Source: Chrysomallon squamiferum | Lineage: Eukaryota; Animalia; Mollusca | Reading direction: 5' to 3' | Length of the DNA: 64,000 nt | Assembly (NCBI GenBank): GCA_012295275.1 | Contig: CM022679.1 | Coordinates: forward strand, 26,784,001-26,848,000 | Part shown: one piece after another, positions 1 to 64,000 of the stretch | How the letters are laid out: each line of letters begins with the position of its first letter | Numbering within the stretch: position 1 is the first letter of the stretch | The notes under the pieces: model-generated | The model's input: the letters and a program-made list of their open reading frames with translations, nothing else | What the model was told of the DNA's origin: nothing | Database searches by the model: none | Position numbers and translations under genes: made by a program

Positions 1-378
1 GAATCTAGCAGTTACATTTACTGTGTTGACAAATAAAATAAATTTCAGTAGTTGTTAGTTTAATTAAATTTTTTATAAGCATCTACAGATAGGATTCCAG
101 TCATGATCTTTATTCAAGCCAGGCCTTAATAGATGGAATCCATCCACTCCCAAAAATGTCACTTAGGTGCAGAGAAGAAAATGTTTATCTTTAATTTTAA
201 AATATTTATTTTTAATTCTTAAAATGTTTTATTTTAGATATATGTAGAATAAAATGCAAACTAAAGCATTTTCAACTGTTTAAACAGCTAGAACACTTTC
301 TAACAAGATGCTGTGGCATGATTATTCCTTTACATGTATTAATCATTTGATGGTAAAGAAACAGTTCTATTCTTTCAG

Positions 379-543
379 GCAGTACATTTTAATGTATCCA
401 TATATGATGAATGAAGATCTTGATACCCGTTTAAAACATGTGTGGGATAAAAAAGCTTTGTTATTGTTGGACGATTGTATTCGCATTGTGTACCAGGTGT
501 CTGTTGGGTTAAAGTTCTTGCACCAAGATGATGGACATAACAG
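379..543 (+). CDS. Gene A kinase exon, subdomains V-VIa (hinge, alphaE)
   Basis: tctttcag|g...aacag|gtatgg, 165 nt, phase 2-2; QYILMYPYMMNEDLDTRL...IRIVYQVSVGLKFLH, with the Tyr gatekeeper typical of IRAK/Pelle/RLK kinases. Confidence 0.9.
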
Positions 544-3500
544 GTATGGAATTAACATGATCAGTACAAGGAAGAAAACAACTACAGTTAATTTATGCAT
601 CTTCATTTTAGTTAAATAGCTTGCTTTAAGTGAATGTGTTGATAGATAGATACATTTGCACATGTACAATTGCAAGGCCATACATATCTTTATATATATA
701 TATTGCAGGATAGATGATTTTAGAGTTTGTGTCTAAAACAGATGCTAGTTCTTAGTTTGATATGTATGTAATATGAAATATGGTTAAGTCAGAACACATC
801 TTGTATATCACAAATAATTAATCTGTCCATTGCTTTAGCTGTGGAATTTTAACATGAATATTTCCATGACATTTGTTTTTCTGTCTCCCACAGAATAGAG
901 ATCATACACAGAGATGTGAAAGCTTCAAATATTTTGCTTGATGACATGCTGAATGCTCGACTCAGTGATCCAGGAATAGCAAGAGAGCTTGGTGGTCAGA
1001 CACATGTGACAATCACAAGTCCGATGGGCACTCCAGGATATGTTGATCCTGATGTTTTAAATTCAGGAGAGTTTAGACCAATAAACGATGTGTTTGGTCT
1101 TGGAGTGGGTGAGTGACCTGAAATATTATTCACCAACACACACATACACACATTCCATTACAACAGGCATGCCTTAACACAAATATATATGTATATAAAT
1201 ATACATATACACATAATACCTACATAAACACACACTGACACACACACACAAACACTCATACGCACATATACGCATTCACACACAGTTGAGAAAGCCTGTA
1301 TGCTGGAGTATTAACATTTTATTATGTGATGTTTAGATACAAACACACACCAATTTTTTGTACAAATACAAACAGATGCTATTCTATTCACATTACAATA
1401 TTAAGTACCAGTAGGAGACATATCATCTTTAATCACAATGTTTTCCACTTTATATAGATATAGATATATATATATTTTTTTAATTTTTTTTTTCTCCTAT
1501 CTGACATGTTATTTTAAATTTCTCTTCCTGCTTAATTTAAGCATTCCTCAAGTTTAAGTCTCCATTTTGTTTTCTCGTCAAACTCAGATTTAATATATTT
1601 TTATAACCATTTCACAGGTTATATTTTCATTACTGCTAAGTTTCTGTTTTCATGTTATTGCAGCCATATACTATTTGAAATCACTTATATCTATAAGAAA
1701 TGCCCTGACAAACTGCTGACATCTCTTGTGAGGTCTGCATCAGTGTTTTGTTTCTGCCAACACTGAACAACATGCAGCAGATTGATTTTTCAGTCAGAGG
1801 GTAACATTCTATTTCAGCCCCTTTTGTTGTCTGCAACGGTTCAAGTTTTTGCATGCACTTGTTATTTTTGTATTTTCTCACAATCAGTATTGAGTTCTTT
1901 GACTGTTCAGATTGTTGAAGTACATACCATGTAATGGTAGAACACTGTTTTCAGTTATTATGGCCATAATGAAATTGTTGTGACTCAATTGATTACAATT
2001 TAGCCGAGACTTAAAATACATACACAGCAACAGTAACAGTTTGGACTCTTGTTATTTTTTTTAAGCTTATATCGTGTGTGTGTGTGTGTTACGATGATTT
2101 GACTTAAATTATGCTTTTTGAATTAGGTCATATTTATAAACTAACTACAATAAATTTAATAACAACAATCTTCACCATTTCTACGAGCAACATTGGTTGG
2201 ATATAAAATAGGACATGGAATATAAATAAAATGAATATAAAAGATAATGACTTGAAAGTTATTTTGTTTATTCTAAATTATAAAAATCTATACAAGTTTA
2301 GTCCACTGTAATGACAGTCTATGAATAAGTCAAATTGATTTTATATTCCTGAATTAGTACTGAGTTATTTTAGTTTGTGTGTTTTGTGGAACAAATATAT
2401 CACTGATTTTTAGGGGTTTTATAGTTCGAATTTTAAGAATGTATACTAGTATTTCAAGTCTCTGAACACACCAAACTGATTTATAGTCTTGTTTTTTACG
2501 TTGTTGTTGTTGATTGTTTGTTGTTTTCTTTTGCTGTTGGTAGTGATAATATAACAAGAAATTATTTAACCATATTGAAGAAATGTGCTGTATTTCATCT
2601 GTTTGTTATGTTTTCAAATTGTTTGTTCTTTTGTGAAGTCTGTTGACTGTTTTGTGGAATTGTTTATTCATTTGTCAAATGTGTTCAATGTTTTATGCAA
2701 TTATTTGTTCTTTTCTGGCATGATCACTGCATTGTGGAATTTTTCACAATTTAATGTCTGTTCACATTTACAATTTAAGTTACTGAGCAGAAACTTATAT
2801 ATTATGTTATTAATATCTGTGTAATATATTACTACATTTCAGTTATGTTGCAACTGCTTTTAAATAAGCCAGCACAGATTGAAGTGGAAGAAAAAGGCAA
2901 GACAAAGAAGAAGAATTTACACCAAATGTGTAGAAAAAGAACTGAAAAAGACATTCTCAAAGAAGTAAGAAAATTTTAGTATACTTTTCTTTTATTACAA
3001 ACAAGTTGATTTGTTTCCATTCAGATATCTAATAAAAAAACACCTTTTTGTATGAGTCATGTCCTGTAAAGAATGTTTCAGTGTTAAAATTAAGGTTCGG
3101 TTTGTTTCACATTCACATTCGCTTGACCTTTGCAGTAGCCTGGGGAGTTTTTGGCTACTGGTATATCTTTCAGGAGGCTGAGAGAAAGGAAAGGTTTTTG
3201 TCTTTTTTGTGATACAGTTGCTGAAATTGTGTTTTCTTGTGTAAAGCTGTTGTGTGAATTCTTCCCAAATTCTCAGCAAAATTTTTGAAGAGTCTGAAGA
3301 GGCACTGACCAGCATATGTTGTTATTTCACCATTGGTAATAGTTAAAATCAAGGACTTAGACCTTTCAGAGTGCGAAAGTCGTGCCATCCAATATACCAT
3401 AGCTAATGTTATGATGATTTCTCTCTGGTCACTGGATAGTTGAATGAAAAAGAATCACTTGTTATGAACGCTGATGTGATCCTAGTTAAAAACAAAAGCA

Positions 3501-4725
3501 AACGATGGAAAGCTGAAAACCTAGTTCTGTAGCAGTTGTTAAAGTTACACTAAATATCAGTAATAAAATGTACTCAGATGCCATTCATCAGTATTTCATA
3601 TGTTTGTATATTTCACTTTTTCTATATTTTTTCTTTTTTTCAGGCTAAAGAACAACACAAAGATTGGCCAGAAGAATTATTAAAGAAATTTGTCAACTTA
3701 GCTTGCCAGGCAATAGCTGTTGCTGATGATCGAATTACTCTTGATATTCTCTCTAAACAGCTGCATGTGAGTTGGTCTGCAGATATAATTATCAGATTGA
3801 ATTCCTTTAAGCATTGTTGATTTGAGAAAACTGAAATTAGACTGATTTCATTTCCAATTAGTTGGAAATATGTTAATAATTTATTCCCCAGTCAAACTCT
3901 AGGAAGCCAAAAGAAAAGAACATTGTTAAAATAACCAAAAACCTTTTCATAATATCGTTTCTGTCCTCTCTAACACTGGTTTTTATTTATTTTTTATTTT
4001 TTTATTTTAATATTATTTAATTTTTTATTATTGTTATTGTTATTATTATTATTATTATATGTCAATGAAGGGACATATCATTAATTGTAATATATTTGTA
4101 TTGCTTTCAGTTCAAAATTTGTTTTCATTCTTTTACTATTTTTGTAACTGGGAGAGAAGGAATCTATAGTAAATCTTATTGCTTGTGAAATATTTATTTT
4201 AATTTTTAACAATTTGATTTATTTTTAAACAGGAACTTCTCATTAGTGCCAGTGCTGAATTGTGGAAATGTCCTTACAGTTGACAATGTGTGTGTCTTGT
4301 TTTGGCCAACCAATAGGTTAGTTTTATCTTATCCAAGAATTGTTGATATCACTTTAAACTACTGTTTTAGGATTGTTAAGATATTTGCAACAATTTGATG
4401 TCAGATGATTTTTTCAAAAAGATTAAGTTTTTGAAATTTGGCAGCTGTTCAGTATATAGATAGACAGATATATATATATTTTATTATTTCAGTGAAGCTG
4501 AAGCCACTTTCTCCAAACTGCAATGAAAACTGCACTCGCTTTTGCGTGGATTGTCTTTCCAGAAGCCAAGAAAACCCACTGTTCTGTCCACAGCATGGGG
4601 AATGTCAACCACCAATTGGTAAATACCTTAGTATTTTCTCTGTGATGTCAGTAACATTTGTAATCAGTGTTAACTTTAGAAATTACATTGTCAGTAGATT
4701 CACTTTAAATATTGTTATCTTAGCT

Positions 4726-4775
<50 letters not shown>

Positions 4776-6345
4776 GGAGTCTGTGGAATCTGACCTTTGA
4801 CTAACCCAGATTTCTGTGAAACACAGCACCATTTCAAAGTCCCATCCAGATATTGTCAATCTGTTATGTCTAATCTGGATGCTGTCTACTGTGAATTTCG
4901 GATGTAAGTTCCAGAACAAAAGAATAAGTTGTATAGTAATCAGTTTTGCCAACATCAGCATGCAATTTTTGAACAAATACGGCAGTTTGCACATTTAATA
5001 AACAATGATGTACTTTTTGTAATTACTATAGGCATCTAAAAGAACAAAATAATTATTACTGTGTTGATACCTAAGTGAATTCAGATTTAGATTTAGGGTC
5101 AAAATACCTATGCTGCACATTTTGCATTGTCTTACTCAATTCTTCATAATGGCAGAGTGAACTAAAAATTGGCAATGTATTGAACTTTCTAAACCAAAAT
5201 TAATAGAAGTTTTAGCTATGCAGGGTTCTTGCTAGGCTAGAAAAACAGGGAGAAGTGAGGTTTTGTATAGGTCAAATGAAACAATATGACAAAACCAAAC
5301 CATTGTCACAAAACTAAAATTAAACATGTATATGTGTATATTGATATTCCACTTCTGATAAAACACGGTTTTCAGCAAGGTATTTTTTATACAGACATTA
5401 ATAATAAAATTATTTAATAAAAGGTTTATTCTTACATTTGTTTAGAATTACATGCAGTCTGCTCTGTTCGGTATTGGACCTCTAGTTATGTTAGTTTGTT
5501 AATTTTAATCTTTTCTGTACATGTAATTCTGTACAGTCAGTGATCCAGTTCACCTCAGTTAATTTAATTGTATTCAAGTTAAAAGAACTGTGTTTATCAT
5601 CAGCCTCTAATCACAACAGTAAACAAGGCATTTTTTGTAGCTATTCAGACAGTTGGTCACATGATTCACTAATACATATAATTTGATGGAAATAATGGAA
5701 ATCTGCAGGTTGACAGCAAAATGTGTGTCAATACTTTTTAACTTCCAAGTGATATAAATAAATAAAGAAAGAAAGAAAAAAGAAAGAAAACAAATTAAAA
5801 CAAAAAAAATGTAGAAAGCAAAAATGGAAATTTAAACTTTGCTGTTGGTTTAAAGTAAGGCAAAGTTTAGTACAAAAGGATAAGTATTTTGCCCATTTTG
5901 CCCCCTCACATGAACCCTGACTACACAATTTAAAATATGAAGACAAACAATATCTTAAAATTTAGTGACCATTATCAGCAAGTGTATGAAACCAACTTTT
6001 CAGCAGAGAATAACAACCAGAAAAATATAAGATTAGAATGGATTGAAGATAAACACTATCACTGATCTTTCATATACAGATGTTCTTAAAGACAAAAATC
6101 AAATTAAATCCACTGGCAGACTTTGTCACCCATGTTAAACATGGAGGCCATGATACAGTGGTTGGCTTTGAGAGAAATATGAAATACTGTGATAACTAAC
6201 GGATTATTTTCAGTCAACCTTTGATAGATGTTTAACTGTAGCATTTATAATAAAATATATTCCAATTTAATTTTTAATCTTTATAAACAAGCAGTCTATC
6301 TAAACAGCTTGTGCCATTGGTCCCAAGTGAATCTGATTTTGACAG

Positions 6346-6397
<52 letters not shown>

Positions 6398-8295
6398 TGC
6401 CAGTGTATATATACATACATACTTAGAGATGTAGACACACAGACACACACACCCCATATACACATACAGTTATGCATACATATATACATACATATTAAGA
6501 GACATATCCACACACACACACACACACACACATACTCGCACAGATCTACAGTAAAAGGAACGTCACAACAACGTGGGATGAAAATGGTTATGAATAATAA
6601 TCATAAAAATTGTTTATGTGGAAAATTTACTGAAGTACATACTATGCTGATCCATTTTATTTTGTGCTATGAATTACAGACTTGTAACTCATTAGTTTAC
6701 ATCGTATAACTGTTCTTTCATAATCTTGTGTGCCTGTCATTCAGTAGCCATTGCCTTCACCTGATTTCATTATGAAACTAAAATGATTTCACTTCAGGTC
6801 ACAATAACATATTTGTCCTGATGGTTTCTGGAATTGGTAAAAATCCAAAGGAGAAAATTATACTTAATTCTGATATTGATAGAATGAAAGAAATTCTGGA
6901 GGATAAACATATCATTGGTGTCAGGTAAACTTTCTTTTTATTATTGCTACTGCTTATCCAAAATCCTTGGTCACAAACCAAATCATAATGACAGTGTTCA
7001 TTCGTTACACTTCATGAATTTGCAAATCAGTTACTGGTTTCCCTTTACTAGGTTAAAAATAAAATAATCTACAAAGAAATGTAATGTGTAAGCATAAAAC
7101 AGCACATAATTGTGGTTGATTCGTTATGCACTTCTAAACTAAGAAAAACTGCCCAAAATTTGCAATGTTCTCTAGTCAAATAAAAACATTTAGAAATGGG
7201 TTTAGAGATATTTTATAGTTGTGGGTTTAGATAGATGTATCAGTGATATTAAATGCACATTACTGCACAATATAAATAAATATACTAATATATTTAATTA
7301 ATAAATTGTAAACATGTTTGACTTTTATCAAGTCAGATAACAAAATTGATAAATGGTATATTATTATTAAATAAACTCTTAATGTTTTATCACTGGGCAG
7401 TTTCTGTTAATAATGGACGCACATTTTTGATTTGCAGTTACTTGTATGCATTCATTAATCTGTAATAAAAATAATAATCAGTTTGTTAAAGAGAGCATTT
7501 GTCACATCATAAACACTTTCATTTGTTCAGTAAGAACTTTTTCATTTTTTGCTATTTTAGTCTGAATTAGTTGTTTATCATATATATTTTTATTATTTCC
7601 TTGTTTTTAAAAACTTTTTCAGTCCTGATAATATAACAGTGATCAGTGAAAAGGCTGATAAAAACAGTATTTTAAGTGCTGTTGATGAGATAAAGGAAAA
7701 AGTGGAAGGCCGGTTTGAAAGTCTTTTCATATTTTACTATACCGGACACCACAATATGGAAAGGGAATTTTTAACTGACGAACAGAAAAAATATCATCTA
7801 AAAGAAGAGGAACTGAAAGATCATTTCCGACAACTGAATGCCACATACATGTTGTTCATACTGGACACTTGTTATAGTGGGGGTGCTGACATTGGTGCAA
7901 AGGGTGATTATCAAGACTACTCACCTCCCTGCCTTTGGGATGTTTTTGAGTCTGATTTGCAGGCAAAAGGAGAAAAGTCTGTCTGTGTTGTTCAATGGTC
8001 TTCATCAGCTGAAAACCAGGCGTCTTATTATGAAGGAGACCAGAGTGCTTTTACCTATGCAATCATCAGTCAGCTGAAAAATGAATGTGTCATTTCTTGT
8101 AAAGACTGTTTTTACTGTAATGGTTTTCACAAAAGTGCAAAACACAAGGGCTATATTGACCTTAAAGAACTACATGACTCTGTTGAGTATCATGTTAGGA
8201 AAATTAAGAGTGGAAAACAGCTACCAAAACTACATAAAAAACCAGAAGATGCATTTATCCCACCATTTGCATATTATGTTCATAAAGATATGTAA
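379..8295 (+). CDS. Gene A (5' truncated by window): IRAK/Pelle-like kinase C-terminal half + RING-like finger + metacaspase/paracaspase-like C14 protease
   Basis: GT-AG exons 379-543, 894-1108, 2843-2964, 3644-3766, 4233(or 4280)-4316, 4493-4618, 6798-6924, 7623-8295(TAA). Phases are compatible throughout if the 4280 acceptor is used; the 4233 acceptor gives an early stop. Motifs: LMYPYM, IIHRDVKASNILLD, SDPGIAR, GTPGYVDPD, DVFGLGVVMLQLL, CxxC...CxxxCxxxCxxC...CPxH, FYYTGH, ILDTCYSG. Confidence 0.85.
894..1108 (+). CDS. Gene A kinase exon, catalytic loop to subdomain IX
   Basis: ccacag|a...gtgg|gtgagt, 215 nt; IIHRDVKASNILLDDMLNARLSDPGIARELGGQTHVTITSPMGTPGYVDPD...NDVFGLGV. Confidence 0.93.
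2843..2964 (+). CDS. Gene A kinase exon, subdomain IX-X
   Basis: tttcag|tt...gaa|gtaaga; continues DVFGLGV as VMLQLLLNKPA, matching the DVFSFGVVLLELLTGKPA consensus. Confidence 0.85.
3644..3766 (+). CDS. Gene A kinase exon, subdomain XI
   Basis: ttttcag|gct...cat|gtgagt, 123 nt, phase 0-0; DWPEELLKKFVNLACQAIAVADDRIT resembles the Pelle/RLK WP...LA..C......RP segment. Confidence 0.85.
4233..4316 (+). CDS. Gene A linker exon carrying the first CxxC of the RING-like finger (frameshifted from the 4233 acceptor, in frame from the 4280 acceptor)
   Basis: aaacag|gaa at 4232 gives ELLISASAELWKCPYS*; ccttacag|ttg at 4279 gives LTMCVSCFGQPI in phase with the next exon; donor g|gttagt at 4317. Confidence 0.65.
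4493..4618 (+). CDS. Gene A RING-like Cys/His zinc-finger exon
   Basis: tttcag|tg...attg|gtaaat, 126 nt, phase 1-1; KLKPLSPNCNENCTRFCVDCLSRSQENPLFCPQHGECQPPI. Confidence 0.8.
6798..6924 (+). CDS. Gene A C14 protease domain, first strand and helix
   Basis: cttcag|gt...gtcag|gtaaac, 127 nt, phase 1-2; NIFVLMVSGIG...LNSDIDRMKEIL matches the metacaspase ALLIGI...ND(A/V)xxM motif. Confidence 0.8.
7623..8295 (+). CDS. Gene A terminal exon: metacaspase/paracaspase-like peptidase C14 catalytic core
   Basis: ttttcag|t acceptor in phase with the previous exon; contains the 218-aa ORF. LFIFYYTGH (His codon 7747-7749), MLFILDTCYSG (Cys codon 7870-7872), VQWSSSAENQASY, SAFTYAI, IDLKELHDSVEYHV...QLP. AATAAA at 8321. 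Confidence 0.88.
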
Positions 8296-8349
8296 TTTCC
8301 TGCTAATATTAAAAAAAAAAAATAAATAAAATAAAACATTTTCAGTCAA

Positions 8350-9265
8350 TATGACAGGTGACATTTTACCATCCCCTAGAAATACATCATTATAATAAAA
8401 CAGTTATGTTCATAAAGATATATAATTACCTGCCGATTTAAAAAAATTAATAAATAAATAAGAATAAAATTGTGGAAGCAGCTTCTACATAACTGTTTTA
8501 TTAATATAATGATGTTGAAAGAGAAAATAAGCAGCTTTCCAGCTCCAAGAGCTAGTGTATCAGTTAGTAGCAGAAAGATTCTTCAATCAAACAAGAAAGT
8601 ATAAACCACTACTTTTTAAAAACCGAACACGAGAGGTTCAGTGTATGGCTAAAGTGCAACAAATTACAGATGAACATGCTAGTGACATCTTTATCAACCC
8701 ACCCTTTTTTCCAGATCCAGGTTTATTAAAGGATAAGCAGTTGAAAGCAGTATCATTAATATTATTATTATTATTATTATTATATGTAGATTTTCTCTAT
8801 TTGTTTTTTAATTACAGCAAATTAATATTTGTAAATAAAAGAAATAATTTACCAAAGATGAAGCATATAAGTGTTGCATATTAATCTTCCATTATCAGTA
8901 TGAGTATACTAAATTTTCTAATCGGTATTTGTGATAATTTTATATATATTGTTTTTTTTTAATCATTAAAAATTCAATTTTATAACAATAATAATATCTA
9001 TATATTTTAATAAAATATTTCTTTCGGATGTTTTTTGTTCTTTTTATGCTTTTCATTATTTTGTTTGTTAATTAAAACAAAGATAGCTAAGATGAATAAC
9101 ATTTGAACAATACAAGTCTGAGCAACTAAGTATGTTATATCCCATGTTTCTAAAGCACAGGCACAGCTGGAGACCAACTTGAAAAAGAACTGAAGAGAAT
9201 AAGGGGAAAAAAATGATTGTACATTTTCCTTATAAATAATTTTTATTTTATTATATTATTATTAT

Positions 9266-9302
<37 letters not shown>

Positions 9303-12150
9303 TTCCACAATGTTGGATCAGGATATGGTTTAGCTTATGAATTATCACCTATCATAGCTGAGGTTAATTATATTCTAGTACAGTACAAAAAAAATTCCTT
9401 GTATCACCATTGATCAGCATTCTAATTATCATTCAAGACATTATGAACCAAGTTACAGCTACCCTCAATCAGATTTAAAAAAAAAAAAAAAACTGTTTAC
9501 TTATCTACAGTAATGGGTGTACTGCGACTTTTTAAGATATATAAAGTTTAAATCCAGTTTGTATCAGGATTATTTTTTTTATTAAGATACATGAATCCAG
9601 TCTTCGAGAAAAAACAAATATTAATAAAAATTGGCATTTCTTTTTTTATCTTCAATCTGTTAACCCAGTTTTCTTAAACTACCTGTTTACATGACACCAA
9701 TCTCAACGTGCCAGTGCCTGCATTATTGTATCTAAAGTCTGGTATTCAGTATAGTTCTAGTGTTTTGGGATTGTTATTATCAGCACTCGTATGCTGTGTA
9801 TGTTAGTTGAGAATGAATTTTGGACCTTTGAAACTATCTTGAATACAAAATGAACTTAATGTGTTTTGGAAATTCAACTGGAACAAATCTCGTAGACAGT
9901 CTCTGTATCTCAGTATGTATTGGTTATCAAGTTCACCATTTTCGGGATTGCAGAAATTAATAAAGATACTGAATTTAATGATTTTATCAAGCTCGCTGTT
10001 TTGGGGATTCAAGAAACTAATAAAGATATCGGGATTAGAAATGTTAATATGTTCTGTCTTTGGGATTGCAGAAAAAATAAAAAAAATAGTGGGTTTAAAG
10101 GTATGTACAAACAAGTATTGCAAGCAAAAGACAATGTGGGATAATGATGGATAATGGATCCACAAATAAAAGGCTGTTGTAAATGTTGATTAGCTTCCTG
10201 ACACAGAGCAGCTGCAGTTCATCTACATCTGTCTCATCTTCAACTTCTGAACTATTCTTGACAACAATTTTATCATCCCCTTTCGAGAAAATGTCCCACA
10301 ATTCTAAAATAATCGTTTTTCCCCTTTGTTCAAGTTGTTCATCTGTGATATCTGTTTTTGTGAAAAAGAATCAAATTTGAATTATGAAACAGATGAGCTA
10401 GCCTGAATATTTTTAAGAGTGACAGCTTGCAGTTCACATTAATGAGATTGTGTGGAACACAGTGAAACCAAAATATGCAAGAATAATTTGCACTTGTAAA
10501 AAATAATTAAAAGCAAACACTTATAAATCTAGTACATTGCTTGTCTTAATCAAGTACTAGGGGTAGAAGGAGAATGCCAGCTGAAATGTGGCACTATAAC
10601 GCTCATCTTATTTGATCTGGACTGAATATTTCTCTTTGACTAAAGCATCCTTCTAAACAGATTCTGTTATTTTAGTTTTAGTTAATTATAAATTAATCAT
10701 AATCTGCACATTTGTGAATTTTTATAAACAGTGAATTGGCAAAGAAATATTTTACATCATCTTAATTGTGATTTGGAGAAATTTTGAACACACACACACA
10801 GTTGGGCAAACAACTATTTCAAGTTAATGCCCACTAATGGAGCACAATGGACGTCTGATCATGGAGGATTTTGTTCGTGTGCTTCCAACAGGGAACTATT
10901 TATGTCGAGGACATTTTTTTTTTTTTTTTTTTGAAATAACGTTATCAAGACCATGCCTGTGTTGGAATTGTCATCCATCCATCATATGGACAGCTGTTGT
11001 TCACTAGTTACTGCCTGATAGATTTCAGGATCTGTTCTCCTCAGTTGACCCTTTATTTTTCTCCTTCCAGCACAGAAACAGGACTGCTTTTCTAAAGTAT
11101 CTGTGAAGCTGCTTAAAACTTGCATCAATGTAACAGGTGACATTTTATAATCATCTACAGGACTGTTTTATTATTAAGTAAAAAAGGAAATATGCTGCTT
11201 TTCAGCTCCAAGAGCTAATTTGTCAGTTAATAGTAATTAGGTTCTTTAGTCAAATAAGGAAGAAAATATAAACCACTACTTTTTAAAAGGACACCAGACA
11301 CCAGAGGTTCCGTTTATGGCTAAAGTGCAACAGATTACAGATCAACATGCTAGTGACATCTTTCTGAACTTTTGATCCAGATCCAGGTTTATCAAAGCAT
11401 AAGCAGTTGAAAGCAGTTCTTGTTAATATCATTATTATAATTAGGTGCAGATTTTCTGTATTTGTTTTTTAATTACAACAAGTTATATTTGTAAATAAAG
11501 AGAAATAATTTACAAAAGATGGTGCATATAAGTGCTGCAAATTAATATACTTTTATAATCAATATTTGTGATAATTTTATAGATATTTTTTCTTTCTTTC
11601 AGTTTTTGTCTTTATCATTTTTTTTAAATCAGTTTGTAATAGTAATAGTATTTTTACATATTAATAAAAAATTTTGTATTTTCAAATTTTTCTTATTTTG
11701 TTTGTTAATTGAAAATAAAGATAGCTGAGATAAATAATATTTTTATAACAATACAAGTTTATGAAACTAAGTATGTTTCATCCCATGTTTCTAAAGGGCA
11801 TTAAGAAAGTAGGAAAGGAAAGAAATGATTGTACATTTTCCTTACAAGTAAACAAATAAAATGTTGAAATATTTATTATTATTATTATTATTATTATCTT
11901 TTTTTTTTCTTTTTTTTTCGTTTTCGTTTTGTTGTATTAGGAAATGGTCTAGCTTATGATTTACTACCTATAATATCTGAGGTAAATAATAGTTCAGGAC
12001 AATACAAATAAACCATAGATCCACATTCTAATTATCATTCAAGATATTATAAATGAAGTTACATCTGCCCTTACTCATATATTTTTTTTAAAAACTATAT
12101 TTTCTACGATTTGTTAAGATATAAAAAGTTTAAATCCTGTTTATATCAGG

Positions 12151-12207
<57 letters not shown>

Positions 12208-12221
12208 GAATCCAATTTGTA

Positions 12222-12256
<35 letters not shown>

Positions 12257-13130
12257 CTTTAATCTGTGACCCACAGTTGTTGTTTTTTAAAACTATCTCT
12301 GTTTATATGTCACCTATCTCAACATGCCAGTGCCTGCAGTTATTAGCAGTTACATATGAATAGTTGAATATGAATCTTGAACGTATGAAACTGTCTTGCA
12401 TTCAAAATAGTATCTTGGAAATTTAACTTGAACAAATCTTGTAAACAGTCTCTGTTATCAAGTTGACTGTCATTGGGACTGCAGAAATAAATAAAAATAC
12501 TGGGTTTAAAGATATGTACAAACAATATGTGTCCTGACTGTTTTCCAAGCTAAAGACAATGTTGGACGATGATGGGTAATCAGTCCACAAATAACGATGT
12601 GCCTAGCAGCTATTGTGAATGTTGTTTAGCTTCCTGGCACACAGCAGCTGCAATCCATCTATAACTCTGTCTCATCTTCAGCTTCTAAACTATTTTTGAC
12701 ACCAATTTTATCATCTGCTTTCGAGAAAATGTCCCAAAATTCGAAAATAAAGTCTGTTTTATCCCCTTGGTCAAGTTGTTCATTTGTGATATCTGTTTCC
12801 AAAAAAATCTGTTTTTTTAATGATAACGCATCCAAATTGTAATTCTGATACTAATGAACTATTCTGAATCTCTTCAAGAGTGACAGCTTGCAGTTCACAT
12901 GAAAGAGATTGTGCGGAACAAAATGAAATCAATATGTGTAAGAATAATTTGTAAAAAATAATTATAAGCAAACACTTAGATGATAATAAACTATTGAAAT
13001 ATTTTACATCATCTTAATTCTGATTTGTGGAACATTTTGAATGCTGTAATTACCTGTAAAAACACACATCGTTGAGCAAATATCCATATCTAGATAAAAC
13101 CCACTGTTGGAGCTCAGTTTGATGTTGGAG
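8350..13130 (+). repeat. Older ~2.7-kb tandem duplication downstream of gene A
   Basis: ~8350-10860 vs ~11130-13130 share blocks such as cagctccaagagcta, ggctaaagtgcaaca, ttcgagaaaatgtccca; a third partial copy lies at 41990-42980. Confidence 0.8.
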
Positions 13131-15199
13131 ATTGTGAATTATTACAAACACCAAAACTCAGCACTGGACCACAAATACTCCAGTTCTTGTCCACTTGTCT
13201 TAGTAACAAAAAGTATTTAGAGGTGGTTGGAATGCCAGTTTACATCATCCCTATTCTGAATTACTTTCTTTTATTTTGAATGCTTGGAGGTCGATAATAC
13301 ATCAAGAATTCCATGAGGTCGGTGGATAAAAATATTTGCCTATGACTGATTTATAAAGCCCTTGATATTTAATACCGGTACATATAAGAAGATAAGACGC
13401 TGATTTCTCTTTGAAGTAAAACTATTGAAAATGACTTCTCCAGAGGAAAACATTAATTGAGATTTGTATATACCAGAGGTTTTCAAACTTTTTCTGAGTG
13501 TCCCTATGAGAAAATATTTGATGGGTAAGCTGCTACCGTATGTTCAGTTGCTATGTGAGCAAAATGCACTGTGCTTTAACTGGATAAAATATAATGCAAA
13601 ATTATAATTTTAGAAAAAAAGAAAATAATCATTATAACCACAAGTAATGATATAACTGGCTAAGGTTTCGTCAACAAAATCTTTGCACTATAGCTTCAGT
13701 TTATAATCATGTAATCGTGTCGCTGTAAAGATTATATATAAAACTACAGTGACAGAATGTAATACTGACCCTTATTGGCCACGTATTTCTCGTCATTTTG
13801 TGGCATCGCAGCTAAGCTGAAGACGAAACACACACACACACACTGAAAGTATATATATTGCTCTGAATTTACTGGCGAAAAAAACAGGTTTAGTATTGAA
13901 GGTTATAAGTTTATAATTTTATTTTAATTAATTCATTTTGTTTATTTTAAAGTATGTTAATATCTATTTAGCTATTTCTATTATAAGGTGGTACATTAAT
14001 GCATATTTTATAACTTAGTTTTACTATTCCAAGTATTAGTATCTTTTTTCTTCCCGTTTTTTTTTTTTTTCTTTTTTTTCTTAATACTGTATCTTAAATA
14101 CTTTGATATTTAGGCGTGTAATTATTTTAATATAGCATTTTTTATAGTGAAATAAAATAATTATATAAGAAAATATGTTTGTTTTGATATAAAATGGTGG
14201 ATGGTATTTACTATATTTTAAGTGTGTCCATACCCCACGAAGAAAGACTGAATTCAAAACAGTCGCAAATGGTTCGTTGTTAGTATCATATACTGCATCA
14301 AAACAATTATAAACTATAATTTAGACATTTTGATTAAGTATTCGCTAAGAATCTGATGCCTCTAAAATTATCACTATATAACTGGATCTGACGTAAAAGG
14401 ATTACTTTAAAATCAGTAATATAATTTTAATTTCTTTTCTTTTCCATTTTATTCTTTATTTATTTTATATTATTATTATTCCTTATTTTTATTTTTTGTT
14501 TTTGTTGTTGTTGTTAAATACAGAGAAAAAGAAAAAAAAAAACAACAAAAATCAACAAAAAAATCCATTAGACTGGTTTCTCATAGTTATTTCATTTTTA
14601 TCAGAATAACCAGTTAATATATCTAGTAGTTGTGTCCCCTGTTAACTATCAAGATACAGTCATTTTATTGGCACGGAAGAGAAGTTTTAGTAAGTCATAG
14701 TTTCTTGTTTTAGTTAACAAATATTTAGACGACCGGTTGACGGACCTTTAAATTTATTTTATTTTTGCAACTGTCTGTTGTAAAACTTTTATCAAGCATT
14801 ATATTTATAATGAATGTATCACTATCAAGGCAATCATTGATTCAAATAACAAGTTCAAGTGGTCAATTTGCTGTTTACATGTAAATGCCACTTCTGATGC
14901 ATTGAAAATGGAAATAAATATTATAAAAAAGAATTTAATGAATTATAATAATGGTTTCAAGTATTGTTTTACAACAACGTACTCAGTACTGTCCGCTATT
15001 TGATGTGGTTTGCCGTAAAAGATACTAAATTACTTAATTAGTAAATAAAACATCCCAAGTTTTCAGCAGTTTCTACTCAATAACAGACATCTATGTATAT
15101 GAGGCATTGAACATAATTATGTATGACATATTTCCCCAAATTACTTTTAATAATCCATGTAGAATTGATTTCATTATGAAGGAATAGATGTTTAAAAGT

Positions 15200-15348
15200 T
15201 CGTAAACACTGATCGGCGTTCGACGTTGCCATCTTGGATTTCTATCGGAAGTTTCCGTGAGCGCTCGGAAACTGTGTGATCGGGTTTTTAAACTTCCAAA
15301 TTCAACTATTTTCTGAATTGTTTATGATTTACACTGATAAAGGTAAGG
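15200..15348 (+). promoter_or_regulatory. Candidate CpG-rich promoter / first non-coding exon
   Basis: Local CpG enrichment; GCCATCTT (YY1-like, 15228), CGGAAGT (ETS-like) overlapping GGAAGTTTCC (kB-like, 15247-15256); strong donor AAG|GTAAGG at 15343; duplicate at ~44425-44556. Confidence 0.4.
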
Positions 15349-15933
15349 ATGGTTGTTCATATTACCAAACCATGATGTTCTGCGCCTTTCCTAACTTCTT
15401 TTTCAACTTGATCAAACTTTTTTAACTGGATTATTTTTGTGCAAATGCGGTCATAATAAACTAAAATTATGATTTGTTATAAGAGTAATCAATTTGATGT
15501 ATTAACTTTTGTAGCTGGCAATGTTCCCTGTGTCAGAACCCAACAGAAATGAACGTTGAGGTGTAGTTTGTACCCATTAAAATGGCGAAATTCTAGAGGA
15601 CTTTTTTCCAGTGAAATAATTTGTGTCATTACACGTTATCGTTCCTATTGGTCCATGCTACTAATTGACCCTTTTTAAGTTTTTTGATTTTCATTTTCTT
15701 GAAGGGCATTAAATTTCGAGTTGTTTTTTTTCGTTGGTATTTTTATATATTTTCTAAACAGTAAATATCATGATACATAAAATTATTCAGCATCATCTTC
15801 ATTTTCATTTCTTGACACATGAATTGTGATATTGATAAACAACAGAGAATCAACAGACAAATTTAGCATTTCAAAATGATCGTAACCAGGTTTGAGCAGA
15901 TAGTCACATATTGCACCAATTGGCTGTACCACT

Positions 15934-17110
15934 GGGGTACAGAAAAAATGGCATCTTATTTATTTTTTCTGTATAGTTGCTTTGATAAAAAGTACTTTGG
16001 AAAATACAGTTTATTCATGCAATATTGCTACATACATGTACATTAATATATAGCATCACTCAGCCACTTGGTTTTGCTTAATAAATTATATTATTATATC
16101 AGAATTTAATATTACACATACACATATACACATATAAATACATATACATACATATACACATACATACATACATGCATATATATACACACATTATACACAC
16201 ATTCCTACATATGCGTACATACATATATGTATACTTACACGCATATATGCACTAGTACGTTCAAACATACAGATACATATGTATGTAATTTAAATATGCA
16301 TACCATAGTTAAAATATCCTCCAGAATGATATCATTCAGTCAATTTAAATGTGTGTGTTTGTATATACACACAGATACTTACACACATATCTTATGCTAT
16401 GTTTGAACTGACATAATATCATTCTGGAGGATATTTTAACTATGGTATGCATATTTACATTAGGTACATCTGTATGAATGTTTATGTATGAACGTACTCG
16501 AGCATCCGTGTATGCCTACAAGCATATATATATATGTGTGTGTGTATGTGTATATATATATATGTATGTATATATATATATGTATAGGTGTATATATATG
16601 TGTATATATTCATACATACATACATACACATATATAAAGAGCTTGTCACAAATTCTGGTAGAAACATTTATATATATATATGTCTGTGTGTGTATGTGTG
16701 TGAATATATATATACAGTATACCCTCACCTGTTCGCGGTTCCCCATTCGCTTACATTATCATTACTACATAAGTGAAATACATAACTGCATGCAATATTA
16801 CTACATTATTACTGTATTAATGAGTAAGAGTGTCTTTAGAAAGTGTTTGGGAAGCATTTAGTACTGTATATAATCTCATAATAGACGTTTTAAAATATTC
16901 GCGTTTTTTCGCTATTCGTGGGTGGGTAAACAGCGTAACCCCCGCGAATAGCGAGGGAATACTGTGTGTGTATATATATATATATATATATAAATGCATG
17001 TGTGTATATATGTGTAATATTAAATTCTGATATAATATTTTACTTTGTTAAACAAAACCAAGTGACTGAGAGATGCTATATATTAAAATACATCTGTGTA
17101 ACAACACTGC
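15934..17110. mobile_element. Foldback element, copy with a nested MITE and a truncated right end
   Basis: Inverted arms 16040-16120 vs 17005-17090 and 16290-16340 vs 16405-16460; orthologous position to 45154-46070. Confidence 0.65.
16715..16964. mobile_element. 250-bp pogo/mariner-like MITE
   Basis: TIRs CAGTATACCCTCACCTGTTCGCGG...CCGCGAATAGCGAGGGAATACTG, preceded by TA; absent from the duplicate near 45780. Confidence 0.75.
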
Positions 17111-17142
17111 AGTTTTTGAAAATGTCAGTAACATATTTACTA

Positions 17143-17655
17143 CCGTATATACTTGTGTATAAGTCAAATTTTTGGGAGACTATATTAAGGTAATATTTTG
17201 GGGTTTGACTTATACATAGGTAATGCTTTTGTAGCTGTTGCTGAAGAGTCGCCATTTTGACTATTTTTTGCTACAGGATGCATCTAAAATAATCGCGGTC
17301 TTTCAGCTTTTCAAAAATATAATTTTATCGTATAAAAGTTTTTGAAAAATTAAATAACAAAACCAAATATGAATGTAAAACATGATATTCTTCCGTTTAA
17401 TGACATAAAAATACATTTCAAAGCGAGAAAACCGTCAGTACGGCATTATGCCTTACGGCGTCTTGCAATGATTTAGGCTATAGCTCGTGTAATACATGCA
17501 TTTACGTTATTATGGTATGTTCGTGCAAGTTATGTTACAGTAGGCGTACAATGTAGGCCTTCATGGCACTGTCACACTGGTCTAAAAATAGTGACGGTGC
17601 CTGGAATCTACAGTCGACTTATACATAAGGTCGCCTTGTACACAAGTATATACGG
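17143..17655. mobile_element. Tc1/mariner-pogo type MITE with TA target duplication
   Basis: TA|CCGTATATACTTGTGTA...TACACAAGTATATACGG|TA; clean empty site (tttacTAtttacc) in the duplicate at ~46500. Confidence 0.85.
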
Positions 17656-19957
17656 TATTTACCGAAACAGCTTACTTTAATACAGTCTAACATCTCGTAA
17701 TTAACTTGTATGTATCATTAAAGTAACTAAATATGTTACCCATTCATTTCTACAAATATTCCTAACAGTATGTATTAATTAAATATGTACTGTTAGTTAA
17801 CTGTAATCCAATTACTGAAATCACATAGAAATTAACAGTCATTAGCTAGAGACAAAGGGAATTTTTGTCACTTACGCTCTGCTGACTTCATGGAAGTTTG
17901 TGACATATTTGTTTAAGTAAAAGGCAGGAGAGACCACGTGACAGACACACCCTCTGGCCTGTCGTATATGTGCTTCACAGCCATTATTAGGCAATTTTGT
18001 TTGTAACTATATTTTGCGTTATCCTTGTTTAAGTCAGAAGCAGGGACAAATGGTGACCTTTTTAAGTGTGCTCTGTTTGACTTGTTGATTAATTTGATGT
18101 AACCTGTATATACTCCATAGAGAGTTTGTGTAAAATAAGTAATTATCTTTGAAATAGAAATATTGTTCTTGTGGATCCTTGATAATATATACAGTTTATA
18201 CCTGTAGGATATGCAAATATATGTATCTGTTATAATCAACCATCACAGTTTCTTAATTTCACGATGCAGTCCCTAGATAATAAATGAGCCATAATTTAAT
18301 AGGGTCATTAGCCCTTGAAAGCTAACACTCATTAACAATATCGAAATGAAGCTTTTTATGAGTGCTAAATCTGTACTGTATTTTTAAGCAAGTTGCTAAT
18401 ATTCATGAATTTTAATTAATTAATTAATCAAACTAATTAGCTGAAATTTACTGTACACCAATGTGTGTCAATGCCATTCAGAAAGTGTCGTGTGACCTAA
18501 ATTGATTTTGTTATTATCGATCCTCTGAAGCGAGGCCTGTGCATATGCAGTCTTTCGCTACCATACAGTCATCACTCACACCCATAAAATTAGTTGAAAT
18601 GTAGCATAATAGTAGTTAATAAGCAGATGTATTTTAAACATATTATTTTGAACATATTTTTTTTTGATTGATGACTTTGCTGAGATTTTCAGAAATATTT
18701 TTTCATAAAAAATTTGATAAACTGCCCCTCGGTCAATATTAAAAATAGAAACCGAGGTTGTAGCAAAATATGTATACATCATCAAACTTAATTTGTTTAG
18801 AAAGATTTTTCTAATGGACCAACAGATTGCACTTTGCTGATTCTATATAAGGATTGCACAGAAATCTCACGAGAGTGAAATAGGTTATTTGCACATATCT
18901 GTAAGTCAGCCAGTAGAGGTATTTCGCATTCATACTGCACACGCGCACCAAGAGTAATGTTCCTTGACAAAATAGACTGAAGGTAGTCTATTTACAAATT
19001 GAGTGGTGTCACAGATATGGTGTTATGGGCAATTTGAGTAGCTTTGTAGGAGACTTTAAACTTTGGCAACTAACATGTACATATTTCGAATTAGATGGCA
19101 TAATGGCCGTAAAAAACAGTCCACTGAAGTTTACAGCAGAATGGTTCAAATTAAAAAGCAGTGTAACAACTTGGACAAAGTCTCTACGACTCGTACACCC
19201 GAGCATTTTGTTAATGCCAGATTAACAGACTATTTTGTAAAAAGTACAAATACATATAATTTGTTTACTGGAAACAGAAGCTTGCACAAATATTGTAAAT
19301 ACCCCCATATCAAAATCAGGACTTATGTGAGCATCTCAGTATATGTGTGTGTGTCTCTGCATACATACAAAACACACACAACACACACACATTACCACAT
19401 TATAACTGAGGTGCCCATTCCCTCTCAAAACCACTAAACAGTTCCAAAGATGCACTAAATATTGGCAAGTCTTTGTAATGATACATTTACAGAGTACTTA
19501 CACCTTTGTTGTAGATACATCTAGCTGAACACTGATAATGTGGCCACATACGATGTTTAACAAACACAACATACAGTAACATGGTTAATTAAATCTTTTG
19601 TTTATGAAGAAAATGTGAGCAACTTATTTCCTTTTCAGGTTAAAACCAGTTACTTGTCTAATTTCAGTTATTGTTAGGTGTAATTAGTACAAATATGCAC
19701 AAGTATATATATACTTTATACTTAAAAGAAACTATAAATAAACCATTTATTTAGGAGTAACATATAATTGCTATATTGAAGATTGTAACTGTACCTTTAC
19801 TCATATACTCACACAAACACCTACACACTTGTACAACCCCTACTAAGTATTTGTGACTCCAAGCAACAAACACCTCAACTAGTTGAGGTAGACTGAATAA
19901 TTAAGAAAATAATTGAAACTGTTGTTCTCTGTAGTTATCTGAACTATGTTATTAATT

Positions 19958-20226
19958 TCATTTGTTTTTTGTTCTAGGTGTTGTGACAATTTCCCATCTC
20001 ATATTGAGGGTGGATATATAGTCCACATGTTTCTTCCCACCTAGAAAATGTGCCGAAAAAACCCTCATGTTTGCAGTAACATTAAAATCTTTTTCATTTC
20101 TATGTGAAGCAATTACCCACAAATATTTCCAGTATGCACTGGCTGGGTATAGATGGAAGGATAACGAATTCCCCAACTTCTGCGATAAGAACAGTTAATA
20201 ACTGAACAACAGTCATGGTGTCCCAT
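19958..20226 (-). pseudogene. Frameshifted THAP (C2CH) zinc-finger relic, probably from a DNA transposon
   Basis: MGHHDCCSVINCSYRR / SLSFHLYP...WKYLWVIASHR...FNVTANMRVFSAHFLGGK..DYISTL fits the THAP pattern (C-x4-C, FHxFP, W, VCSxHF, DYxPTL); frameshift near 20176. Confidence 0.75.
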
Positions 20227-21331
20227 TACAGAATGTTTGCTTTTGCCCACCAGTCTGCAAATAGGGCTATTTTGGTGAGATCTCAGGGTTTGTGTCCTCG
20301 AATTACCCAGCAAAAGGTACATGTTCAGTGGAATGTGACATACCTCTATTGTTATCTTGACTGTTTGAAAAATGGTCGGATCACCAAAGTGTTACTGCAG
20401 ACCAGACCTTCTGCTTAATGATGTATGTTGACCTATTCTTCTTTATTTACTTATATCTTACATAAAAATGATGGAAAAAGATGTCTGGTATTTTTCATCA
20501 TAATTGTCTAGAGTCTTGGATAATTTGCTATTTCAAAATGATAATGCTGCCTCTTTACAAATCAAACAAGCACATGCTGTTGTATTCTGAGTTGATTTAA
20601 GTTTTGCAATTCATTCAACTAAATTTTGCATTCCTTTTCATATCACTGTTTGTTTCAGATTTTGCTGGTTTTTGTTTTTCTTTCTTCTTGTTTATTAAAT
20701 TTTTTGGTTTTGCCCTGAAAAAAGTTTAAATGTAGCAGTTATTATTCACAAATCTCTATTGTCTTAAATAATGTTCAACTGGATGAAAATAAGCACTTAT
20801 TATGGGATTTGAAATTACTTCAATTCCTTAATATTCAACATATTCACCTGATGTAATTTTAAAGGGTTTCCAAGATCTTTTCAAATATGTTATTTGTTTT
20901 CAGATATCTGGGGTTTGAAATTTTTATCCACATAATGTGGCAGCGGTCTTGTAATTCATTGTGACTAAGCAAAGTTTATTCAAGACTTCAAATCATATAT
21001 AAGTTACAGATTATGCCTTTCTCTCACAGTCTGTCGAATTCCATACAAATACATCAGTCACTAGGTACTGAGATACATATGTGATGACTTCTATAATGCT
21101 TTTGTAATCCTTCCCAAATTTAACACTTAAAGATATAATTTTTAAATTACATTCCCTCAAATATTGCGTACCAGCAAAATTTGTAATGTTGCGTGATTTT
21201 GCCTTGACAGCACTATTTTCCAAGTTGTGAAAATAGAGTTCAAATTCCATTGTAGATATTTTCGGTTGATGTCAGTGTCTATTTGACTTTAGGAAGCAAT
21301 TCAAACTGTGAACATCAGTTTTAATAAATAT

Positions 21332-21380
<49 letters not shown>

Positions 21381-22187
21381 AATATTACTTTTTTATTTTT
21401 TTATTCTAAATAATTTATTAATTTTTTTATTTTATTTTGTTATATACAGAATGGTGAATTTGCTGATATTTTTGTTACATCTTTTGTATAATATTTTCTT
21501 CTTGATCCCACACCCTCGTAGCTTTCCTCATTTGTGTATTTCTAAACTGGCTTGGTCTTAAATTTTTCTGACATAACTAAGGTAAGGTACGGGGTTTGAA
21601 ATTACAGGCAAAAGTAGAATGTTTCTGTTTGTTCTGGAAATGCACGTACATTAATTACTATATTTGTGCTCATAAACGTTTTATATTTACCCCAAAAATA
21701 TTTTAAACCATAACAAATTATATTTCATTTATCTGTTCTTTAAATGCTAAAACCATTAAATGCTAAACCAGTAATATATTATTGTCTCCATGCACGAATG
21801 GAAATAACTTAGTTACCTGTGTTATGTTTATAGACAAAGTCATCACCAGCAGTAACCATTTGGATTTTATCAGAACAATTGTTTTAGGTTGGGCTGTTGC
21901 GCATGAATATCATAAAATGCATCAAACATAATCATAAATGCTTCTGTGCTAGAAAGAAATTCAAAGCAAATACTAAGCTAAGAAAACTTATACATTTCTG
22001 CTTAAAATATGACATTTAACACACCTGCGCCTTTAATTGCCCATAGATTTATGATTATAGAGATCTTATTTCCCCTAATACTTTCTGGAATTGGCTCTGA
22101 ACCAAATTTGTGTATTGCTGATGATTATGATTAGACATGAAATATTTGTTGTCCTAGGTGACATGTACATTTGAAGTGTGTCTAGGT

Positions 22188-22534
<347 letters not shown>

Positions 22535-23185
22535 GTCTAGATGTTATCAACTACAGTTAAAAATATTGAGAAAATTTAATGTCTCTGTATTAGAGGTAAC
22601 AGAGAGGTTATTAATTTGTTATTCTGATGAAATTAATACAAAACTGAAATTGTCACTCAGTAGTAATATCGGTTCACTAATTTATAATACAATTTACAAG
22701 TGTAAAAAATCAAGTTACATCTGTAAAGAAAGGTATGCTGTGCTATTTAATGTTGTTATATTTATAAAGTGGACATTAGTTGACTCTATAGTTTTATAAA
22801 AAAAAAAAAACAATTGCTGTATTTTTCAGAAAAAAATTACTCCAATTGCGGCGTTTTGCTTGACCTTGCCCATATAAGTATATACAAGTACAAATTTGAA
22901 AACATATGCATGTACATGCACAAGTACACACTTACGCATGCTCACACACACACACACACATATCGATTTCTCACATATCTTTTGATGTGGCATAAATAAC
23001 CAGTTACTGTTATATCTGAACGGTTATTAATGTGTGTTCTCTGTATCTGTATTTGTTGGATTTTGAAAATGTCTTAAACTTTATTTATTCATTATTTTAT
23101 CTTATATTTTTTAATATTTCATTTAGGTGAAAAGTTCATTGGTTCATTGTTGCGGTGTGTACTCTTTTAACTGTTGTGGAGAACA

Positions 23186-24676
23186 ATGGCTAATGAACCC
23201 GATATCTGCAGTAAGTATATCTGTCTTTCTTTCTGTAGTGAACAAGTCATTATGACAAATGAAATAAATATGTTGGTTGATAAGTGTTTATTGTCATAAC
23301 AAGTACAAAACTTTATTTTGTCTGATAACCTTGACCTGTTGCAGAAACCAGTAATCATTGCATGAAATAAGAAAAACTATTCAAAAAAAATCGAACAAAG
23401 CAGTTAGTGTGTGTGTATGAATTAGATATTACAAATCTTATTGTCGATTATAAATAAGATTATCAAATGTTAAGTGAATTTAACTTGACTTACTTATCAG
23501 TTATATAATTGTCATACAGTGTTCACCGTTAAATATTTCCAGTCAAAATAGTATCTAGCTTGATGGCAGTGGCAGTTTTACATTCATTTTTCAGTTGTGA
23601 AAAATAACTGGGAAATTATATTTTAAAAGTAGATTTTCTTTGTTGAGTGTTACAATAATTTTAGATTCTGTGAGTTATTTTGATGATTAAAAAACAAACA
23701 AAAAACACTAACATTATGATGAGAAAAATATGTTTAATAATTGTGGATAAAAACAGTGGTTAGTGATGTAAATATGAACAAATATATATATGATATATAT
23801 ATTGATTTCTGGTGCACAGTTATTAATAATATCAACAGTATTTGATATAAAGAAATACTTAAAATTGTACAGTATATTAATGTATAATCATTTTCACTTA
23901 AGATAAACGTTGATGTGGTGAAGATGTGATCCAAATAATTATAATTATTGTAGAAGGTAAAACTAGAATAGCATTGCCATGTCGGTGGCAGTCATCATTG
24001 GTTCCTGGTAAGCCACTGTCGCACTCGCTGCCTTTCAAGGATAACTTGAAGGTGTCCATAGCTTGAAATAAAGATGGCCAAATTCTCTGTCACAGTCAGT
24101 GGCTAATGATTCAAGTTCCCAGAGTAGCAAAGAGCCAGTAGCTGGAGATAAAGATGGCCAACATTACAACACCACAGCCAAGAAGATGAGCATTAAAGAA
24201 ACGAATGAATATTTTAAGGAGGATAATAAATTGTGTTCTGGTGTAGGAGGAACAGTTTATAAAGATTCAGATTTTTATTGCATGTTTAATTTCAAATACA
24301 TGTAGAAAATCTAGCCATTTGTTTAAGACGTTGCAAAACATGTTTCACGAAGTCTGCCACTTTGATTAATTTTTTCAGTTTTCTTACCATCAGCAAAATT
24401 AAAATGTTGCCTACCTGTTTAATTTTCTTTTCTTTTCTTATGCTTTGTTGTTAATCAAAAATTATTCCAAAAAATATATATCGCAATAACTTGGAAGTAT
24501 ACAAAATTTATTTAATCCTTTCATTGGATTCATATTAACTGAAACTTTTCATAACTTGAATATTCATGGTGCATTATTCATTTGTTTTGCTATTATAGGA
24601 TGTAAGCAGTATAATGACGCTGACATGGTTGCATAATGATATTGATAAAGAAAGCATGCAGACATCTTTTGCAATG
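23186..24676 (+). pseudogene. Relic D: truncated pseudogene of the same family
   Basis: ATG exon 23186-23210; DED exon deleted at ~23340; linker/Gly-loop exon ~23954-24264 has an in-frame TGA and a donor mutated to AT (aaag|attcag); subdomain II exon 24599-24676 has a deletion through the VxxK motif; no later exons found. Confidence 0.8.
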
Positions 24677-24698
24677 GTAAAGCTTACCACATATTTTA

Positions 24699-24737
<39 letters not shown>

Positions 24738-27700
24738 TTTTTTTTTTTGCATGCACACATTCAAAGCACAGAGCAAAAACGTTGATACTGCTGTTGTGAG
24801 GCTAGAATGCACATAGTTCATTACCCCATCAAATTTGATAACTAATGTTTTAGACAAGTATGACTAAAATTCTTTTGAAAAAATAAAGTGACTTAGACTA
24901 AAATAAAAGCAACGTAAAGAAATAAATTAGTTTTGTAAAGTATACAGGGTTAGGGTCTCTCCACCTTTTCGTGGACAGGGGTCTGCAGCTTAGAAATCTT
25001 TTAACTCCTTTGGCAGGACTCAAAGCAAAACTTATAGAAATATAATGATTCCATCTCTAATTAGGATTCAGTTGAATGATTTTGTATTTAAAGTTAGCTT
25101 TCACAAAACATGTAAATAAATTTTGTTTTTATTTTCTTTTGTATTATTACAAAATATATTTCCAGATTAATATACTTAAGCTAATGGACGAGGGTAGTTT
25201 TATACTATTCCGATAATTGGTTTGAATTTACCCTGTCGTAGTGTTTTTAAAGTTTACAAATCTTACGGGGTTTTTTTGTTTCGATTGTGTTGTTCGTGCA
25301 GCTGACATTTTGTCAGCAGCTGAATTAAAATACAGTAAAACGTATGTGATTTCACAGGACAACTAAATTGTGAGGTACATTTTAATTATTTTCTCTTTTA
25401 TTATCAGTTTTTAAATTATGCTAAATTAGGCAATTAAACCAAGACCTTCCTCTGTACCCAGTATAACACACACAGCATTTCAATATTAATTTAAATAAGA
25501 TTTATTAATTGCGACGAAGTATTTTATCTGTGTTGGTCACATGTTCCTTCTGAGTCATGTGATCAGCTGATTGTTGTCGTTCTGCCAGGAGAGATAAATA
25601 TTTCTGATTAGTATCAGAACCTGAATTTATGCGGTGCGCTGCTGTTGTGTAAATATATATATATACACACCTGCAGTTATTAATTTTTCAAAAGTAATGA
25701 CATTCAGTATATTCATTTGATAATAATGGCTTGGCACGATCTGAATTAACATAATTTGCTAACATGTTTCTATTTTATCTTTGTGAAATGAAAGACATAT
25801 TGTAAAAAAATATAAAATTATTGTACAACAACAACATCTGCTAGTAGTACTATTACTACTATTAATACTAAATAAATGCTACCATCACGCTACTACTACT
25901 AATAATAATTGATCTGTTAATTACTTTTGTTATTTTATTTTAAAGTAATTACACATTTCTTTCTTCACTTCACTAAGCCCACTAAGGGGATTCAAAACGT
26001 GACTAAACAGAATAAAGTGTTTCGCCTCGGTAAACAAACAGAATGTTAACTTCTGTTATCTGTATATACCTGACTAAATGCCAACCTCATTTTATGTTGT
26101 TGTTGTTTTTTTCTTTTATCTGAGCCAGATCTAGTATCAAGTTTTTTATTCAAATTTTTAAATAAATAAATAAATAATCATCATGGAAAACTAATAATAA
26201 TGCTGATGATAAAAATAAAATGGCAATAATAATAATAATCATGATAAACTAATAAAATTATGATGTTATTTATTATTAATGTTATTAGTTGTATTATTAT
26301 TCCCAAAGCACAGAATATGGACTGTTTAATTAATTAATTTATTTATTTATTTATTTTGTATTGGTTTTTCAGTGTTTATGGATACAGGTTCTTTTAATAT
26401 ATGTGTGTGTATGTGTGTGCTTTTTTTTTTGGTATAAGTATCTTTATTTTCATAGATCAATACATTTTCATCCTACTCTTCTTCCTTTTATTGTTATTGT
26501 TTTAATATTACACATATGGTTATTTTATAAAGAATATTATAGAGGACATATTGTTTTTAATATCTCTATGGGTTTTTGGGGGAGATTTTTTAGGGGAGGG
26601 TTTGTGTCATGTATCTTTTCTAAAAATACACACATTAAAAGACATTTGTCTATCTATTTGTCTATATCTTATGGATAGATACGTACATACGTACACAAAC
26701 ATATATGTATGTATATAGAAGTGTTTGTGATTAAGTATTTTCCCTAAAACCAATCAATAAATAAATAAGTAAATAAATCAATAAATAAACAATATTAATA
26801 CTCTCTCTGACAGAAAATAATAACTTTTAGTTATTGAGATTTGTCTCTCATACTCACACATGAGAGAGTGAAAGAGAGAGAGAGCTGATTTTGTCTGTAC
26901 TGTTTATCATATTCTGCCATAGAAACATATAAAAATATACTCTAACGTTATAAATGCTACAAAGGTGACATTAAAACAGCATCCAGAGATGGCTATCAGT
27001 GCATTTGCATTCTTCTTTCTTATGAATTTCTGCATTATATTCCCTCCTGTGTGCACTGAATTAACTTCATATTACCAAACATTTGAGAATTGCTCACATT
27101 TAAACAAATAGAAATATGCATGCTTGGTTTAGTCAAATAATAAAATATATAATATTATAATAACTTGAATTTAGTTGATAATATGATTAATGTATTTATT
27201 TATTTACTTACTTATTTATTTTAAATATAAGGAAATAAGCTATATAATACAGAGAATGAATATATATTATTATTTCATTATTATTATGTGTACATGACTA
27301 AAATCACATATTCACTCTGTGTACTGTTTTTCATTTGTACAGTTTATTTATATATGTTATGAAAAGACCTGATACCACCAGCTCAGTATTCAAGTCTAAA
27401 CAAGATTTAGTTGGCAGCTAAATGTATTGTCTTTCTAGGACCTAGACATTCTTTATTTGAACTGGTATCTTCCCTCATGGAGTGTCGTCTGTCAAACTGA
27501 CTTCTCTGAATTCATAACTGGAACAGAAAACTGAAAACATCTCTCAAAACAAAGGTAAGAAAATTAATTAATTAATTAATTAATTATTATTATTATATTA
27601 TTTGTGGTTGCCACTGTGCTAAGATATGTTAAAATAAACGTGAGTAATCAAGGCTTTGTTCTTTATAAAATTTGTGTATGTAATTTATTGGTGCAATTCT

Positions 27701-30700
27701 CATTGGTTAGAGTGGAGGGAGAGGTTTAGTGAGCAGAGAAAAGTAGCATCAGAAGTGGGTTTGTCTCATTCATCTTTCTTAAAGTCTGTTTGACAATTCC
27801 TTTATCAAAGGATGTGTTTTGTGATTATCAAGGAAAGGTAGCAGGTGGCATTATGAGAAATGATTTATTTTCTTCCAACGTCTGTAAGTCCTTAAACATT
27901 ACATATAAAGCTGTGTAACTGCAGATTAAAAATGTGCCAAATTCTCATTCAGTAACAAAGCCATTCATTTATTATGAGATTTTTGAAACGTGACTTCATA
28001 ATCATTACTTCTCTGAATGTCACGTTTCTTTTACTGTACACATTCCAGTTAGACTGTCATGAAAATGTGGGCTGGGTTATGTAGCATATGTCTATTACTG
28101 AGTAGAAATTGTTGCAAAGGTAACATTTTTTATTATTATTTTTTCTTTCTTTTCCTTTATTTATTTTTATTTATTTATTTATTTTTTTGTAACTGACCTT
28201 ATCTCACCTCCTATGTGTTTCATACTATATTTTTTCAAACATTATTACAACATCACTAGCAAAAAATTAAAATATATAAAATTAATTAAAAAAAATACAT
28301 TATCATAGACATTGGCAGATGAATAAAAAGATGACTACTCTCATCAGGTACCATTATGTGGACACGTTACTCTGCCAAAACTCCACAGCGGACAGTACAG
28401 AGTACATTGTAAAGCAATACTTGAAACTATTATAATTATTTATTTCCATTTTCAGTTTATTAGAGGTCAGATCAACAGCTAAAAAGCAAATTATTCACGT
28501 GTTATTTGGATGTATGCCATGATACGTTCATTAGTCCTTGATACAGTTTTTGCACAAAAACAGAAAAAATATTTATTTGGAACTTAATTTTTCACTTATT
28601 CTCGTTAAAACAAAAAGCATGTATGCAAACGAGTTTCCTATTGCAATTCTTTAAAAATCATTGCTCCATGCTATTTGAAGGTCATTCCTTCATTCAAGTT
28701 TCTTTTTTGTCATTATTTTTAAATATCATGATGTAGTATCCATAAAATTATTGAGCTTCATTGTGATATTTGACAACCAAGAGAGAATCAACTGACAAGT
28801 TTACCGTTTCAAAATGATTGTCACCAGGTATGTGCAGATAATCACCATGTGCACATAATCATTTTGCACAAATTGGCTGTTCCATTTAACCATATCCCTC
28901 TTGAGGATACGCACCATTTGCTTGCATTTCATTAGCTTATATTATGTTATTTCTGGGATATTCCAGCATTAAAACACAGACAGGAAATCCAAAAGCATTC
29001 TTGATTTTGAATATTTCCATTTGGTTGAGCTTTTCTATATCTGCACTGATTTTCAAAAAGTTACAAATTTTGAACTTGCTACAATCACTTAAGTAGAAAA
29101 CGTGACATGAATGAAAAATAGCTCGACATATTAAATTGTTTTTACCTCTTACTCAAGTTACTGTCTTTGAAATTCTATCAAGCAGTGATAAGCAAGGCAG
29201 TTGTTATCTTCACATGTTATTTGAAACATGGTCAGATTGCTAAAGTGTCATGGTGGTCCAAACTTCCTTCTGAATGACTTCAATTGACTTAGTCATCTTA
29301 AATTACTTACATATTACCTAAGAATGGTGGGAAAAAGATGTCCCTAATACATTGATATTTTTCATTCATAACTGTTTTGAGTCTCAGATGTTATGGGATT
29401 TTAAAATAAAAATGGCCACCTGATTGCAAATCAAACGAGCACATGCTACTGTATCCTATGTTGGTTCAGTTTTTATGGATCATTCAACCAAATTGTACGT
29501 TCCTTTTATATTGCTTTTTTCTTTTCTTTTTTTGTTTTAATATAAGAGTTTTCGATCATAAACCTCTGTTGTCTTGAATTGTGTTTAATTGTACGAAAAT
29601 AAGCAACTATTAATTATTAATTGATTTGAAATTACTGTTACTTCCATAATATTCAACATATTCACTTGATTTTCATGCCATTTTAATTTGGTTTCCAAGC
29701 TCTTTCCAGCTATGTTATTTGTTTTCAGATTTCATAATAACAATAATTTTATCATGGTTAAAAATACTAGTTAGTTCTAGAACTCATCAATACCAGCAAA
29801 CTTTATTCAGATAAAAATGTGTTATTTCTTTCATATCAGTGTTGTCTAAGAGATTTTGGTTTTATTTTAAATTGCATTTATATATATATATGTATGTATG
29901 GCTCCTACTAATTACTGACAACAAGCATTAATAAAATTAGGAATGTCTCTGTATGCTGTAACAAATTTTTGTTATAGGGTAAACATAATTAAGACAAAGT
30001 TGTATGTCCTTTGCTATGCATTTTGGAATCAACGTAGAGCAAAGAACAAGAAGAGAAATTAGAAACCAGTTGTTTTGACAGTTGTTAGAGGTTGTTTTCT
30101 AAAGCCCACGATAGTCACAAAAGCAGTTACTCGATCCAGAAGTGCAGAAAATGAACTAATTTAAAAATAGACCACTTTTGAATTATGTGTGCTTTTGGTT
30201 TCTGTGACACCAATTTCAATTGAGTGTAACTGTGCAGGTGATCTTTTCACAATAAGTTATTGTTTGCATTAGTTTACTCTCATTTTCATTTATTATCATG
30301 TCTAAAATTAGTAAAAGACTAGTAGAAATACAACCTGCTGATGAAAGGTGTATTATGTCTATACAAGTATTTTAAGAACTTTATGTCAAAACAAAAATCA
30401 AACGAGCTTTAGAAGTGTATTAATGTGTATGTGTTAAATACATTTTCATTTTAAGTAAAACTTTAGCCTGTCTCTAGAACCACCTGTGACACGAAGCTTG
30501 CTGAATAAATGATTCAGAACCAGTATTTATAATGCTGAAGTCACTAAGGAAATAGGTTTTTCTTAGAATGTACTAAAAATCCAGTATTCCTGTGATTGTG
30601 AAGTTAGGTAACAAGAAAAGCTGGAAATCTAACAAGCAAGCTGATACAGGGGAAAATAAAATATAAATAAAAGGAAATAATTGCTTTCTTTTCTTGAAAA

Positions 30701-33078
30701 GTTAAGGCAATGAAAATTAATTCTGAGAAGAAATAAGTAATTTATATGATAATAATTGTTTATTATTTCTTCTCATTCTTGCAGTTGTTGTTGTTGTTGT
30801 GTTAGGCAGAGTATTATGTTATTTTATTTTTATTATTATCTTTTTTAATTGTTAATAACATTGACAGGGGATCGTCAGTGTCAGCGTCCATTTTACTTTT
30901 GGAAGAAATTAAGTGTTGAACACAAGCTGTGATGATAATTTAATTTTGTTTCATTGATTTATTTATTTATATAATTGTTATTATTATTATTTCTTTAAAA
31001 ATATTATTCTTTTTGGGGAGGGAACCTTTCATTATTATTATTCTTATTTGTTTTTCTCTCCACAAAGCGGTGAATTTGCTCATATCTTTTCATAATCTTT
31101 TATATACTATTTTCTACTTATTTCCAGCACTGTCAATGTGTTTTATTACTTGTGTGTTCCTAAACAGCCTTGGTCTTAAATGTTTCTGATGTAACTAATG
31201 TAAGTACAAGGCTTGAAATTAACAGGCACAAGTAGCTCTAGAATGTTTCCATTTGCACCTGAAATGCATTTGTATTATCTAACATCTTCGTGCTAATAAA
31301 TAGTTCTTTTTTACGTTTATCACAAAAGTTAATAAGAAGCATTTCAGCTTTAAATGTTAAACTAGTAACAAATTACGTAAAAACTAGATGGTTTATAGGC
31401 CTATATCTATTCTGTTTTATTGAAATATGACGTAATATTAAAACGATATGAAATCTAATTTTGTCACTGCATGTATTATTTTCTCCATAAATAAATGGAA
31501 ATAACTAATTTATATCGTATTTATAGACAAGGCCATCACTAGCAGTAATCGTTTGTATTTTATCAGAACAATTTGTTTTCAGTTTTGGCTCTTACCCATG
31601 AATATCACAAAATGCCTCAAACATATCATAAATGCCTCTCTGCTAGATTCGAGCAATTTCAAAACTTGTATACTATATAAAGATGCAAATCTGCAGTGTC
31701 AGCAGATACCAAAAACTTCATACTGGGTCTTGTAATCACAATTTCCAATTTTCTTTATGTCTACTTTGAACAGTTCATGGTGAAAATACTGAACAGTCAC
31801 ATATAATTATAACAGTGTTGAGAAACATGTGTACATAATAACCTGAATGCAAACAAAAGCTGATGTATGTAAAGTTAGGATGTAAACAGTAGCTGATGTA
31901 CATAGCTGCTGTTGGAAAGTTAGGATGTATTTGTTTGTGAACACTTGCTTATGTATAGAGTTAAGTGTAAAACTGTAATCAGTGTTTCAAGTCGGTGAGT
32001 AAGCATATAGTTCATGAAAATGCCTTCTGATGCCTTTATAAGTTTTCAGTCTTTTCTTTGTGCTATTCTTAATATTGTTTTTGTTTTTCAGTACGGGTAA
32101 GAGGTATTGTAACTACTCGTTGTCTAAATCAATTAATATGAATTAACAATGATTTTTGTTTATAATATGGTGCTCTGTATCCTTTGAGATAAACACACTG
32201 AAAGCAAATACTAAGGTAAGAAAACTTTTTTATGTTGTTGCTTAGAATATGACTTACCAGACCTGCACCTTTAATTGCCCTTAGTTTCCTGATTATAGAG
32301 ATCTTATTGCTCCTGATTAGCACCTAATACTTCTCTGGAATGGGCTCTGAGGATTAGCTCTGTCTGTATATTACTGATTATTATAATTTAACATAAATGC
32401 TTTTTCTCCTTCTAGGTAACATGTATGTATGTATTTGATGCATGTCTGGTAACGGAGAGGTAGGTTTTTAATTTGTTATTTTGACTAAATTTTAAAAATA
32501 ATAATTAAAAAAATTTAAAATGAAAATTAATTTACTTTAGTACTTTAAAAAAAAAATTAAAACATGTTTGGTAATGAATGGACATTTGATAAAGACAGAC
32601 TATATATTATTAATTTGTGTTCACATATTTGTAATATTGAAGTGTAAAAGATCAAGTAGCATGTGTAAAGAAAGGTTGACATTAGTTGACTCTACAGTGC
32701 TTATTTGAAGTAAAAACATCGTAGTTGTTATGAAAAGTTTCTGTTTTAGAATAACAATAGGGTATGTTAAAATTAGTATAACTTTTTAATATTTCCTTTT
32801 GTCTTTACAAAAAATGTAAACAGATCTATAAACTAGATAAGAAAACTAATTTCTTTCCACATTTGGTATTTTCCTTGATCTTGACTATTTACACACACAC
32901 ACACACACACATGCACACACACACGTAACATCAACAACTAGTCACTGTTAAATCTGCACAGTTATTAATGTGTTCTCTGTATCTGTATTTGGAACAATTT
33001 ATTAATTTATTTTTTATTTTTTATTTAAGTGAAAATTTCATTGTTGCTGTGTGTATTTTTTAACTGTTGCTGAGAACA

Positions 33079-36000
33079 ATGGCTTCTGCAGCTGATTTCA
33101 GTGGTAAGTATGACTGTCTGTAGACAATGAGTCATTATGGCAAATGAAATAAGCATGCTGGTTGATAAGTGTGTATTGTCATACAAAGTACAAAACATTA
33201 TTTTGGCTGATAACCATGAGCTGCTGAAGTAGTTTACCATTATCTGAAATAATTCTGATGTCTCAGAATGGTGACTTGCTTTTTCTGTTATTTTCTTTTC
33301 AAGATGACGAAATGCGAGAAAAGCTTTCATCGATAGCAACAAAACTTGAATCTGAGGAACTAGAAAAATTAAAATTTATTTTTCGAGATGCTCTCACGGT
33401 AAAGGACAAAATCAAAACAGCACAAGATCTTTTTGATATATTATGTAAACGTAAAATAATAAGTCGAAAAAATATGGCATCCCTTGTAAAGGCTTTGGAG
33501 TTGATTCAGAGTGAAGATGCCATTGATATGATTGAGACCTTTTACAGAGAAGAGAAAAGGGACATCTTAAAAAATAAATCATGTGTTTCTGAATTTACTT
33601 CTCAACTTTATAAATTTGGTTCTGACATGAATGAAGAAGATGTTGAAAAATTGGCTTTTTGTTATAAAATTAAACAATATAACAATCGATGGGAACTGCT
33701 GATTCTGTTAAGCAAGAAAGGTGATTTGAAAAATGTGAAAAGTATTGAAAAGGTTAAAAAAAAGCTGGGGATTCCTTCAAATGAGAGACCAGCACATCAG
33801 CAGGAACATCGTCCAACTGAGCAATCATCAGAAACCGGTAATCATTGAATGAAATAAGAAAACAATAGTATCTATGTTGTATATGAATTAGATATTTATA
33901 TTACAAATATAATTTCCATTATAAACATAATTATAAAAATAAGTGAATTTAACTTGACTATTAGATACCTATCACAGTTAGATATTTCCATTCAAAATAG
34001 TATCAGCTTAGTTGCAGTTTTGCAATCCGTTTTCAGTTGTGAAAAACACCTGGGGAAATTGTAGTTTAAAAGTAGTTTTCTTCGTTGAATGTCACAATAA
34101 TGCAAGATAGTGTCGTAGGTACTTTGGGTGAAAAAACCCCAAAACATTGTGATCAGTAAATTGTGGTTGATAATTGTGGATAAAAAACAATAGTCAGTGA
34201 CGTAAACATAGCACTAAAATAAATACATTGATTTCTGGTGTTTAGTTAATAATAATATCAACAGTATTTAATATGAAAAAAATATATAAAAGTTACTTGA
34301 AATCGTATGATGTATCAACGTAAAATCATTTTCATTTAAGATAAACATTGATGCGGTGAAGATCTAATCAAGATAATTATAATTATTGTAGCAGGTCAAA
34401 ATGTAAGAGAATTACCAGATGTGCCTGAGGACACTGTGATTTATCACCATTGCCCTGACTACTCAAATTCCCAGTATAGAGAAGAGCCAAAAGCTGTGGA
34501 TAACAATGGCCAACCTGACCACACCACAACCAAGAAGATGAGAATAACAGAAATGAAGGAATATTTTGAGGAGAGTAATACATTAGGAGCCGGTGGAAAT
34601 GGAACAGTTTATAAAGGTTCCGATTTTTATTGCATATTTAAATTTCACATACATGTTGAAAATGTATTCCCAAACATGTTGTAATGAAATCTGCCAATTT
34701 TATTAATCGTTTCAGTTTTATCTGCAATCAGTAAAATTCCAATGTTGCCAACATTTTAATTTTATTTTCTTTTCTTACACTTTGTTATTACCAAAAATTA
34801 TTTCAAGAAAGATATATATCAGAATAACTTGGAAATATACAAAATTAATTTAATCCTTTTATTGGTAGGATCCTGGATGCATATTAACTGTTTATAAGTT
34901 TATTTTAATATGTATCACTTATAAGTAGTTTTTCCTGGTTCAGTGTCGCAACAATTTGAGATCCTGTGAAATCCATTTTGGGCTAAAAATAAAAGAGCTA
35001 AAAAATTTAAACATTGTGATCAGCAAATCATGATTGATAATTGTGGATAAAAACAGTTGTTAGTTATGTAAATAGTGTACTAAAATAAATACATAGATTT
35101 CTGGTGCATAATTATTAATAATATCAACTATACTTCATATAAGAAAATAATTCTTAAAATTGTACAATGTATCAATATAAAATCATTTTCATTTAAGATA
35201 AACATTGATGCAGTGAAGATCTAATCCAGATCATTATAATTATTTAGCAGGTCAAAATACAGCAGTAGTCCAGCGTGTGCCTCAGGGATCATTGGATTAT
35301 TCGCTGTCATCGTCAAAGGCTGATGATTCAAATTACCAGTATAGCCAAAAGCAAGTAACTGTGCATATCTATGGCCAATATGGCAGCATCACAGTGTGTA
35401 AATCTTGTTCAAAGTGCAGACAACATTTGCCTGATGGTTAGTTTCATCTTACCTGAGAACTGTTGACATCACTTTAAACTGCTGTTTTAGCATTGTTAAC
35501 ATATTTACAACAATTGATGTTTTGTTTATATGTTTATTTTAATATGCATGACTTATAAGTAGTTTTTCTTGGTTCAGTCTCACAACAATTTGAGATCCTG
35601 TGAAATCCATTTGGGGTAAAAAAAAAAAAGATAAAACAATTTAAACATTGTGATCAGCAAATCATGATTGATAATTGTGGGTAATAACAGTAGTTAGTGA
35701 TGTAAATAATGTACATAAATAAATACATTGATTTCTGGTGCATGGTTATTAATAATATCCAAAAATATATAATATATAAAGAAATATATATTACTTAAAA
35801 TCATGTGATGTATAAATGTAAACTCATTTTCACTTAAGATAAACATCGATGCATTGAAGATGTAACCGAGATAATTATATCACAAAAAAATGTGGCTGAT
35901 GATTCGAATTCCCAGTGTTGCCTAGAGCCAGTAGCTGTGTTTATCAATGACCACCCTGGCAGACAACATTTTTCTGATGGTTAGTTTCATCTTACCTGAG

Positions 36001-39000
36001 AACTGTTGACATTGCTTTAAACTGCTGTTTTAGCATTGTTAACATATTTAAAACAATTGATGTTTTGTTTATATGTTTATTTTAATATGCATCACTTATA
36101 AGTAGTTTTTTTTGGTTCAGTTTTACCACAATTTGAGATCTTGTGAAATCGATTCTGGGATAAAAAAGTAAAAAAGCGAAATATATATAAACATTGTGAT
36201 CAGTAAATCATGATTGATAATTGTGGATAAAAACAGTTGTTAGTGATGTAAATAGTGTACTAAAACAAATACATGGATTTCTGGTGCAGAGTTATTAATA
36301 ATATCAACTATACTTCATAAAGAAAATAATTCTTAAAATTGTACAATGTATCAATATGAAGTCATTTTCATTTAAGATAAACTTCGATGCAGTGAAGATC
36401 TAATCCAGATCATTATAATTATTATAGCAAGTCAAAATGCAGAAGCAGCTCAACACGTGCCTCAGCAGACGTTGGATTATTCGCTGCCATCGTCAGAGGC
36501 TGATGATTCAAATTACCAATATAGCCAAAAGACAGTAGCTGTAGGTTACGATGGCCAACCTGACCACACCACAACCAAGAAGATGAGAATAACAGAAATG
36601 AAGGAATATTTTGATGAGAGTAATAAGTTAGGAGCCGGTGGAAATGGAACAGTTTATAAAGGTTCTGATATTTATTGCATATTAAAATTTCATCCACATG
36701 TAGAAAATGTATCCAGTTGCTTAAGAAGTTGCAAAATATGTTTCATGAAGTCTGCCACTTTTATCTACCATAAGTAAAATTTAAATGTTGCCTACATGTT
36801 TAATTTTCTTTCTTTTCTTATACTTTGTTATTAACCAAAAATTATTCCAAAATATATATATCAGAATAACTTGGAAATATACAAAACGAATTCAATCCTT
36901 TTATTGGTAGGATCCTGGATTCATATTAACTGAAACATTTCATTACTTGAATATACATGGTGCATAATTCACATTTTCTGTTATTTATTACAGGATGTAA
37001 GCAGTATAATGACTGTGACGTGATTGTCAACGTTTTGCATAATCATAATGGTCAAGAAAAGATGCTGGAATCTTTCAAAATGGTAAAATTACCGCACATT
37101 TTTATCTTTTTATTATTATTGTTATTATAATTTTTTATTTGTCAGTGTTATCAGAAAGCAAAACAGTTATTTCCACTATAAGAAATCTTTTTTCTTTATT
37201 TTTTATTGTTTTAGTATGATGCATACACACGTACAAAGCACATAGCAAAGTCTTTGCTGCTGCTATTGTGACGCTTGAATGCATATAGTTCAAGAGATAA
37301 CCGTAGAAGATGGATCCTGTTACCCATTACAAATCAGCTTTGCATAGCTCCCCATGTTCCATGACATTGTAACTAAATATTTGTGTTGCAGCAAGAGAAA
37401 ACCACGCTAAATGCAAATTTACAAATTTATTATTTATTTACTTTTCTGATTATAAAACTAGAAAAATAATGTCACAAAACAACTGTCGGTGAATGCCCTC
37501 ATAATGTACGTCAAAGTGTTACGTCTGCATGCAAATTTTGCCAGTTCATACAGTGTTGTTTGGGTGTATGGCTGCACAAGGTTCTTGACGTGCCTCAGAA
37601 AAATATTTGAATATGAGATATGTCTATTTTTTTCAGGAGATGATCTCATCTAGAAAAAAGCATCCTTTTTTGCTGCCATTGTTAGCTTATTGTGATGAGA
37701 AGCAAGGGATAAACAGGTAATTACAAAGGAAAAACTCGAATAAAACTGGGATCAGGCCATTCAATTGGAACTGAGAGTTATTGACTTGTATACTAGTTTA
37801 TCACTGTACTACCACTTGGCTCACAATTGAAACAGAAGCATAACAATAAAATAAAAAGGACTTTTTTATTTTTTATTTATTTTTTATTTTTATATAAAAT
37901 CGAAATGTTCACTATAATTAATGGAATATATATGGCAAATGTTCAAATCAAACACCCATTCTTACTTAGTTATGTCGAATATAGTCATTTGCCTTGTTAT
38001 CACATGGGATTGGAAATGAATACTGACTGCTGAGCCTAGAAAAAAAAGTTTGGTGTGTATGTGTGTGCATGTCTCTTTGATTGTTAACATGAGTTTGATA
38101 ATTATCTACAGAAGAGATTCCAGTCATGATTTTATTCAAGCGAAGGTTTAACAGATGGAACCCATCCACTCCCAAAAATGACACTTGGTCTGCATGAAGA
38201 AAATATTTATCTTTAATTTTAAAATATTTCTTTCATTTTTATAAAGTTTTATTTTTGATATGTAGAATAAAAAATTAAAATGCTAAATAATCCATTTTTA
38301 TTTGTTTAAACAGCTAGTACACATTCTAAAAAGACTGTTTGCCATGGTTCTTTCTATGGATTAAGGTCAAAGAAACAATTCTATGTTTTCAGGCAGTGCA
38401 TTTTAATGTATCCATATATGAAGAATAAAGATCTTGATACCCGTTTAAAAGAGGTGTGGGAAGGAAAAGCTACATTATTGTTGGAGGATCGTGTTCGCAT
38501 TATGTACCAGGTGTCTGCTGGGTTAAAGTTCTTGCACCAAAAAGATGGAAATAATGGGTACGCAATTAACATGATTAAGATAAACAAAGAAAACAACTAC
38601 ATTAATTAATATTTCTTCAATTTAGTTAAATCATCTTGCTCTGAGTGTTTGTGCAGATAGGTAGATAGATAAATAGATAGATGGGCAGGCCTATCTGTGT
38701 GTAAACAATCTGTACATGAATATTGCAGGATGGATGATTTTAGAGTTTGTATCTAAAACTACTATTTGTTCCTTGTTAGATAAAAATATACTAATTTATG
38801 TAATATGAAATATGGTTAAGTCAGAACTCATCTTGTATGTCACAAATAATCTGTCTGTTGCTTTAGCTGTTGAATTTTAACATGAATATTTCCATGACAT
38901 TTGTTTTCCCTCTCCCATAGAATAGAGATCATACACAGAGATGTGAAAGCTTCAAATATTTTGCTTGATGACATGCTGAATGCTCGACTCAGTGATCCAA

Positions 39001-39135
39001 GAATAGCAAGAGAGCTTGGTGGTCAGACACATGTGACAATCACAAGTTCGTTGGGCACTCCAGGATATGTTGATCCTGATGTTACAAGTTCAGGAGAGTT
39101 TAGACCAATAAACGATGTGTTTGGTCTTGGAGTGG
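33079..39135 (+). CDS. Gene B (3' end lost at or in the assembly gap): tandem DED + linker + IRAK/Pelle-like (pseudo)kinase
   Basis: Exons 33079-33103 (ATG), 33304-33837, 34395-34616 and/or 35251-35436 and/or 36428-36661, 36994-37082, 37637-37716, 38393-38557, 38921-39135; all GT-AG and phase-compatible. The last two exons are direct paralogs of gene A exons. Confidence 0.85.
33304..33837 (+). CDS. Gene B tandem death effector domain (DED-DED) exon
   Basis: ttttcaag|at...accg|gtaatc, 534 nt, phase 1-1; LSSIATKLESEELEKLKFIF...TAQDLFDILCKRKIISRKNMASLVKALELI (DED1) and VSEFTSQLYKFGSDMNEEDVEKLAF...WELLILL (shorter DED2), like a caspase-8/cFLIP prodomain. Confidence 0.85.
34395..34616 (+). CDS. 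Gene B linker + Gly-rich loop exon, copy 1
   Basis: tag/cag NAGNAG acceptor, donor aaag|gttccg, phase 1-1; ends YFEESNTLGAGGNGTVYKG. Confidence 0.7.
35251..35436 (+). CDS. Gene B chimeric linker exon ending in a CxxC (no Gly loop)
   Basis: ttagcag|gt...gatg|gttagt, 186 nt, open, phase 1-1; QNTAVVQRVPQGSLDYS...ITVCKSCSKCRQHLPD. Confidence 0.55.
36428..36661 (+). CDS. Gene B linker + Gly-rich loop exon, copy 2
   Basis: attatag|ca...aaag|gttctg, 234 nt, phase 1-1; ends YFDESNKLGAGGNGTVYKG. Confidence 0.8.
36994..37082 (+). CDS. Gene B kinase subdomain II exon (VAIK Lys replaced by Asn)
   Basis: ttacag|ga...atg|gtaaaa, 89 nt; CKQYNDCDVIVNVLHNHNGQEKMLESFKM. Confidence 0.8.
37637..37716 (+). CDS. 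Gene B kinase subdomain III-IV exon
   Basis: tttcag|gag...aacag|gtaatt, 80 nt; EMISSRKKHPFLLPLLAYC resembles the E....HxNLVxLLGYC consensus. Confidence 0.82.
38393..38557 (+). CDS. Gene B kinase subdomain V-VIa exon
   Basis: 165 nt, paralog of 379-543; ILMYPYMKNKDLDTRL...RVRIMYQVSAGLKFLH. Confidence 0.88.
38921..39135 (+). CDS. Gene B kinase catalytic-loop exon (DPR at the DFG position)
   Basis: 215 nt, paralog of 894-1108; HRDVKASNILLD...SDPRIAR...GTPGYVDPD. Confidence 0.9.
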
Positions 39136-39890
39136 GTGAGTAACTTGAAAAATTATTAATCAACACACACACACACACACACACAAACATTTCATCACGG
39201 AGGCATGCTTGAACACAAATTTACATACATTCAAACACATACATACACATTCCTTTACAACAGGGGCATTCCTGAATACAAATGTGTGTGTGTGTTTGTG
39301 TGTGTGTGTATATACATACATACATACATACATACATACATACATACATAAACACATACACACACACACACACCATACACACATGTATACGTACGTGGTC
39401 AAAGATATTCGTTCAAGCCTGTATGCTGTAGCATTAACATTTTATCGTGTGTTGTTTAGAAACCAACACACGCCACTGATTTATACAAAAACATTCACAC
39501 TAGTCTACTCACATTACAATGATAATGTATATATGTATGTATATATCTCGCTCAGAAATAATGTTATTTTTAATTTCTTTTGATATTTTTGTATTTTTTC
39601 ACAATCAGTATTGAGTTCTTTGACTGTTCTAATTGTTGAAGTACATAACATGTAATGGTAAATCATTGTTTTCAGTTACTGTGATCATAAAACAATTGTC
39701 GTGACTTTGTATTTATGGCTTTGATGTTATTTTAAATTGGTGAGGAAAGCTTTCATCCCTGGAAGCTAATATTTCATTACAATATAGCCAAGTCTTAAGA
39801 AACATACACAGCAACACAGACATTAATAGTCTCTTGTTACTTTTCAAGCTAACTTGAAAAGCAGATTTTAAGACAAATCAACATATCTAA

Positions 39891-39940
<50 letters not shown>

Positions 39941-40782
39941 TGTTTATCTATGCATGAATGTTTGTATGTATATCAGTTATGATGACTTGTCTTAAATTAT
40001 GTTTTTTGAATATGTTTATATGACCTATATGCAATAACTTTAATAACAATTTTCACCATTTCTGTGAGCAACATTGGTTGGATATAAAATAGGACATGGA
40101 GTACAAATTAAATGAAAATACAAAAACATAATACTTGAGAGTTTTTTTGGGTATTCTAAATTATAAAAATGTGTAGCAGTTTAGTCCTCTATAATTCAAG
40201 TCACTGAACAAATTGTATTGATTTTACTTTCCTGAATGTGTACTGACTTATTTTAGTTTGTGTTTTGTGGAACAAAAGTAGCTCTGTTTTTCAGGAGTTT
40301 TTTGTTTAGATTTTAGAGATGTATACCAGTATTTCAAGTCTCTCATTTATATTCTTGTTTTTTTTTATGTTGTTGTTGTTTTGTTCAGTGTTTTTCTTTT
40401 TCTGTTGATAGTGATACTATAACAAGAACTTATTTAACCATATTGAGTAAATGTGCTGTATTTCATCTGTTCATTATGTTTTCAAAATTTTTTTATTTTC
40501 TTTTATTTTAATTTTTTTATTTTTTTATTTTTTGAAGTTTGTTAACTGTTTTGTGGAATTGTTTATTTATTTGTCAAGTGAATTCACTGTTTTATGAAAT
40601 TATTTGTTATTTGGAGAATGTTCACTGTGTTGTGAAATTGTTAACAATTTAATGATGTATGTCCACATTTGCTATTTAAGTTACTGAGTGGAAACTTTTA
40701 AATATTGTTATGTTATTAATATCTGTGTAATAAATTACTACAATTATTTGTTCTTTTTCTGGCATGTTGAATTTTTTCACAA

Positions 40783-40982
40783 NNNNNNNNNNNNNNNNNN
40801 NNNNNNNNNNNNNNNNNNNNNNNNNNNNNNNNNNNNNNNNNNNNNNNNNNNNNNNNNNNNNNNNNNNNNNNNNNNNNNNNNNNNNNNNNNNNNNNNNNNN
40901 NNNNNNNNNNNNNNNNNNNNNNNNNNNNNNNNNNNNNNNNNNNNNNNNNNNNNNNNNNNNNNNNNNNNNNNNNNNNNNNNNN
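40783..40982. other. Assembly gap (200 N)
   Basis: Run of N. Confidence 1.
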
Positions 40983-41231
40983 ATCTTGAAAATGAAAGAC
41001 AATGAAAATCAGTTCTGAGAAGAAATAAGTGATTTATGATAATAATTACTTTAAAAAAAAAAATTCATTAATGATTTTGTTTTGTCACCACTATTCTCTA
41101 AGTTGTGAAAAAAAATAAAATTCAAATTTCATTATTACTTTTGTCTCTTGATGTCACTGTCCAGAAATTAAAAGTGTTGAACACAAGTTTTGATGAGTAT
41201 TTAATTTTGTTTCATTTTTTTTGATTTATTG

Positions 41232-41276
<45 letters not shown>

Positions 41277-42021
41277 TCTTATTAAGTATTACAATTTTTA
41301 TGTTTTTGGGGGGTTAGTACATAATGGTGAAACTTCTAATATATTTTCAGAATATTTTCTTATTGTTCCCAGCACTATCACAGTTTTCATCATTTGCGTG
41401 TACCTAAACTGATTTGTCTTAAATGTTTCCCACATAACTAATGTAAGTACAGGATTTGAAATTAACAGGCACAATTAGGTAATGAATGTTTCTTTGCACT
41501 GGAAATGCACCTGTATTAATTACTATCTTTGAGCTCATAAATAGTTCTTCTTTACGTTTACCCAAAAATTAATAAGAAGAATTTTAGCTTTAAATGCTAA
41601 ACTAGTAACAAATTACATAAAAACAAGATGATTTATTTGTCTGTTCAATTTTATTTAAATAAGACCCAATATTAAAACTACACGAAATACATTATAATCA
41701 CAACTGTCAATATTCTTTATGTCTGCTTTGAACAGCTAATGATGAAAATACTGAACAGTCACATATAATTATCTAAACGTAAATGTAATCAATAGCGGAT
41801 GTACATAAAGTTGTTTTTCTGACAAAATTTTAATAAAATTGAAACTGTCACTCATTAGTAATCCAAAATCATTTCCTGATCATAATGTGTGATTATTGTT
41901 TTTTTTAATTTATTTTAGTTTGAAAAATCATGTGTAAAGAAAGATATGCTGTGCTACTTAAAGTTGTTACATTTATAAAGTAAACATTATATATACTAAC
42001 TTTCAGAATCTCTATTTGTGA

Positions 42022-42072
<51 letters not shown>

Positions 42073-42405
42073 CAAGTTTTTGTACATTTTCCTTACAAGT
42101 AGACAAATAAAATGTTGAAATAATTTTTTTTTTATTTATATATTTTTTTCACTATGTTGGATTAGAATATGGTCTAGCTTATGATTTATTACCTATCATA
42201 TCTGAGGTAAATAATAATCTAGTACAATACAAATAAAATCCTTCTATCACCATAGAACCTCATTCTTTTTTATCATTCAAGATAAATCAAGTTACAACTG
42301 ACCTTAATCAGATATATTTTTTAAAAAACAACTTTATTTACCAAAAGTAATGGTGTACTACGATTTGTTAAGATCTATAAAGTTTAAATCCTGTTTGTAT
42401 CAGTA

Positions 42406-42440
<35 letters not shown>

Positions 42441-45153
42441 TATTATTATTAAGATATATGAATCCAATTTGTATCACTTTTTTTGTTTGTTTTTTTATCT
42501 TTAATCTGTGACCCACAGTTGTTGTTTTTTAAAACTATCTCAGTTTATATGTCAACTATCTCAACATGCCAGTGCCTGCAGTTATTAGCAGTTATATATG
42601 AATAGTTGAATATGAATCTTGAACGTTTGAAACTGTCTTGCATTCAAAATGGTATCTTGGAAATTTAACTTGAACAAATCTTGTAAACAGTCTCTGTTAT
42701 CAAGTTGACTGTCATTGGGACTGCAGAAATAAATAAAAATACTGGGTTTAAAGATATGTACAAACAATATGTGTCCTGACTGTTTTCCAAGCTAAAGACA
42801 ATGTTGGACGACGATGCGTAATCAATCCACAAATAATGATGTGCCTAGCAGCTGTAGTTAATGTTGTTTAGCTCCCTGGCATACAGCTGCTGCAATCCAT
42901 CTCTAACTCTTGCAATTCACATGAAAGAGATTGTGCGGAACACAGTGAAATCAAAATAATGTAATAATTATAAGCAAACACATGTAATACTGACCCTTAT
43001 TGGCCACTTATTTCTCATCATTTTGTGCTGTCGCAGCTAATAGAAGACAGCACACACACACAAAGACACACACACTCACACACTGAAAGTATATATATTA
43101 TGCTGACTACTGGCGAAAAATAACAGGTTATAAGTTTATAATTTTATTTTAATTAATTCATTGTGTTTATTTTAAAGTATGTTAATATTTATTTAGCTAT
43201 TTCTATTATCAGGTGGTACATTAATGCATATTTTATAACTTTGTTTTACTATTCCAAGTATTAGAATCATTTTTTTTCCTCTTTTTTCTTAATACTGCAT
43301 CTTAGATACTTTGATATTTAGGCCTGTAATTATTTTAATATAGCATTTTTTATGGTGAAATAAAGTAATTATATAAGAAAATATATTTGTCTTTATATAA
43401 AATGGTTGATGGTATTTACTATATCTTAAGTGTGTCCATACCCCACGAAGAATGACTGAATAAAAAGCAGTCGCAAATGGTTCATTGTTAGTATCATATA
43501 CTGCATCGAAACAATTATAAACAATAATTTAGATGTTTTGATTAAGTATTCGCTAAGAATCTGATGCCTCTAAAATTATCACTATCTATCAGAATCTGTC
43601 GTAAAAGGATTATTTTAAAATCAGTAATATAATTTTTATTTCTTCTCTTTTCCATTTTATTCTTTATTATTATTATTATTATTTATTTTTATTTTTTTTA
43701 TTTTTTTTTTTTGTTGTTGTTGTTGTTGTTGTTAAATACAGAGAAAAAGAAAAAATCCAGTAGACTGGTTTCTCATAGTTATTTAATTTTTATCAGTGTA
43801 ACTAGTTAATATATCTAGTAGTTGTGTCCCCTGTTAACTATCAAGATACAGTCATTTTATTGGCACGGAAGAGAAGTTTTAGTAAGTCATAGTTCCTTGT
43901 TTTAGTTAACAAATATTTATACGACCGGTTGACGGACCTATAATTTAATTTAATTTTTGCAATTTTCTGTTGTAAAACTTGTATCAAACATAATGAATGT
44001 ATCACTATCAACTATCAAGGCAATCAAACTATCAATGAATCATTCATTGATAATTTGATTCAAATACGAAATAACACGTGGTCAGTTTGCTGTTTACATG
44101 TAAATGCCACTTCTAATGCATTGAAAATGGAAATAAATATAAAAAAGAATTTAATGTATTATAATCATAATAATGGTTTCAAGTATTGTTTTACAACAAC
44201 TTGCTGAGTATTGTCCGCTATGGAGTGTAATGTGGTTTGACGCACAAGACACAAAATAAAACATGCAAAAAAAGGTTTCGACGTTTCCAGCAATTTCTAC
44301 TCAGTAACTGACATCTATGTATATGAGGCACTGAATATAATTATGTATGACATATTTCCCCAAATTACTTTAAATAATCCATGTAGAATTGATTTCATTA
44401 TGAAAGAATAGATGTTTAAAAGTTCGTAAACACTGATCGGCGTTCGACGTTGCCATCTTAGATTTCTATCGGAAGTTTCCGTGAGCGCTCGGAAACTGTC
44501 TGATTGGGTTCAACTATTTTCTGAACTGTTTATGATTTACACTGACAAAGGTAAGGATGGTTGTTCATATTACCAAACCATGATGTTCTACGCCTTTCCT
44601 AACTTCTTTTTCAACTTGATCAAACTTTTTAAACTGGATTATTTTTGTGCAAATTGCCTGCATAATAAACCAAAATTACGATTTGTTATAAGATTAATCA
44701 ATTTAATGTATTAACTTTTGTAGCTGGCAATGTTCCCTGTGTCAGAACCCAACAGAAATGAACGTTGAGGTGTAGTTTGTACCCATTAAAATGGCGAAAT
44801 TCTGGAGGACTTTTTTCCAGTGAAATAATTTGTGTCATTACACGTTATCGTTCCTGTTGGTCCATGCTACTAATTGACCCTTTTTAAGTTTTTTGATTTT
44901 CATTTTCTTGAAGGGCATTAAATTTCGAGTTGTTTTTTTTTTCGTTGGTATTTTTATATATTTTCTAAACAGTAAATATCAGGATACATAAAATTATTCA
45001 GCTTCATCTTCATTTTCATTTCTTGACACATGAATTGTGATATTGATAAACAACAGAGAATCAACAGACAAATTTAGCATTTCAAAATGATCGTAACCAC
45101 TAAACCAGGTATGAGCAGATAGTCACATTTTGCACCAATTGGCTGTTCCACTG

Positions 45154-45788
45154 GGTTAATGGCACAGGAAAAAAATGGCACCTTATTTATTTTTTCTGCA
45201 TAGTTGCTTTGATAAAAAAATACTTTTGAAAATACAGTTTATTCATGCAATATTGCTACATACATGTACATTAATATGTAGCATCACTCAGCCACTTGGT
45301 TTTGCTTAATAAAATATAGTATTATATCAGAGTTTAATATTACACATATACATATACAGGTACATATACACACACATTAATACATATGCACATACATACA
45401 TACATGCATATATATATATATATATTTACACACACACTATACACACATTCCTACATATGCATACATACATATATGTATACTTACACGCATATACAGATGC
45501 TCTAGTACGTTCGAACATACCAATACAGATGTATGTAATTTAAATACACATAGCACAGTTAAATATCCTCCAGAATGATATCATTCAGTCAATTCAAATG
45601 TGTGTGTTTGTATATATACACACAGACACATACACACATTTCTTATGCTATGTTTGAACTCGCATAATATCATTCTGGAGGATATTTTAACTATGGTCTG
45701 CATATTTACATTAGGTACATCTGTATGAATGTTTATATATGAACGTACATCTATGTACACATGCAAGCATATATATGTGTGTGCGTGC

Positions 45789-45819
<31 letters not shown>

Positions 45820-46070
45820 CATGTGTGGGATATATGTGTAATATTAAATTCTGATATAATATTGTACTTTGTTAAGCAAAACCAAGTGACTGAGTGATGC
45901 TATATATTAAAATACATGTATGTAACAACATTGCATGAATAAACTGTATTTTCCAAAGTACTTTTAAGATTTTTTTTTAAAGCAACTATACAGAAAAAAT
46001 AAATAAGGTGCCATTTTTTCTAAATGTGTACAGAGCCATTTCTTCCAGGTGCCGTTTTTTTCCTATAACC
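45154..46070. mobile_element. Foldback (long inverted repeat) element of ~0.9 kb
   Basis: Arms 45166-45600 and 45645-46020 are reverse complements (e.g. gcatcactcagccacttggttttgcttaa / ttaagcaaaaccaagtgactgagtgatgc); termini ggtta..ggaaaaaaatggcacc / ggtgccgtttttttcctataacc; empty sites at ~28880 and ~55915. Confidence 0.72.
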
Positions 46071-49000
46071 GCTCGCTGAACAATATCTCGCTTGACGATG
46101 TGCACCCTTTGCTTGCATTTCATTAGCTTATGTTATGTTATTTCTGGGATGTTCAGCATAAAAACACAAACAGGAAATCCGAAAGCATTCTTGATTTTGA
46201 ATATTTTGATTCAGTTGTATTTCTCAGTTTCTGAATCTACACTGATTTTTTTCAAGTTTTTATCTAACCATATCCTAACAGGGCCTTGATCAAGCTGTGG
46301 AAAATGTTCTCAGTGATATTTAGATATACTGTTTTTGTTTAAGTTAGAAAATTGGTCCTAACTTCCTTATTAAACCATGGGCCACAATTTAGGTTATAGC
46401 TACGTATAAATTTGCTGGTAGCTATTTTGTTACTTATTATAATATTTTATGCTGTTGTGCTATTAAGGTACAGTTTTTGAAAATGTCAGTAACATATTTA
46501 CTATTTACCTAAATAGCTTACTTTAATACAGTCTAACATCTCGTAATTAATTTGCATGTATCATTAAAGTAACTAAATATGTTACCCATTCATTTCTACA
46601 AATATTCCTAACAGTATTTATTAATTAAATATGTACTGTTAGTTAACTGGAATCCAATTACTGAAATCACATAGAAATTAACAGTCAGTAGCTAGAGACA
46701 AAGGGAATTTTTGTTAGTTACGCTCTGCTGATTACATGGAAGTCCCAACATATTTGTTTAAGTAAAAGGCAGGAGAGACCACGTGACAGACACACCCTCT
46801 GGCCTGTCGTAGACGTGCTTCACAGCCATTATTAGGCAATTTTGTTCGTAACTATATTTTGCGTTATCCTTGTTTAAGTCAGAAGCAGGGACAAATGGTG
46901 TCCAGTTTATGTATACTCTGTTTTATTTGTTGATCAATTTGATGTAACCTGTATATGCTCCATAGAGAGTTTGATTTTATATATTTCTAACGTTAGCCGT
47001 TAGGGAAAATTAAAAGAACTAAGAATTATAGTACCTCATTCAACATAACTCCCACTGAATAATAAGTATACATACGTAAAATAAATAATTATCTTTGAAA
47101 TAGAAATATTGTTCTTTGTTTTGTGTTCGTAGTGGATACTTGATATTATATACAGTTTATACCTGTAGTATATGCAAAATATGTATCTGTTATAATCAAC
47201 CATCACAGTTTCTTAATTACACGGCCAGTGTGTCCATCAAAAGGTGCAGTCCCTAGACAAAAAAATGAACCATAATTTAACGGGGTCATTAGCCCTTGAA
47301 AGCTAACACTCATTAACAATATCGAAATGAAGCTTTTTACGAGTTCTAAATCTGTACTGTATTTTTAAGCAAGTTATTAGCTGAAATTTACTGTACACCA
47401 GTGTGTGTCAATGCCATTCAGAGAAAGTCAGAAAGAGGCGTTGATGTCGTGTGACCTAAATTGATTTTGTTATTATTGATCCTCTGAAGTGCGGGCTGTG
47501 CATATGCAGTCTTTCGCTACCATACATTCATCACTCACACCCATAAAATTAGTTGAAATGTAGCATAATAGTACTTAATAAGCAGATTTATTTTAAACAT
47601 ATTATTTTGAACATATTTTTTTTGAAGGATATGCCCAAAACTTTTCCAGTGATTGATGACCTTGCTGAGATTTTCAGAAATATTTTTTCAGAAATATTTT
47701 TTGATAAACTTCCCCTTGGTCAATATTAAAAATCGAAACTGAGGTTGTAGCAAGATATGTATACATCATCAAACTAAATTTGTTTAGAAAGATTTTTCTA
47801 ATGGACCAAGAGATCAGACTTTGCTGATTCTATGCAAGAATCGCACAGAAATCTCACGAGAGTGAAATAGGTTATTTGCACATATCTTTAAGTCAGCCAG
47901 TAGAGGTATTTCGCAAACCTATTGCGCATGCGCACAAAGAGTAATGTTCCTTGACAAAATAGACTGAAAGTAGTCTACTTACAAATTGAGTGGTATGACA
48001 GATATGTTGTTATGGGCAATTTGAGTAGCTTTGTAGGAGACTTTAAACTTTGGCAACTAACATGTACATATTTTGAATTAGATGGCATAATGGCCGTAAA
48101 AAACAGTCCACTGAAATTTACAGCAGAATGGTTCAAATTAAAAAGCAATATAACAACTTGGACAAAGTCTCTACGACTCGTACACCCGATCATTTTGTTA
48201 ATGCCAGATTAACAGACTAGTTTGTAAAAAGTACAAATACATATAATTTGTTTACTGGAAACAAGCTTGCACAAATATTGTCAAAATCAGGGCATATGTG
48301 AGCATCTCAGTATATGTGTGTGTGTGTGTCTGAACGCGCACGCACACACACACACACATTCATACACACACACGGTCTGTGTTCTGTATGTATGTATACA
48401 TAATATATAGAAATGCTGTTATCCAACCTGTCATCTGCACCTACAAAAATGCTTGTGCACACACACACACACACACAGAGAGACACACACACACACATCA
48501 TAACTGAAAAAACACCTCTCAAAACCACTCAGTTCCAGATCAAGGTGTTGCGGGTGCCCATTCTCCACAGATGCACTAAACATTGGCAATGACTTGTTTG
48601 TTCAGCAAGTCTTTGTAATTATACCATTTACAGAGTATTTACACCTTTGTTGCAGATACATGTGTAGCTGAACACTGATAATATGGCCACATACAATGTT
48701 TAACAAACTCAACATAGAGTAACATGGTTAATTAAATCTTTTGTTTATGAAGAACATGTGAGCAACTTATTTCCTTATAGGTTAAAACCAGTTACCTGTC
48801 TAATTACAGTTATTGTTAGGTGTAATTAGTACAAATATGCACCAGTGCAATAAGTTTACATATTTTATGCTTAAAATAAACTCTATAAATAAACCATTTA
48901 TTTAGGAGTAACATATAACTGCTATATTGAAGATTGTGTGATTATACGAGTAAAGGTACAATTACAAACACCTACACACTTGTACAACCCCTACTAAGTA

Positions 49001-49099
49001 CTTGTGACTCCAAACAAAAAACACCTGAGGTAGACTGAATAATTATGAAAATAATTGAAGCTACTGTTCTCTGTAGTTATCTGAACTATGTCATTAATT

Positions 49100-49380
49100 T
49101 CATTTGTTTTTTGTTCTAGGTGTTGTGACAATTTCCCATCTCATATTGAGGGTGGATATATAGTCCACATGTTTCTTGTTCACTGGCTTCCCACCTAAAA
49201 AATGTGCCGAACAAACCCTCATGTTTGCAGCAATATTAAAATCTTTTTCACTTCTATGTGAAGCGATTACCCACAAATGTTTCCAATATGCACTGGCTGG
49301 GTATAGATGGAAGGATACTGAATTCCCCAACTTCTGCGATAAGAACAGTTAATAACTGAACAACAGTCATGGTGTCCCAT
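49100..49380 (-). pseudogene. Second copy of the frameshifted THAP relic
   Basis: Same frameshift; retains RVCSAHFLGGKPVNKKHVDYISTL. Confidence 0.78.
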
Positions 49381-50504
49381 TACAGCATGATTGCTTTTGC
49401 CCACCACTCTGCAAGTAGCGCTATTTTGGTGAGATCTCGGGGTTTGTGTCCTCGAATTACCCAGCAAAAGGTACATGTTCAGTGGAATGTGACATACCTC
49501 TATTGTTATCTTGACCATTTGAAAAATGGTCGGATCACCAAAGTCTTACTGCAGACCAGACCTTCTGCTTAATGATGTATGTTGACCTATTCTTCTTTAT
49601 TTACTTATATCGTACATAAAAATGATGGAAAAAGATGTCCCTAATATCATACTGGTATTTTTCGTCATAATTGTCTAGAGTCTTGGATAATTTGCTATTT
49701 TAAAATGATAATGCTGCCTCTTTACAAATCAAACAAGCACATGCTGTTGTATTCTGAGTTGATTTAAGTTTTGCAATTCATTCAACCAAATTTTGCATTC
49801 CTTTTCATATCACTGTTTGTTTCAGGTTTTGCTGGTTTTTGTTGTTTCTTCTTCTTCTTTATTAAATTTTTTGGTTTTGCCCTGAAAAAAAGTTCAAATG
49901 TAGCAGTTATCATTCACAAATCTCTATTGTCTTAAATAATGTTTAACTGGATTAAAATAAGCACTTATAATGGGATTTGAAATTACTGTTACTTCCTTAA
50001 TATTCAACATATTCACTTAGTGTAATTTTAAAGCGTTTCCAAGATCTTTTCAAATATGTTATTTGTTTTCAGATATCTGGGGTTTGAAATTTTTGTCCAC
50101 ATAATGCAGCAGCGGTCTTGTAATTCATTGTGACTAAGCAAAGTTTATTCAAGACTTCAAATCATATATAAATTACAGATTATGCCTTTCTCTTACAATC
50201 TGTCTAATACCAGTCAAATACACCAGACACTGGGTACTGAGATACTTGAAGTATGAATATATGTGATGACTTCTATAATTCTTCTGTAATCCTTCCCAAA
50301 TTTAACAATTAAAAATATAATTTTTAAATGACATATCCTCAAATACTGCCTACCAATGAAATTTCTAATGTTGCATGATTTTGTCTTGACACCACTATTT
50401 TCCAAGTTGTGAAAATAAAGTTCAAATTCCATTGTTGATTTTGTCACTTGATGTCAGTGTCCATTTTACTTTAGGAAGAAATTCAAACTGTGAACATCAG
50501 TTTT

Positions 50505-50535
<31 letters not shown>

Positions 50536-51406
50536 AATATTAATTTTTTATTTTTTTATTCTTAATTTATTAACATTTTTTTTGTTATATACAGAATTGT
50601 GAATTTGCTGGTATCTTTGTTGAATCTTTTGTATAATATTTTCTTCTCAATCCCACACTCTCTCGTAGCTTTCCTCATTTGTGTATTTCTAAACTGGCTT
50701 GCTCTTAAATTTTTCTGACATAACTAAGGTAAGTACGGGGCTTCAAATTACAGGCAAAAGTAGCTATAGAATGTTTCTGTTTGTGCTGGAAATGCACGTA
50801 TATTAATTACTATATTTGTGCTCATAAACTGTTCTTTTTTATATTTACCTCAAATATTTAGTAAGAAGCATATCAGGTTTAAATACTAAACCATAACAAA
50901 TTATATAAAAACAAGATGATTCATTTATTTGTTCAGTTTTATTTAAATATGATGCAATATTAAAACTACATGAAAGATAAAGCTGTCACAATATATATTA
51001 TTGTCTCCATGCATGAATGGAAATAACTTAGCTACTTGTGTTATGTTTATAGACAAAGGTATCACCAGCAGTAATCATTTGGGTTTTATCAGAACAATTG
51101 TTTTAGGTTGGGCTGTTGCCCATGAATATCATAAAATGCATCAAACATAATTATAAATGCTTCTATGCTAGAAAAAACCTCAAAGCAAATACTAAGCTAA
51201 GAGAACTTTCATGTTCTGCTTTAAATATGACATTTAACACACCTGCGCCTTTAATTGCCCATAGATTTATGATTATAGAGATCTTATTTCCCCTAATATC
51301 TTTCTGGAATTGGCTCTGAACTAAATTTGTGTATTGCAGATGATTATGATTAGACATGAACTATTTGTTGTCCTAGCTGACATGTACATTTGAAATGAGT
51401 TTAGAT

Positions 51407-51668
51407 CAGGGGTCGGCAACCTTTTGGAGAGAGGTGGCCAATCAGCTATGCAGTGTTCTGGAGGAGGGCCAAGACAGACACACCGATTTTCTCTCTCTGT
51501 CTCTTTCTCTTTCTCTCTCTGTCAATTCTATCTTCAGTGTTGAGCACCAAAAAGGGATGTTATGAAGGAAGGCTGCTTTGGTCTGGAGGTTTAAAGAAAA
51601 AACAACAAAGTTAATGTAATAATTGGTGTCCATGTGTTCAATTGGCGGGCCTTGGGTTGCAGCATCTG
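51407..51668. mobile_element. Duplicate copy of the hAT-like element
   Basis: CAGGGGTCGGCAACC...GGTTGCAGCATCTG, flanks GTTTAGAT/GTCTAGAT. Confidence 0.7.
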
Positions 51669-52335
51669 GTCTAGATGTTATCAACTATAGTTAGAAAATA
51701 TTGAGAAAATTTAATGTGTCTACATTAGTGGTAACGAAGAGGTTTTTAATTTTTTTTTCTGATGAAATTTTAAAAATAAGTGAAATTGTCACTCATTAGT
51801 AATCCCAAATCACTAATTTATAATACTTAAGTGTAAAAAAAAATCAAGTCACACGTGTAAAGAAAGGTATACTGTGCTATTTAAAGTTGTTACATTTATA
51901 AAGTTGCAACAGTTGACTCTATAGTGCTTATATAAAAAAAAATAAAAAAATAAATGCTTTATTTTTCAGAAAAAATTACTCGAAATATGGCATTTTGCTT
52001 GACCTTGCCCATATAAGTATATACAAATACAAATTTGAAAACGTGTGAACATGCACACGTGCACACTCACGCTGACCTGCACGCATGCACACAACACACA
52101 CACACACACACCAATTTCTCATATATCCTTTGATGTGGCATAAATAACCAATTACTATTGTAGCTGAACAGTTATTAATGCATGTTCTCTGTATCTGTAT
52201 TTGTTGGAACAATTGAAAATGTCTTAAACTTTATTTATTCATTATTTTATTTTATATTTTTAAATATTTCATTTAGGTGAAAAGTTCATTGGTTCACTGT
52301 TGCGGTGTGTACTCTTTTAACTGTTGTGGAGAACA

Positions 52336-52700
52336 ATGGCTAATGAACCTGAAATCTGCAGTAAGTATATCTGTCTGTCTTTCTGTAGTGAACTAGTCAT
52401 TATGACAAATGATATAAATATGTTGGCTGATAAGTGTTTGTTGTCATAACAAGTACAAAACATTATTTTGTCCAATAATCTTGAGCTGTTGCTGAAACCA
52501 GTAATCATTGCATGATATAAGAAAAATTATTTAAAAAAAGAAAAACAGACAAAAGAACTACCCAAAACCAATTAGTATGTGTGTGTATATGAATTAAATA
52601 TTACAAATCTTATTGTAAAGAAAATTATCAAATGTTAAGTGAATTTAACTTGACTATTATGTACCTATTACATAATTGTCGTATTCTGTGTTCAGTTAAA
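52336..52700 (+). pseudogene. Relic E: ATG exon with the same DED deletion as relic D, then truncated
   Basis: atggctaatgaacctgaaatctgca|gtaagt at 52336-52360; junction gctgttgctgaaaccagtaatc at ~52490; homology to relic D stops at ~52700 next to a Tigger fragment. Confidence 0.7.
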
Positions 52701-52719
52701 TATTTTTAAAAATACTTTT

Positions 52720-53159
52720 AGAAAAGTTTTTAACACCTTTGGCAGGAGTTATACCTTTTATCAACTCCTGATTCAGTATGGTACATATTGTAAAGTACTA
52801 TGCTCATACTGCCTAGTCATGTTGACTACATGTACACCTCTCATGTTTTTCTATGATTTCTATAATTCAATGGTCATCATCTGCTTCATGTTCTCAGCAC
52901 TGTCCTTTGCACTGACTCTCTTAGGATCCGTGGAAGTTTGGCAAAATACTGCACAAAACGTGAGCAGAACACAACAGAGATGCTTCCACGGTGAGGTAAC
53001 CACGTGAAGCAAACGAGCCAGATGTGGGATGCTGGGCGGATATTGTGTTCTTCATTACTTGGATTTTGGCTTGCAACTCAAAGCAAAAACTCGACTGTGC
53101 AACTGCTCGTTACTAGGAAAACTTGTAAGTTGGAGCACTTGTAACTTGAGGTACCACTG
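52720..53159 (-). mobile_element. Tigger/pogo transposon 5' fragment with degenerate HTH N-terminus
   Basis: Minus strand starts TA|CAGTGGTACCTC. Degenerate translation DPKRVSAKDSAENMKQMMTIEL..IIEKHE.GVHVVNMTRQYEHST.TICTIL..LIKGITPAKGVK resembles a Tigger/TIGD transposase N-terminus; it has stops and frameshifts. Confidence 0.75.
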
Positions 53160-54034
53160 TATGTAGTATATATATGTGTGTGTGTGCGTGTGTGTATATA
53201 TATATATATAATATAATTTTAAATGTGCTTTCACAAAACACGTAAATAATTTTTGTTTTTATATTCTTTTGTATTATTACAAAATATATTTCCTGATAAA
53301 TAATGCATCAACAGCTTAAGTTTATTAATCTAACGGATGAGTGGAGTATTATACTATCCCGATAATCAGATTGAATTGACTAGTCCCTGTCATAGTATTT
53401 TAAACAGGTCCTAGATGGTGATAACAAAAACAGCAACAGTAACAACAACAACAATAATCGTAATCACAATGAAATCAAAAACTATTATTACCACAAAGTT
53501 GGCTAATCTGATCTGCTTTTGTGTTGTTTGTGTTACTGACATTTTGTTAGCAGCTGAATTAACATACGTTATTTCACAGGACAACTAAATTGTGAGGTAC
53601 ATTTTAATTATTTTTTCTTTTATTATCATTTTTCAAATCTGATTTTTAAATTATGCTAAATTAGGCTATTAAACCAAGACCTTCCTCTGTACCCAGTATA
53701 ATACACACAGCATTTCAGTGTTAAATTAAACAAGATTTATTTATTATGATGAAGTATTTATTTGTGTCAGTCACATGTTCCTTCTGAGTCATGTGATCAG
53801 CCGATTGTTGTCATTCTGCCAGAACAGAGAAATATTTCTGATCAGTATCAGGTTCATACCTCAGTTAAATCCTAGAGGAGATATGCTGCTGTTGTGCAAA
53901 TATATATATATATATATAAAAAAATAAACAAGTAAATAAAGAAAAAAATAAATAAATAATACTAATACTCTATCAACTAAATTCTAGTTATTATAATATT
54001 ATGTATTTTATTATTCAACTAAACCAGGCATGCA

Positions 54035-54560
54035 TATTTCTATTTGTTTAAATGTGAGCAATTCTCAAATGTTTGGTAATATGAAGTTAATTCAGTGCAC
54101 ACAGGAGGGAATATAATGCAGACTTTCATAAGAAAGAATAATGCAAATGCACTGATAGCCATCTCTGGATGCTGTTTTAATGACACCTTTGTAGCATTTG
54201 TAACTTTAGAGTATATTTTTATATGTTTCTGTGGCATAATATGATAAACAGTACAGACAAAATCAGCTGTCTCTCTCACACACACACAAACACACACACA
54301 CACACACACAGAATGCTGATTTTGTCTATACTGTTTATAACATTCTGCTGTACAAACATTCAAAAATACACTGTAACGTTATAAATGCTACAAAGGTGAC
54401 ATTAAAACAGTATCTAAAGATGACTACCAGTGCAGTATTTCATTTGCATTGTTCGTTCTTATGAATGTCTGCATTATATTTCCTCTTATGTGTACATTAC
54501 TTAACTTCACATTACCATATATTTGACAACTGCTATCTCATTCAAACAAACAGAAATATA
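54035..54560. repeat. Inverted repeat with ~235-bp arms around a CT/CA microsatellite
   Basis: 54035-54268 is the reverse complement of 54315-54560 (gctgattttgtct...aaatgctacaaaggtgacattaaaacag). Confidence 0.8.
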
Positions 54561-57500
54561 TAATATTATGTATAATAACATGAATTTAATCAATAATATT
54601 ATTTATTTATTTATTTATTTATACCTGATACCACCAGCTCACATTCAAGTTCAAAACAAGATATAATTTTGGCAGCTAAATGTATTGTCTTTCTGGGACC
54701 TAGACACCTATTGCTATATCTATTATTACCATGTCTGATCGAATTATAACCAGCATTTTATAAATTAATTAAGTGCACAAATTATGTTAAGTAGTTGTAA
54801 CTTTTACTGCTGTTTACTTTACCAAAAGAATTTAAAACTTTCACCATTGTTTTTCTCATTATGTATATGTGACTAAAATCATATTCACTATGTATTCTGT
54901 TTTTCATTCATACAGTTGATTTATATATCTTACGAATAGACCTAAAATCACCAGCTCAGTATTCAAGTCTAAACAAGATATATTTTGGCAGCTAAATGTA
55001 TAGTCTTTCTACGACCTAGACATTCTTTATTTGAAGTGGTATCTTACCTCACGGAGTGTTAAATGTCAAAATGGCTTCTTCGTATTCATAACTGTAACAG
55101 CAAATTGAGAAATTTTCTTATGTGTTCGATTTTTCATCTCTGAAGACAACCGTAAGAAAATTTGTTGTTGTTGTTGTTGTTGTTGTTGTATTTATGGTTC
55201 TCATAGTTCTAAGATATTTTAAAATAAAACTTAGTAATTTAACCTTTGTTCTTTATAAAATTTCTGTACGTAATTTTTGGTGCAATACTCATTGGTTAGA
55301 GCAGAGGGCATGGTTTAATGGTCAGAGGAAAGTAGCATCAGATTCTTAATTCTCATTCAGTAGTAGTGACATTTGTTTATTAAGATATTTTTGAAATGTG
55401 ACTTCATAATCATTGCACTGATTCTTCTCTGAAGGTCACGTTTCTTTTACTGTACACGTTTGAGTTATGAAAATGTGGGCTGGGTTATGTAGCATGTCTG
55501 TTACTCAGTAGAAATTGTTGCTTGACACATGAATTGTGATATTTGATAAACAAAAGAATCTACAGGCAAGTTTACTGTTTCAAAATGATCTCACCAGGTA
55601 TGTATAGAATCTGTAGATAATCACCATGTGGCTATTTTTATTACTTCCTGGATGATTTCATTCTTAATAGACTGAGATTCTGACCAAGTGAGTTACCGTT
55701 TGGGATTTTTGTTTCTTTGAAAGCTGAAGTATATTCCATCATTAGAGTTTCTGTTTAGTTATTATTTTTATATATTTTCTAAAACTGTAAGAATCATGAT
55801 GTGAAGTGCGATATTTGATAAACAACAGAGAATCAACAGGCAAGTTCGATTATCACCAGGTTTGTGCAGATAATCACCATGCTTGGTGGCCGTATTGCAC
55901 CAACCGGTTGTTCCACTCAACCATATCTCATATGAAGCTATGCACCATCTGCTCGCTTTTCATTAGCTTATGTTAAATTATTTCTCGAGTATTCCAGCAT
56001 AAAAACACACAGGAAATTCAAAAGCATTTTTCATTTTGAATATTTTGACTGGGTTGAGTTTTTCTATATATATATATGCTGATTTTTAAGAGGTTACAAA
56101 TTTTCACTATGCTAGAATCAAGTGACTTGAATGAAAAATAGCTTGACATATTAAATTGTTTTTCATCTTACTGTCTTTGAAATTCTATCAAGCAATGATA
56201 AGTAAGGCAATTGTTATCTTGACCATTTGAAACATGGTCAGATCGCCAAAATTACATTGTTGACCAAACCCCCTGCTTAATTACTTGTGTTTGAAGATGG
56301 ATCATGTTGACTTATTCTTCTGAAATTACTTACATCTTACATAAGAATGATGGAAAAAGATGTCCCTAATTTTAAAATAAAAATGGCCGCCTCTTTACAA
56401 ATGAAACAAGGACATGCCTTTGTATTCTCTGTTGATTTAATTTTTATAGGTTTTTCAGCCAGATTATGCATTCCTTTTCATATCATAATAGGTTTTGTTC
56501 TTTTTCATTGTAGCAGTTTTCGATTACAAACCTCTATTGTCTTAAATGGTATTTAACTGGATGAAAATGAGCAACTATTAATTATTATGGAAATTGAAAC
56601 TACCGTTACTTCCTTAATATTCAACATACACTTCTTGATCTTGTCCTCATTTAAAGGGTCCAAGCTCATTCCAAGTATGTTATTTGTTTTCAGATTTCTG
56701 GAGTTTGAAATAGTTGTCCACATACCACAGCAGCTGTCACGTGAGTCATTGTTATTAAGCTAAGCTTATTCAAGACTTTATATGATATAAGTTACAGGTT
56801 ATAACTTTATCTCATAGAAATCTGCCCAATTTCATGCAAATATATGTGATTAGATTAGTGAGATACTTCATTTGGATTACGAAGATAGATGATGATTGCA
56901 GTTGCTGATGATTTGAGAAGTTTGATGTTTTATTTTATTGTATGATGTAGTAACTATATGGACTAATAGTCAAGTTTAGTGCAGTTTTAGACAATTTTTC
57001 TTTCTGATAATAATGTTGATTCTGAAGGAGCCTTGAAGCAAGTTAGATTTTGATATACAAAATGTGTGTCAGTATATTGAAAGCATAAGGAAATTAATAC
57101 TAATTAATGTTATTATTTAACTGCTAAAAAGAAAATACTAATAATAATTTTAGTAAAATGTTTGAAAAAGTAAAGGGTTCTGCAAACTCATCAAGAGTTC
57201 AACTATTGTAATGGTTTACTATCTTGAAGTTTCGAGATATACATAATTAAGGCATAAACAAAATTTGAGTTAATTAGTTCTAGAACTCATGTTTAAAATT
57301 ATATGAGATACTAAATTTTCATCTTATCAAATGACTAAAATTAATCATAATTTCACCATAGATTATAAATGAAAAATACCAGCAAAATGTATTCACATAA
57401 AAATGTTATTTCTTTCATATTAGTGCTGTCTTAAAAGATCTTGGAGTCTTTTCGATCTGTTTTTATTTTTTAACTTTTTTTTTAACTTTTTTTTTTAAAC

Positions 57501-58279
57501 TTTTTAAACTTTTTTATTTATTTATTTATATTATTTTATTTTATTTAATTTTTTAATTTTAGTGATATAGAATTTTATAGGAAAACTATTTTTGAAAATT
57601 TTGTCCAATGCCTACTGACTGTGGATCCTTCTAATTTGGACAACATGCATCAACAGAATAAGAATTGCCTTTGTATGCTGTAAAATTAGCCTTTATATAC
57701 TGCAAAATTATTGTTAAAAGGTAAAAATAATTGAGGGAGATTTTTTACAAAGTTGTTTATCAATTGCAATGCATTTTGGAATCAATGTAGAGCAAAGAAC
57801 AAGATTAGAAACACAGTAATTTTGACAGTTGCTGTACATAGTTAGTAAAGCCCACGTCAGTGACAAAAGCAATTACTTTATCCACTACTCTGGAAAATGA
57901 TTTGCTTTTGAATTAGGTGTGCTTTGTTTTAGTTTGAACAATGCCAGTTCAAGTGAAAGTGTTGCTGTGTGCAGTGATCCCTTCACAATAAGTTATTGTG
58001 TTTCTTTGTGTGTTTTTTTTACTCTCATTTTCATTTATTATCACATCTAAAAGTAGTAAAAGACTAGCAGAAATACAACTTGCTAATGAAAAGTGCATTC
58101 ATTCTGTACAAGAATTTTAAGAACGTTATCTCAATAAAGATCAAACAGTCCAATCCTCTACCAAGGTAGATAATACAGGGGAAAACAAAATAATTGCTTT
58201 CTTTCCTTGACAATGAAAGACTGAAAATTATTTCTGAGAAGAAGTGATTTATGTGATAATAATTATTTATTTCTTCTTC

Positions 58280-58299
58280 TGATGATGATGATGATGATG

Positions 58300-58368
<69 letters not shown>
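58280..58368. repeat. (GAT)n(TAT)n microsatellite
   Basis: Seen directly; a similar (TAT)n lies at 12151-12203. Confidence 0.95.
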
Positions 58369-59938
58369 GAGAGTATTATTTAATTTAAATTTAAATTTTT
58401 TTTTATTTTTTTTTAATAACATTGACAGGGGACTGTTGTTAGGATTAATTATCCCTACTTTGAATTGGTAAACAAATTATTTTTACACTATGTATAATTT
58501 ATAACAGATAACGTACATCCATTTATAATATCTCCAAAATTTAACACTTAGAAACAAAAGAAATTAAATTACATCCCTCAAGTATATTGACTACATATCA
58601 TAAATTCCTCTGTGCAAATTTAACATTTGTCTAACCAAAAAAAGATGTACATTTGCAGTATCACCACATAACAAAATCTTCATACTGGTCCAGTATAACC
58701 ACAACTGCCAATATTATTTATGTCTACCTCGAACAGTTGATGATGAAAATACTGAACAGTCACATATAATTATAAATGTTGGTGCAGTAACAATTGTTGA
58801 GAGACATATATACATATCAATCTGAATGCCAAAAATAGTTAGTGTATGTAAAGGTAGCATGCAAGTAAAAGCTGATGTAGATAAAGTTGAGGTGCAAACA
58901 ATAGCCAGTGTTGTAAAGTTAGGATGTAAACAACTGTGTGTACTTGTAATTATTTGTGAACATTTGCTGACATATTGAGTTGTAGTGTTAAACTATAAGT
59001 GTTTACACAGTTGGTGTGTAAGCATGTAGTTCATGGAAATGTTTTTATAAGTTTTCAGTCTTTTCTTTCTGACATACTGAGGATTTTTTTGCTTTTCAGT
59101 ACTGGTAAGAGGCATTGTAACTGTACCAGCTGTTTAAATCAATTGATGTCAACTAAGAATGATTTTTATTGATAATAGGGTGCAGTCTATCCTTTGAGTT
59201 AAACACACAGAAAGCAAATACTAAGCTAAGAAAACTTATATTTCTGCTTAAAATATGACTTATCACAGCTGCACCTTTGATTGCCCTAAATTTTATGATT
59301 ATAGAGATCTTATTGCCCCTGATTTGTTACCTTTCTGGAATAAGCTCTGAGGATTAGCTCTGTTTGTTATTGCAGATGATTATGATTAAACATCAGATGC
59401 TTCTTGTCCTCCTAGGTAATGTATGTGTGTCTAATTGGATGTATTGAATGAGTTGATGTTATCAGCTATATCCTTAGAAAATGTGAAAATTGAATGCCTC
59501 TATATTAGTGGTAATGGAGAGGTTTTTATTTTGCTTTTCTGATGAAATTTTAAAAATAAGTCAAATTGTCACTCAATAATCCCAACTCATTTCCTGATCA
59601 TAAAGTGTATAAAAAAGAAAATAATAATAATAAAAATAATAAATAATAAATAAATAAAAATAAATATAAATAAGAAAATTACTTAAACATAAATACAAAT
59701 GCACATACAGACAAACACACACACATGAACATGTATATATAACATATCCTTTAATGTAACATAAACAACCAGATACAGTTCGATCTGATCAGTTATTAAT
59801 GTATGTTCTCTGCATCTGTGTGTGTTGAAACAAATGAAAATGTCTTACATTTTAATTTATTTAAAAAAAAAAAATTATATTTTATTTAGATGAAAAGTTC
59901 ATTCTTGCAGTCTGTACTCTTAACCATTGCTGAGAATA

Positions 59939-62900
59939 ATGGCTTATGCAGCTGATATCGGTGGTAAGCATGTCTGTCTATAGTGAATTAGTCATTATGA
60001 TTAAATGAAATAAATATGCTGGTTGATAAGTGTTTATTGCCATACAAAATACAAAACAATAACCTTGAGCTATTAATACATTTTACCATTATCTGAAATT
60101 GTTCTCATAACTGAAAATAGTGACTTGCTTTTACTGTGTTATTTTCATTTGAAGATACAGAAATGCAACATTATTGCCCAATAATTTGAGATAATATGGA
60201 GGATATTTTGCTAGGTTTTGTTGTTGTTTTTTAAAAAAGAAAAAAGCTAGAAATTTTAAACATTATATTTATAATTACAAAAACATGATAAGATAATTGT
60301 GGATAAAAACTGTGATTAGTGATGTAAATAGCATACAAAAATAAGCATGTTGATTTCTGGTGCATAATTATTAACAATATCAACAGTATTTAATACATCA
60401 AAAAATATGTTATTAAACTGTACAGTGCATAAATGTATAATTATTTTCACTTAACATAAACATCAAGCTGTGAATGTGCAATCCAGATGATTATTTTAGC
60501 AGGTCAAAATGTAACAGCTTTCCCAGATGGGACTGACTCATCATTGTTATGCAATAACGATTCACGTTCCCAGTCTAGTGAAGAGCCAGTAGCTGGAGAT
60601 AAAGATGGCCAACATGACAACATCACAGCCAAAAAGATGAGCATAACAGAAATGAATCAGTATTTTAAGGAGGATAATAAATTGTGTTCAGGTGGAGGAG
60701 GAACAGTTTATAAAGGTTCAGATTTTTATTGCATGTTTAAATTTCATACACATGTAGAAAATCTAGCCACTTGTTTAAGACGTTGCAAAACATGTTTGAC
60801 AAAGTTTGCCACTTTTATTAATCTTTTCAGTTTTATCTACCATCAGTAACATTTATATGTTGCCTACATTTTTCGTTTTCTCTTTTTTCCATATGCTTTG
60901 TTACTAATCAAAAATTATTCAAAGAAATATATATTGCAGTAACTTGAAAATATACAAAATGAATTTAATCCTTTTATTGGTAGGTTTCTGGATTCATATT
61001 TATTGAGATTTTTCATAACTTGAATATACTTGGTGCATAATTCAGATCTTTTGCTATTTATTATAGGATGTAAGCAGTATAATGACTGTGATGTGGTTGT
61101 CAAGATTTTGCATAATCATCCTGATAAAAAAAAGATGCTGGAATCATTCACAATGGTAAAGTTTACCACTTTTTTTTCTGTTTTCTTTCTCTTTTTATTA
61201 TTTGTTTTAGTTGTTATCAGAAAACAAATACGTTACTTCCACTATAAAAAAAATCTTTTATATTTCTTGTTTTTAATTTTTTGTGTTCCATACACACATT
61301 CAAAGCACATACCAAAGTCTTTTATGCTGCTATTGTGAAGCTTGAATGCATATGGGTCATTCCGTGTCAAATCACCCAATGGGTTAAACCCAACCGTCTC
61401 AGATTTGTATAAAACTTGGTATACTTGTTGACTGGGATCCCACAGCACCAAATCTGACATATTAGCCCAATCGGATCAGTGGTGTGGGAGATATGGCCCA
61501 CCGAATATTGAGATTTTTGGCAAAAATGGGCATGACCACCAACCTTAGAACCCTCACATCTCAGGAACTACTGGGCCAATCTTCATAAAATTGGTATTGT
61601 TGAAAAGGCAATATTGCAAGGATTCCAAATCTGCCATTTTTGTTCGGTTTGGAAAATATTGGAGTACATTGACCTTTTGACCTTTGCTATGACCTTGAAA
61701 TTGACGGTGTGGATCACGTGACCTTGAGATGACCTTTATTGAAATTTAATCTCCCACATGTTAACTAAAACATATACAAATTTCCTGGGTGTAATATTTT
61801 TGGTTTAGCCACAATATAGATTTAAAAAATGCACATACATGAAAATAACACATTTTCAGCCATTAACATCTGATTAACTAAAACCTGAATGATCGATTCT
61901 GGATGCTAGGAATCACCATCTTTCTTGATCATCGAGTAAGACTTTGTAGGCCTACATGTATGCATAAAGTTCACATAAACTTGAGAGAACTAGGTGTTCC
62001 ATGACAGTGTGACTAAATATTTGTTGTGCTGCAAGAGAAAACCAGACTAAACACAAAATTTACAAATTTATTATTTATTTATTTTTCTGAATATAAAACT
62101 TTAGAAAAATATCTCACAAAACATCCCCTCAAAATGTACATGAAAGTGTGAGGTGATCACCAACCACTTAATGCCACTGTTTTAGCCAAGGCTAATCATT
62201 ACCCCTCTCAAATTTGAATGCTAATGTACTTTTCAGAAAATACAAATAAAATGCCTTAGGTACAAAATATATATATAAAAATTAAAAAAATTACAATTCT
62301 ATAAATTAGGGCATTCTGACATTCTGTGGCCTGCTACTCAAAATAGCTGTTTCCATCTTTGGCCTGATTTTCATGTGCTGGGTCTCATTTCAGAGTTTTG
62401 GTTTATCTAATAGTTAATTTCAAATATTAATTATGTCAAATCACAATATTTGATCAGCTTGTATATGCTGTTGATACTTGGGTGTTATGTCTGTACAACA
62501 CTGTGTCAGCTCTTGCTATGATGATGATTTTGCTCGACTTTTATGTCTATATATTTTATCAGCTGATGCTGCAATATTGATGTTTTTTGAGTGTTATGTC
62601 TACGTAACATTTTACCAGTTCATACAATGTTGTGTGGGTGTATGGCTGCACAAGTTTTTTGACATGCCACAGCAAAATATTTGAATTTCACAAATGATTT
62701 TATATTTTTTTCAGGAGATGATTTCATCCAGAAAAAAGCATCCTTTTTTGCTGCCATTGTTAGCTTATTGTGAGGAGAATCAAGAGGAAAATGGGTAATA
62801 ACAAAGAAAATACAGGAATGAAGCTGATTGTGACATCAGGCCATATAACGAGAATTATTGACTTGTTTACCAGTCATTCCTTTATCAACTAATCAAATAG

Positions 62901-63713
62901 AAAGGACCTTTTATTTTAACTTTTTTGTTTTTTAATTTTATATAAAATCTAAATGTTAACTGTAATTAATGGAATATATATGGCAAATGTCCAGATCAAA
63001 CATCCATTGGCACTTAGTATGAAGAAATATATTGATAAAATGATAAATCTGACAGATTTTATGAATATAATCATCTGCCTTGTTATCATAAGAGACTGGA
63101 AATGAATACTGACTGCTGAATCTAGTTGTTACATTTACTGTGTTGACAAATAAATAAAAAAATTGTGTTGTCTCTTTCTTAACACCAGTTTGGTAATTTT
63201 TTTCAGTAGTTGTTAGTTTTCTTATTTTATTAATTAAAATTTTTATAAGCATCTACAGATAGGATTCCAGTCATGATCTTTATTCAAGCAAGGCCTTAAT
63301 AGATGGAACCCATCCACTCCCAAAAATGTCACTTAGGTGCAGAGAAGAAAATGTTTATCTTTAATTTTAAACTATTTATCTTTAATTTTTAAAATGTTTT
63401 ATTTTAGATATATGTAGAATAAAATGCTAAATAAAGCATTTTCAAATGTTTAAACAGCTAGTACACTTTCTAACAAGATACTATGGCATGATTATTCCTT
63501 TACATGTATTAATCATTTGATGGTAAAGAAACGGTTCTATTCTTTCAGGCAGTACATTTTAATGTATCCATATATGAAGAATGAAGATCTTGATATCCGT
63601 TTAAAACATGTGTGGGATAAAAAAGCTACGTTATTGTTGGATGATTGCATTCGCATTATGTACCAGGTGTCTGTTGGGTTAAAGTTCTTGCACACAAATC
63701 ATGGAAATAACGG
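59939..63713 (+). CDS. Gene C (3' truncated by window): DED-less IRAK/Pelle-like kinase paralog
   Basis: Exons 59939-59963 (ATG), 60503-60715, 61067-61155, 62715-62794, 63549-63713; phases compatible if the DED-exon stub at 60155 is skipped. LCSGGGGTVYKG, VVVK, EMISSRKKHPFLLPLLAYC, LMYPYM. Confidence 0.78.
61354..61960. mobile_element. Probable DNA-transposon-derived intron insertion in gene C
   Basis: Higher-GC block starting GGGTCATTCCGTGTCAAATCACC, absent from the matching gene B intron (~37285); right end approximate and family not assigned. Confidence 0.45.
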
Positions 63714-64000
63714 GTATGGAATTAACATGATCAATACAAGGAAGAAAACAGTTAATTTATGCATCTTCAGTTTAGTTAAATATCTTGCTCTAAGTGAATG
63801 TGTTGATAGATAGATACATTTGCACATGTATAATTGCAAGGCCATACATATCTTTATATATATTGCAGGATAGATGATTTTAGAGTTTGTGTCTAAAACA
63901 GATGCTAGTTCTTAGTTTGATATGTATGTAATATTAAATAAGGTTAAGTCAGAACACATCTTGTATATCACAAATAATTAATCTGTCCATTGCTTTAGCT
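63118..64000 (+). repeat. Paralogous to window positions 1-840 (gene C vs gene A)
   Basis: 12 substitutions over the ungapped 308 nt 71-378 vs 63241-63548. Confidence 0.92.

Follow-up and report, generated by a model that had tools for sequence, protein, structure and literature searches.

Tandem DEDs placed ahead of a caspase-fold domain are known from caspase-8/10 and cFLIP, and the gene family described here resembles these proteins in this regard. However, in this family a kinase and a RING-like finger are placed between the DEDs and the protease, and the protease has a DxC motif and an acidic pocket instead of the QACxG motif and basic pocket of the true caspases (in the profile comparison, caspase-1 gave only E above 1). 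The layout of a death-fold domain joined to a kinase is shared with IRAK4, IRAK1 and Pelle, which together with the plant RLK/Pelle kinases provide the best sequence and fold matches for the kinase, whereas most family members differ from IRAK/Pelle in having DED-DED rather than one death domain, a DPG-type motif, and a C-terminal finger and protease. For the protease, the best profile (E 4e-7) and fold (Z 23.3, rmsd 3.5, 219 aligned) matches are to the plant type II metacaspases (AtMC4, AtMC9) and yeast Yca1, with which it shares the GH and DxC motifs, the acidic S1 and a long p20-p10 linker; it differs from them in its six core strands (in structure models), its animal signalling fusions and an extra Cys cluster in p10, and some of the linkers in the family are too short for the two extra strands of metacaspases. 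The MALT1 paracaspase, an animal clan CD protease with a death-fold N-terminus and an acidic S1, may be regarded as a functional analogue; however, the family lacks Ig domains, MALT1 was not found by profile at E up to 10, and its fold score is lower (Z 18.1). Type 2 paracaspases are characterised by the paracaspase domain alone and by grouping with MALT1, whereas the present family is multi-domain.

Fusions of comparable parts have been described in other animals. In marine invertebrates, expansions of death-fold/TRADD-N fusions are reported in which death-fold, kinase and caspase effectors have been reshuffled within particular lineages (PMC8195603), and the supplement of that work lists TRADDN+FN3+Pkinase+CASPASE in four isoforms of one Branchiostoma belcheri gene, the likeness of which to the present family is one of listed architecture only. 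Among the rows of this list that were covered, no DED+Pkinase, Pkinase+RING or RING+CASPASE combination is seen, and the accompanying passages give no analysis of the type of protease. In Macrostomum and Eisenia, caspases with a kinase prodomain are reported as isolated cases, each confined to one species, that fall within caspase trees (PMC11463336); they likewise combine a kinase with a caspase fold in spiralians, but the passages describing them mention no DED or RING. Bacterial orthocaspases and kinase-C14 fusions have the GH/DxC motifs and a KG linker in common with the family. Bacterial-looking proteins occupy the weaker ranks of the search for protease relatives, and an actinobacterial kinase+C14 cluster is similar by language-model features (0.91); due to the lack of a close bacterial relative, no donor can be named.

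Organization of the gene array in Chrysomallon squamiferum

The stretch of DNA analysed (hereafter the window) covers 64,000 nucleotides of contig CM022679.1 of the mollusc C. squamiferum, and holds a tandem array of one gene family (Table 1), with tandem birth and death among the paralogs and dN at least equal to dS in paralog comparisons.

Table 1. Positions of the family's exons and gene fragments within the 64-kb window
Feature	Position	Strand	Remarks
Gene A kinase exon, 165 nt, subdomains V-VIa	379..543	+	gene's 5' part precedes the window
Gene A kinase exon, 215 nt: HRD, DPG, GTPGY, subdomain IX	894..1108	+	Pfam Pkinase E 1e-15
Gene A kinase C-lobe exon	2843..2964	+	55% identity to P0001 1036-1077
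Gene A kinase subdomain XI exon	3644..3766	+	RNA loose ends connect its end to 4233, runs X1-X3
Gene A linker and first Cys pair of RING-like finger	4233..4316	+	one base short in window, full length in reads
Gene A remaining RING-like finger, ending CPxH	4493..4618	+	GT..AG joint with 4316 seen in X1-X3 but not in X5
Gene A candidate alternative last exon, stop before protease	4724..4800	+	one X2 contig, 4618 into similar letters; weak
Gene A first protease exon: beta-1 and alpha-1, the latter bearing the acidic S1 Asp	6798..6924	+	RNA loose ends connect 4618 to this exon, X2, X3
Gene A second protease exon: dyad motifs TGHH and DTCYSG, two KG sites in the linker, an extra Cys cluster in p10, stop codon	7623..8295	+	Pfam C14
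Fragment D, broken	23186..24676	+	exon 1 present, deletion of the DED exon, linker exon whose donor is lost, kinase exon shortened
Gene B exon 1 (ATG)	33079..33103	+	
Gene B tandem-DED exon, sole one in window	33304..33837	+	Pfam DED; cFLIP nearest among solved structures, E 2e-5
Gene B repeated linker/Gly-loop exons	34392..36661	+	34392-34616, chimeric 35248-35436, degenerate copy near 35880, 36428-36661
Gene B kinase exons	36994..39135	+	36994-37082 (beta-3 Lys to Asn), 37637-37716, 38393-38557, 38921-39135 (DPR)
Assembly gap	40783..40982	.	inside short local repeat, just before expected site of gene B's next exon
Fragment E	52336..52632	+	exon 1, DED-exon deletion same as fragment D
Gene C	59939..63713	+	exons 59939-59963, 60500-60715, 61067-61155, 62715-62794, 63549-63713

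In gene A, RNA contigs, all from runs of one study, confirm the joints between kinase, finger and protease; the reads are spliced and in frame, and the spliced RNA represents at least two sequence variants. A preliminary description of this DNA had proposed that gene A joins kinase exons shared with gene B to a Cys/His finger and a C14 domain, with which both the exons and the RNA joints agree; the shared exons of the two genes are identical at 144/165 and 209/215 positions. Because one extra base is present at exon 4233-4316 in every spanning RNA contig piece among those listed (7/7), the one-base deficit in this exon probably stems from a mistake in the assembly. The frame would also be restored on paper by an inner splice acceptor at 4280, but this was rejected, as the reads use 4233.

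Gene B reads from DED-DED into the kinase for 447 aa without a stop and through canonical AG/GT splice sites, with the exon at 36428-36661 or alternatively that at 34392-34616 as the linker, and ends at the assembly gap; the earlier proposal that it splices DED-DED to a kinase through subdomain IX is borne out by the exon sequences. Pfam matches to the kinds of domain anticipated there were also obtained, viz. two DED stretches in gene B (E 6e-14), the second of which is short as in the Gigantopelta protein P0001, the kinase exons (1e-12 to 1e-15) and Peptidase_C14 at 7561-8292 (5.5e-11). However, this only DED-bearing copy of the window carries kinase lesions (the beta-3 Lys is replaced by Asn, and DPR stands in place of DFG), and its 3' half is not visible. 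In gene C, only a stub of the DED exon is present, the frame is free of stops over 191 aa once the stub is skipped, and the gene extends past the window end. Among the copies visible in the window, none carries the whole DED-kinase-finger-protease chain. Thus, the caveat in the preliminary description that the chain was assembled across paralogs is correct for the window, and its proposal of a fusion in one polypeptide, for which no full chain is visible here, holds at the level of the family, where single-chain relatives occur in five phyla.

Single-chain relatives in other animals

The relatives found in databases, which are predicted gene models, include 44 relatives of the protease exon, among which DED+kinase+C14 is seen in 4, Death+kinase+C14 in 1 and kinase+C14 in 11, in each case on one chain. 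P0001 from Gigantopelta is CARD-DED-DED-kinase-C14 and aligns in order with the composite of genes B and A; P0019 from Lingula and P0024 from Glandiceps are DEDx2-kinase-C14, P0018 from Owenia is DED-kinase followed by the protease region, and P0031 from amphioxus is Death-kinase-C14. Further N-termini of immune type on the same protease are TIR (weak), Ank-Roc-COR-CARD and an A20 finger (weak), and stand-alone copies of the protease also exist (P0006, P0007 and P0009). These gene models support the reality of the fused architecture at the family level in five phyla (gastropods, worm, lamp shell, acorn worms and amphioxus), and the family is old and widely spread and not a local invention.

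In phylogenetic trees, the nearest relatives of the window protease are from gastropods (99/95). A quick tree nested two bacterial-looking rows among the animals, whereas in a careful tree these moved out and the animal-type rows are separated from the others by a branch with weak support (58/67); due to this, a single origin of the animal-type rows is suggested rather than proven. Bacterial contamination or recent transfer was rejected: the locus has spliceosomal introns and spliced RNA, and its nearest relatives are those of gastropods. When metagenomes were scanned with P0019, 63 matches to the pattern were obtained, none of them a relative, and the word-based searches for relatives were insensitive (1/1268, 1/3692 and 4/7993 candidates).

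Characteristics of the kinase, finger and protease

When the P0001 kinase was compared with the PDB, the first 58 of 60 rows were RLK/Pelle or IRAK kinases, with plant RLK/Pelle kinases and IRAK4 as the best solved matches, and Foldseek agrees. These match ranks and the fold search support its assignment as an IRAK/Pelle/RLK-type kinase, in line with the Pelle-IRAK label of the preliminary description. A single N-terminal death domain as in IRAK1/4 is not the rule, since gene B, P0001, P0019 and P0024 have tandem DEDs; among the members examined, amphioxus P0031 only has a Death domain N-terminus. The beta-3 Lys is retained in gene C and in 8/8 aligned relatives, and the relatives also have the Asp of HxD and of DFG, whereas no window copy displays all three (gene C has the Lys, gene A both Asp, and gene B lacks the Lys). 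The Phe of DFG is substituted in every relative. Of the relatives with a readable catalytic loop, 6/8 are non-RD kinases, a class linked to innate immunity (PMC8463890), whereas P0001 and the copies in the window are of the RD type.

The finger profile matches 7 PDB sequences, all of them RING ligases (best RNF4, E 4.8e-6), which upholds the RING-like label given to it earlier. An alignment of 13 rows has 6 invariant and 3 near-invariant Cys/Pro/His columns, and the eight metal ligands are found in RING spacing in a variant C4-C3H order, with Cys at position 4 and His at position 8. According to the linchpin rule, an Arg is expected after the last ligand of a RING; none is present here. Pfam RING matches were seen in 3 and 2 of 13 members with weak E values, and no RING ligases appear among the rows of the fold searches because larger domains fill the lists. 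The finger is thus best described as RING-like, with a putative E3 activity.

In the protease, the catalytic His and Cys are present in every row examined, as a dyad in GH and DxC motifs, and the acidic S1 residues on alpha-1 and L4, placed by alignment to AtMC9, are seen in 20/20 rows (alpha-1 Asp) and 19/20 rows (Asp two before the Cys), all four positions being retained despite overall identity of 20-35%. The two Asp positions confer basic P1 preference in TbMCA2 and MALT1 (PMC4357240). Throughout clan CD, the catalytic His is followed by a conserved Gly according to the same work; this Gly is present in 7/20 rows and absent in gene A and all gastropod rows. The QACxG motif and the basic S1 pocket (Arg, Gln, Arg) of true caspases were not found, gene A having DTCYSG; Pfam scans gave no Ig domains as around the MALT1 protease, and the C14 exon alone gave no meaningful PDB match. 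Structure models of two relatives have six core strands, with no extra strands seen and linker pLDDT under 50. In four relatives, the distance from the Cys to the p10 helix motif is only 35-40 residues, which argues against the eight-stranded sheet of metacaspases. KG linker sites occur in 19/28 animal-type rows, but also in 12/17 other rows, and therefore they are not special to the animal-type proteases. Profile and pocket thus support the metacaspase-type label first given to this putatively active protease, with the qualification that it is predicted to be six-stranded.

Proposed function and alternative interpretations

The observed domains and their order, the splicing of kinase, finger and protease in gene A, and the single-chain models from five phyla are best explained, in our view, if the intact form joins death-fold, kinase, RING-like finger and caspase-fold protease in a self-contained innate-immune switch, a reading that we moderately favour. 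After infection, the DEDs, or in relatives the Death, TIR or CARD domains, would be recruited to, or would form, a death-fold polymer; clustering would activate the kinase in trans, and proximity would activate the protease, which may cut its own linker after Lys at the KG sites. It would then cut targets after Lys/Arg, not Asp, leading to inflammatory signalling or cell death, with the RING finger setting the threshold via ubiquitylation. The DED-less, kinase-damaged and protease-less copies could dampen signalling as cFLIP does, or could be duplicates in decay.

It is unlikely, though deserving of serious consideration, that most of the Chrysomallon array is decaying and that only a DED-less kinase-RING-protease is made, the full chain persisting in other animals. 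The DED exon is lost in 3/4 of the 5' ends visible in the window, gene A is nearer to the DED-less gene C (93% over 43-840) than to gene B (81%), and gene B has internal exon scrambling besides its kinase lesions. However, the 447 open codons and canonical splice sites of gene B and the spliced, in-frame A-type transcripts speak against general decay, which in any case would leave the family-level result untouched. An open frame in the kinase-damaged gene B and the DED-less gene C would also fit a guard or decoy sensor, in which microbial effectors are lured to the kinase and, by modifying it, set off the protease joined to it; in plants, RLCK decoys serve NLRs in a comparable way. The differences between the kinase exons of genes A and B are mostly non-synonymous (dN 0.087, dS 0.023) and the DFG Phe is substituted throughout, as such a role would allow. 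However, the dN excess is not significant (Fisher p 0.09), and the catalytic Lys and both Asp are retained across five phyla as for an active enzyme, and we regard a decoy as distinctly unlikely.

The state of the protease raises the question of whether it is inactive, or nearly so, in a cFLIP-like or RIPK-like scaffold that signals via DEDs, kinase and RING. The missing Gly after the catalytic His, DEDs that are nearest to those of cFLIP and a possible protease-less isoform agree with this, but the retention of the dyad and both S1 Asp in such divergent sequences, including the stand-alone P0006, P0007 and P0009, makes it improbable. Metacaspases and orthocaspases are often homeostatic (PMC5756287), and a non-immune role in developmental cell removal or protein quality control could be envisaged; we consider it very unlikely, as the family shows lineage-specific expansion, swaps TIR, CARD, DED and Death at its N-terminus and is patchily distributed among marine invertebrates, features that suit conflict genes, following the pattern described in PMC8195603.

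Significance for animal caspase-fold proteases

Beyond its reading as an innate-immune switch, we tentatively suggest, as a serious possibility, that, next to caspases and paracaspases, the family is a third animal lineage of caspase-fold proteases, which is metacaspase-like, cuts after Lys/Arg and is wired to RING, Pelle kinase and death-fold adaptors as a one-chain equivalent of RIPK/IRAK, E3 and caspase. It would have been present in the bilaterian ancestor and retained and reshuffled in marine invertebrates; its apparent absence from the usual model animals may explain why it has been overlooked. Metacaspases are stated in a review to be absent from animals (PMC5756287), and the mollusc and spiralian caspase surveys were confined to QACxG caspases. 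Our literature search, which covered mainly freely available papers, found no publication describing the family. In vertebrates, the ripoptosome and CBM complexes bring together adaptor, kinase, E3 and protease as separate proteins; in this family they are parts of one predicted polypeptide, an arrangement that bears on the origin of these complexes. If this interpretation is correct, it would add to animal biology a new protease class and a caspase-independent route of cell death or immunity.

Occurrence of the fused architecture in other animals

The protease exon of gene A, whose 5' part lies before the window, matched a 1504-aa protein from Gigantopelta aegis (P0001), which carries a CARD, two DEDs, a kinase and a C14 domain and aligns collinearly with gene B and then with gene A. 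A full HMMER scan identified 44 relatives of this exon, 31 with source records, among which all 18 organism-named relatives are from animals (8 gastropod, 1 annelid, 1 brachiopod, 5 hemichordate and 3 amphioxus); many of the weaker-ranked relatives are bacterial-looking by domain content. The kinase precedes the protease in 11 of the 44, and four of the relatives (Gigantopelta, Lingula, Glandiceps and Owenia) contain DEDs as well as both of these domains, the DED of Owenia being below the Pfam cut-off and its protease detected by the HMMER scan, not by Pfam. One amphioxus protein combines a Death domain with the kinase and protease. The fusion of DED, kinase and protease in one polypeptide, proposed in the preliminary description, is thus seen in single-chain models from these four animals. 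These sequences are predicted gene models; however, the same domain order in four phyla makes it unlikely that they are mis-joined. Other N-termini found on the same protease include Ank-Roc-COR-CARD, A20-like fingers, TIR and DEDs alone.

In a carefully built tree covering 48 protease domains, a weak branch (58/67) sets the 28 animal-type rows apart on one side, and the gene A protease falls within a gastropod group (support 99/95). Gastropods are the nearest named relatives, so that the window likely comes from a gastropod mollusc. Since protostomes and deuterostomes both have the family, a bilaterian origin is indicated. Vertebrates, insects and nematodes were not named among the matches of this search, which is of limited sensitivity; a 92-member arthropod kinase+C14 cluster (language-model score 0.93) is a candidate for further relatives. 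In P0001, the DEDs and the kinase are separated by a segment without annotation (residues ~340-580) that the window genes lack; its tail may resemble a TRADD-N domain. Separately, kinase+RING and kinase+U-box clusters from haptophytes and rotifers in the ESM Atlas (scores 0.87-0.88) are leads to a broader kinase-E3 module.

Structure and state of the copies in the window

The window, which is animal DNA, is rich in AT (~30% GC) and contains microsatellites; compared with itself, it reveals a tandem unit of ~29 kb.

Features of the window discussed in the text
Feature	Position	Remark
Gene A catalytic-loop exon	894-1108	
Gene A exon, short	4233-4316	one base short in window sequence
Gene A Peptidase_C14	7561-8292	Pfam
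Gene A 3' flank, duplicated	8484-9584 and 11154-12166	71% identity
THAP-domain remnant	19961-20194 (-)	degenerate; Pfam E 0.005
Gene B tandem DEDs	33228-33845	Pfam
Gene B chimeric exon	35248-35436	also about 35880-36063
Gene B catalytic-loop exon	38921-39135	
Assembly gap	40783-40982	200 N
Junction 3' of gap	40983-42910	upstream-region copy abuts copy of gene A 3' flank
THAP-domain remnant	49103-49348 (-)	degenerate; Pfam E 5e-5

Pfam recovered DED, kinase and Peptidase_C14 domains from the window exons, with kinase exons at three places. When the exons of gene B are joined by coordinates, an open frame of 447 codons with canonical splice sites is predicted, which begins at the ATG, takes in DED-DED and extends to kinase subdomain IX, as earlier described. 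The intron after the last visible exon parallels that of gene A and reaches the gap just ahead of the expected next exon. Gene A is already mid-kinase where it comes into the window and has six further exons, with a stop at 8295. Contigs from three RNA runs of one study and from one run of unknown kind were aligned to 4150-4715. Among the contig pieces listed, all seven spanning the short exon carry one extra base there, and two of them are identical to gene A at all other letters. All three RNA runs show the 4316-4493 joint as a GT..AG splice, which the fourth run does not; a second variant, ~10 letters different in the short exon, is likewise spliced. Since the loose ends of the contigs connect the kinase XI exon upstream and the first protease exon downstream, the splicing of kinase, finger and protease claimed for gene A is upheld by overlapping short contigs, not by one read. 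One RNA contig exits the finger exon into 4724-4800-like letters, which would end the protein ahead of the protease.

A B-plus-A composite would be ~865 aa by exon arithmetic; as cautioned earlier, the chain is assembled across paralogs, and no single window copy contains it in full. The DED exon is lost in gene C and in fragments D and E (the latter two with shared breakpoints), and no second DED exon besides that of gene B was found within the window. Because gene A is more similar to gene C than to gene B, it may also be without DEDs. Between paralogs, dN vs dS is 0.087 vs 0.023 (A/B), 0.079 vs 0.072 (A/C) and 0.121 vs 0.150 (B/C); the former equals or exceeds the latter in most comparisons, with no significant excess, a pattern compatible with diversification, relaxation or gene conversion. 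Identity between A and B is 93-98% across the catalytic-loop exon and ~130 intron bases upstream of it, against about 80% in the introns nearby, and all six exon differences are amino-acid-changing, which suggests gene conversion.

Other rearrangements are also seen. The chimeric exon of gene B fuses the front of a linker exon to the stretch encoding the finger's first Cys pair and is followed by the same intron as gene A has after 4316; it reads as a relic of a deletion that took out the kinase, and it recalls P0002, a kinase-less DED-DED-protease relative. The junction 3' of the gap looks as if an entire gene had been deleted. The THAP remnants, one in each repeat unit, are likely a transposon relic duplicated along with the array.

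Identity of the domains

The closest solved relative of the DEDs is cFLIP. Both sequence and fold comparisons place the kinase nearest to plant RLK/Pelle kinases and IRAK4, in agreement with its earlier assignment to the IRAK/Pelle type. Its catalytic residues are retained in the relatives, and in gene B the beta-3 Lys is replaced by Asn and DFG by DPR. The finger has eight ligands, the last motif being CPxH, and its profile matches RING ligases only, so that its description as RING-like also stands.

The protease had been called metacaspase-type. The catalytic His and Cys are present in all rows examined, and, among 20 rows (one further row being left out), the alpha-1 Asp is present in 20 and the L4 Asp in 19. 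Its profile matched AtMC9 and AtMC4 (E 4e-7 to 2e-6), caspase-1 only at E above 1, and MALT1 not at all at E up to 10. The fold search, which used the predicted structure of a relative from Ptychodera (pLDDT 81), placed AtMC4 at the top by a modest lead (Z 23.3), ahead of AtMC9 and legumain (21.1), caspases (19.1 at most) and MALT1 (18.1). Six core strands and a disordered linker are predicted in both models, unlike the eight-stranded metacaspases (PMC4357240). Hence, the protease is neither a caspase nor MALT1, and it can be called metacaspase-like but not yet a proven metacaspase. A script scored a Cys cluster in p10 in 20 of the 28 animal-type rows and in none of the 17 others; by eye, the script had overlooked three animal rows and one outsider, P0016, which is possibly a non-animal eukaryotic relative.

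Proposed function and alternatives

By analogy, we slightly favour the view that the protein is a clustering-activated immune switch, in which death-fold recruitment would cluster the chain, clustering would activate the kinase, the protease would cleave itself after Lys and then cut targets at Lys/Arg, and the RING finger would control the switch. The steps beyond the anatomy are modelled on the biology of caspase-8, IRAK and MALT1 and on the swapped N-termini being of immune type. However, two observations count against such a switch: the Gly after the catalytic His is missing in gastropod members, and the window kinases are RD, while 6 of 8 relatives are non-RD. The alternatives to be weighed against the immune switch are that the protein serves as a decoy sensor or an inactive scaffold, that the window copies reflect local decay, or that the family has a non-immune role.

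Relation to described proteins

All named relatives are labelled uncharacterized, and no description of the family was found in the mostly open-access literature covered; this is in line with the architecture having gone unrecognised among named genes. The passages covered in PMC11463336, PMC8195603, PMC2575513, PMC9334734, PMC5756287, PMC7836458, PMC4357240, PMC5978004, PMC10959488 and PMC8463890 contain no account of it. The nearest mentions in them are an amphioxus TRADDN+FN3+kinase+caspase row in the supplement of PMC8195603 (12 of 13 supplementary files covered) and single kinase-prodomain caspases of a flatworm and an earthworm (PMC11463336); the amphioxus hybrid caspases carry QACxG (PMC2575513). 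The family is real, old and apparently undescribed, and it adds to the death-fold effector fusions a protease of a type unexpected in animals.

What the first reader, a model, noticed from the sequence alone, without database searches (positions are those of the whole stretch)
894..1108. All six substitutions between genes A and B in the catalytic exon are non-synonymous and fall in or next to the activation segment
Seen: 894-1108 vs 38921-39135 differ at 6 of 215 nt, changing G>R (DPG/DPR), P>S, M>L, L>T and N>S, with no synonymous change, while the neighbouring introns carry many differences and indels. Known: activation segments of Pelle/RLK-family kinases are effector targets, and plant decoy kinases (PBL2, ZED1/ZRKs) exploit that. 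Inference: the kinase may be a diversifying sensor or integrated decoy wired to a protease. The counts are small.
Basis: partly seen in the sequence, partly recalled or inferred. Interest (0 to 1): 0.7.

Follow-up and report, generated by a model that had tools for sequence, protein, structure and literature searches.

The report
Mollusc kinase-protease cluster, exon swapping
The six changes are real but no more one-sided than chance, and one copy has lost key kinase residues; the more interesting thing is the gene family itself, a mollusc protein joining death-effector, kinase and protease-like parts that likely acts as a one-piece cell-death switch.

Summary
Observation confirmed: 6 of 215 nt differ, all non-synonymous, in five codons. 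That alone is unremarkable (P 0.14-0.26 under neutrality). The real anomaly is that this exon is 2.8% diverged while the introns are 17-21% diverged, and exon and intron trees of copies A, B and C disagree (P=1.4e-4): gene conversion is the likely cause. In four public runs of the same species every contig covering 1057 and 1061 carries B's letter, so most differences are variants on the assembled A haplotype at loop codons that also vary across homologues. G27R hits an invariant glycine, and B also lacks the catalytic beta3 lysine and stops at an assembly gap: probably kinase-dead. A-type transcripts are spliced in two RNA runs. The genes belong to a mollusc family with DED-DED, Pelle/IRAK-type kinase, Cys-rich and metacaspase-like His-Cys domains (5 homologues: one snail, two freshwater mussels). 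Diversifying selection is not shown but not excluded: codons 43 and 55 each show three residues, and an expressed paralogue has a divergence peak in the loop, though with pN/pS near 1. The plant-decoy analogy is untested.

The parts
894..1108 (+). Gene A catalytic exon (k5): HRD, DPG, activation segment (codons 25-53), alphaEF, start of alphaF
   Evidence: Pfam Pkinase 1e-14; spliced to both neighbours in RNA contigs of 2 of 2 RNA runs laid
379..543 (+). Gene A exon k4 (hinge to alphaE)
   Evidence: GT-AG; RNA contigs identical to it, joint across intron 544-893
2843..2964 (+). Gene A exon x6 (alphaF onward)
   Evidence: RNA loose end behind 1108 matches its start; aligns to P0001
3644..3766 (+). 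Gene A exon x7 (kinase C-lobe end)
   Evidence: GT-AG and alignment to P0001; splicing not tested
4233..4316 (+). Gene A exon x8, linker into the Cys-rich domain; one base out of frame near 4281 from the upstream acceptor, in frame from a second AG at 4278-4279
   Evidence: not checked against reads
4493..4618 (+). Gene A exon x9, Cys-rich putative zinc-binding domain
   Evidence: 59% identity to P0001, Cys/His pattern shared with 5 of 5 homologues
6798..6924 (+). Gene A exon x10, start of caspase-like domain
   Evidence: 49% identity to P0001
7623..8295 (+). Gene A last exon, caspase-like (C14) domain with TGH / DTC His-Cys dyad
   Evidence: Pfam Peptidase_C14 7e-11; dyad in A and 5 of 5 homologues
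33079..33103 (+). Gene B first coding exon
   Evidence: open 447-codon frame through k5
33304..33837 (+). Gene B tandem DED exon
   Evidence: Pfam DED, 2 stretches, 4e-14; only copy in the window
34395..36661 (+). Gene B exon 3 (linker plus Gly-loop), internally repeated about four times; 36428-36661 used in the model
36994..37082 (+). Gene B exon k2; beta3 lysine replaced by Asn (37029-37031)
   Evidence: VIVN versus VVVK in copy C and P0001, AIK/VIK in 4 bivalve homologues
37637..38557 (+). Gene B exons k3 (37637-37716) and k4 (38393-38557)
38921..39135 (+). Gene B catalytic exon (k5) with DPR (change at 39000)
40783..40982 (.). Assembly gap; B's likeness to A ends just before it and no copies of x6-x11 follow
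59939..63713 (+). Copy C: first exon, DED exon missing, exons 3-k4 open, beta3 lysine kept; runs off the window before k5
   Evidence: 93% like A over 43-840
23187..24676 (+). Copy D, decayed fragment (stops and deletion in exons 3 and k2)
52336..52360 (+). Copy E, first exon only

Best explanation
A and B are copies in a tandem mollusc gene array whose catalytic exons were likely made near-identical by gene conversion, and the six differences are likely recent variants: five at loop positions that tolerate change, one (DPG to DPR) in a copy predicted to be kinase-dead. Shown: exon far less diverged than introns; exon and intron trees disagree; B's letters at codons 43-56 are common in other animals of the species; B lacks the beta3 Lys and DFG Gly; A-type RNA is spliced; the family joins DED-DED, Pelle/IRAK-type kinase, Cys-rich and caspase-like domains. 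Inferred: conversion as the cause; B as a decaying or regulatory copy; the intact protein works like a single-chain RIPoptosome, in which tandem DEDs oligomerise and bring kinase and His-Cys protease domains together to trigger cell death or immune signalling.
For: P(6/6 N) 0.14-0.20. k5 2.8% vs introns 16.8-20.8%; zero synonymous differences where 8.5-10.5 are expected. Three-way sites in exon k4: 13 support (A,C), 12 conflict; introns 103 vs 14; P=1.4e-4. B's repeated exon 3: 3/84 differences vs 53/269 in the next intron. At 1057 and 1061 all contig depth in 4 of 4 runs carries B's letter; 1021 in 4 of 4 and 1024 in 3 of 4 runs. The three contigs whose differences can all be accounted for (records 15, 22, 30) keep G at 973 (deduced from counts). 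Codons 33-44 and 54-58 are the most variable in 5 homologues (mean 3.0 and 3.2 residues vs 1.8); Gly27 is invariant. Loop of expressed paralogue F vs A: pN 0.37, pS 0.34. Fragments D, E, DED-less C and the gap show turnover. Architecture.
Against: Pooled k4+k5 A/B pN/pS is 3.6 with P=0.056. A/C differ more in exon k4 (13/165) than in introns (19/559), P=0.028. Three residues each at codons 43 (P/S/L) and 55 (L/T/I), and 7 N vs 1 S among A-type haplotypes (P=0.38). Paralogue F has 13 of 36 nt changed in codons 33-44 vs 8-10 of 111 around them (P<=3e-4), which is also what selection against conversion leaves (PMC3924837, passages). B keeps an open 447-codon frame. 52 variant rows and 62 contig rows were not shown. 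No biochemical step of the mechanism was tested.
Confidence: 0.6

Rival explanations
1. Diversifying selection on the activation segment: the kinase domain is a bait or sensor for pathogen enzymes that modify kinase loops, and modification fires the fused protease; conversion shuffles loop variants between copies.
For: Multi-allelic codons 43 and 55, 7 N vs 1 S; divergence peak in F's loop; pooled pN/pS 3.6, P=0.056; atypical motifs family-wide (DPG in A and P0001, no APE Glu in 7 of 7 sequences covering it), as in ZRKs, which lack at least one motif (PMC9539561, passages); kinase-inhibiting effectors trigger RIPK1/caspase-8 in mammals (PMC11781737, passages).
Against: No test reaches P<0.05 for pN>pS; loop pN/pS about 1.06; exon k4 is as variable (14-22 differences in 119-145 nt among contigs); AvrAC hits conserved loop residues (PMC9539561) and A/B do not differ at the aligned Ser/Thr; no effector or pathogen is known for this locus.
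Confidence: 0.25
2. B is a maintained kinase-dead, protease-less DED scaffold that tunes the full-length protein, as cFLIP tunes caspase-8.
For: Open frame with intact tandem DED exon; two catalytic motif losses; no protease exons seen. B-like introns occur in both DNA runs laid.
Against: No contig in the two RNA runs could be assigned to B among the rows shown (contigs cannot show absence); the missing 3' half may lie in the gap; B/C pN/pS 0.82 over k2-k4 fits weak constraint.
Confidence: 0.1
3. Assembly artefact: polishing mixed reads of similar exons, or A's private letters are errors.
For: A's letters at 1057 and 1061 were seen in 0 of 4 runs; a gap and a one-base frame slip lie nearby.
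Against: A's k4 and the start of k5 match RNA contigs with 0 differences; other animals show their own residues at the same codons; B-like intron joins the shared exon start in DNA contigs.
Confidence: 0.05

Closest known systems
Gigantopelta aegis LOC121378532 (P0001) and unionid mussel proteins P0009, P0018, P0019, P0020 (all uncharacterised)
   Same: Kinase, Cys-rich domain and caspase-like domain with His-Cys dyad in one chain in 5 of 5; DEDs by Pfam in 3 of 5; P0001 shares DPG and is 68% identical over exon k5
   Different: P0001 adds a CARD and a long insert; mussel proteins keep DFG; only one homologue was found in the snail, so the array may be lineage-specific (search sensitivity is limited)
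IRAK4/Pelle and plant RLK/RLCK kinases (BRI1, BAK1, BIK1, PBL2)
   Same: Best PDB matches of the kinase
   Different: DEDs instead of a death domain; fused protease; DPG and no APE glutamate
Caspase-8/cFLIP and the RIPK1-FADD-caspase-8 RIPoptosome
   Same: Tandem DED, kinase and clan-CD protease are the same kinds of parts (PMC11874512 and PMC11781737, passages)
   Different: One polypeptide here; protease has DTCYSG rather than QACxG (motif recalled) and resembles metacaspase/legumain
Kinase-prodomain caspases of Macrostomum lignano and Eisenia andrei (PMC11463336)
   Same: Kinase fused to a caspase in lophotrochozoans (passages)
   Different: Those branch among true caspases and are described as species-specific; no DED plus kinase plus Cys-rich form, and the word metacaspase occurs 0 times in the main text; supplements not read; relationship not tested
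Plant decoy kinases PBL2 and ZED1/ZRKs
   Same: Same kinase superfamily, genomic cluster, atypical motifs (PMC9539561, passages)
   Different: They are separate proteins guarded by the NLR ZAR1 and hit at conserved residues; no NLR, effector or modification is known here

Membership tests
Pelle/IRAK/RLK kinase superfamily | Kinase sequence closest to RLK/IRAK | tested here: met
   Top PDB hits BRI1, BIK1, SOBIR1, BAK1, PBL2, IRAK4; no tree was built
IRAK proper | N-terminal death domain | tested here: not met
   Pfam finds DED (B, P0001, P0009, P0020) and CARD (P0001), no Death domain; A's N-terminus is outside the window
Active protein kinase | beta3 lysine | tested here: inconclusive
   Kept in C and 5 of 5 homologues, Asn in B, outside the window for A
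Active protein kinase | HRD Asp and DFG Asp/Gly | tested here: inconclusive
   A: HRD, DPG; B: HRD, DPR
Active protein kinase | APE glutamate | tested here: not met
   Absent in 7 of 7 sequences covering it
Plant-type decoy kinase (PBL2/ZRK) | Modified by a pathogen effector and read by a guard | not testable with these tools
   Definition from PMC9539561 and PMC11781737 passages
Plant-type decoy kinase (PBL2/ZRK) | A/B differences fall on the effector-modified Ser/Thr | tested here: not met
   Changes align with the VM and MS positions of BIK1, not its ST (identity of the modified residues recalled)
Gene under positive selection | dN/dS significantly above 1 | tested here: inconclusive
   k5 P=0.19; k4+k5 3.6, P=0.056; B/C 0.82; F/A 1.4, P=0.37; no site model run
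Caspase-like clan CD protease (Pfam C14) | C14 profile above cut-off and His-Cys dyad | tested here: met
   42.7 bits vs 21.4; dyad in A and 5 of 5 homologues; fold hits legumain and metacaspases from a low-confidence model of the P0001 domain, pLDDT 54
True animal caspase (caspase-8 type) | QACxG active-site motif (recalled) | tested here: not met
   DTCYSG in A and P0001, DCCHA in mussels
Caspase-like clan CD protease (Pfam C14) | Proteolytic activity and specificity | not testable with these tools
   Needs assay

The most novel reading that the evidence does not exclude
Molluscs have a single-chain death switch (DED-DED, atypical Pelle-type kinase, Cys-rich domain, metacaspase-like protease) whose kinase loop is a bait for pathogen enzymes, diversified by selection and shuffled between tandem copies by gene conversion: an animal integrated kinase decoy wired straight to a protease.
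Probability: 0.15. Interest if true: 0.8.

Novelty: new variant of a known kind. Interest (0 to 1): 0.38.

Why it matters
The six substitutions by themselves matter little. The family may: it puts the part types of the mammalian RIPoptosome into one chain, with a metacaspase-like rather than caspase-8-like protease, in both a snail and freshwater mussels. I found no description of it in four completed literature searches aimed at it (listings read, passages of four papers), and a recent survey of lophotrochozoan caspases does not mention it in the passages seen. If the loop variation proves selected, it would give a testable animal case of an integrated kinase decoy.

Tried and rejected
No whole genome is held, so paralogues outside the window could not be collected and no codeml-type test was possible. 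The search of protein representatives and the ESM Atlas did not complete, so the family's range rests on three word-index searches that found 5 members; absence from other phyla is not shown. The read lay over gene A's 3' half was not obtained, so the x8 frame slip and the kinase-to-protease splice in this species remain open. The VIA-align wide fold search had not finished. PDB sequence search with the protease exon found nothing significant; the profile gave only weak metacaspase hits (E 0.29-0.69) and a probably spurious phage coat hit. Literature searches returned 0 papers; 73 timed out. Earlier scan findings: none. No tRNA. Rejected: a plant origin (homologues are molluscan); DPG as a lesion of A (shared with P0001); treating A vs B as two diverged functional paralogues. 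P0021 (E 6e-4, unrelated Pfam set) and the 15 other kinase hits were dropped from the family set. Contig depths were not used as copy number or expression.

Full report
1. Observation. The two exons align without gaps and differ at 6 of 215 nt, all non-synonymous, in five codons: G27R, P43S, M44L, L55T (two adjacent bases), N56S. Introns around them differ at 16.8-20.8% with indels. Against solved kinases the activation segment is codons 25-53, so three changes are inside and two just behind it. The description is correct.

2. Is it more than chance? With 162 non-synonymous and 51 synonymous sites, six non-synonymous hits of six has P=0.14-0.20 (0.19-0.26 as five events); Fisher P=0.19. Clustering is borderline and post hoc (P=0.015-0.083). 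The strong signal is different: at intron-level divergence 8.5-10.5 synonymous differences are expected and none is seen (P about 1e-5 to 1e-4), and k5 is far less diverged than the exon before it (6/213 vs 20/162, P=4e-4).

3. The locus. The window holds a tandem array on the + strand. A begins before the window and runs through kinase exons, a Cys-rich exon and a caspase-like C14 domain ending at 8295. B (33079-39135) has a tandem DED exon, a repeated exon 3 and kinase exons to k5 in an open 447-codon frame; its likeness to A stops just before a 200-N gap and no copy of A's six 3' exons follows. C lacks the DED exon and is 93% like A; D and E are fragments. The whole architecture in this species is therefore pieced together from A and B. 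It is seen in one chain in a Gigantopelta aegis protein (CARD, DED, kinase, C14) and in four unionid mussel proteins; all 5 keep the Cys pattern and the His-Cys dyad. The animal is thus most likely a gastropod (68% identity to P0001 over k5; inference).

4. Gene conversion. In introns flanking k4, 103 sites group A with C and 14 conflict; in exon k4 it is 13 versus 12 (P=1.4e-4). B's duplicated exon 3 copies differ at 3/84 sites in the kinase part and 53/269 in the next intron. Exons are mosaics while introns keep the duplication history; interlocus conversion is the usual cause (inference; background in PMC3924837, passages). Purifying selection alone does not explain missing synonymous differences.

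5. Other animals. One search listed 11 runs, 9 holding the stretch; four (two RNA, two DNA, two studies) were laid on 365-1118 (40 variant rows shown, 52 not shown; 32 contig rows shown, 62 not). In 2 of 2 RNA runs contigs identical to A's k4 are spliced to k5, and k5 to x6, so A-type genes are transcribed and spliced. At 1057 and 1061 all contig depth in 4 of 4 runs carries B's letter; 1021 appears in 4 of 4 and 1024 in 3 of 4. So five of the six differences are variants among A-type haplotypes, and the assembled A is the odd one at codons 55-56. Codon 43 reads P, S or L, codon 44 M or L, codon 55 L, T or I; one synonymous variant (1041) also occurs: 7 N vs 1 S without G27R counted separately, P=0.38 (the seven include 973). 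The three contigs whose differences can all be accounted for keep G at 973, so G27R was seen only in B (deduced from counts; hidden rows could hold it). A further paralogue, F, is in 3 of 4 runs including one RNA run; a differently spliced k4-k5 joint is in both RNA runs. By hand count from the rows shown, F differs from A at 13 of 36 nt in codons 33-44 against 8 (up to 10) of 111 around them (P<=3e-4), but pN 0.37 and pS 0.34 in the loop. Exon k4 is just as variable among contigs (14-22 differences in 119-145 nt).

6. Which residues. Among the 5 homologues codons 33-44 and 54-58 are the most variable parts of the exon (mean 3.0 and 3.2 residues per column vs 1.8), while Gly27 is invariant. 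P43/M44 align with BIK1's VM and L55/N56 with its MS, not with the Ser/Thr before them; that the ST pair is the AvrAC site is recalled, while PMC9539561 (passages) states that AvrAC modifies conserved loop residues. B has also lost the beta3 lysine that C and all 5 homologues keep. Two motif losses make B probably kinase-dead (established kinase chemistry; not assayed). DPG is shared with P0001 and the APE glutamate is missing in 7 of 7 sequences, so the family is atypical throughout.

7. Results against my reading. Pooled k4+k5 pN/pS between A and B is 3.6 (P=0.056); A and C differ more in exon k4 than in introns (P=0.028); two codons are tri-allelic in about five animals; and a divergence peak under conversion is a published signature of selection (PMC3924837). 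The kinase domain seems to evolve at omega near or above 1 (B/C 0.82, A/C about 1.1, F/A 1.4), as expected of either relaxed or diversifying genes. The data cannot separate the two; they do show the effect is not confined to the six sites.

8. How it likely works. Tandem DEDs form filaments that activate caspase-8 by proximity (PMC11874512, passages), and RIPK1, FADD and caspase-8 guard kinase signalling against YopJ (PMC11781737, passages). I infer that the intact protein is a single-chain version: DED oligomerisation clusters kinase and protease domains, the kinase (active or not) gates the protease, and output is cell death or immune signalling. The protease has a C14 profile and dyad; a low-confidence model of the P0001 domain (pLDDT 54) matches legumain and metacaspases best. 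None of these steps is tested. A's x8 is one base out of frame from the upstream acceptor but in frame from a second AG, so whether A makes the full fusion is open.

9. Novelty and verdict. Kinase-caspase fusions are reported in Macrostomum and Eisenia (PMC11463336, passages; supplements not read). I found no description of the DED-kinase-Cys-rich-metacaspase-like family in searches (listings; passages of PMC8195603, PMC11874512, PMC11463336, PMC9389742), which is weak evidence given the library's coverage. The finding as framed is ordinary small-number variation on a converted exon, with one copy disabled; the family is a new variant of death-fold/caspase signalling proteins and deserves the follow-up. 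Interest 0.38.

Noticed in passing
window 4233-4316: Gene A exon x8 is one base out of frame between kinase and Cys-rich domain, with an in-frame second acceptor at 4278-4279; error, lesion or a splice choice between kinase-only and full fusion.
   Followed up: partly
window 59939-60715: Copy C has lost the DED exon, but exon 1 and exon 3 are both phase 1, so a DED-less kinase could still be spliced in frame; the RNA contigs with A's k4 carry a k3 end identical to C's.
   Followed up: partly
window 34395-36661: Exon 3 of B (linker plus Gly-loop) is repeated about four times with its intron; two copies are complete, and the last has lost its usual acceptor but has an in-frame AG three bases upstream.
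   Followed up: partly
window 7623-8295: The protease domain has metacaspase-like motifs (TGH, DTCYSG) rather than animal caspase motifs and sits mostly in one long exon; its origin, possibly non-animal, was not traced.
   Followed up: partly
window 11829-25665 vs 42080-53912: A large segmental duplication at about 82-94% identity carries the upstream region and first exons of copies D and E.
   Followed up: no
window 15941-17111, 45170-46019, 26874-27222 vs 53921-54621: Inverted repeats of several hundred bases around microsatellites, probably non-autonomous transposons.
   Followed up: no
window 19958-20418 and 49100-49572: Duplicated decayed reading frames on the minus strand with a Cys/His pattern that recalls a THAP zinc finger of P-type transposons (recalled, not searched).
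   Followed up: no
loose ends at 899 and 936: Both RNA runs hold a short match to the HRD region flanked by unrelated sequence: another, more distant kinase transcript.
   Followed up: no

Follow-up and report, generated by a model that had tools for sequence, protein, structure and literature searches.

What becomes of an exon that opens as a copy of the linker in front of a kinase and closes like the exon in front of a RING-like finger? Such an exon, here called U1, lies in the window analysed here, a 64,000-nt stretch of the Chrysomallon squamiferum genome. The original prediction was that splicing from U1 to a RING exon skips the whole kinase and yields a DED-DED-RING-protease. We asked where the parts of U1 come from, how it is spliced, and what protein its host gene encodes.

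The gene family of the cluster

Self-comparison showed that the window is a tandem cluster of a single animal gene family. The sole database relative found is P0001 from Gigantopelta aegis (LOC121378532, 1504 aa), the one match among 739 candidates of 400–2000 aa, with the layout CARD, two DEDs, kinase, Cys cluster and C14 protease. A tblastn map of P0001 onto the window set the limits of two genes, A and B (Table 1). The DED-DED exon of gene B is 37% identical to P0001 134–306, which spans both DEDs, and RNA record 1 differs from this exon at no position. The host family unites a DED pair, a kinase, a RING-like Cys cluster and a C14 protease that reads as metacaspase-like; the snail relative has the extra CARD. 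Further relatives were sought in several ways. P0001 1120–1504 gave no shorter relative among 1717 candidates of 30–826 aa in a weak search, and the DED exon gave no longer relative among 1189 in a search insensitive enough to miss P0001 itself; metagenome scans yielded 0 of 364 candidate stretches and no pattern matches.

The cluster has a higher-order structure, in which 11829–39250 and 42080–64000 correspond over most of its length at an offset of 24–30 kb and about 70–94% identity. Copies D and C (23200–24730 and 59900–61400) keep exon 1 and the linker exon and have lost the DED exon, with different breakpoints. Contigs from RNA runs X1–X3 at 33103–33430 include other expressed paralogs, in which exon 1 is spliced to DED exons that are more divergent; expressed members of the family therefore outnumber those visible in the window. 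The duplicated stretches at 19000–20420 and 48000–49570 (related pieces near 29200 and 56200) contain open frames of 60–125 codons, are unrelated to the kinase family and are possibly decayed transposon pieces.

Table 1. Genes, exons and intron pieces discussed in the text, in window coordinates
Feature	Coordinates	Strand	Properties
Gene A	1–8295		Kinase end, pre-RING exon, RING-like exon, protease
Gene A pre-RING exon	4233–4316	+	84 nt; out of frame as assembled
Gene A RING-like exon	4493–4618	+	Phase 1 acceptor; 59% to P0001, E 1e-14
Gene A C14 protease exon	7623–8295	+	PF00656, E 5e-11, above cut-off
Gene B	33079–40782		DEDs, linkers, kinase, then 200-N gap
Gene B first coding exon	33079–33103	+	Phase 1 donor; RNA joint to 33304
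DED-DED exon	33304–33837	+	Phase 1-1; Pfam DED, E 6e-14, one stretch
U0	34392–34616	+	Linker exon with kinase glycine-rich start; RNA joints 33837>34392, 34616>35248
U1 hybrid exon	35248–35436	+	189 nt; phase 1-1; RNA joints at both ends; linker copy to 35394, foreign CxxC tail 35395–35436
Intron piece homologous to gene A pre-RING intron	35437–35520	+	84 nt
Derived junction piece	35523–35555	+	33 nt; also at 34889 and 36066
U2	35839–35979	+	Degraded U1 copy; RNA joints 35436>35839, 35979>36428
Second copy of pre-RING intron piece	35980–36063	+	83.7% to 4316–4401
U3	36428–36661	+	Linker exon opening the surviving kinase; RNA
Gene B kinase exons	36994–37082, 37637–37716, 38393–38557, 38921–39135	+	Pfam Pkinase
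Assembly gap	40783–40982	.	200 N; expected place of gene B kinase end, pre-RING, RING-like and protease exons

Sources of the hybrid exon

Between the DED exon and the kinase, gene B carries four tandem linker-type exons of phase 1-1, U0–U3, each with a length that is a multiple of 3; together they encode 262 residues, compared with 78 codons for U3 alone. The 5′ part of U1 proved homologous to the linker exon at 36428, as had been proposed, with 35250–35393 aligned gap-free at 78% identity. The exon itself is real, whereas its predicted start at 35251 was off, the RNA acceptor lying 3 nt earlier. Linker homology continues through ACAG at 35391–35394, most clearly against copies C and D, so that the 'aca' of the TVCKSC reading is common junction sequence. 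It stops at this ACAG, and the match to gene A starts at ACA 35391, which suggests that U1 may have been made by a microhomology join at ACA(G).

The claim that the U1 tail resembles gene A 4283–4300 held in part. The 19-mer on which it was based, picked post hoc, has its best other plus-strand match at 4283 (15 of 19; 1 of 63,981 positions), whereas the tail alone is not significant: when 35395–35436 was compared with the gene A exon end, 2049 of 12714 random 50-nt windows and 429 of 5000 shuffles scored as high, and an earlier global shuffle test of the U1 exon end against gene A was also not significant (443 of 2000). The last 27 nt of the tail do not align to the last 15 of the gene A pre-RING exon, and the gene A tail (MCVSC) is nearer to the distant snail protein P0001 than the U1 tail is. 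BLASTP of U1 against P0001 gave no match (E 91). With the tail so weak alone, it is its position, its phase and the frame of the CxxC that make a pre-RING origin likely; donor 35436 and RING acceptor 4493 are each phase 1, as predicted. A Pfam DUF6054 assignment on U1 was rejected at 19 bits against a cut-off of 27.

The intron behind U1 resembles that of gene A, again as predicted, with 87.2% identity over 86 nt between 35436–35520 and 4316–4401 (E 6.7e-22). A 23-nt pattern from this piece occurs three times in the 64 kb, always immediately after a GT donor, and in none of 100 shuffles. The 33-nt junction piece precedes U1, U2 and U3 and is absent upstream of U0 and copy D; the U0 intron tracks the U3 intron to about 34890 and then enters it. 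This common piece indicates that U1, U2 and U3 descend from one join of a pre-RING intron to a DED-linker intron. Their own introns differ by 9–18%, and because the intron tree supports U1+U3 alone (97; other nodes 22 and 45), we claim no order of copies. The proposal that U1 is a recombination product is supported.

U2 begins at a latent acceptor in what was once intron and corresponds to U1 less 33 nt, with 35 of 44 nt matching; the missing piece lay between GCAG repeats (35383 and 35416), and its loss took out the CxxC in frame. The linker part of U1 differs from U3 at 32 of 144 nt, compared with 29 of 325 in the upstream intron (p 0.0002), with pN 0.223 and pS 0.219 over 48 codons. By the pN and pS values its amino-acid sequence looks unconstrained, while none of U0–U3 has lost the frame. 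That the exon differs more than the intron is not accounted for by plain neutral decay; gene conversion is our guess, and the near-identical 3′ halves of U0 and U3 (97%) point to it.

RNA joins the linker exons on the way to the kinase

We used RNA from three runs of one study, of which only run X1 contains an appreciable fraction of the words (0.24). Runs X2 and X3 were left out, having no depth over U1 and only 2 of 34 and 5 of 40 contigs, respectively, at the level of at least 99%. The evidence from run X1 consists of contigs, in which minor isoforms can be lost, with 15 of 20 joints and 18 of 65 loose ends listed. The exon joints given in Table 1, together with 37082>37637 and 37716>38393, are GT..AG joints of this run. 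Over the 119 nt listed, RNA is identical to U1, and both ends of the exon are spliced, which settles the earlier concern that the exon might never be spliced in; the listed pieces of RNA records 1 and 2 are likewise free of differences.

Between the DED exon and the kinase, RNA joins U0–U3 in one open frame that runs into the kinase. The spliced path is open for 632 codons with no stops; RNA joins the first three kinase exons, and the last joint is placed by GT/AG and homology. Among the joints listed, none leads from 35436 to a RING exon, the junction that the original prediction called for; instead 35436>35839 is followed by 35979>36428 on the same contig. The joint into 36994 comes from an end common to U0 and U3, which do not differ over their last 34 nt; no contig therefore proves one molecule across all exons. 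A form that skips U1–U3, passing from U0 to 36994, is possible, and this skip leaves the simulated graph described below unchanged.

The bypass was tested in a simulated k=31 graph of the spliced path, using six simulated sets. The simulation reproduced record 1 (721 nt) exactly. Record 2 (352 nt, 35317–36518) was reproduced exactly only with an added U3/U1 hybrid path, in one of the six sets; this path leads from the 5′ part of U3 through a shared 22-mer to the 3′ part of U1, and the ends of record 2 (35317–35338 and 36497–36518) fit it. Such a hybrid could reflect an allele with a longer linker, the collapse of a repeat, an artefact of template switching or two variants that are separate. 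When a branch from U1 to a RING exon was added, simulated record 2 was cut at 35436 into 120 and 262 nt. The real contig is uncut, so no bypass survived assembly in run X1; a rare one could have been pruned from it.

Kinase, cysteine-rich and protease exons

In the gene B kinase, Asn replaces the beta3 lysine in exon 36994–37082 (VIVNVL, compared with VVVKIL in copy C and VVVKVM in P0001), which makes it a possible pseudokinase. The assembly reads DPR at the DFG site (38998–39003); RNA of the three runs has G at 39000 and reads DPG, as do gene A and P0001. Downstream, homology between the gene B intron and gene A extends to 2839, 4 nt short of the next gene A exon, and RNA has a loose end behind 39135. 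An RNA contig on the last gene B kinase exon (1 difference in 144) enters an exon like the gene A exon at 2843, so gene B likely continues in the assembly gap. The earlier claim that the DED gene is tied to the RING-protease part stands, with U1 a weaker link than P0001 and this contig.

The pre-RING exon of gene A is 84 nt long and yet has to take phase 0 to phase 1; read in its entry frame it runs into TGA, and MCVSC belongs to a different frame. Gene A may end before its RING-like and protease exons, unless an internal AG at 4278–4279 is used or the assembly is wrong. The RING-like exon has no Pfam RING match in gene A or P0001, and its Cys pattern is conserved between them; U1 would supply just the first CxxC of a RING.

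Metacaspase-type C14 proteases have a His and Cys dyad in GH and DxC contexts. Both contexts are found in gene A, which reads YYTGH and LDTCYSGG, and P0001 likewise reads LDTCYSGG. The C14 exon matched NF047832, a bacterial caspase-like model, at E 8.5e-11, below the cut-off of that model, and its top three Atlas neighbours were plant C14/metacaspase clusters (0.85–0.86), a lead only. Searched by sequence, the PDB contained no match to the exon. A two-sequence profile found only plant receptor kinases there (1e-20) and was rejected. The structure model of the exon has a pLDDT of 39. Judged by its motifs, the gene A protease appears metacaspase-like and not caspase-8-like. The caspase-8-like layout that had been foreseen is not supported, on two counts: the kinase is kept on the RNA path, and the nearest matches of the protease are to metacaspase-like and bacterial caspase-like models.

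Proposed origin and role of U1

In our favoured account, which we hold with good confidence, U1 is spliced in frame, is likely the kinase-deleted remnant of a duplicated linker-kinase-pre-RING module, and likely serves as an extra spacer and not as a bypass. Unequal recombination would have linked two successive gene copies, the first through its pre-RING intron and the second through its DED-linker intron, giving a repeated module with phase 1 at both ends. A deletion between the ACA(G) of the linker and the ACA of the pre-RING exon would then have taken the kinase of that module and left U1, although the data do not fix the order of module join and ACA deletion. U1 would have duplicated to U2, which would have lost its acceptor and, between two GCAG repeats, the CxxC; a separate deletion would have cut the U0 module. 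The DEDs would cluster the protein, and the spacer would set the reach of kinase and protease. The four linker exons would lengthen this probably disordered spacer in what is predicted to be a kinase/protease signalling protein assembled by its DEDs; selection would act on their frame rather than on their sequence.

Alternative explanations

The bypass itself, with U1 spliced to a RING exon in a minor isoform or in a paralog elsewhere, appears unlikely to us. The phases match, U1 keeps its CxxC, and a kinase-less gene would have been an intermediate if the ACA deletion preceded the module join. However, RNA runs from 35436 towards the kinase on a contig that would have been cut by a branch to a RING exon, no RING exon follows in the assembled part of gene B, U2 discarded the CxxC, and the searches, weak as they are, returned P0001 alone (among 739) and no shorter relative (0 of 1717). 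Just as doubtful is a wider version, in which the linker is a recombination-driven cassette still changing in copy number, with some alleles, paralogs or minor isoforms using the U1 donor and dropping the kinase; it draws on the U3/U1 hybrid path implied in the RNA graph. If it were true, use of the U1 donor would restore the finger and let a single locus alternate between a death-signalling protein that is kinase-first and one that is protease-first.

Significant homology begins at the donor (4316/35436), and 16% of random windows equal the U1 tail alone; these results, with the failure of BLASTP to match U1 to P0001, would fit a crossover at the donor that brought in the intron piece alone, with a CxxC tail of other origin whose likeness to gene A is chance. 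We think this improbable, since the best plus-strand match of the 19-mer falls 34 nt before the same donor and in the CxxC frame, and linker exons in the cluster diverge faster than their introns. It is very improbable that the three Cys and one His of the U1 tail, followed by a His and a Cys at the start of U2, form a new metal-binding knuckle with a role of its own, as no family matches at cut-off, the same residues are deleted in the duplicate U2, and pN and pS are equal in the linker part. In a tandem cluster so rich in repeats, and with a gap in it, a dispersed repeat or assembly artefact, with U1 never used, might be suspected. That reading is hardly credible given only three copies of the intron piece in 64 kb, each right behind a GT donor, introns of U1, U2 and U3 that differ among themselves, and RNA that matches U1 exactly and splices both its ends.

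Comparison with known systems

Exon shuffling and internal duplication follow a symmetric-phase rule. U1 has homologous tandem copies with flanking intron, equal phases and a place in mRNA, the marks of internal duplication. As in those processes, recombination in introns would have repeated a phase 1-1 block in gene B whose remnants are spliced in frame, and U2 recruited a latent acceptor. Unlike in plain exon shuffling, the repeated block is a multi-exon kinase module collapsed by in-exon deletions to hybrid exons, and three generations of remnants stand side by side. Exon shuffling by recombination within introns is described in parts of PMC3488318.

The catalytic motif of caspases is QACxG. 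The family shares with caspase-8/10 an N-terminal DED pair and a protease of C14 fold, but has a kinase and a Cys-rich finger between them, a gene A protease that reads LDTCYSGG without QACxG, and no kinase-less form in the RNA contigs of run X1. P0001 has the same order of DED, linker, kinase, Cys cluster and C14 (35% identity in C14, 59% in the RING-like exon) and, like gene B, a repeat-rich linker; unlike gene B, it carries a CARD at its N terminus and retains the beta3 lysine, and its linker has no match to U1. Among lophotrochozoans, caspases with kinase prodomains have been described in part of PMC11463336 for the flatworm Macrostomum lignano and the earthworm Eisenia andrei, which likewise fuse a caspase to a protein kinase domain; that part mentions neither a DED pair nor a RING with the kinase-caspases, and the main text of the paper contains no match to 'metacaspase'. 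Sections of two further papers deal with lineage-specific expansions and varied domain layouts of death-domain systems in marine invertebrates (PMC8195603) and with the split between Asp and Arg specificity (PMC11121540). In the literature searched by title and opening of the abstract, we found no account of a family that combines a DED pair with a kinase, a Cys finger and a protease of metacaspase-like type, which is weak evidence.

Implications

U1 is a real, expressed hybrid exon that likely arose by ordinary internal duplication in an unusual gene family, and its host gene likely acts in cell death or immunity. It offers a clear, RNA-backed case of a deleted kinase module giving rise to new in-frame exons in a tandem immune or death cluster, with the junctions still readable, and it yields no caspase-8-like protein. 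The host family is odder than the hybrid exon itself: more surprising than U1 is the union, in one protein, of a DED pair, a kinase, a Cys finger and a protease that appears metacaspase-like.
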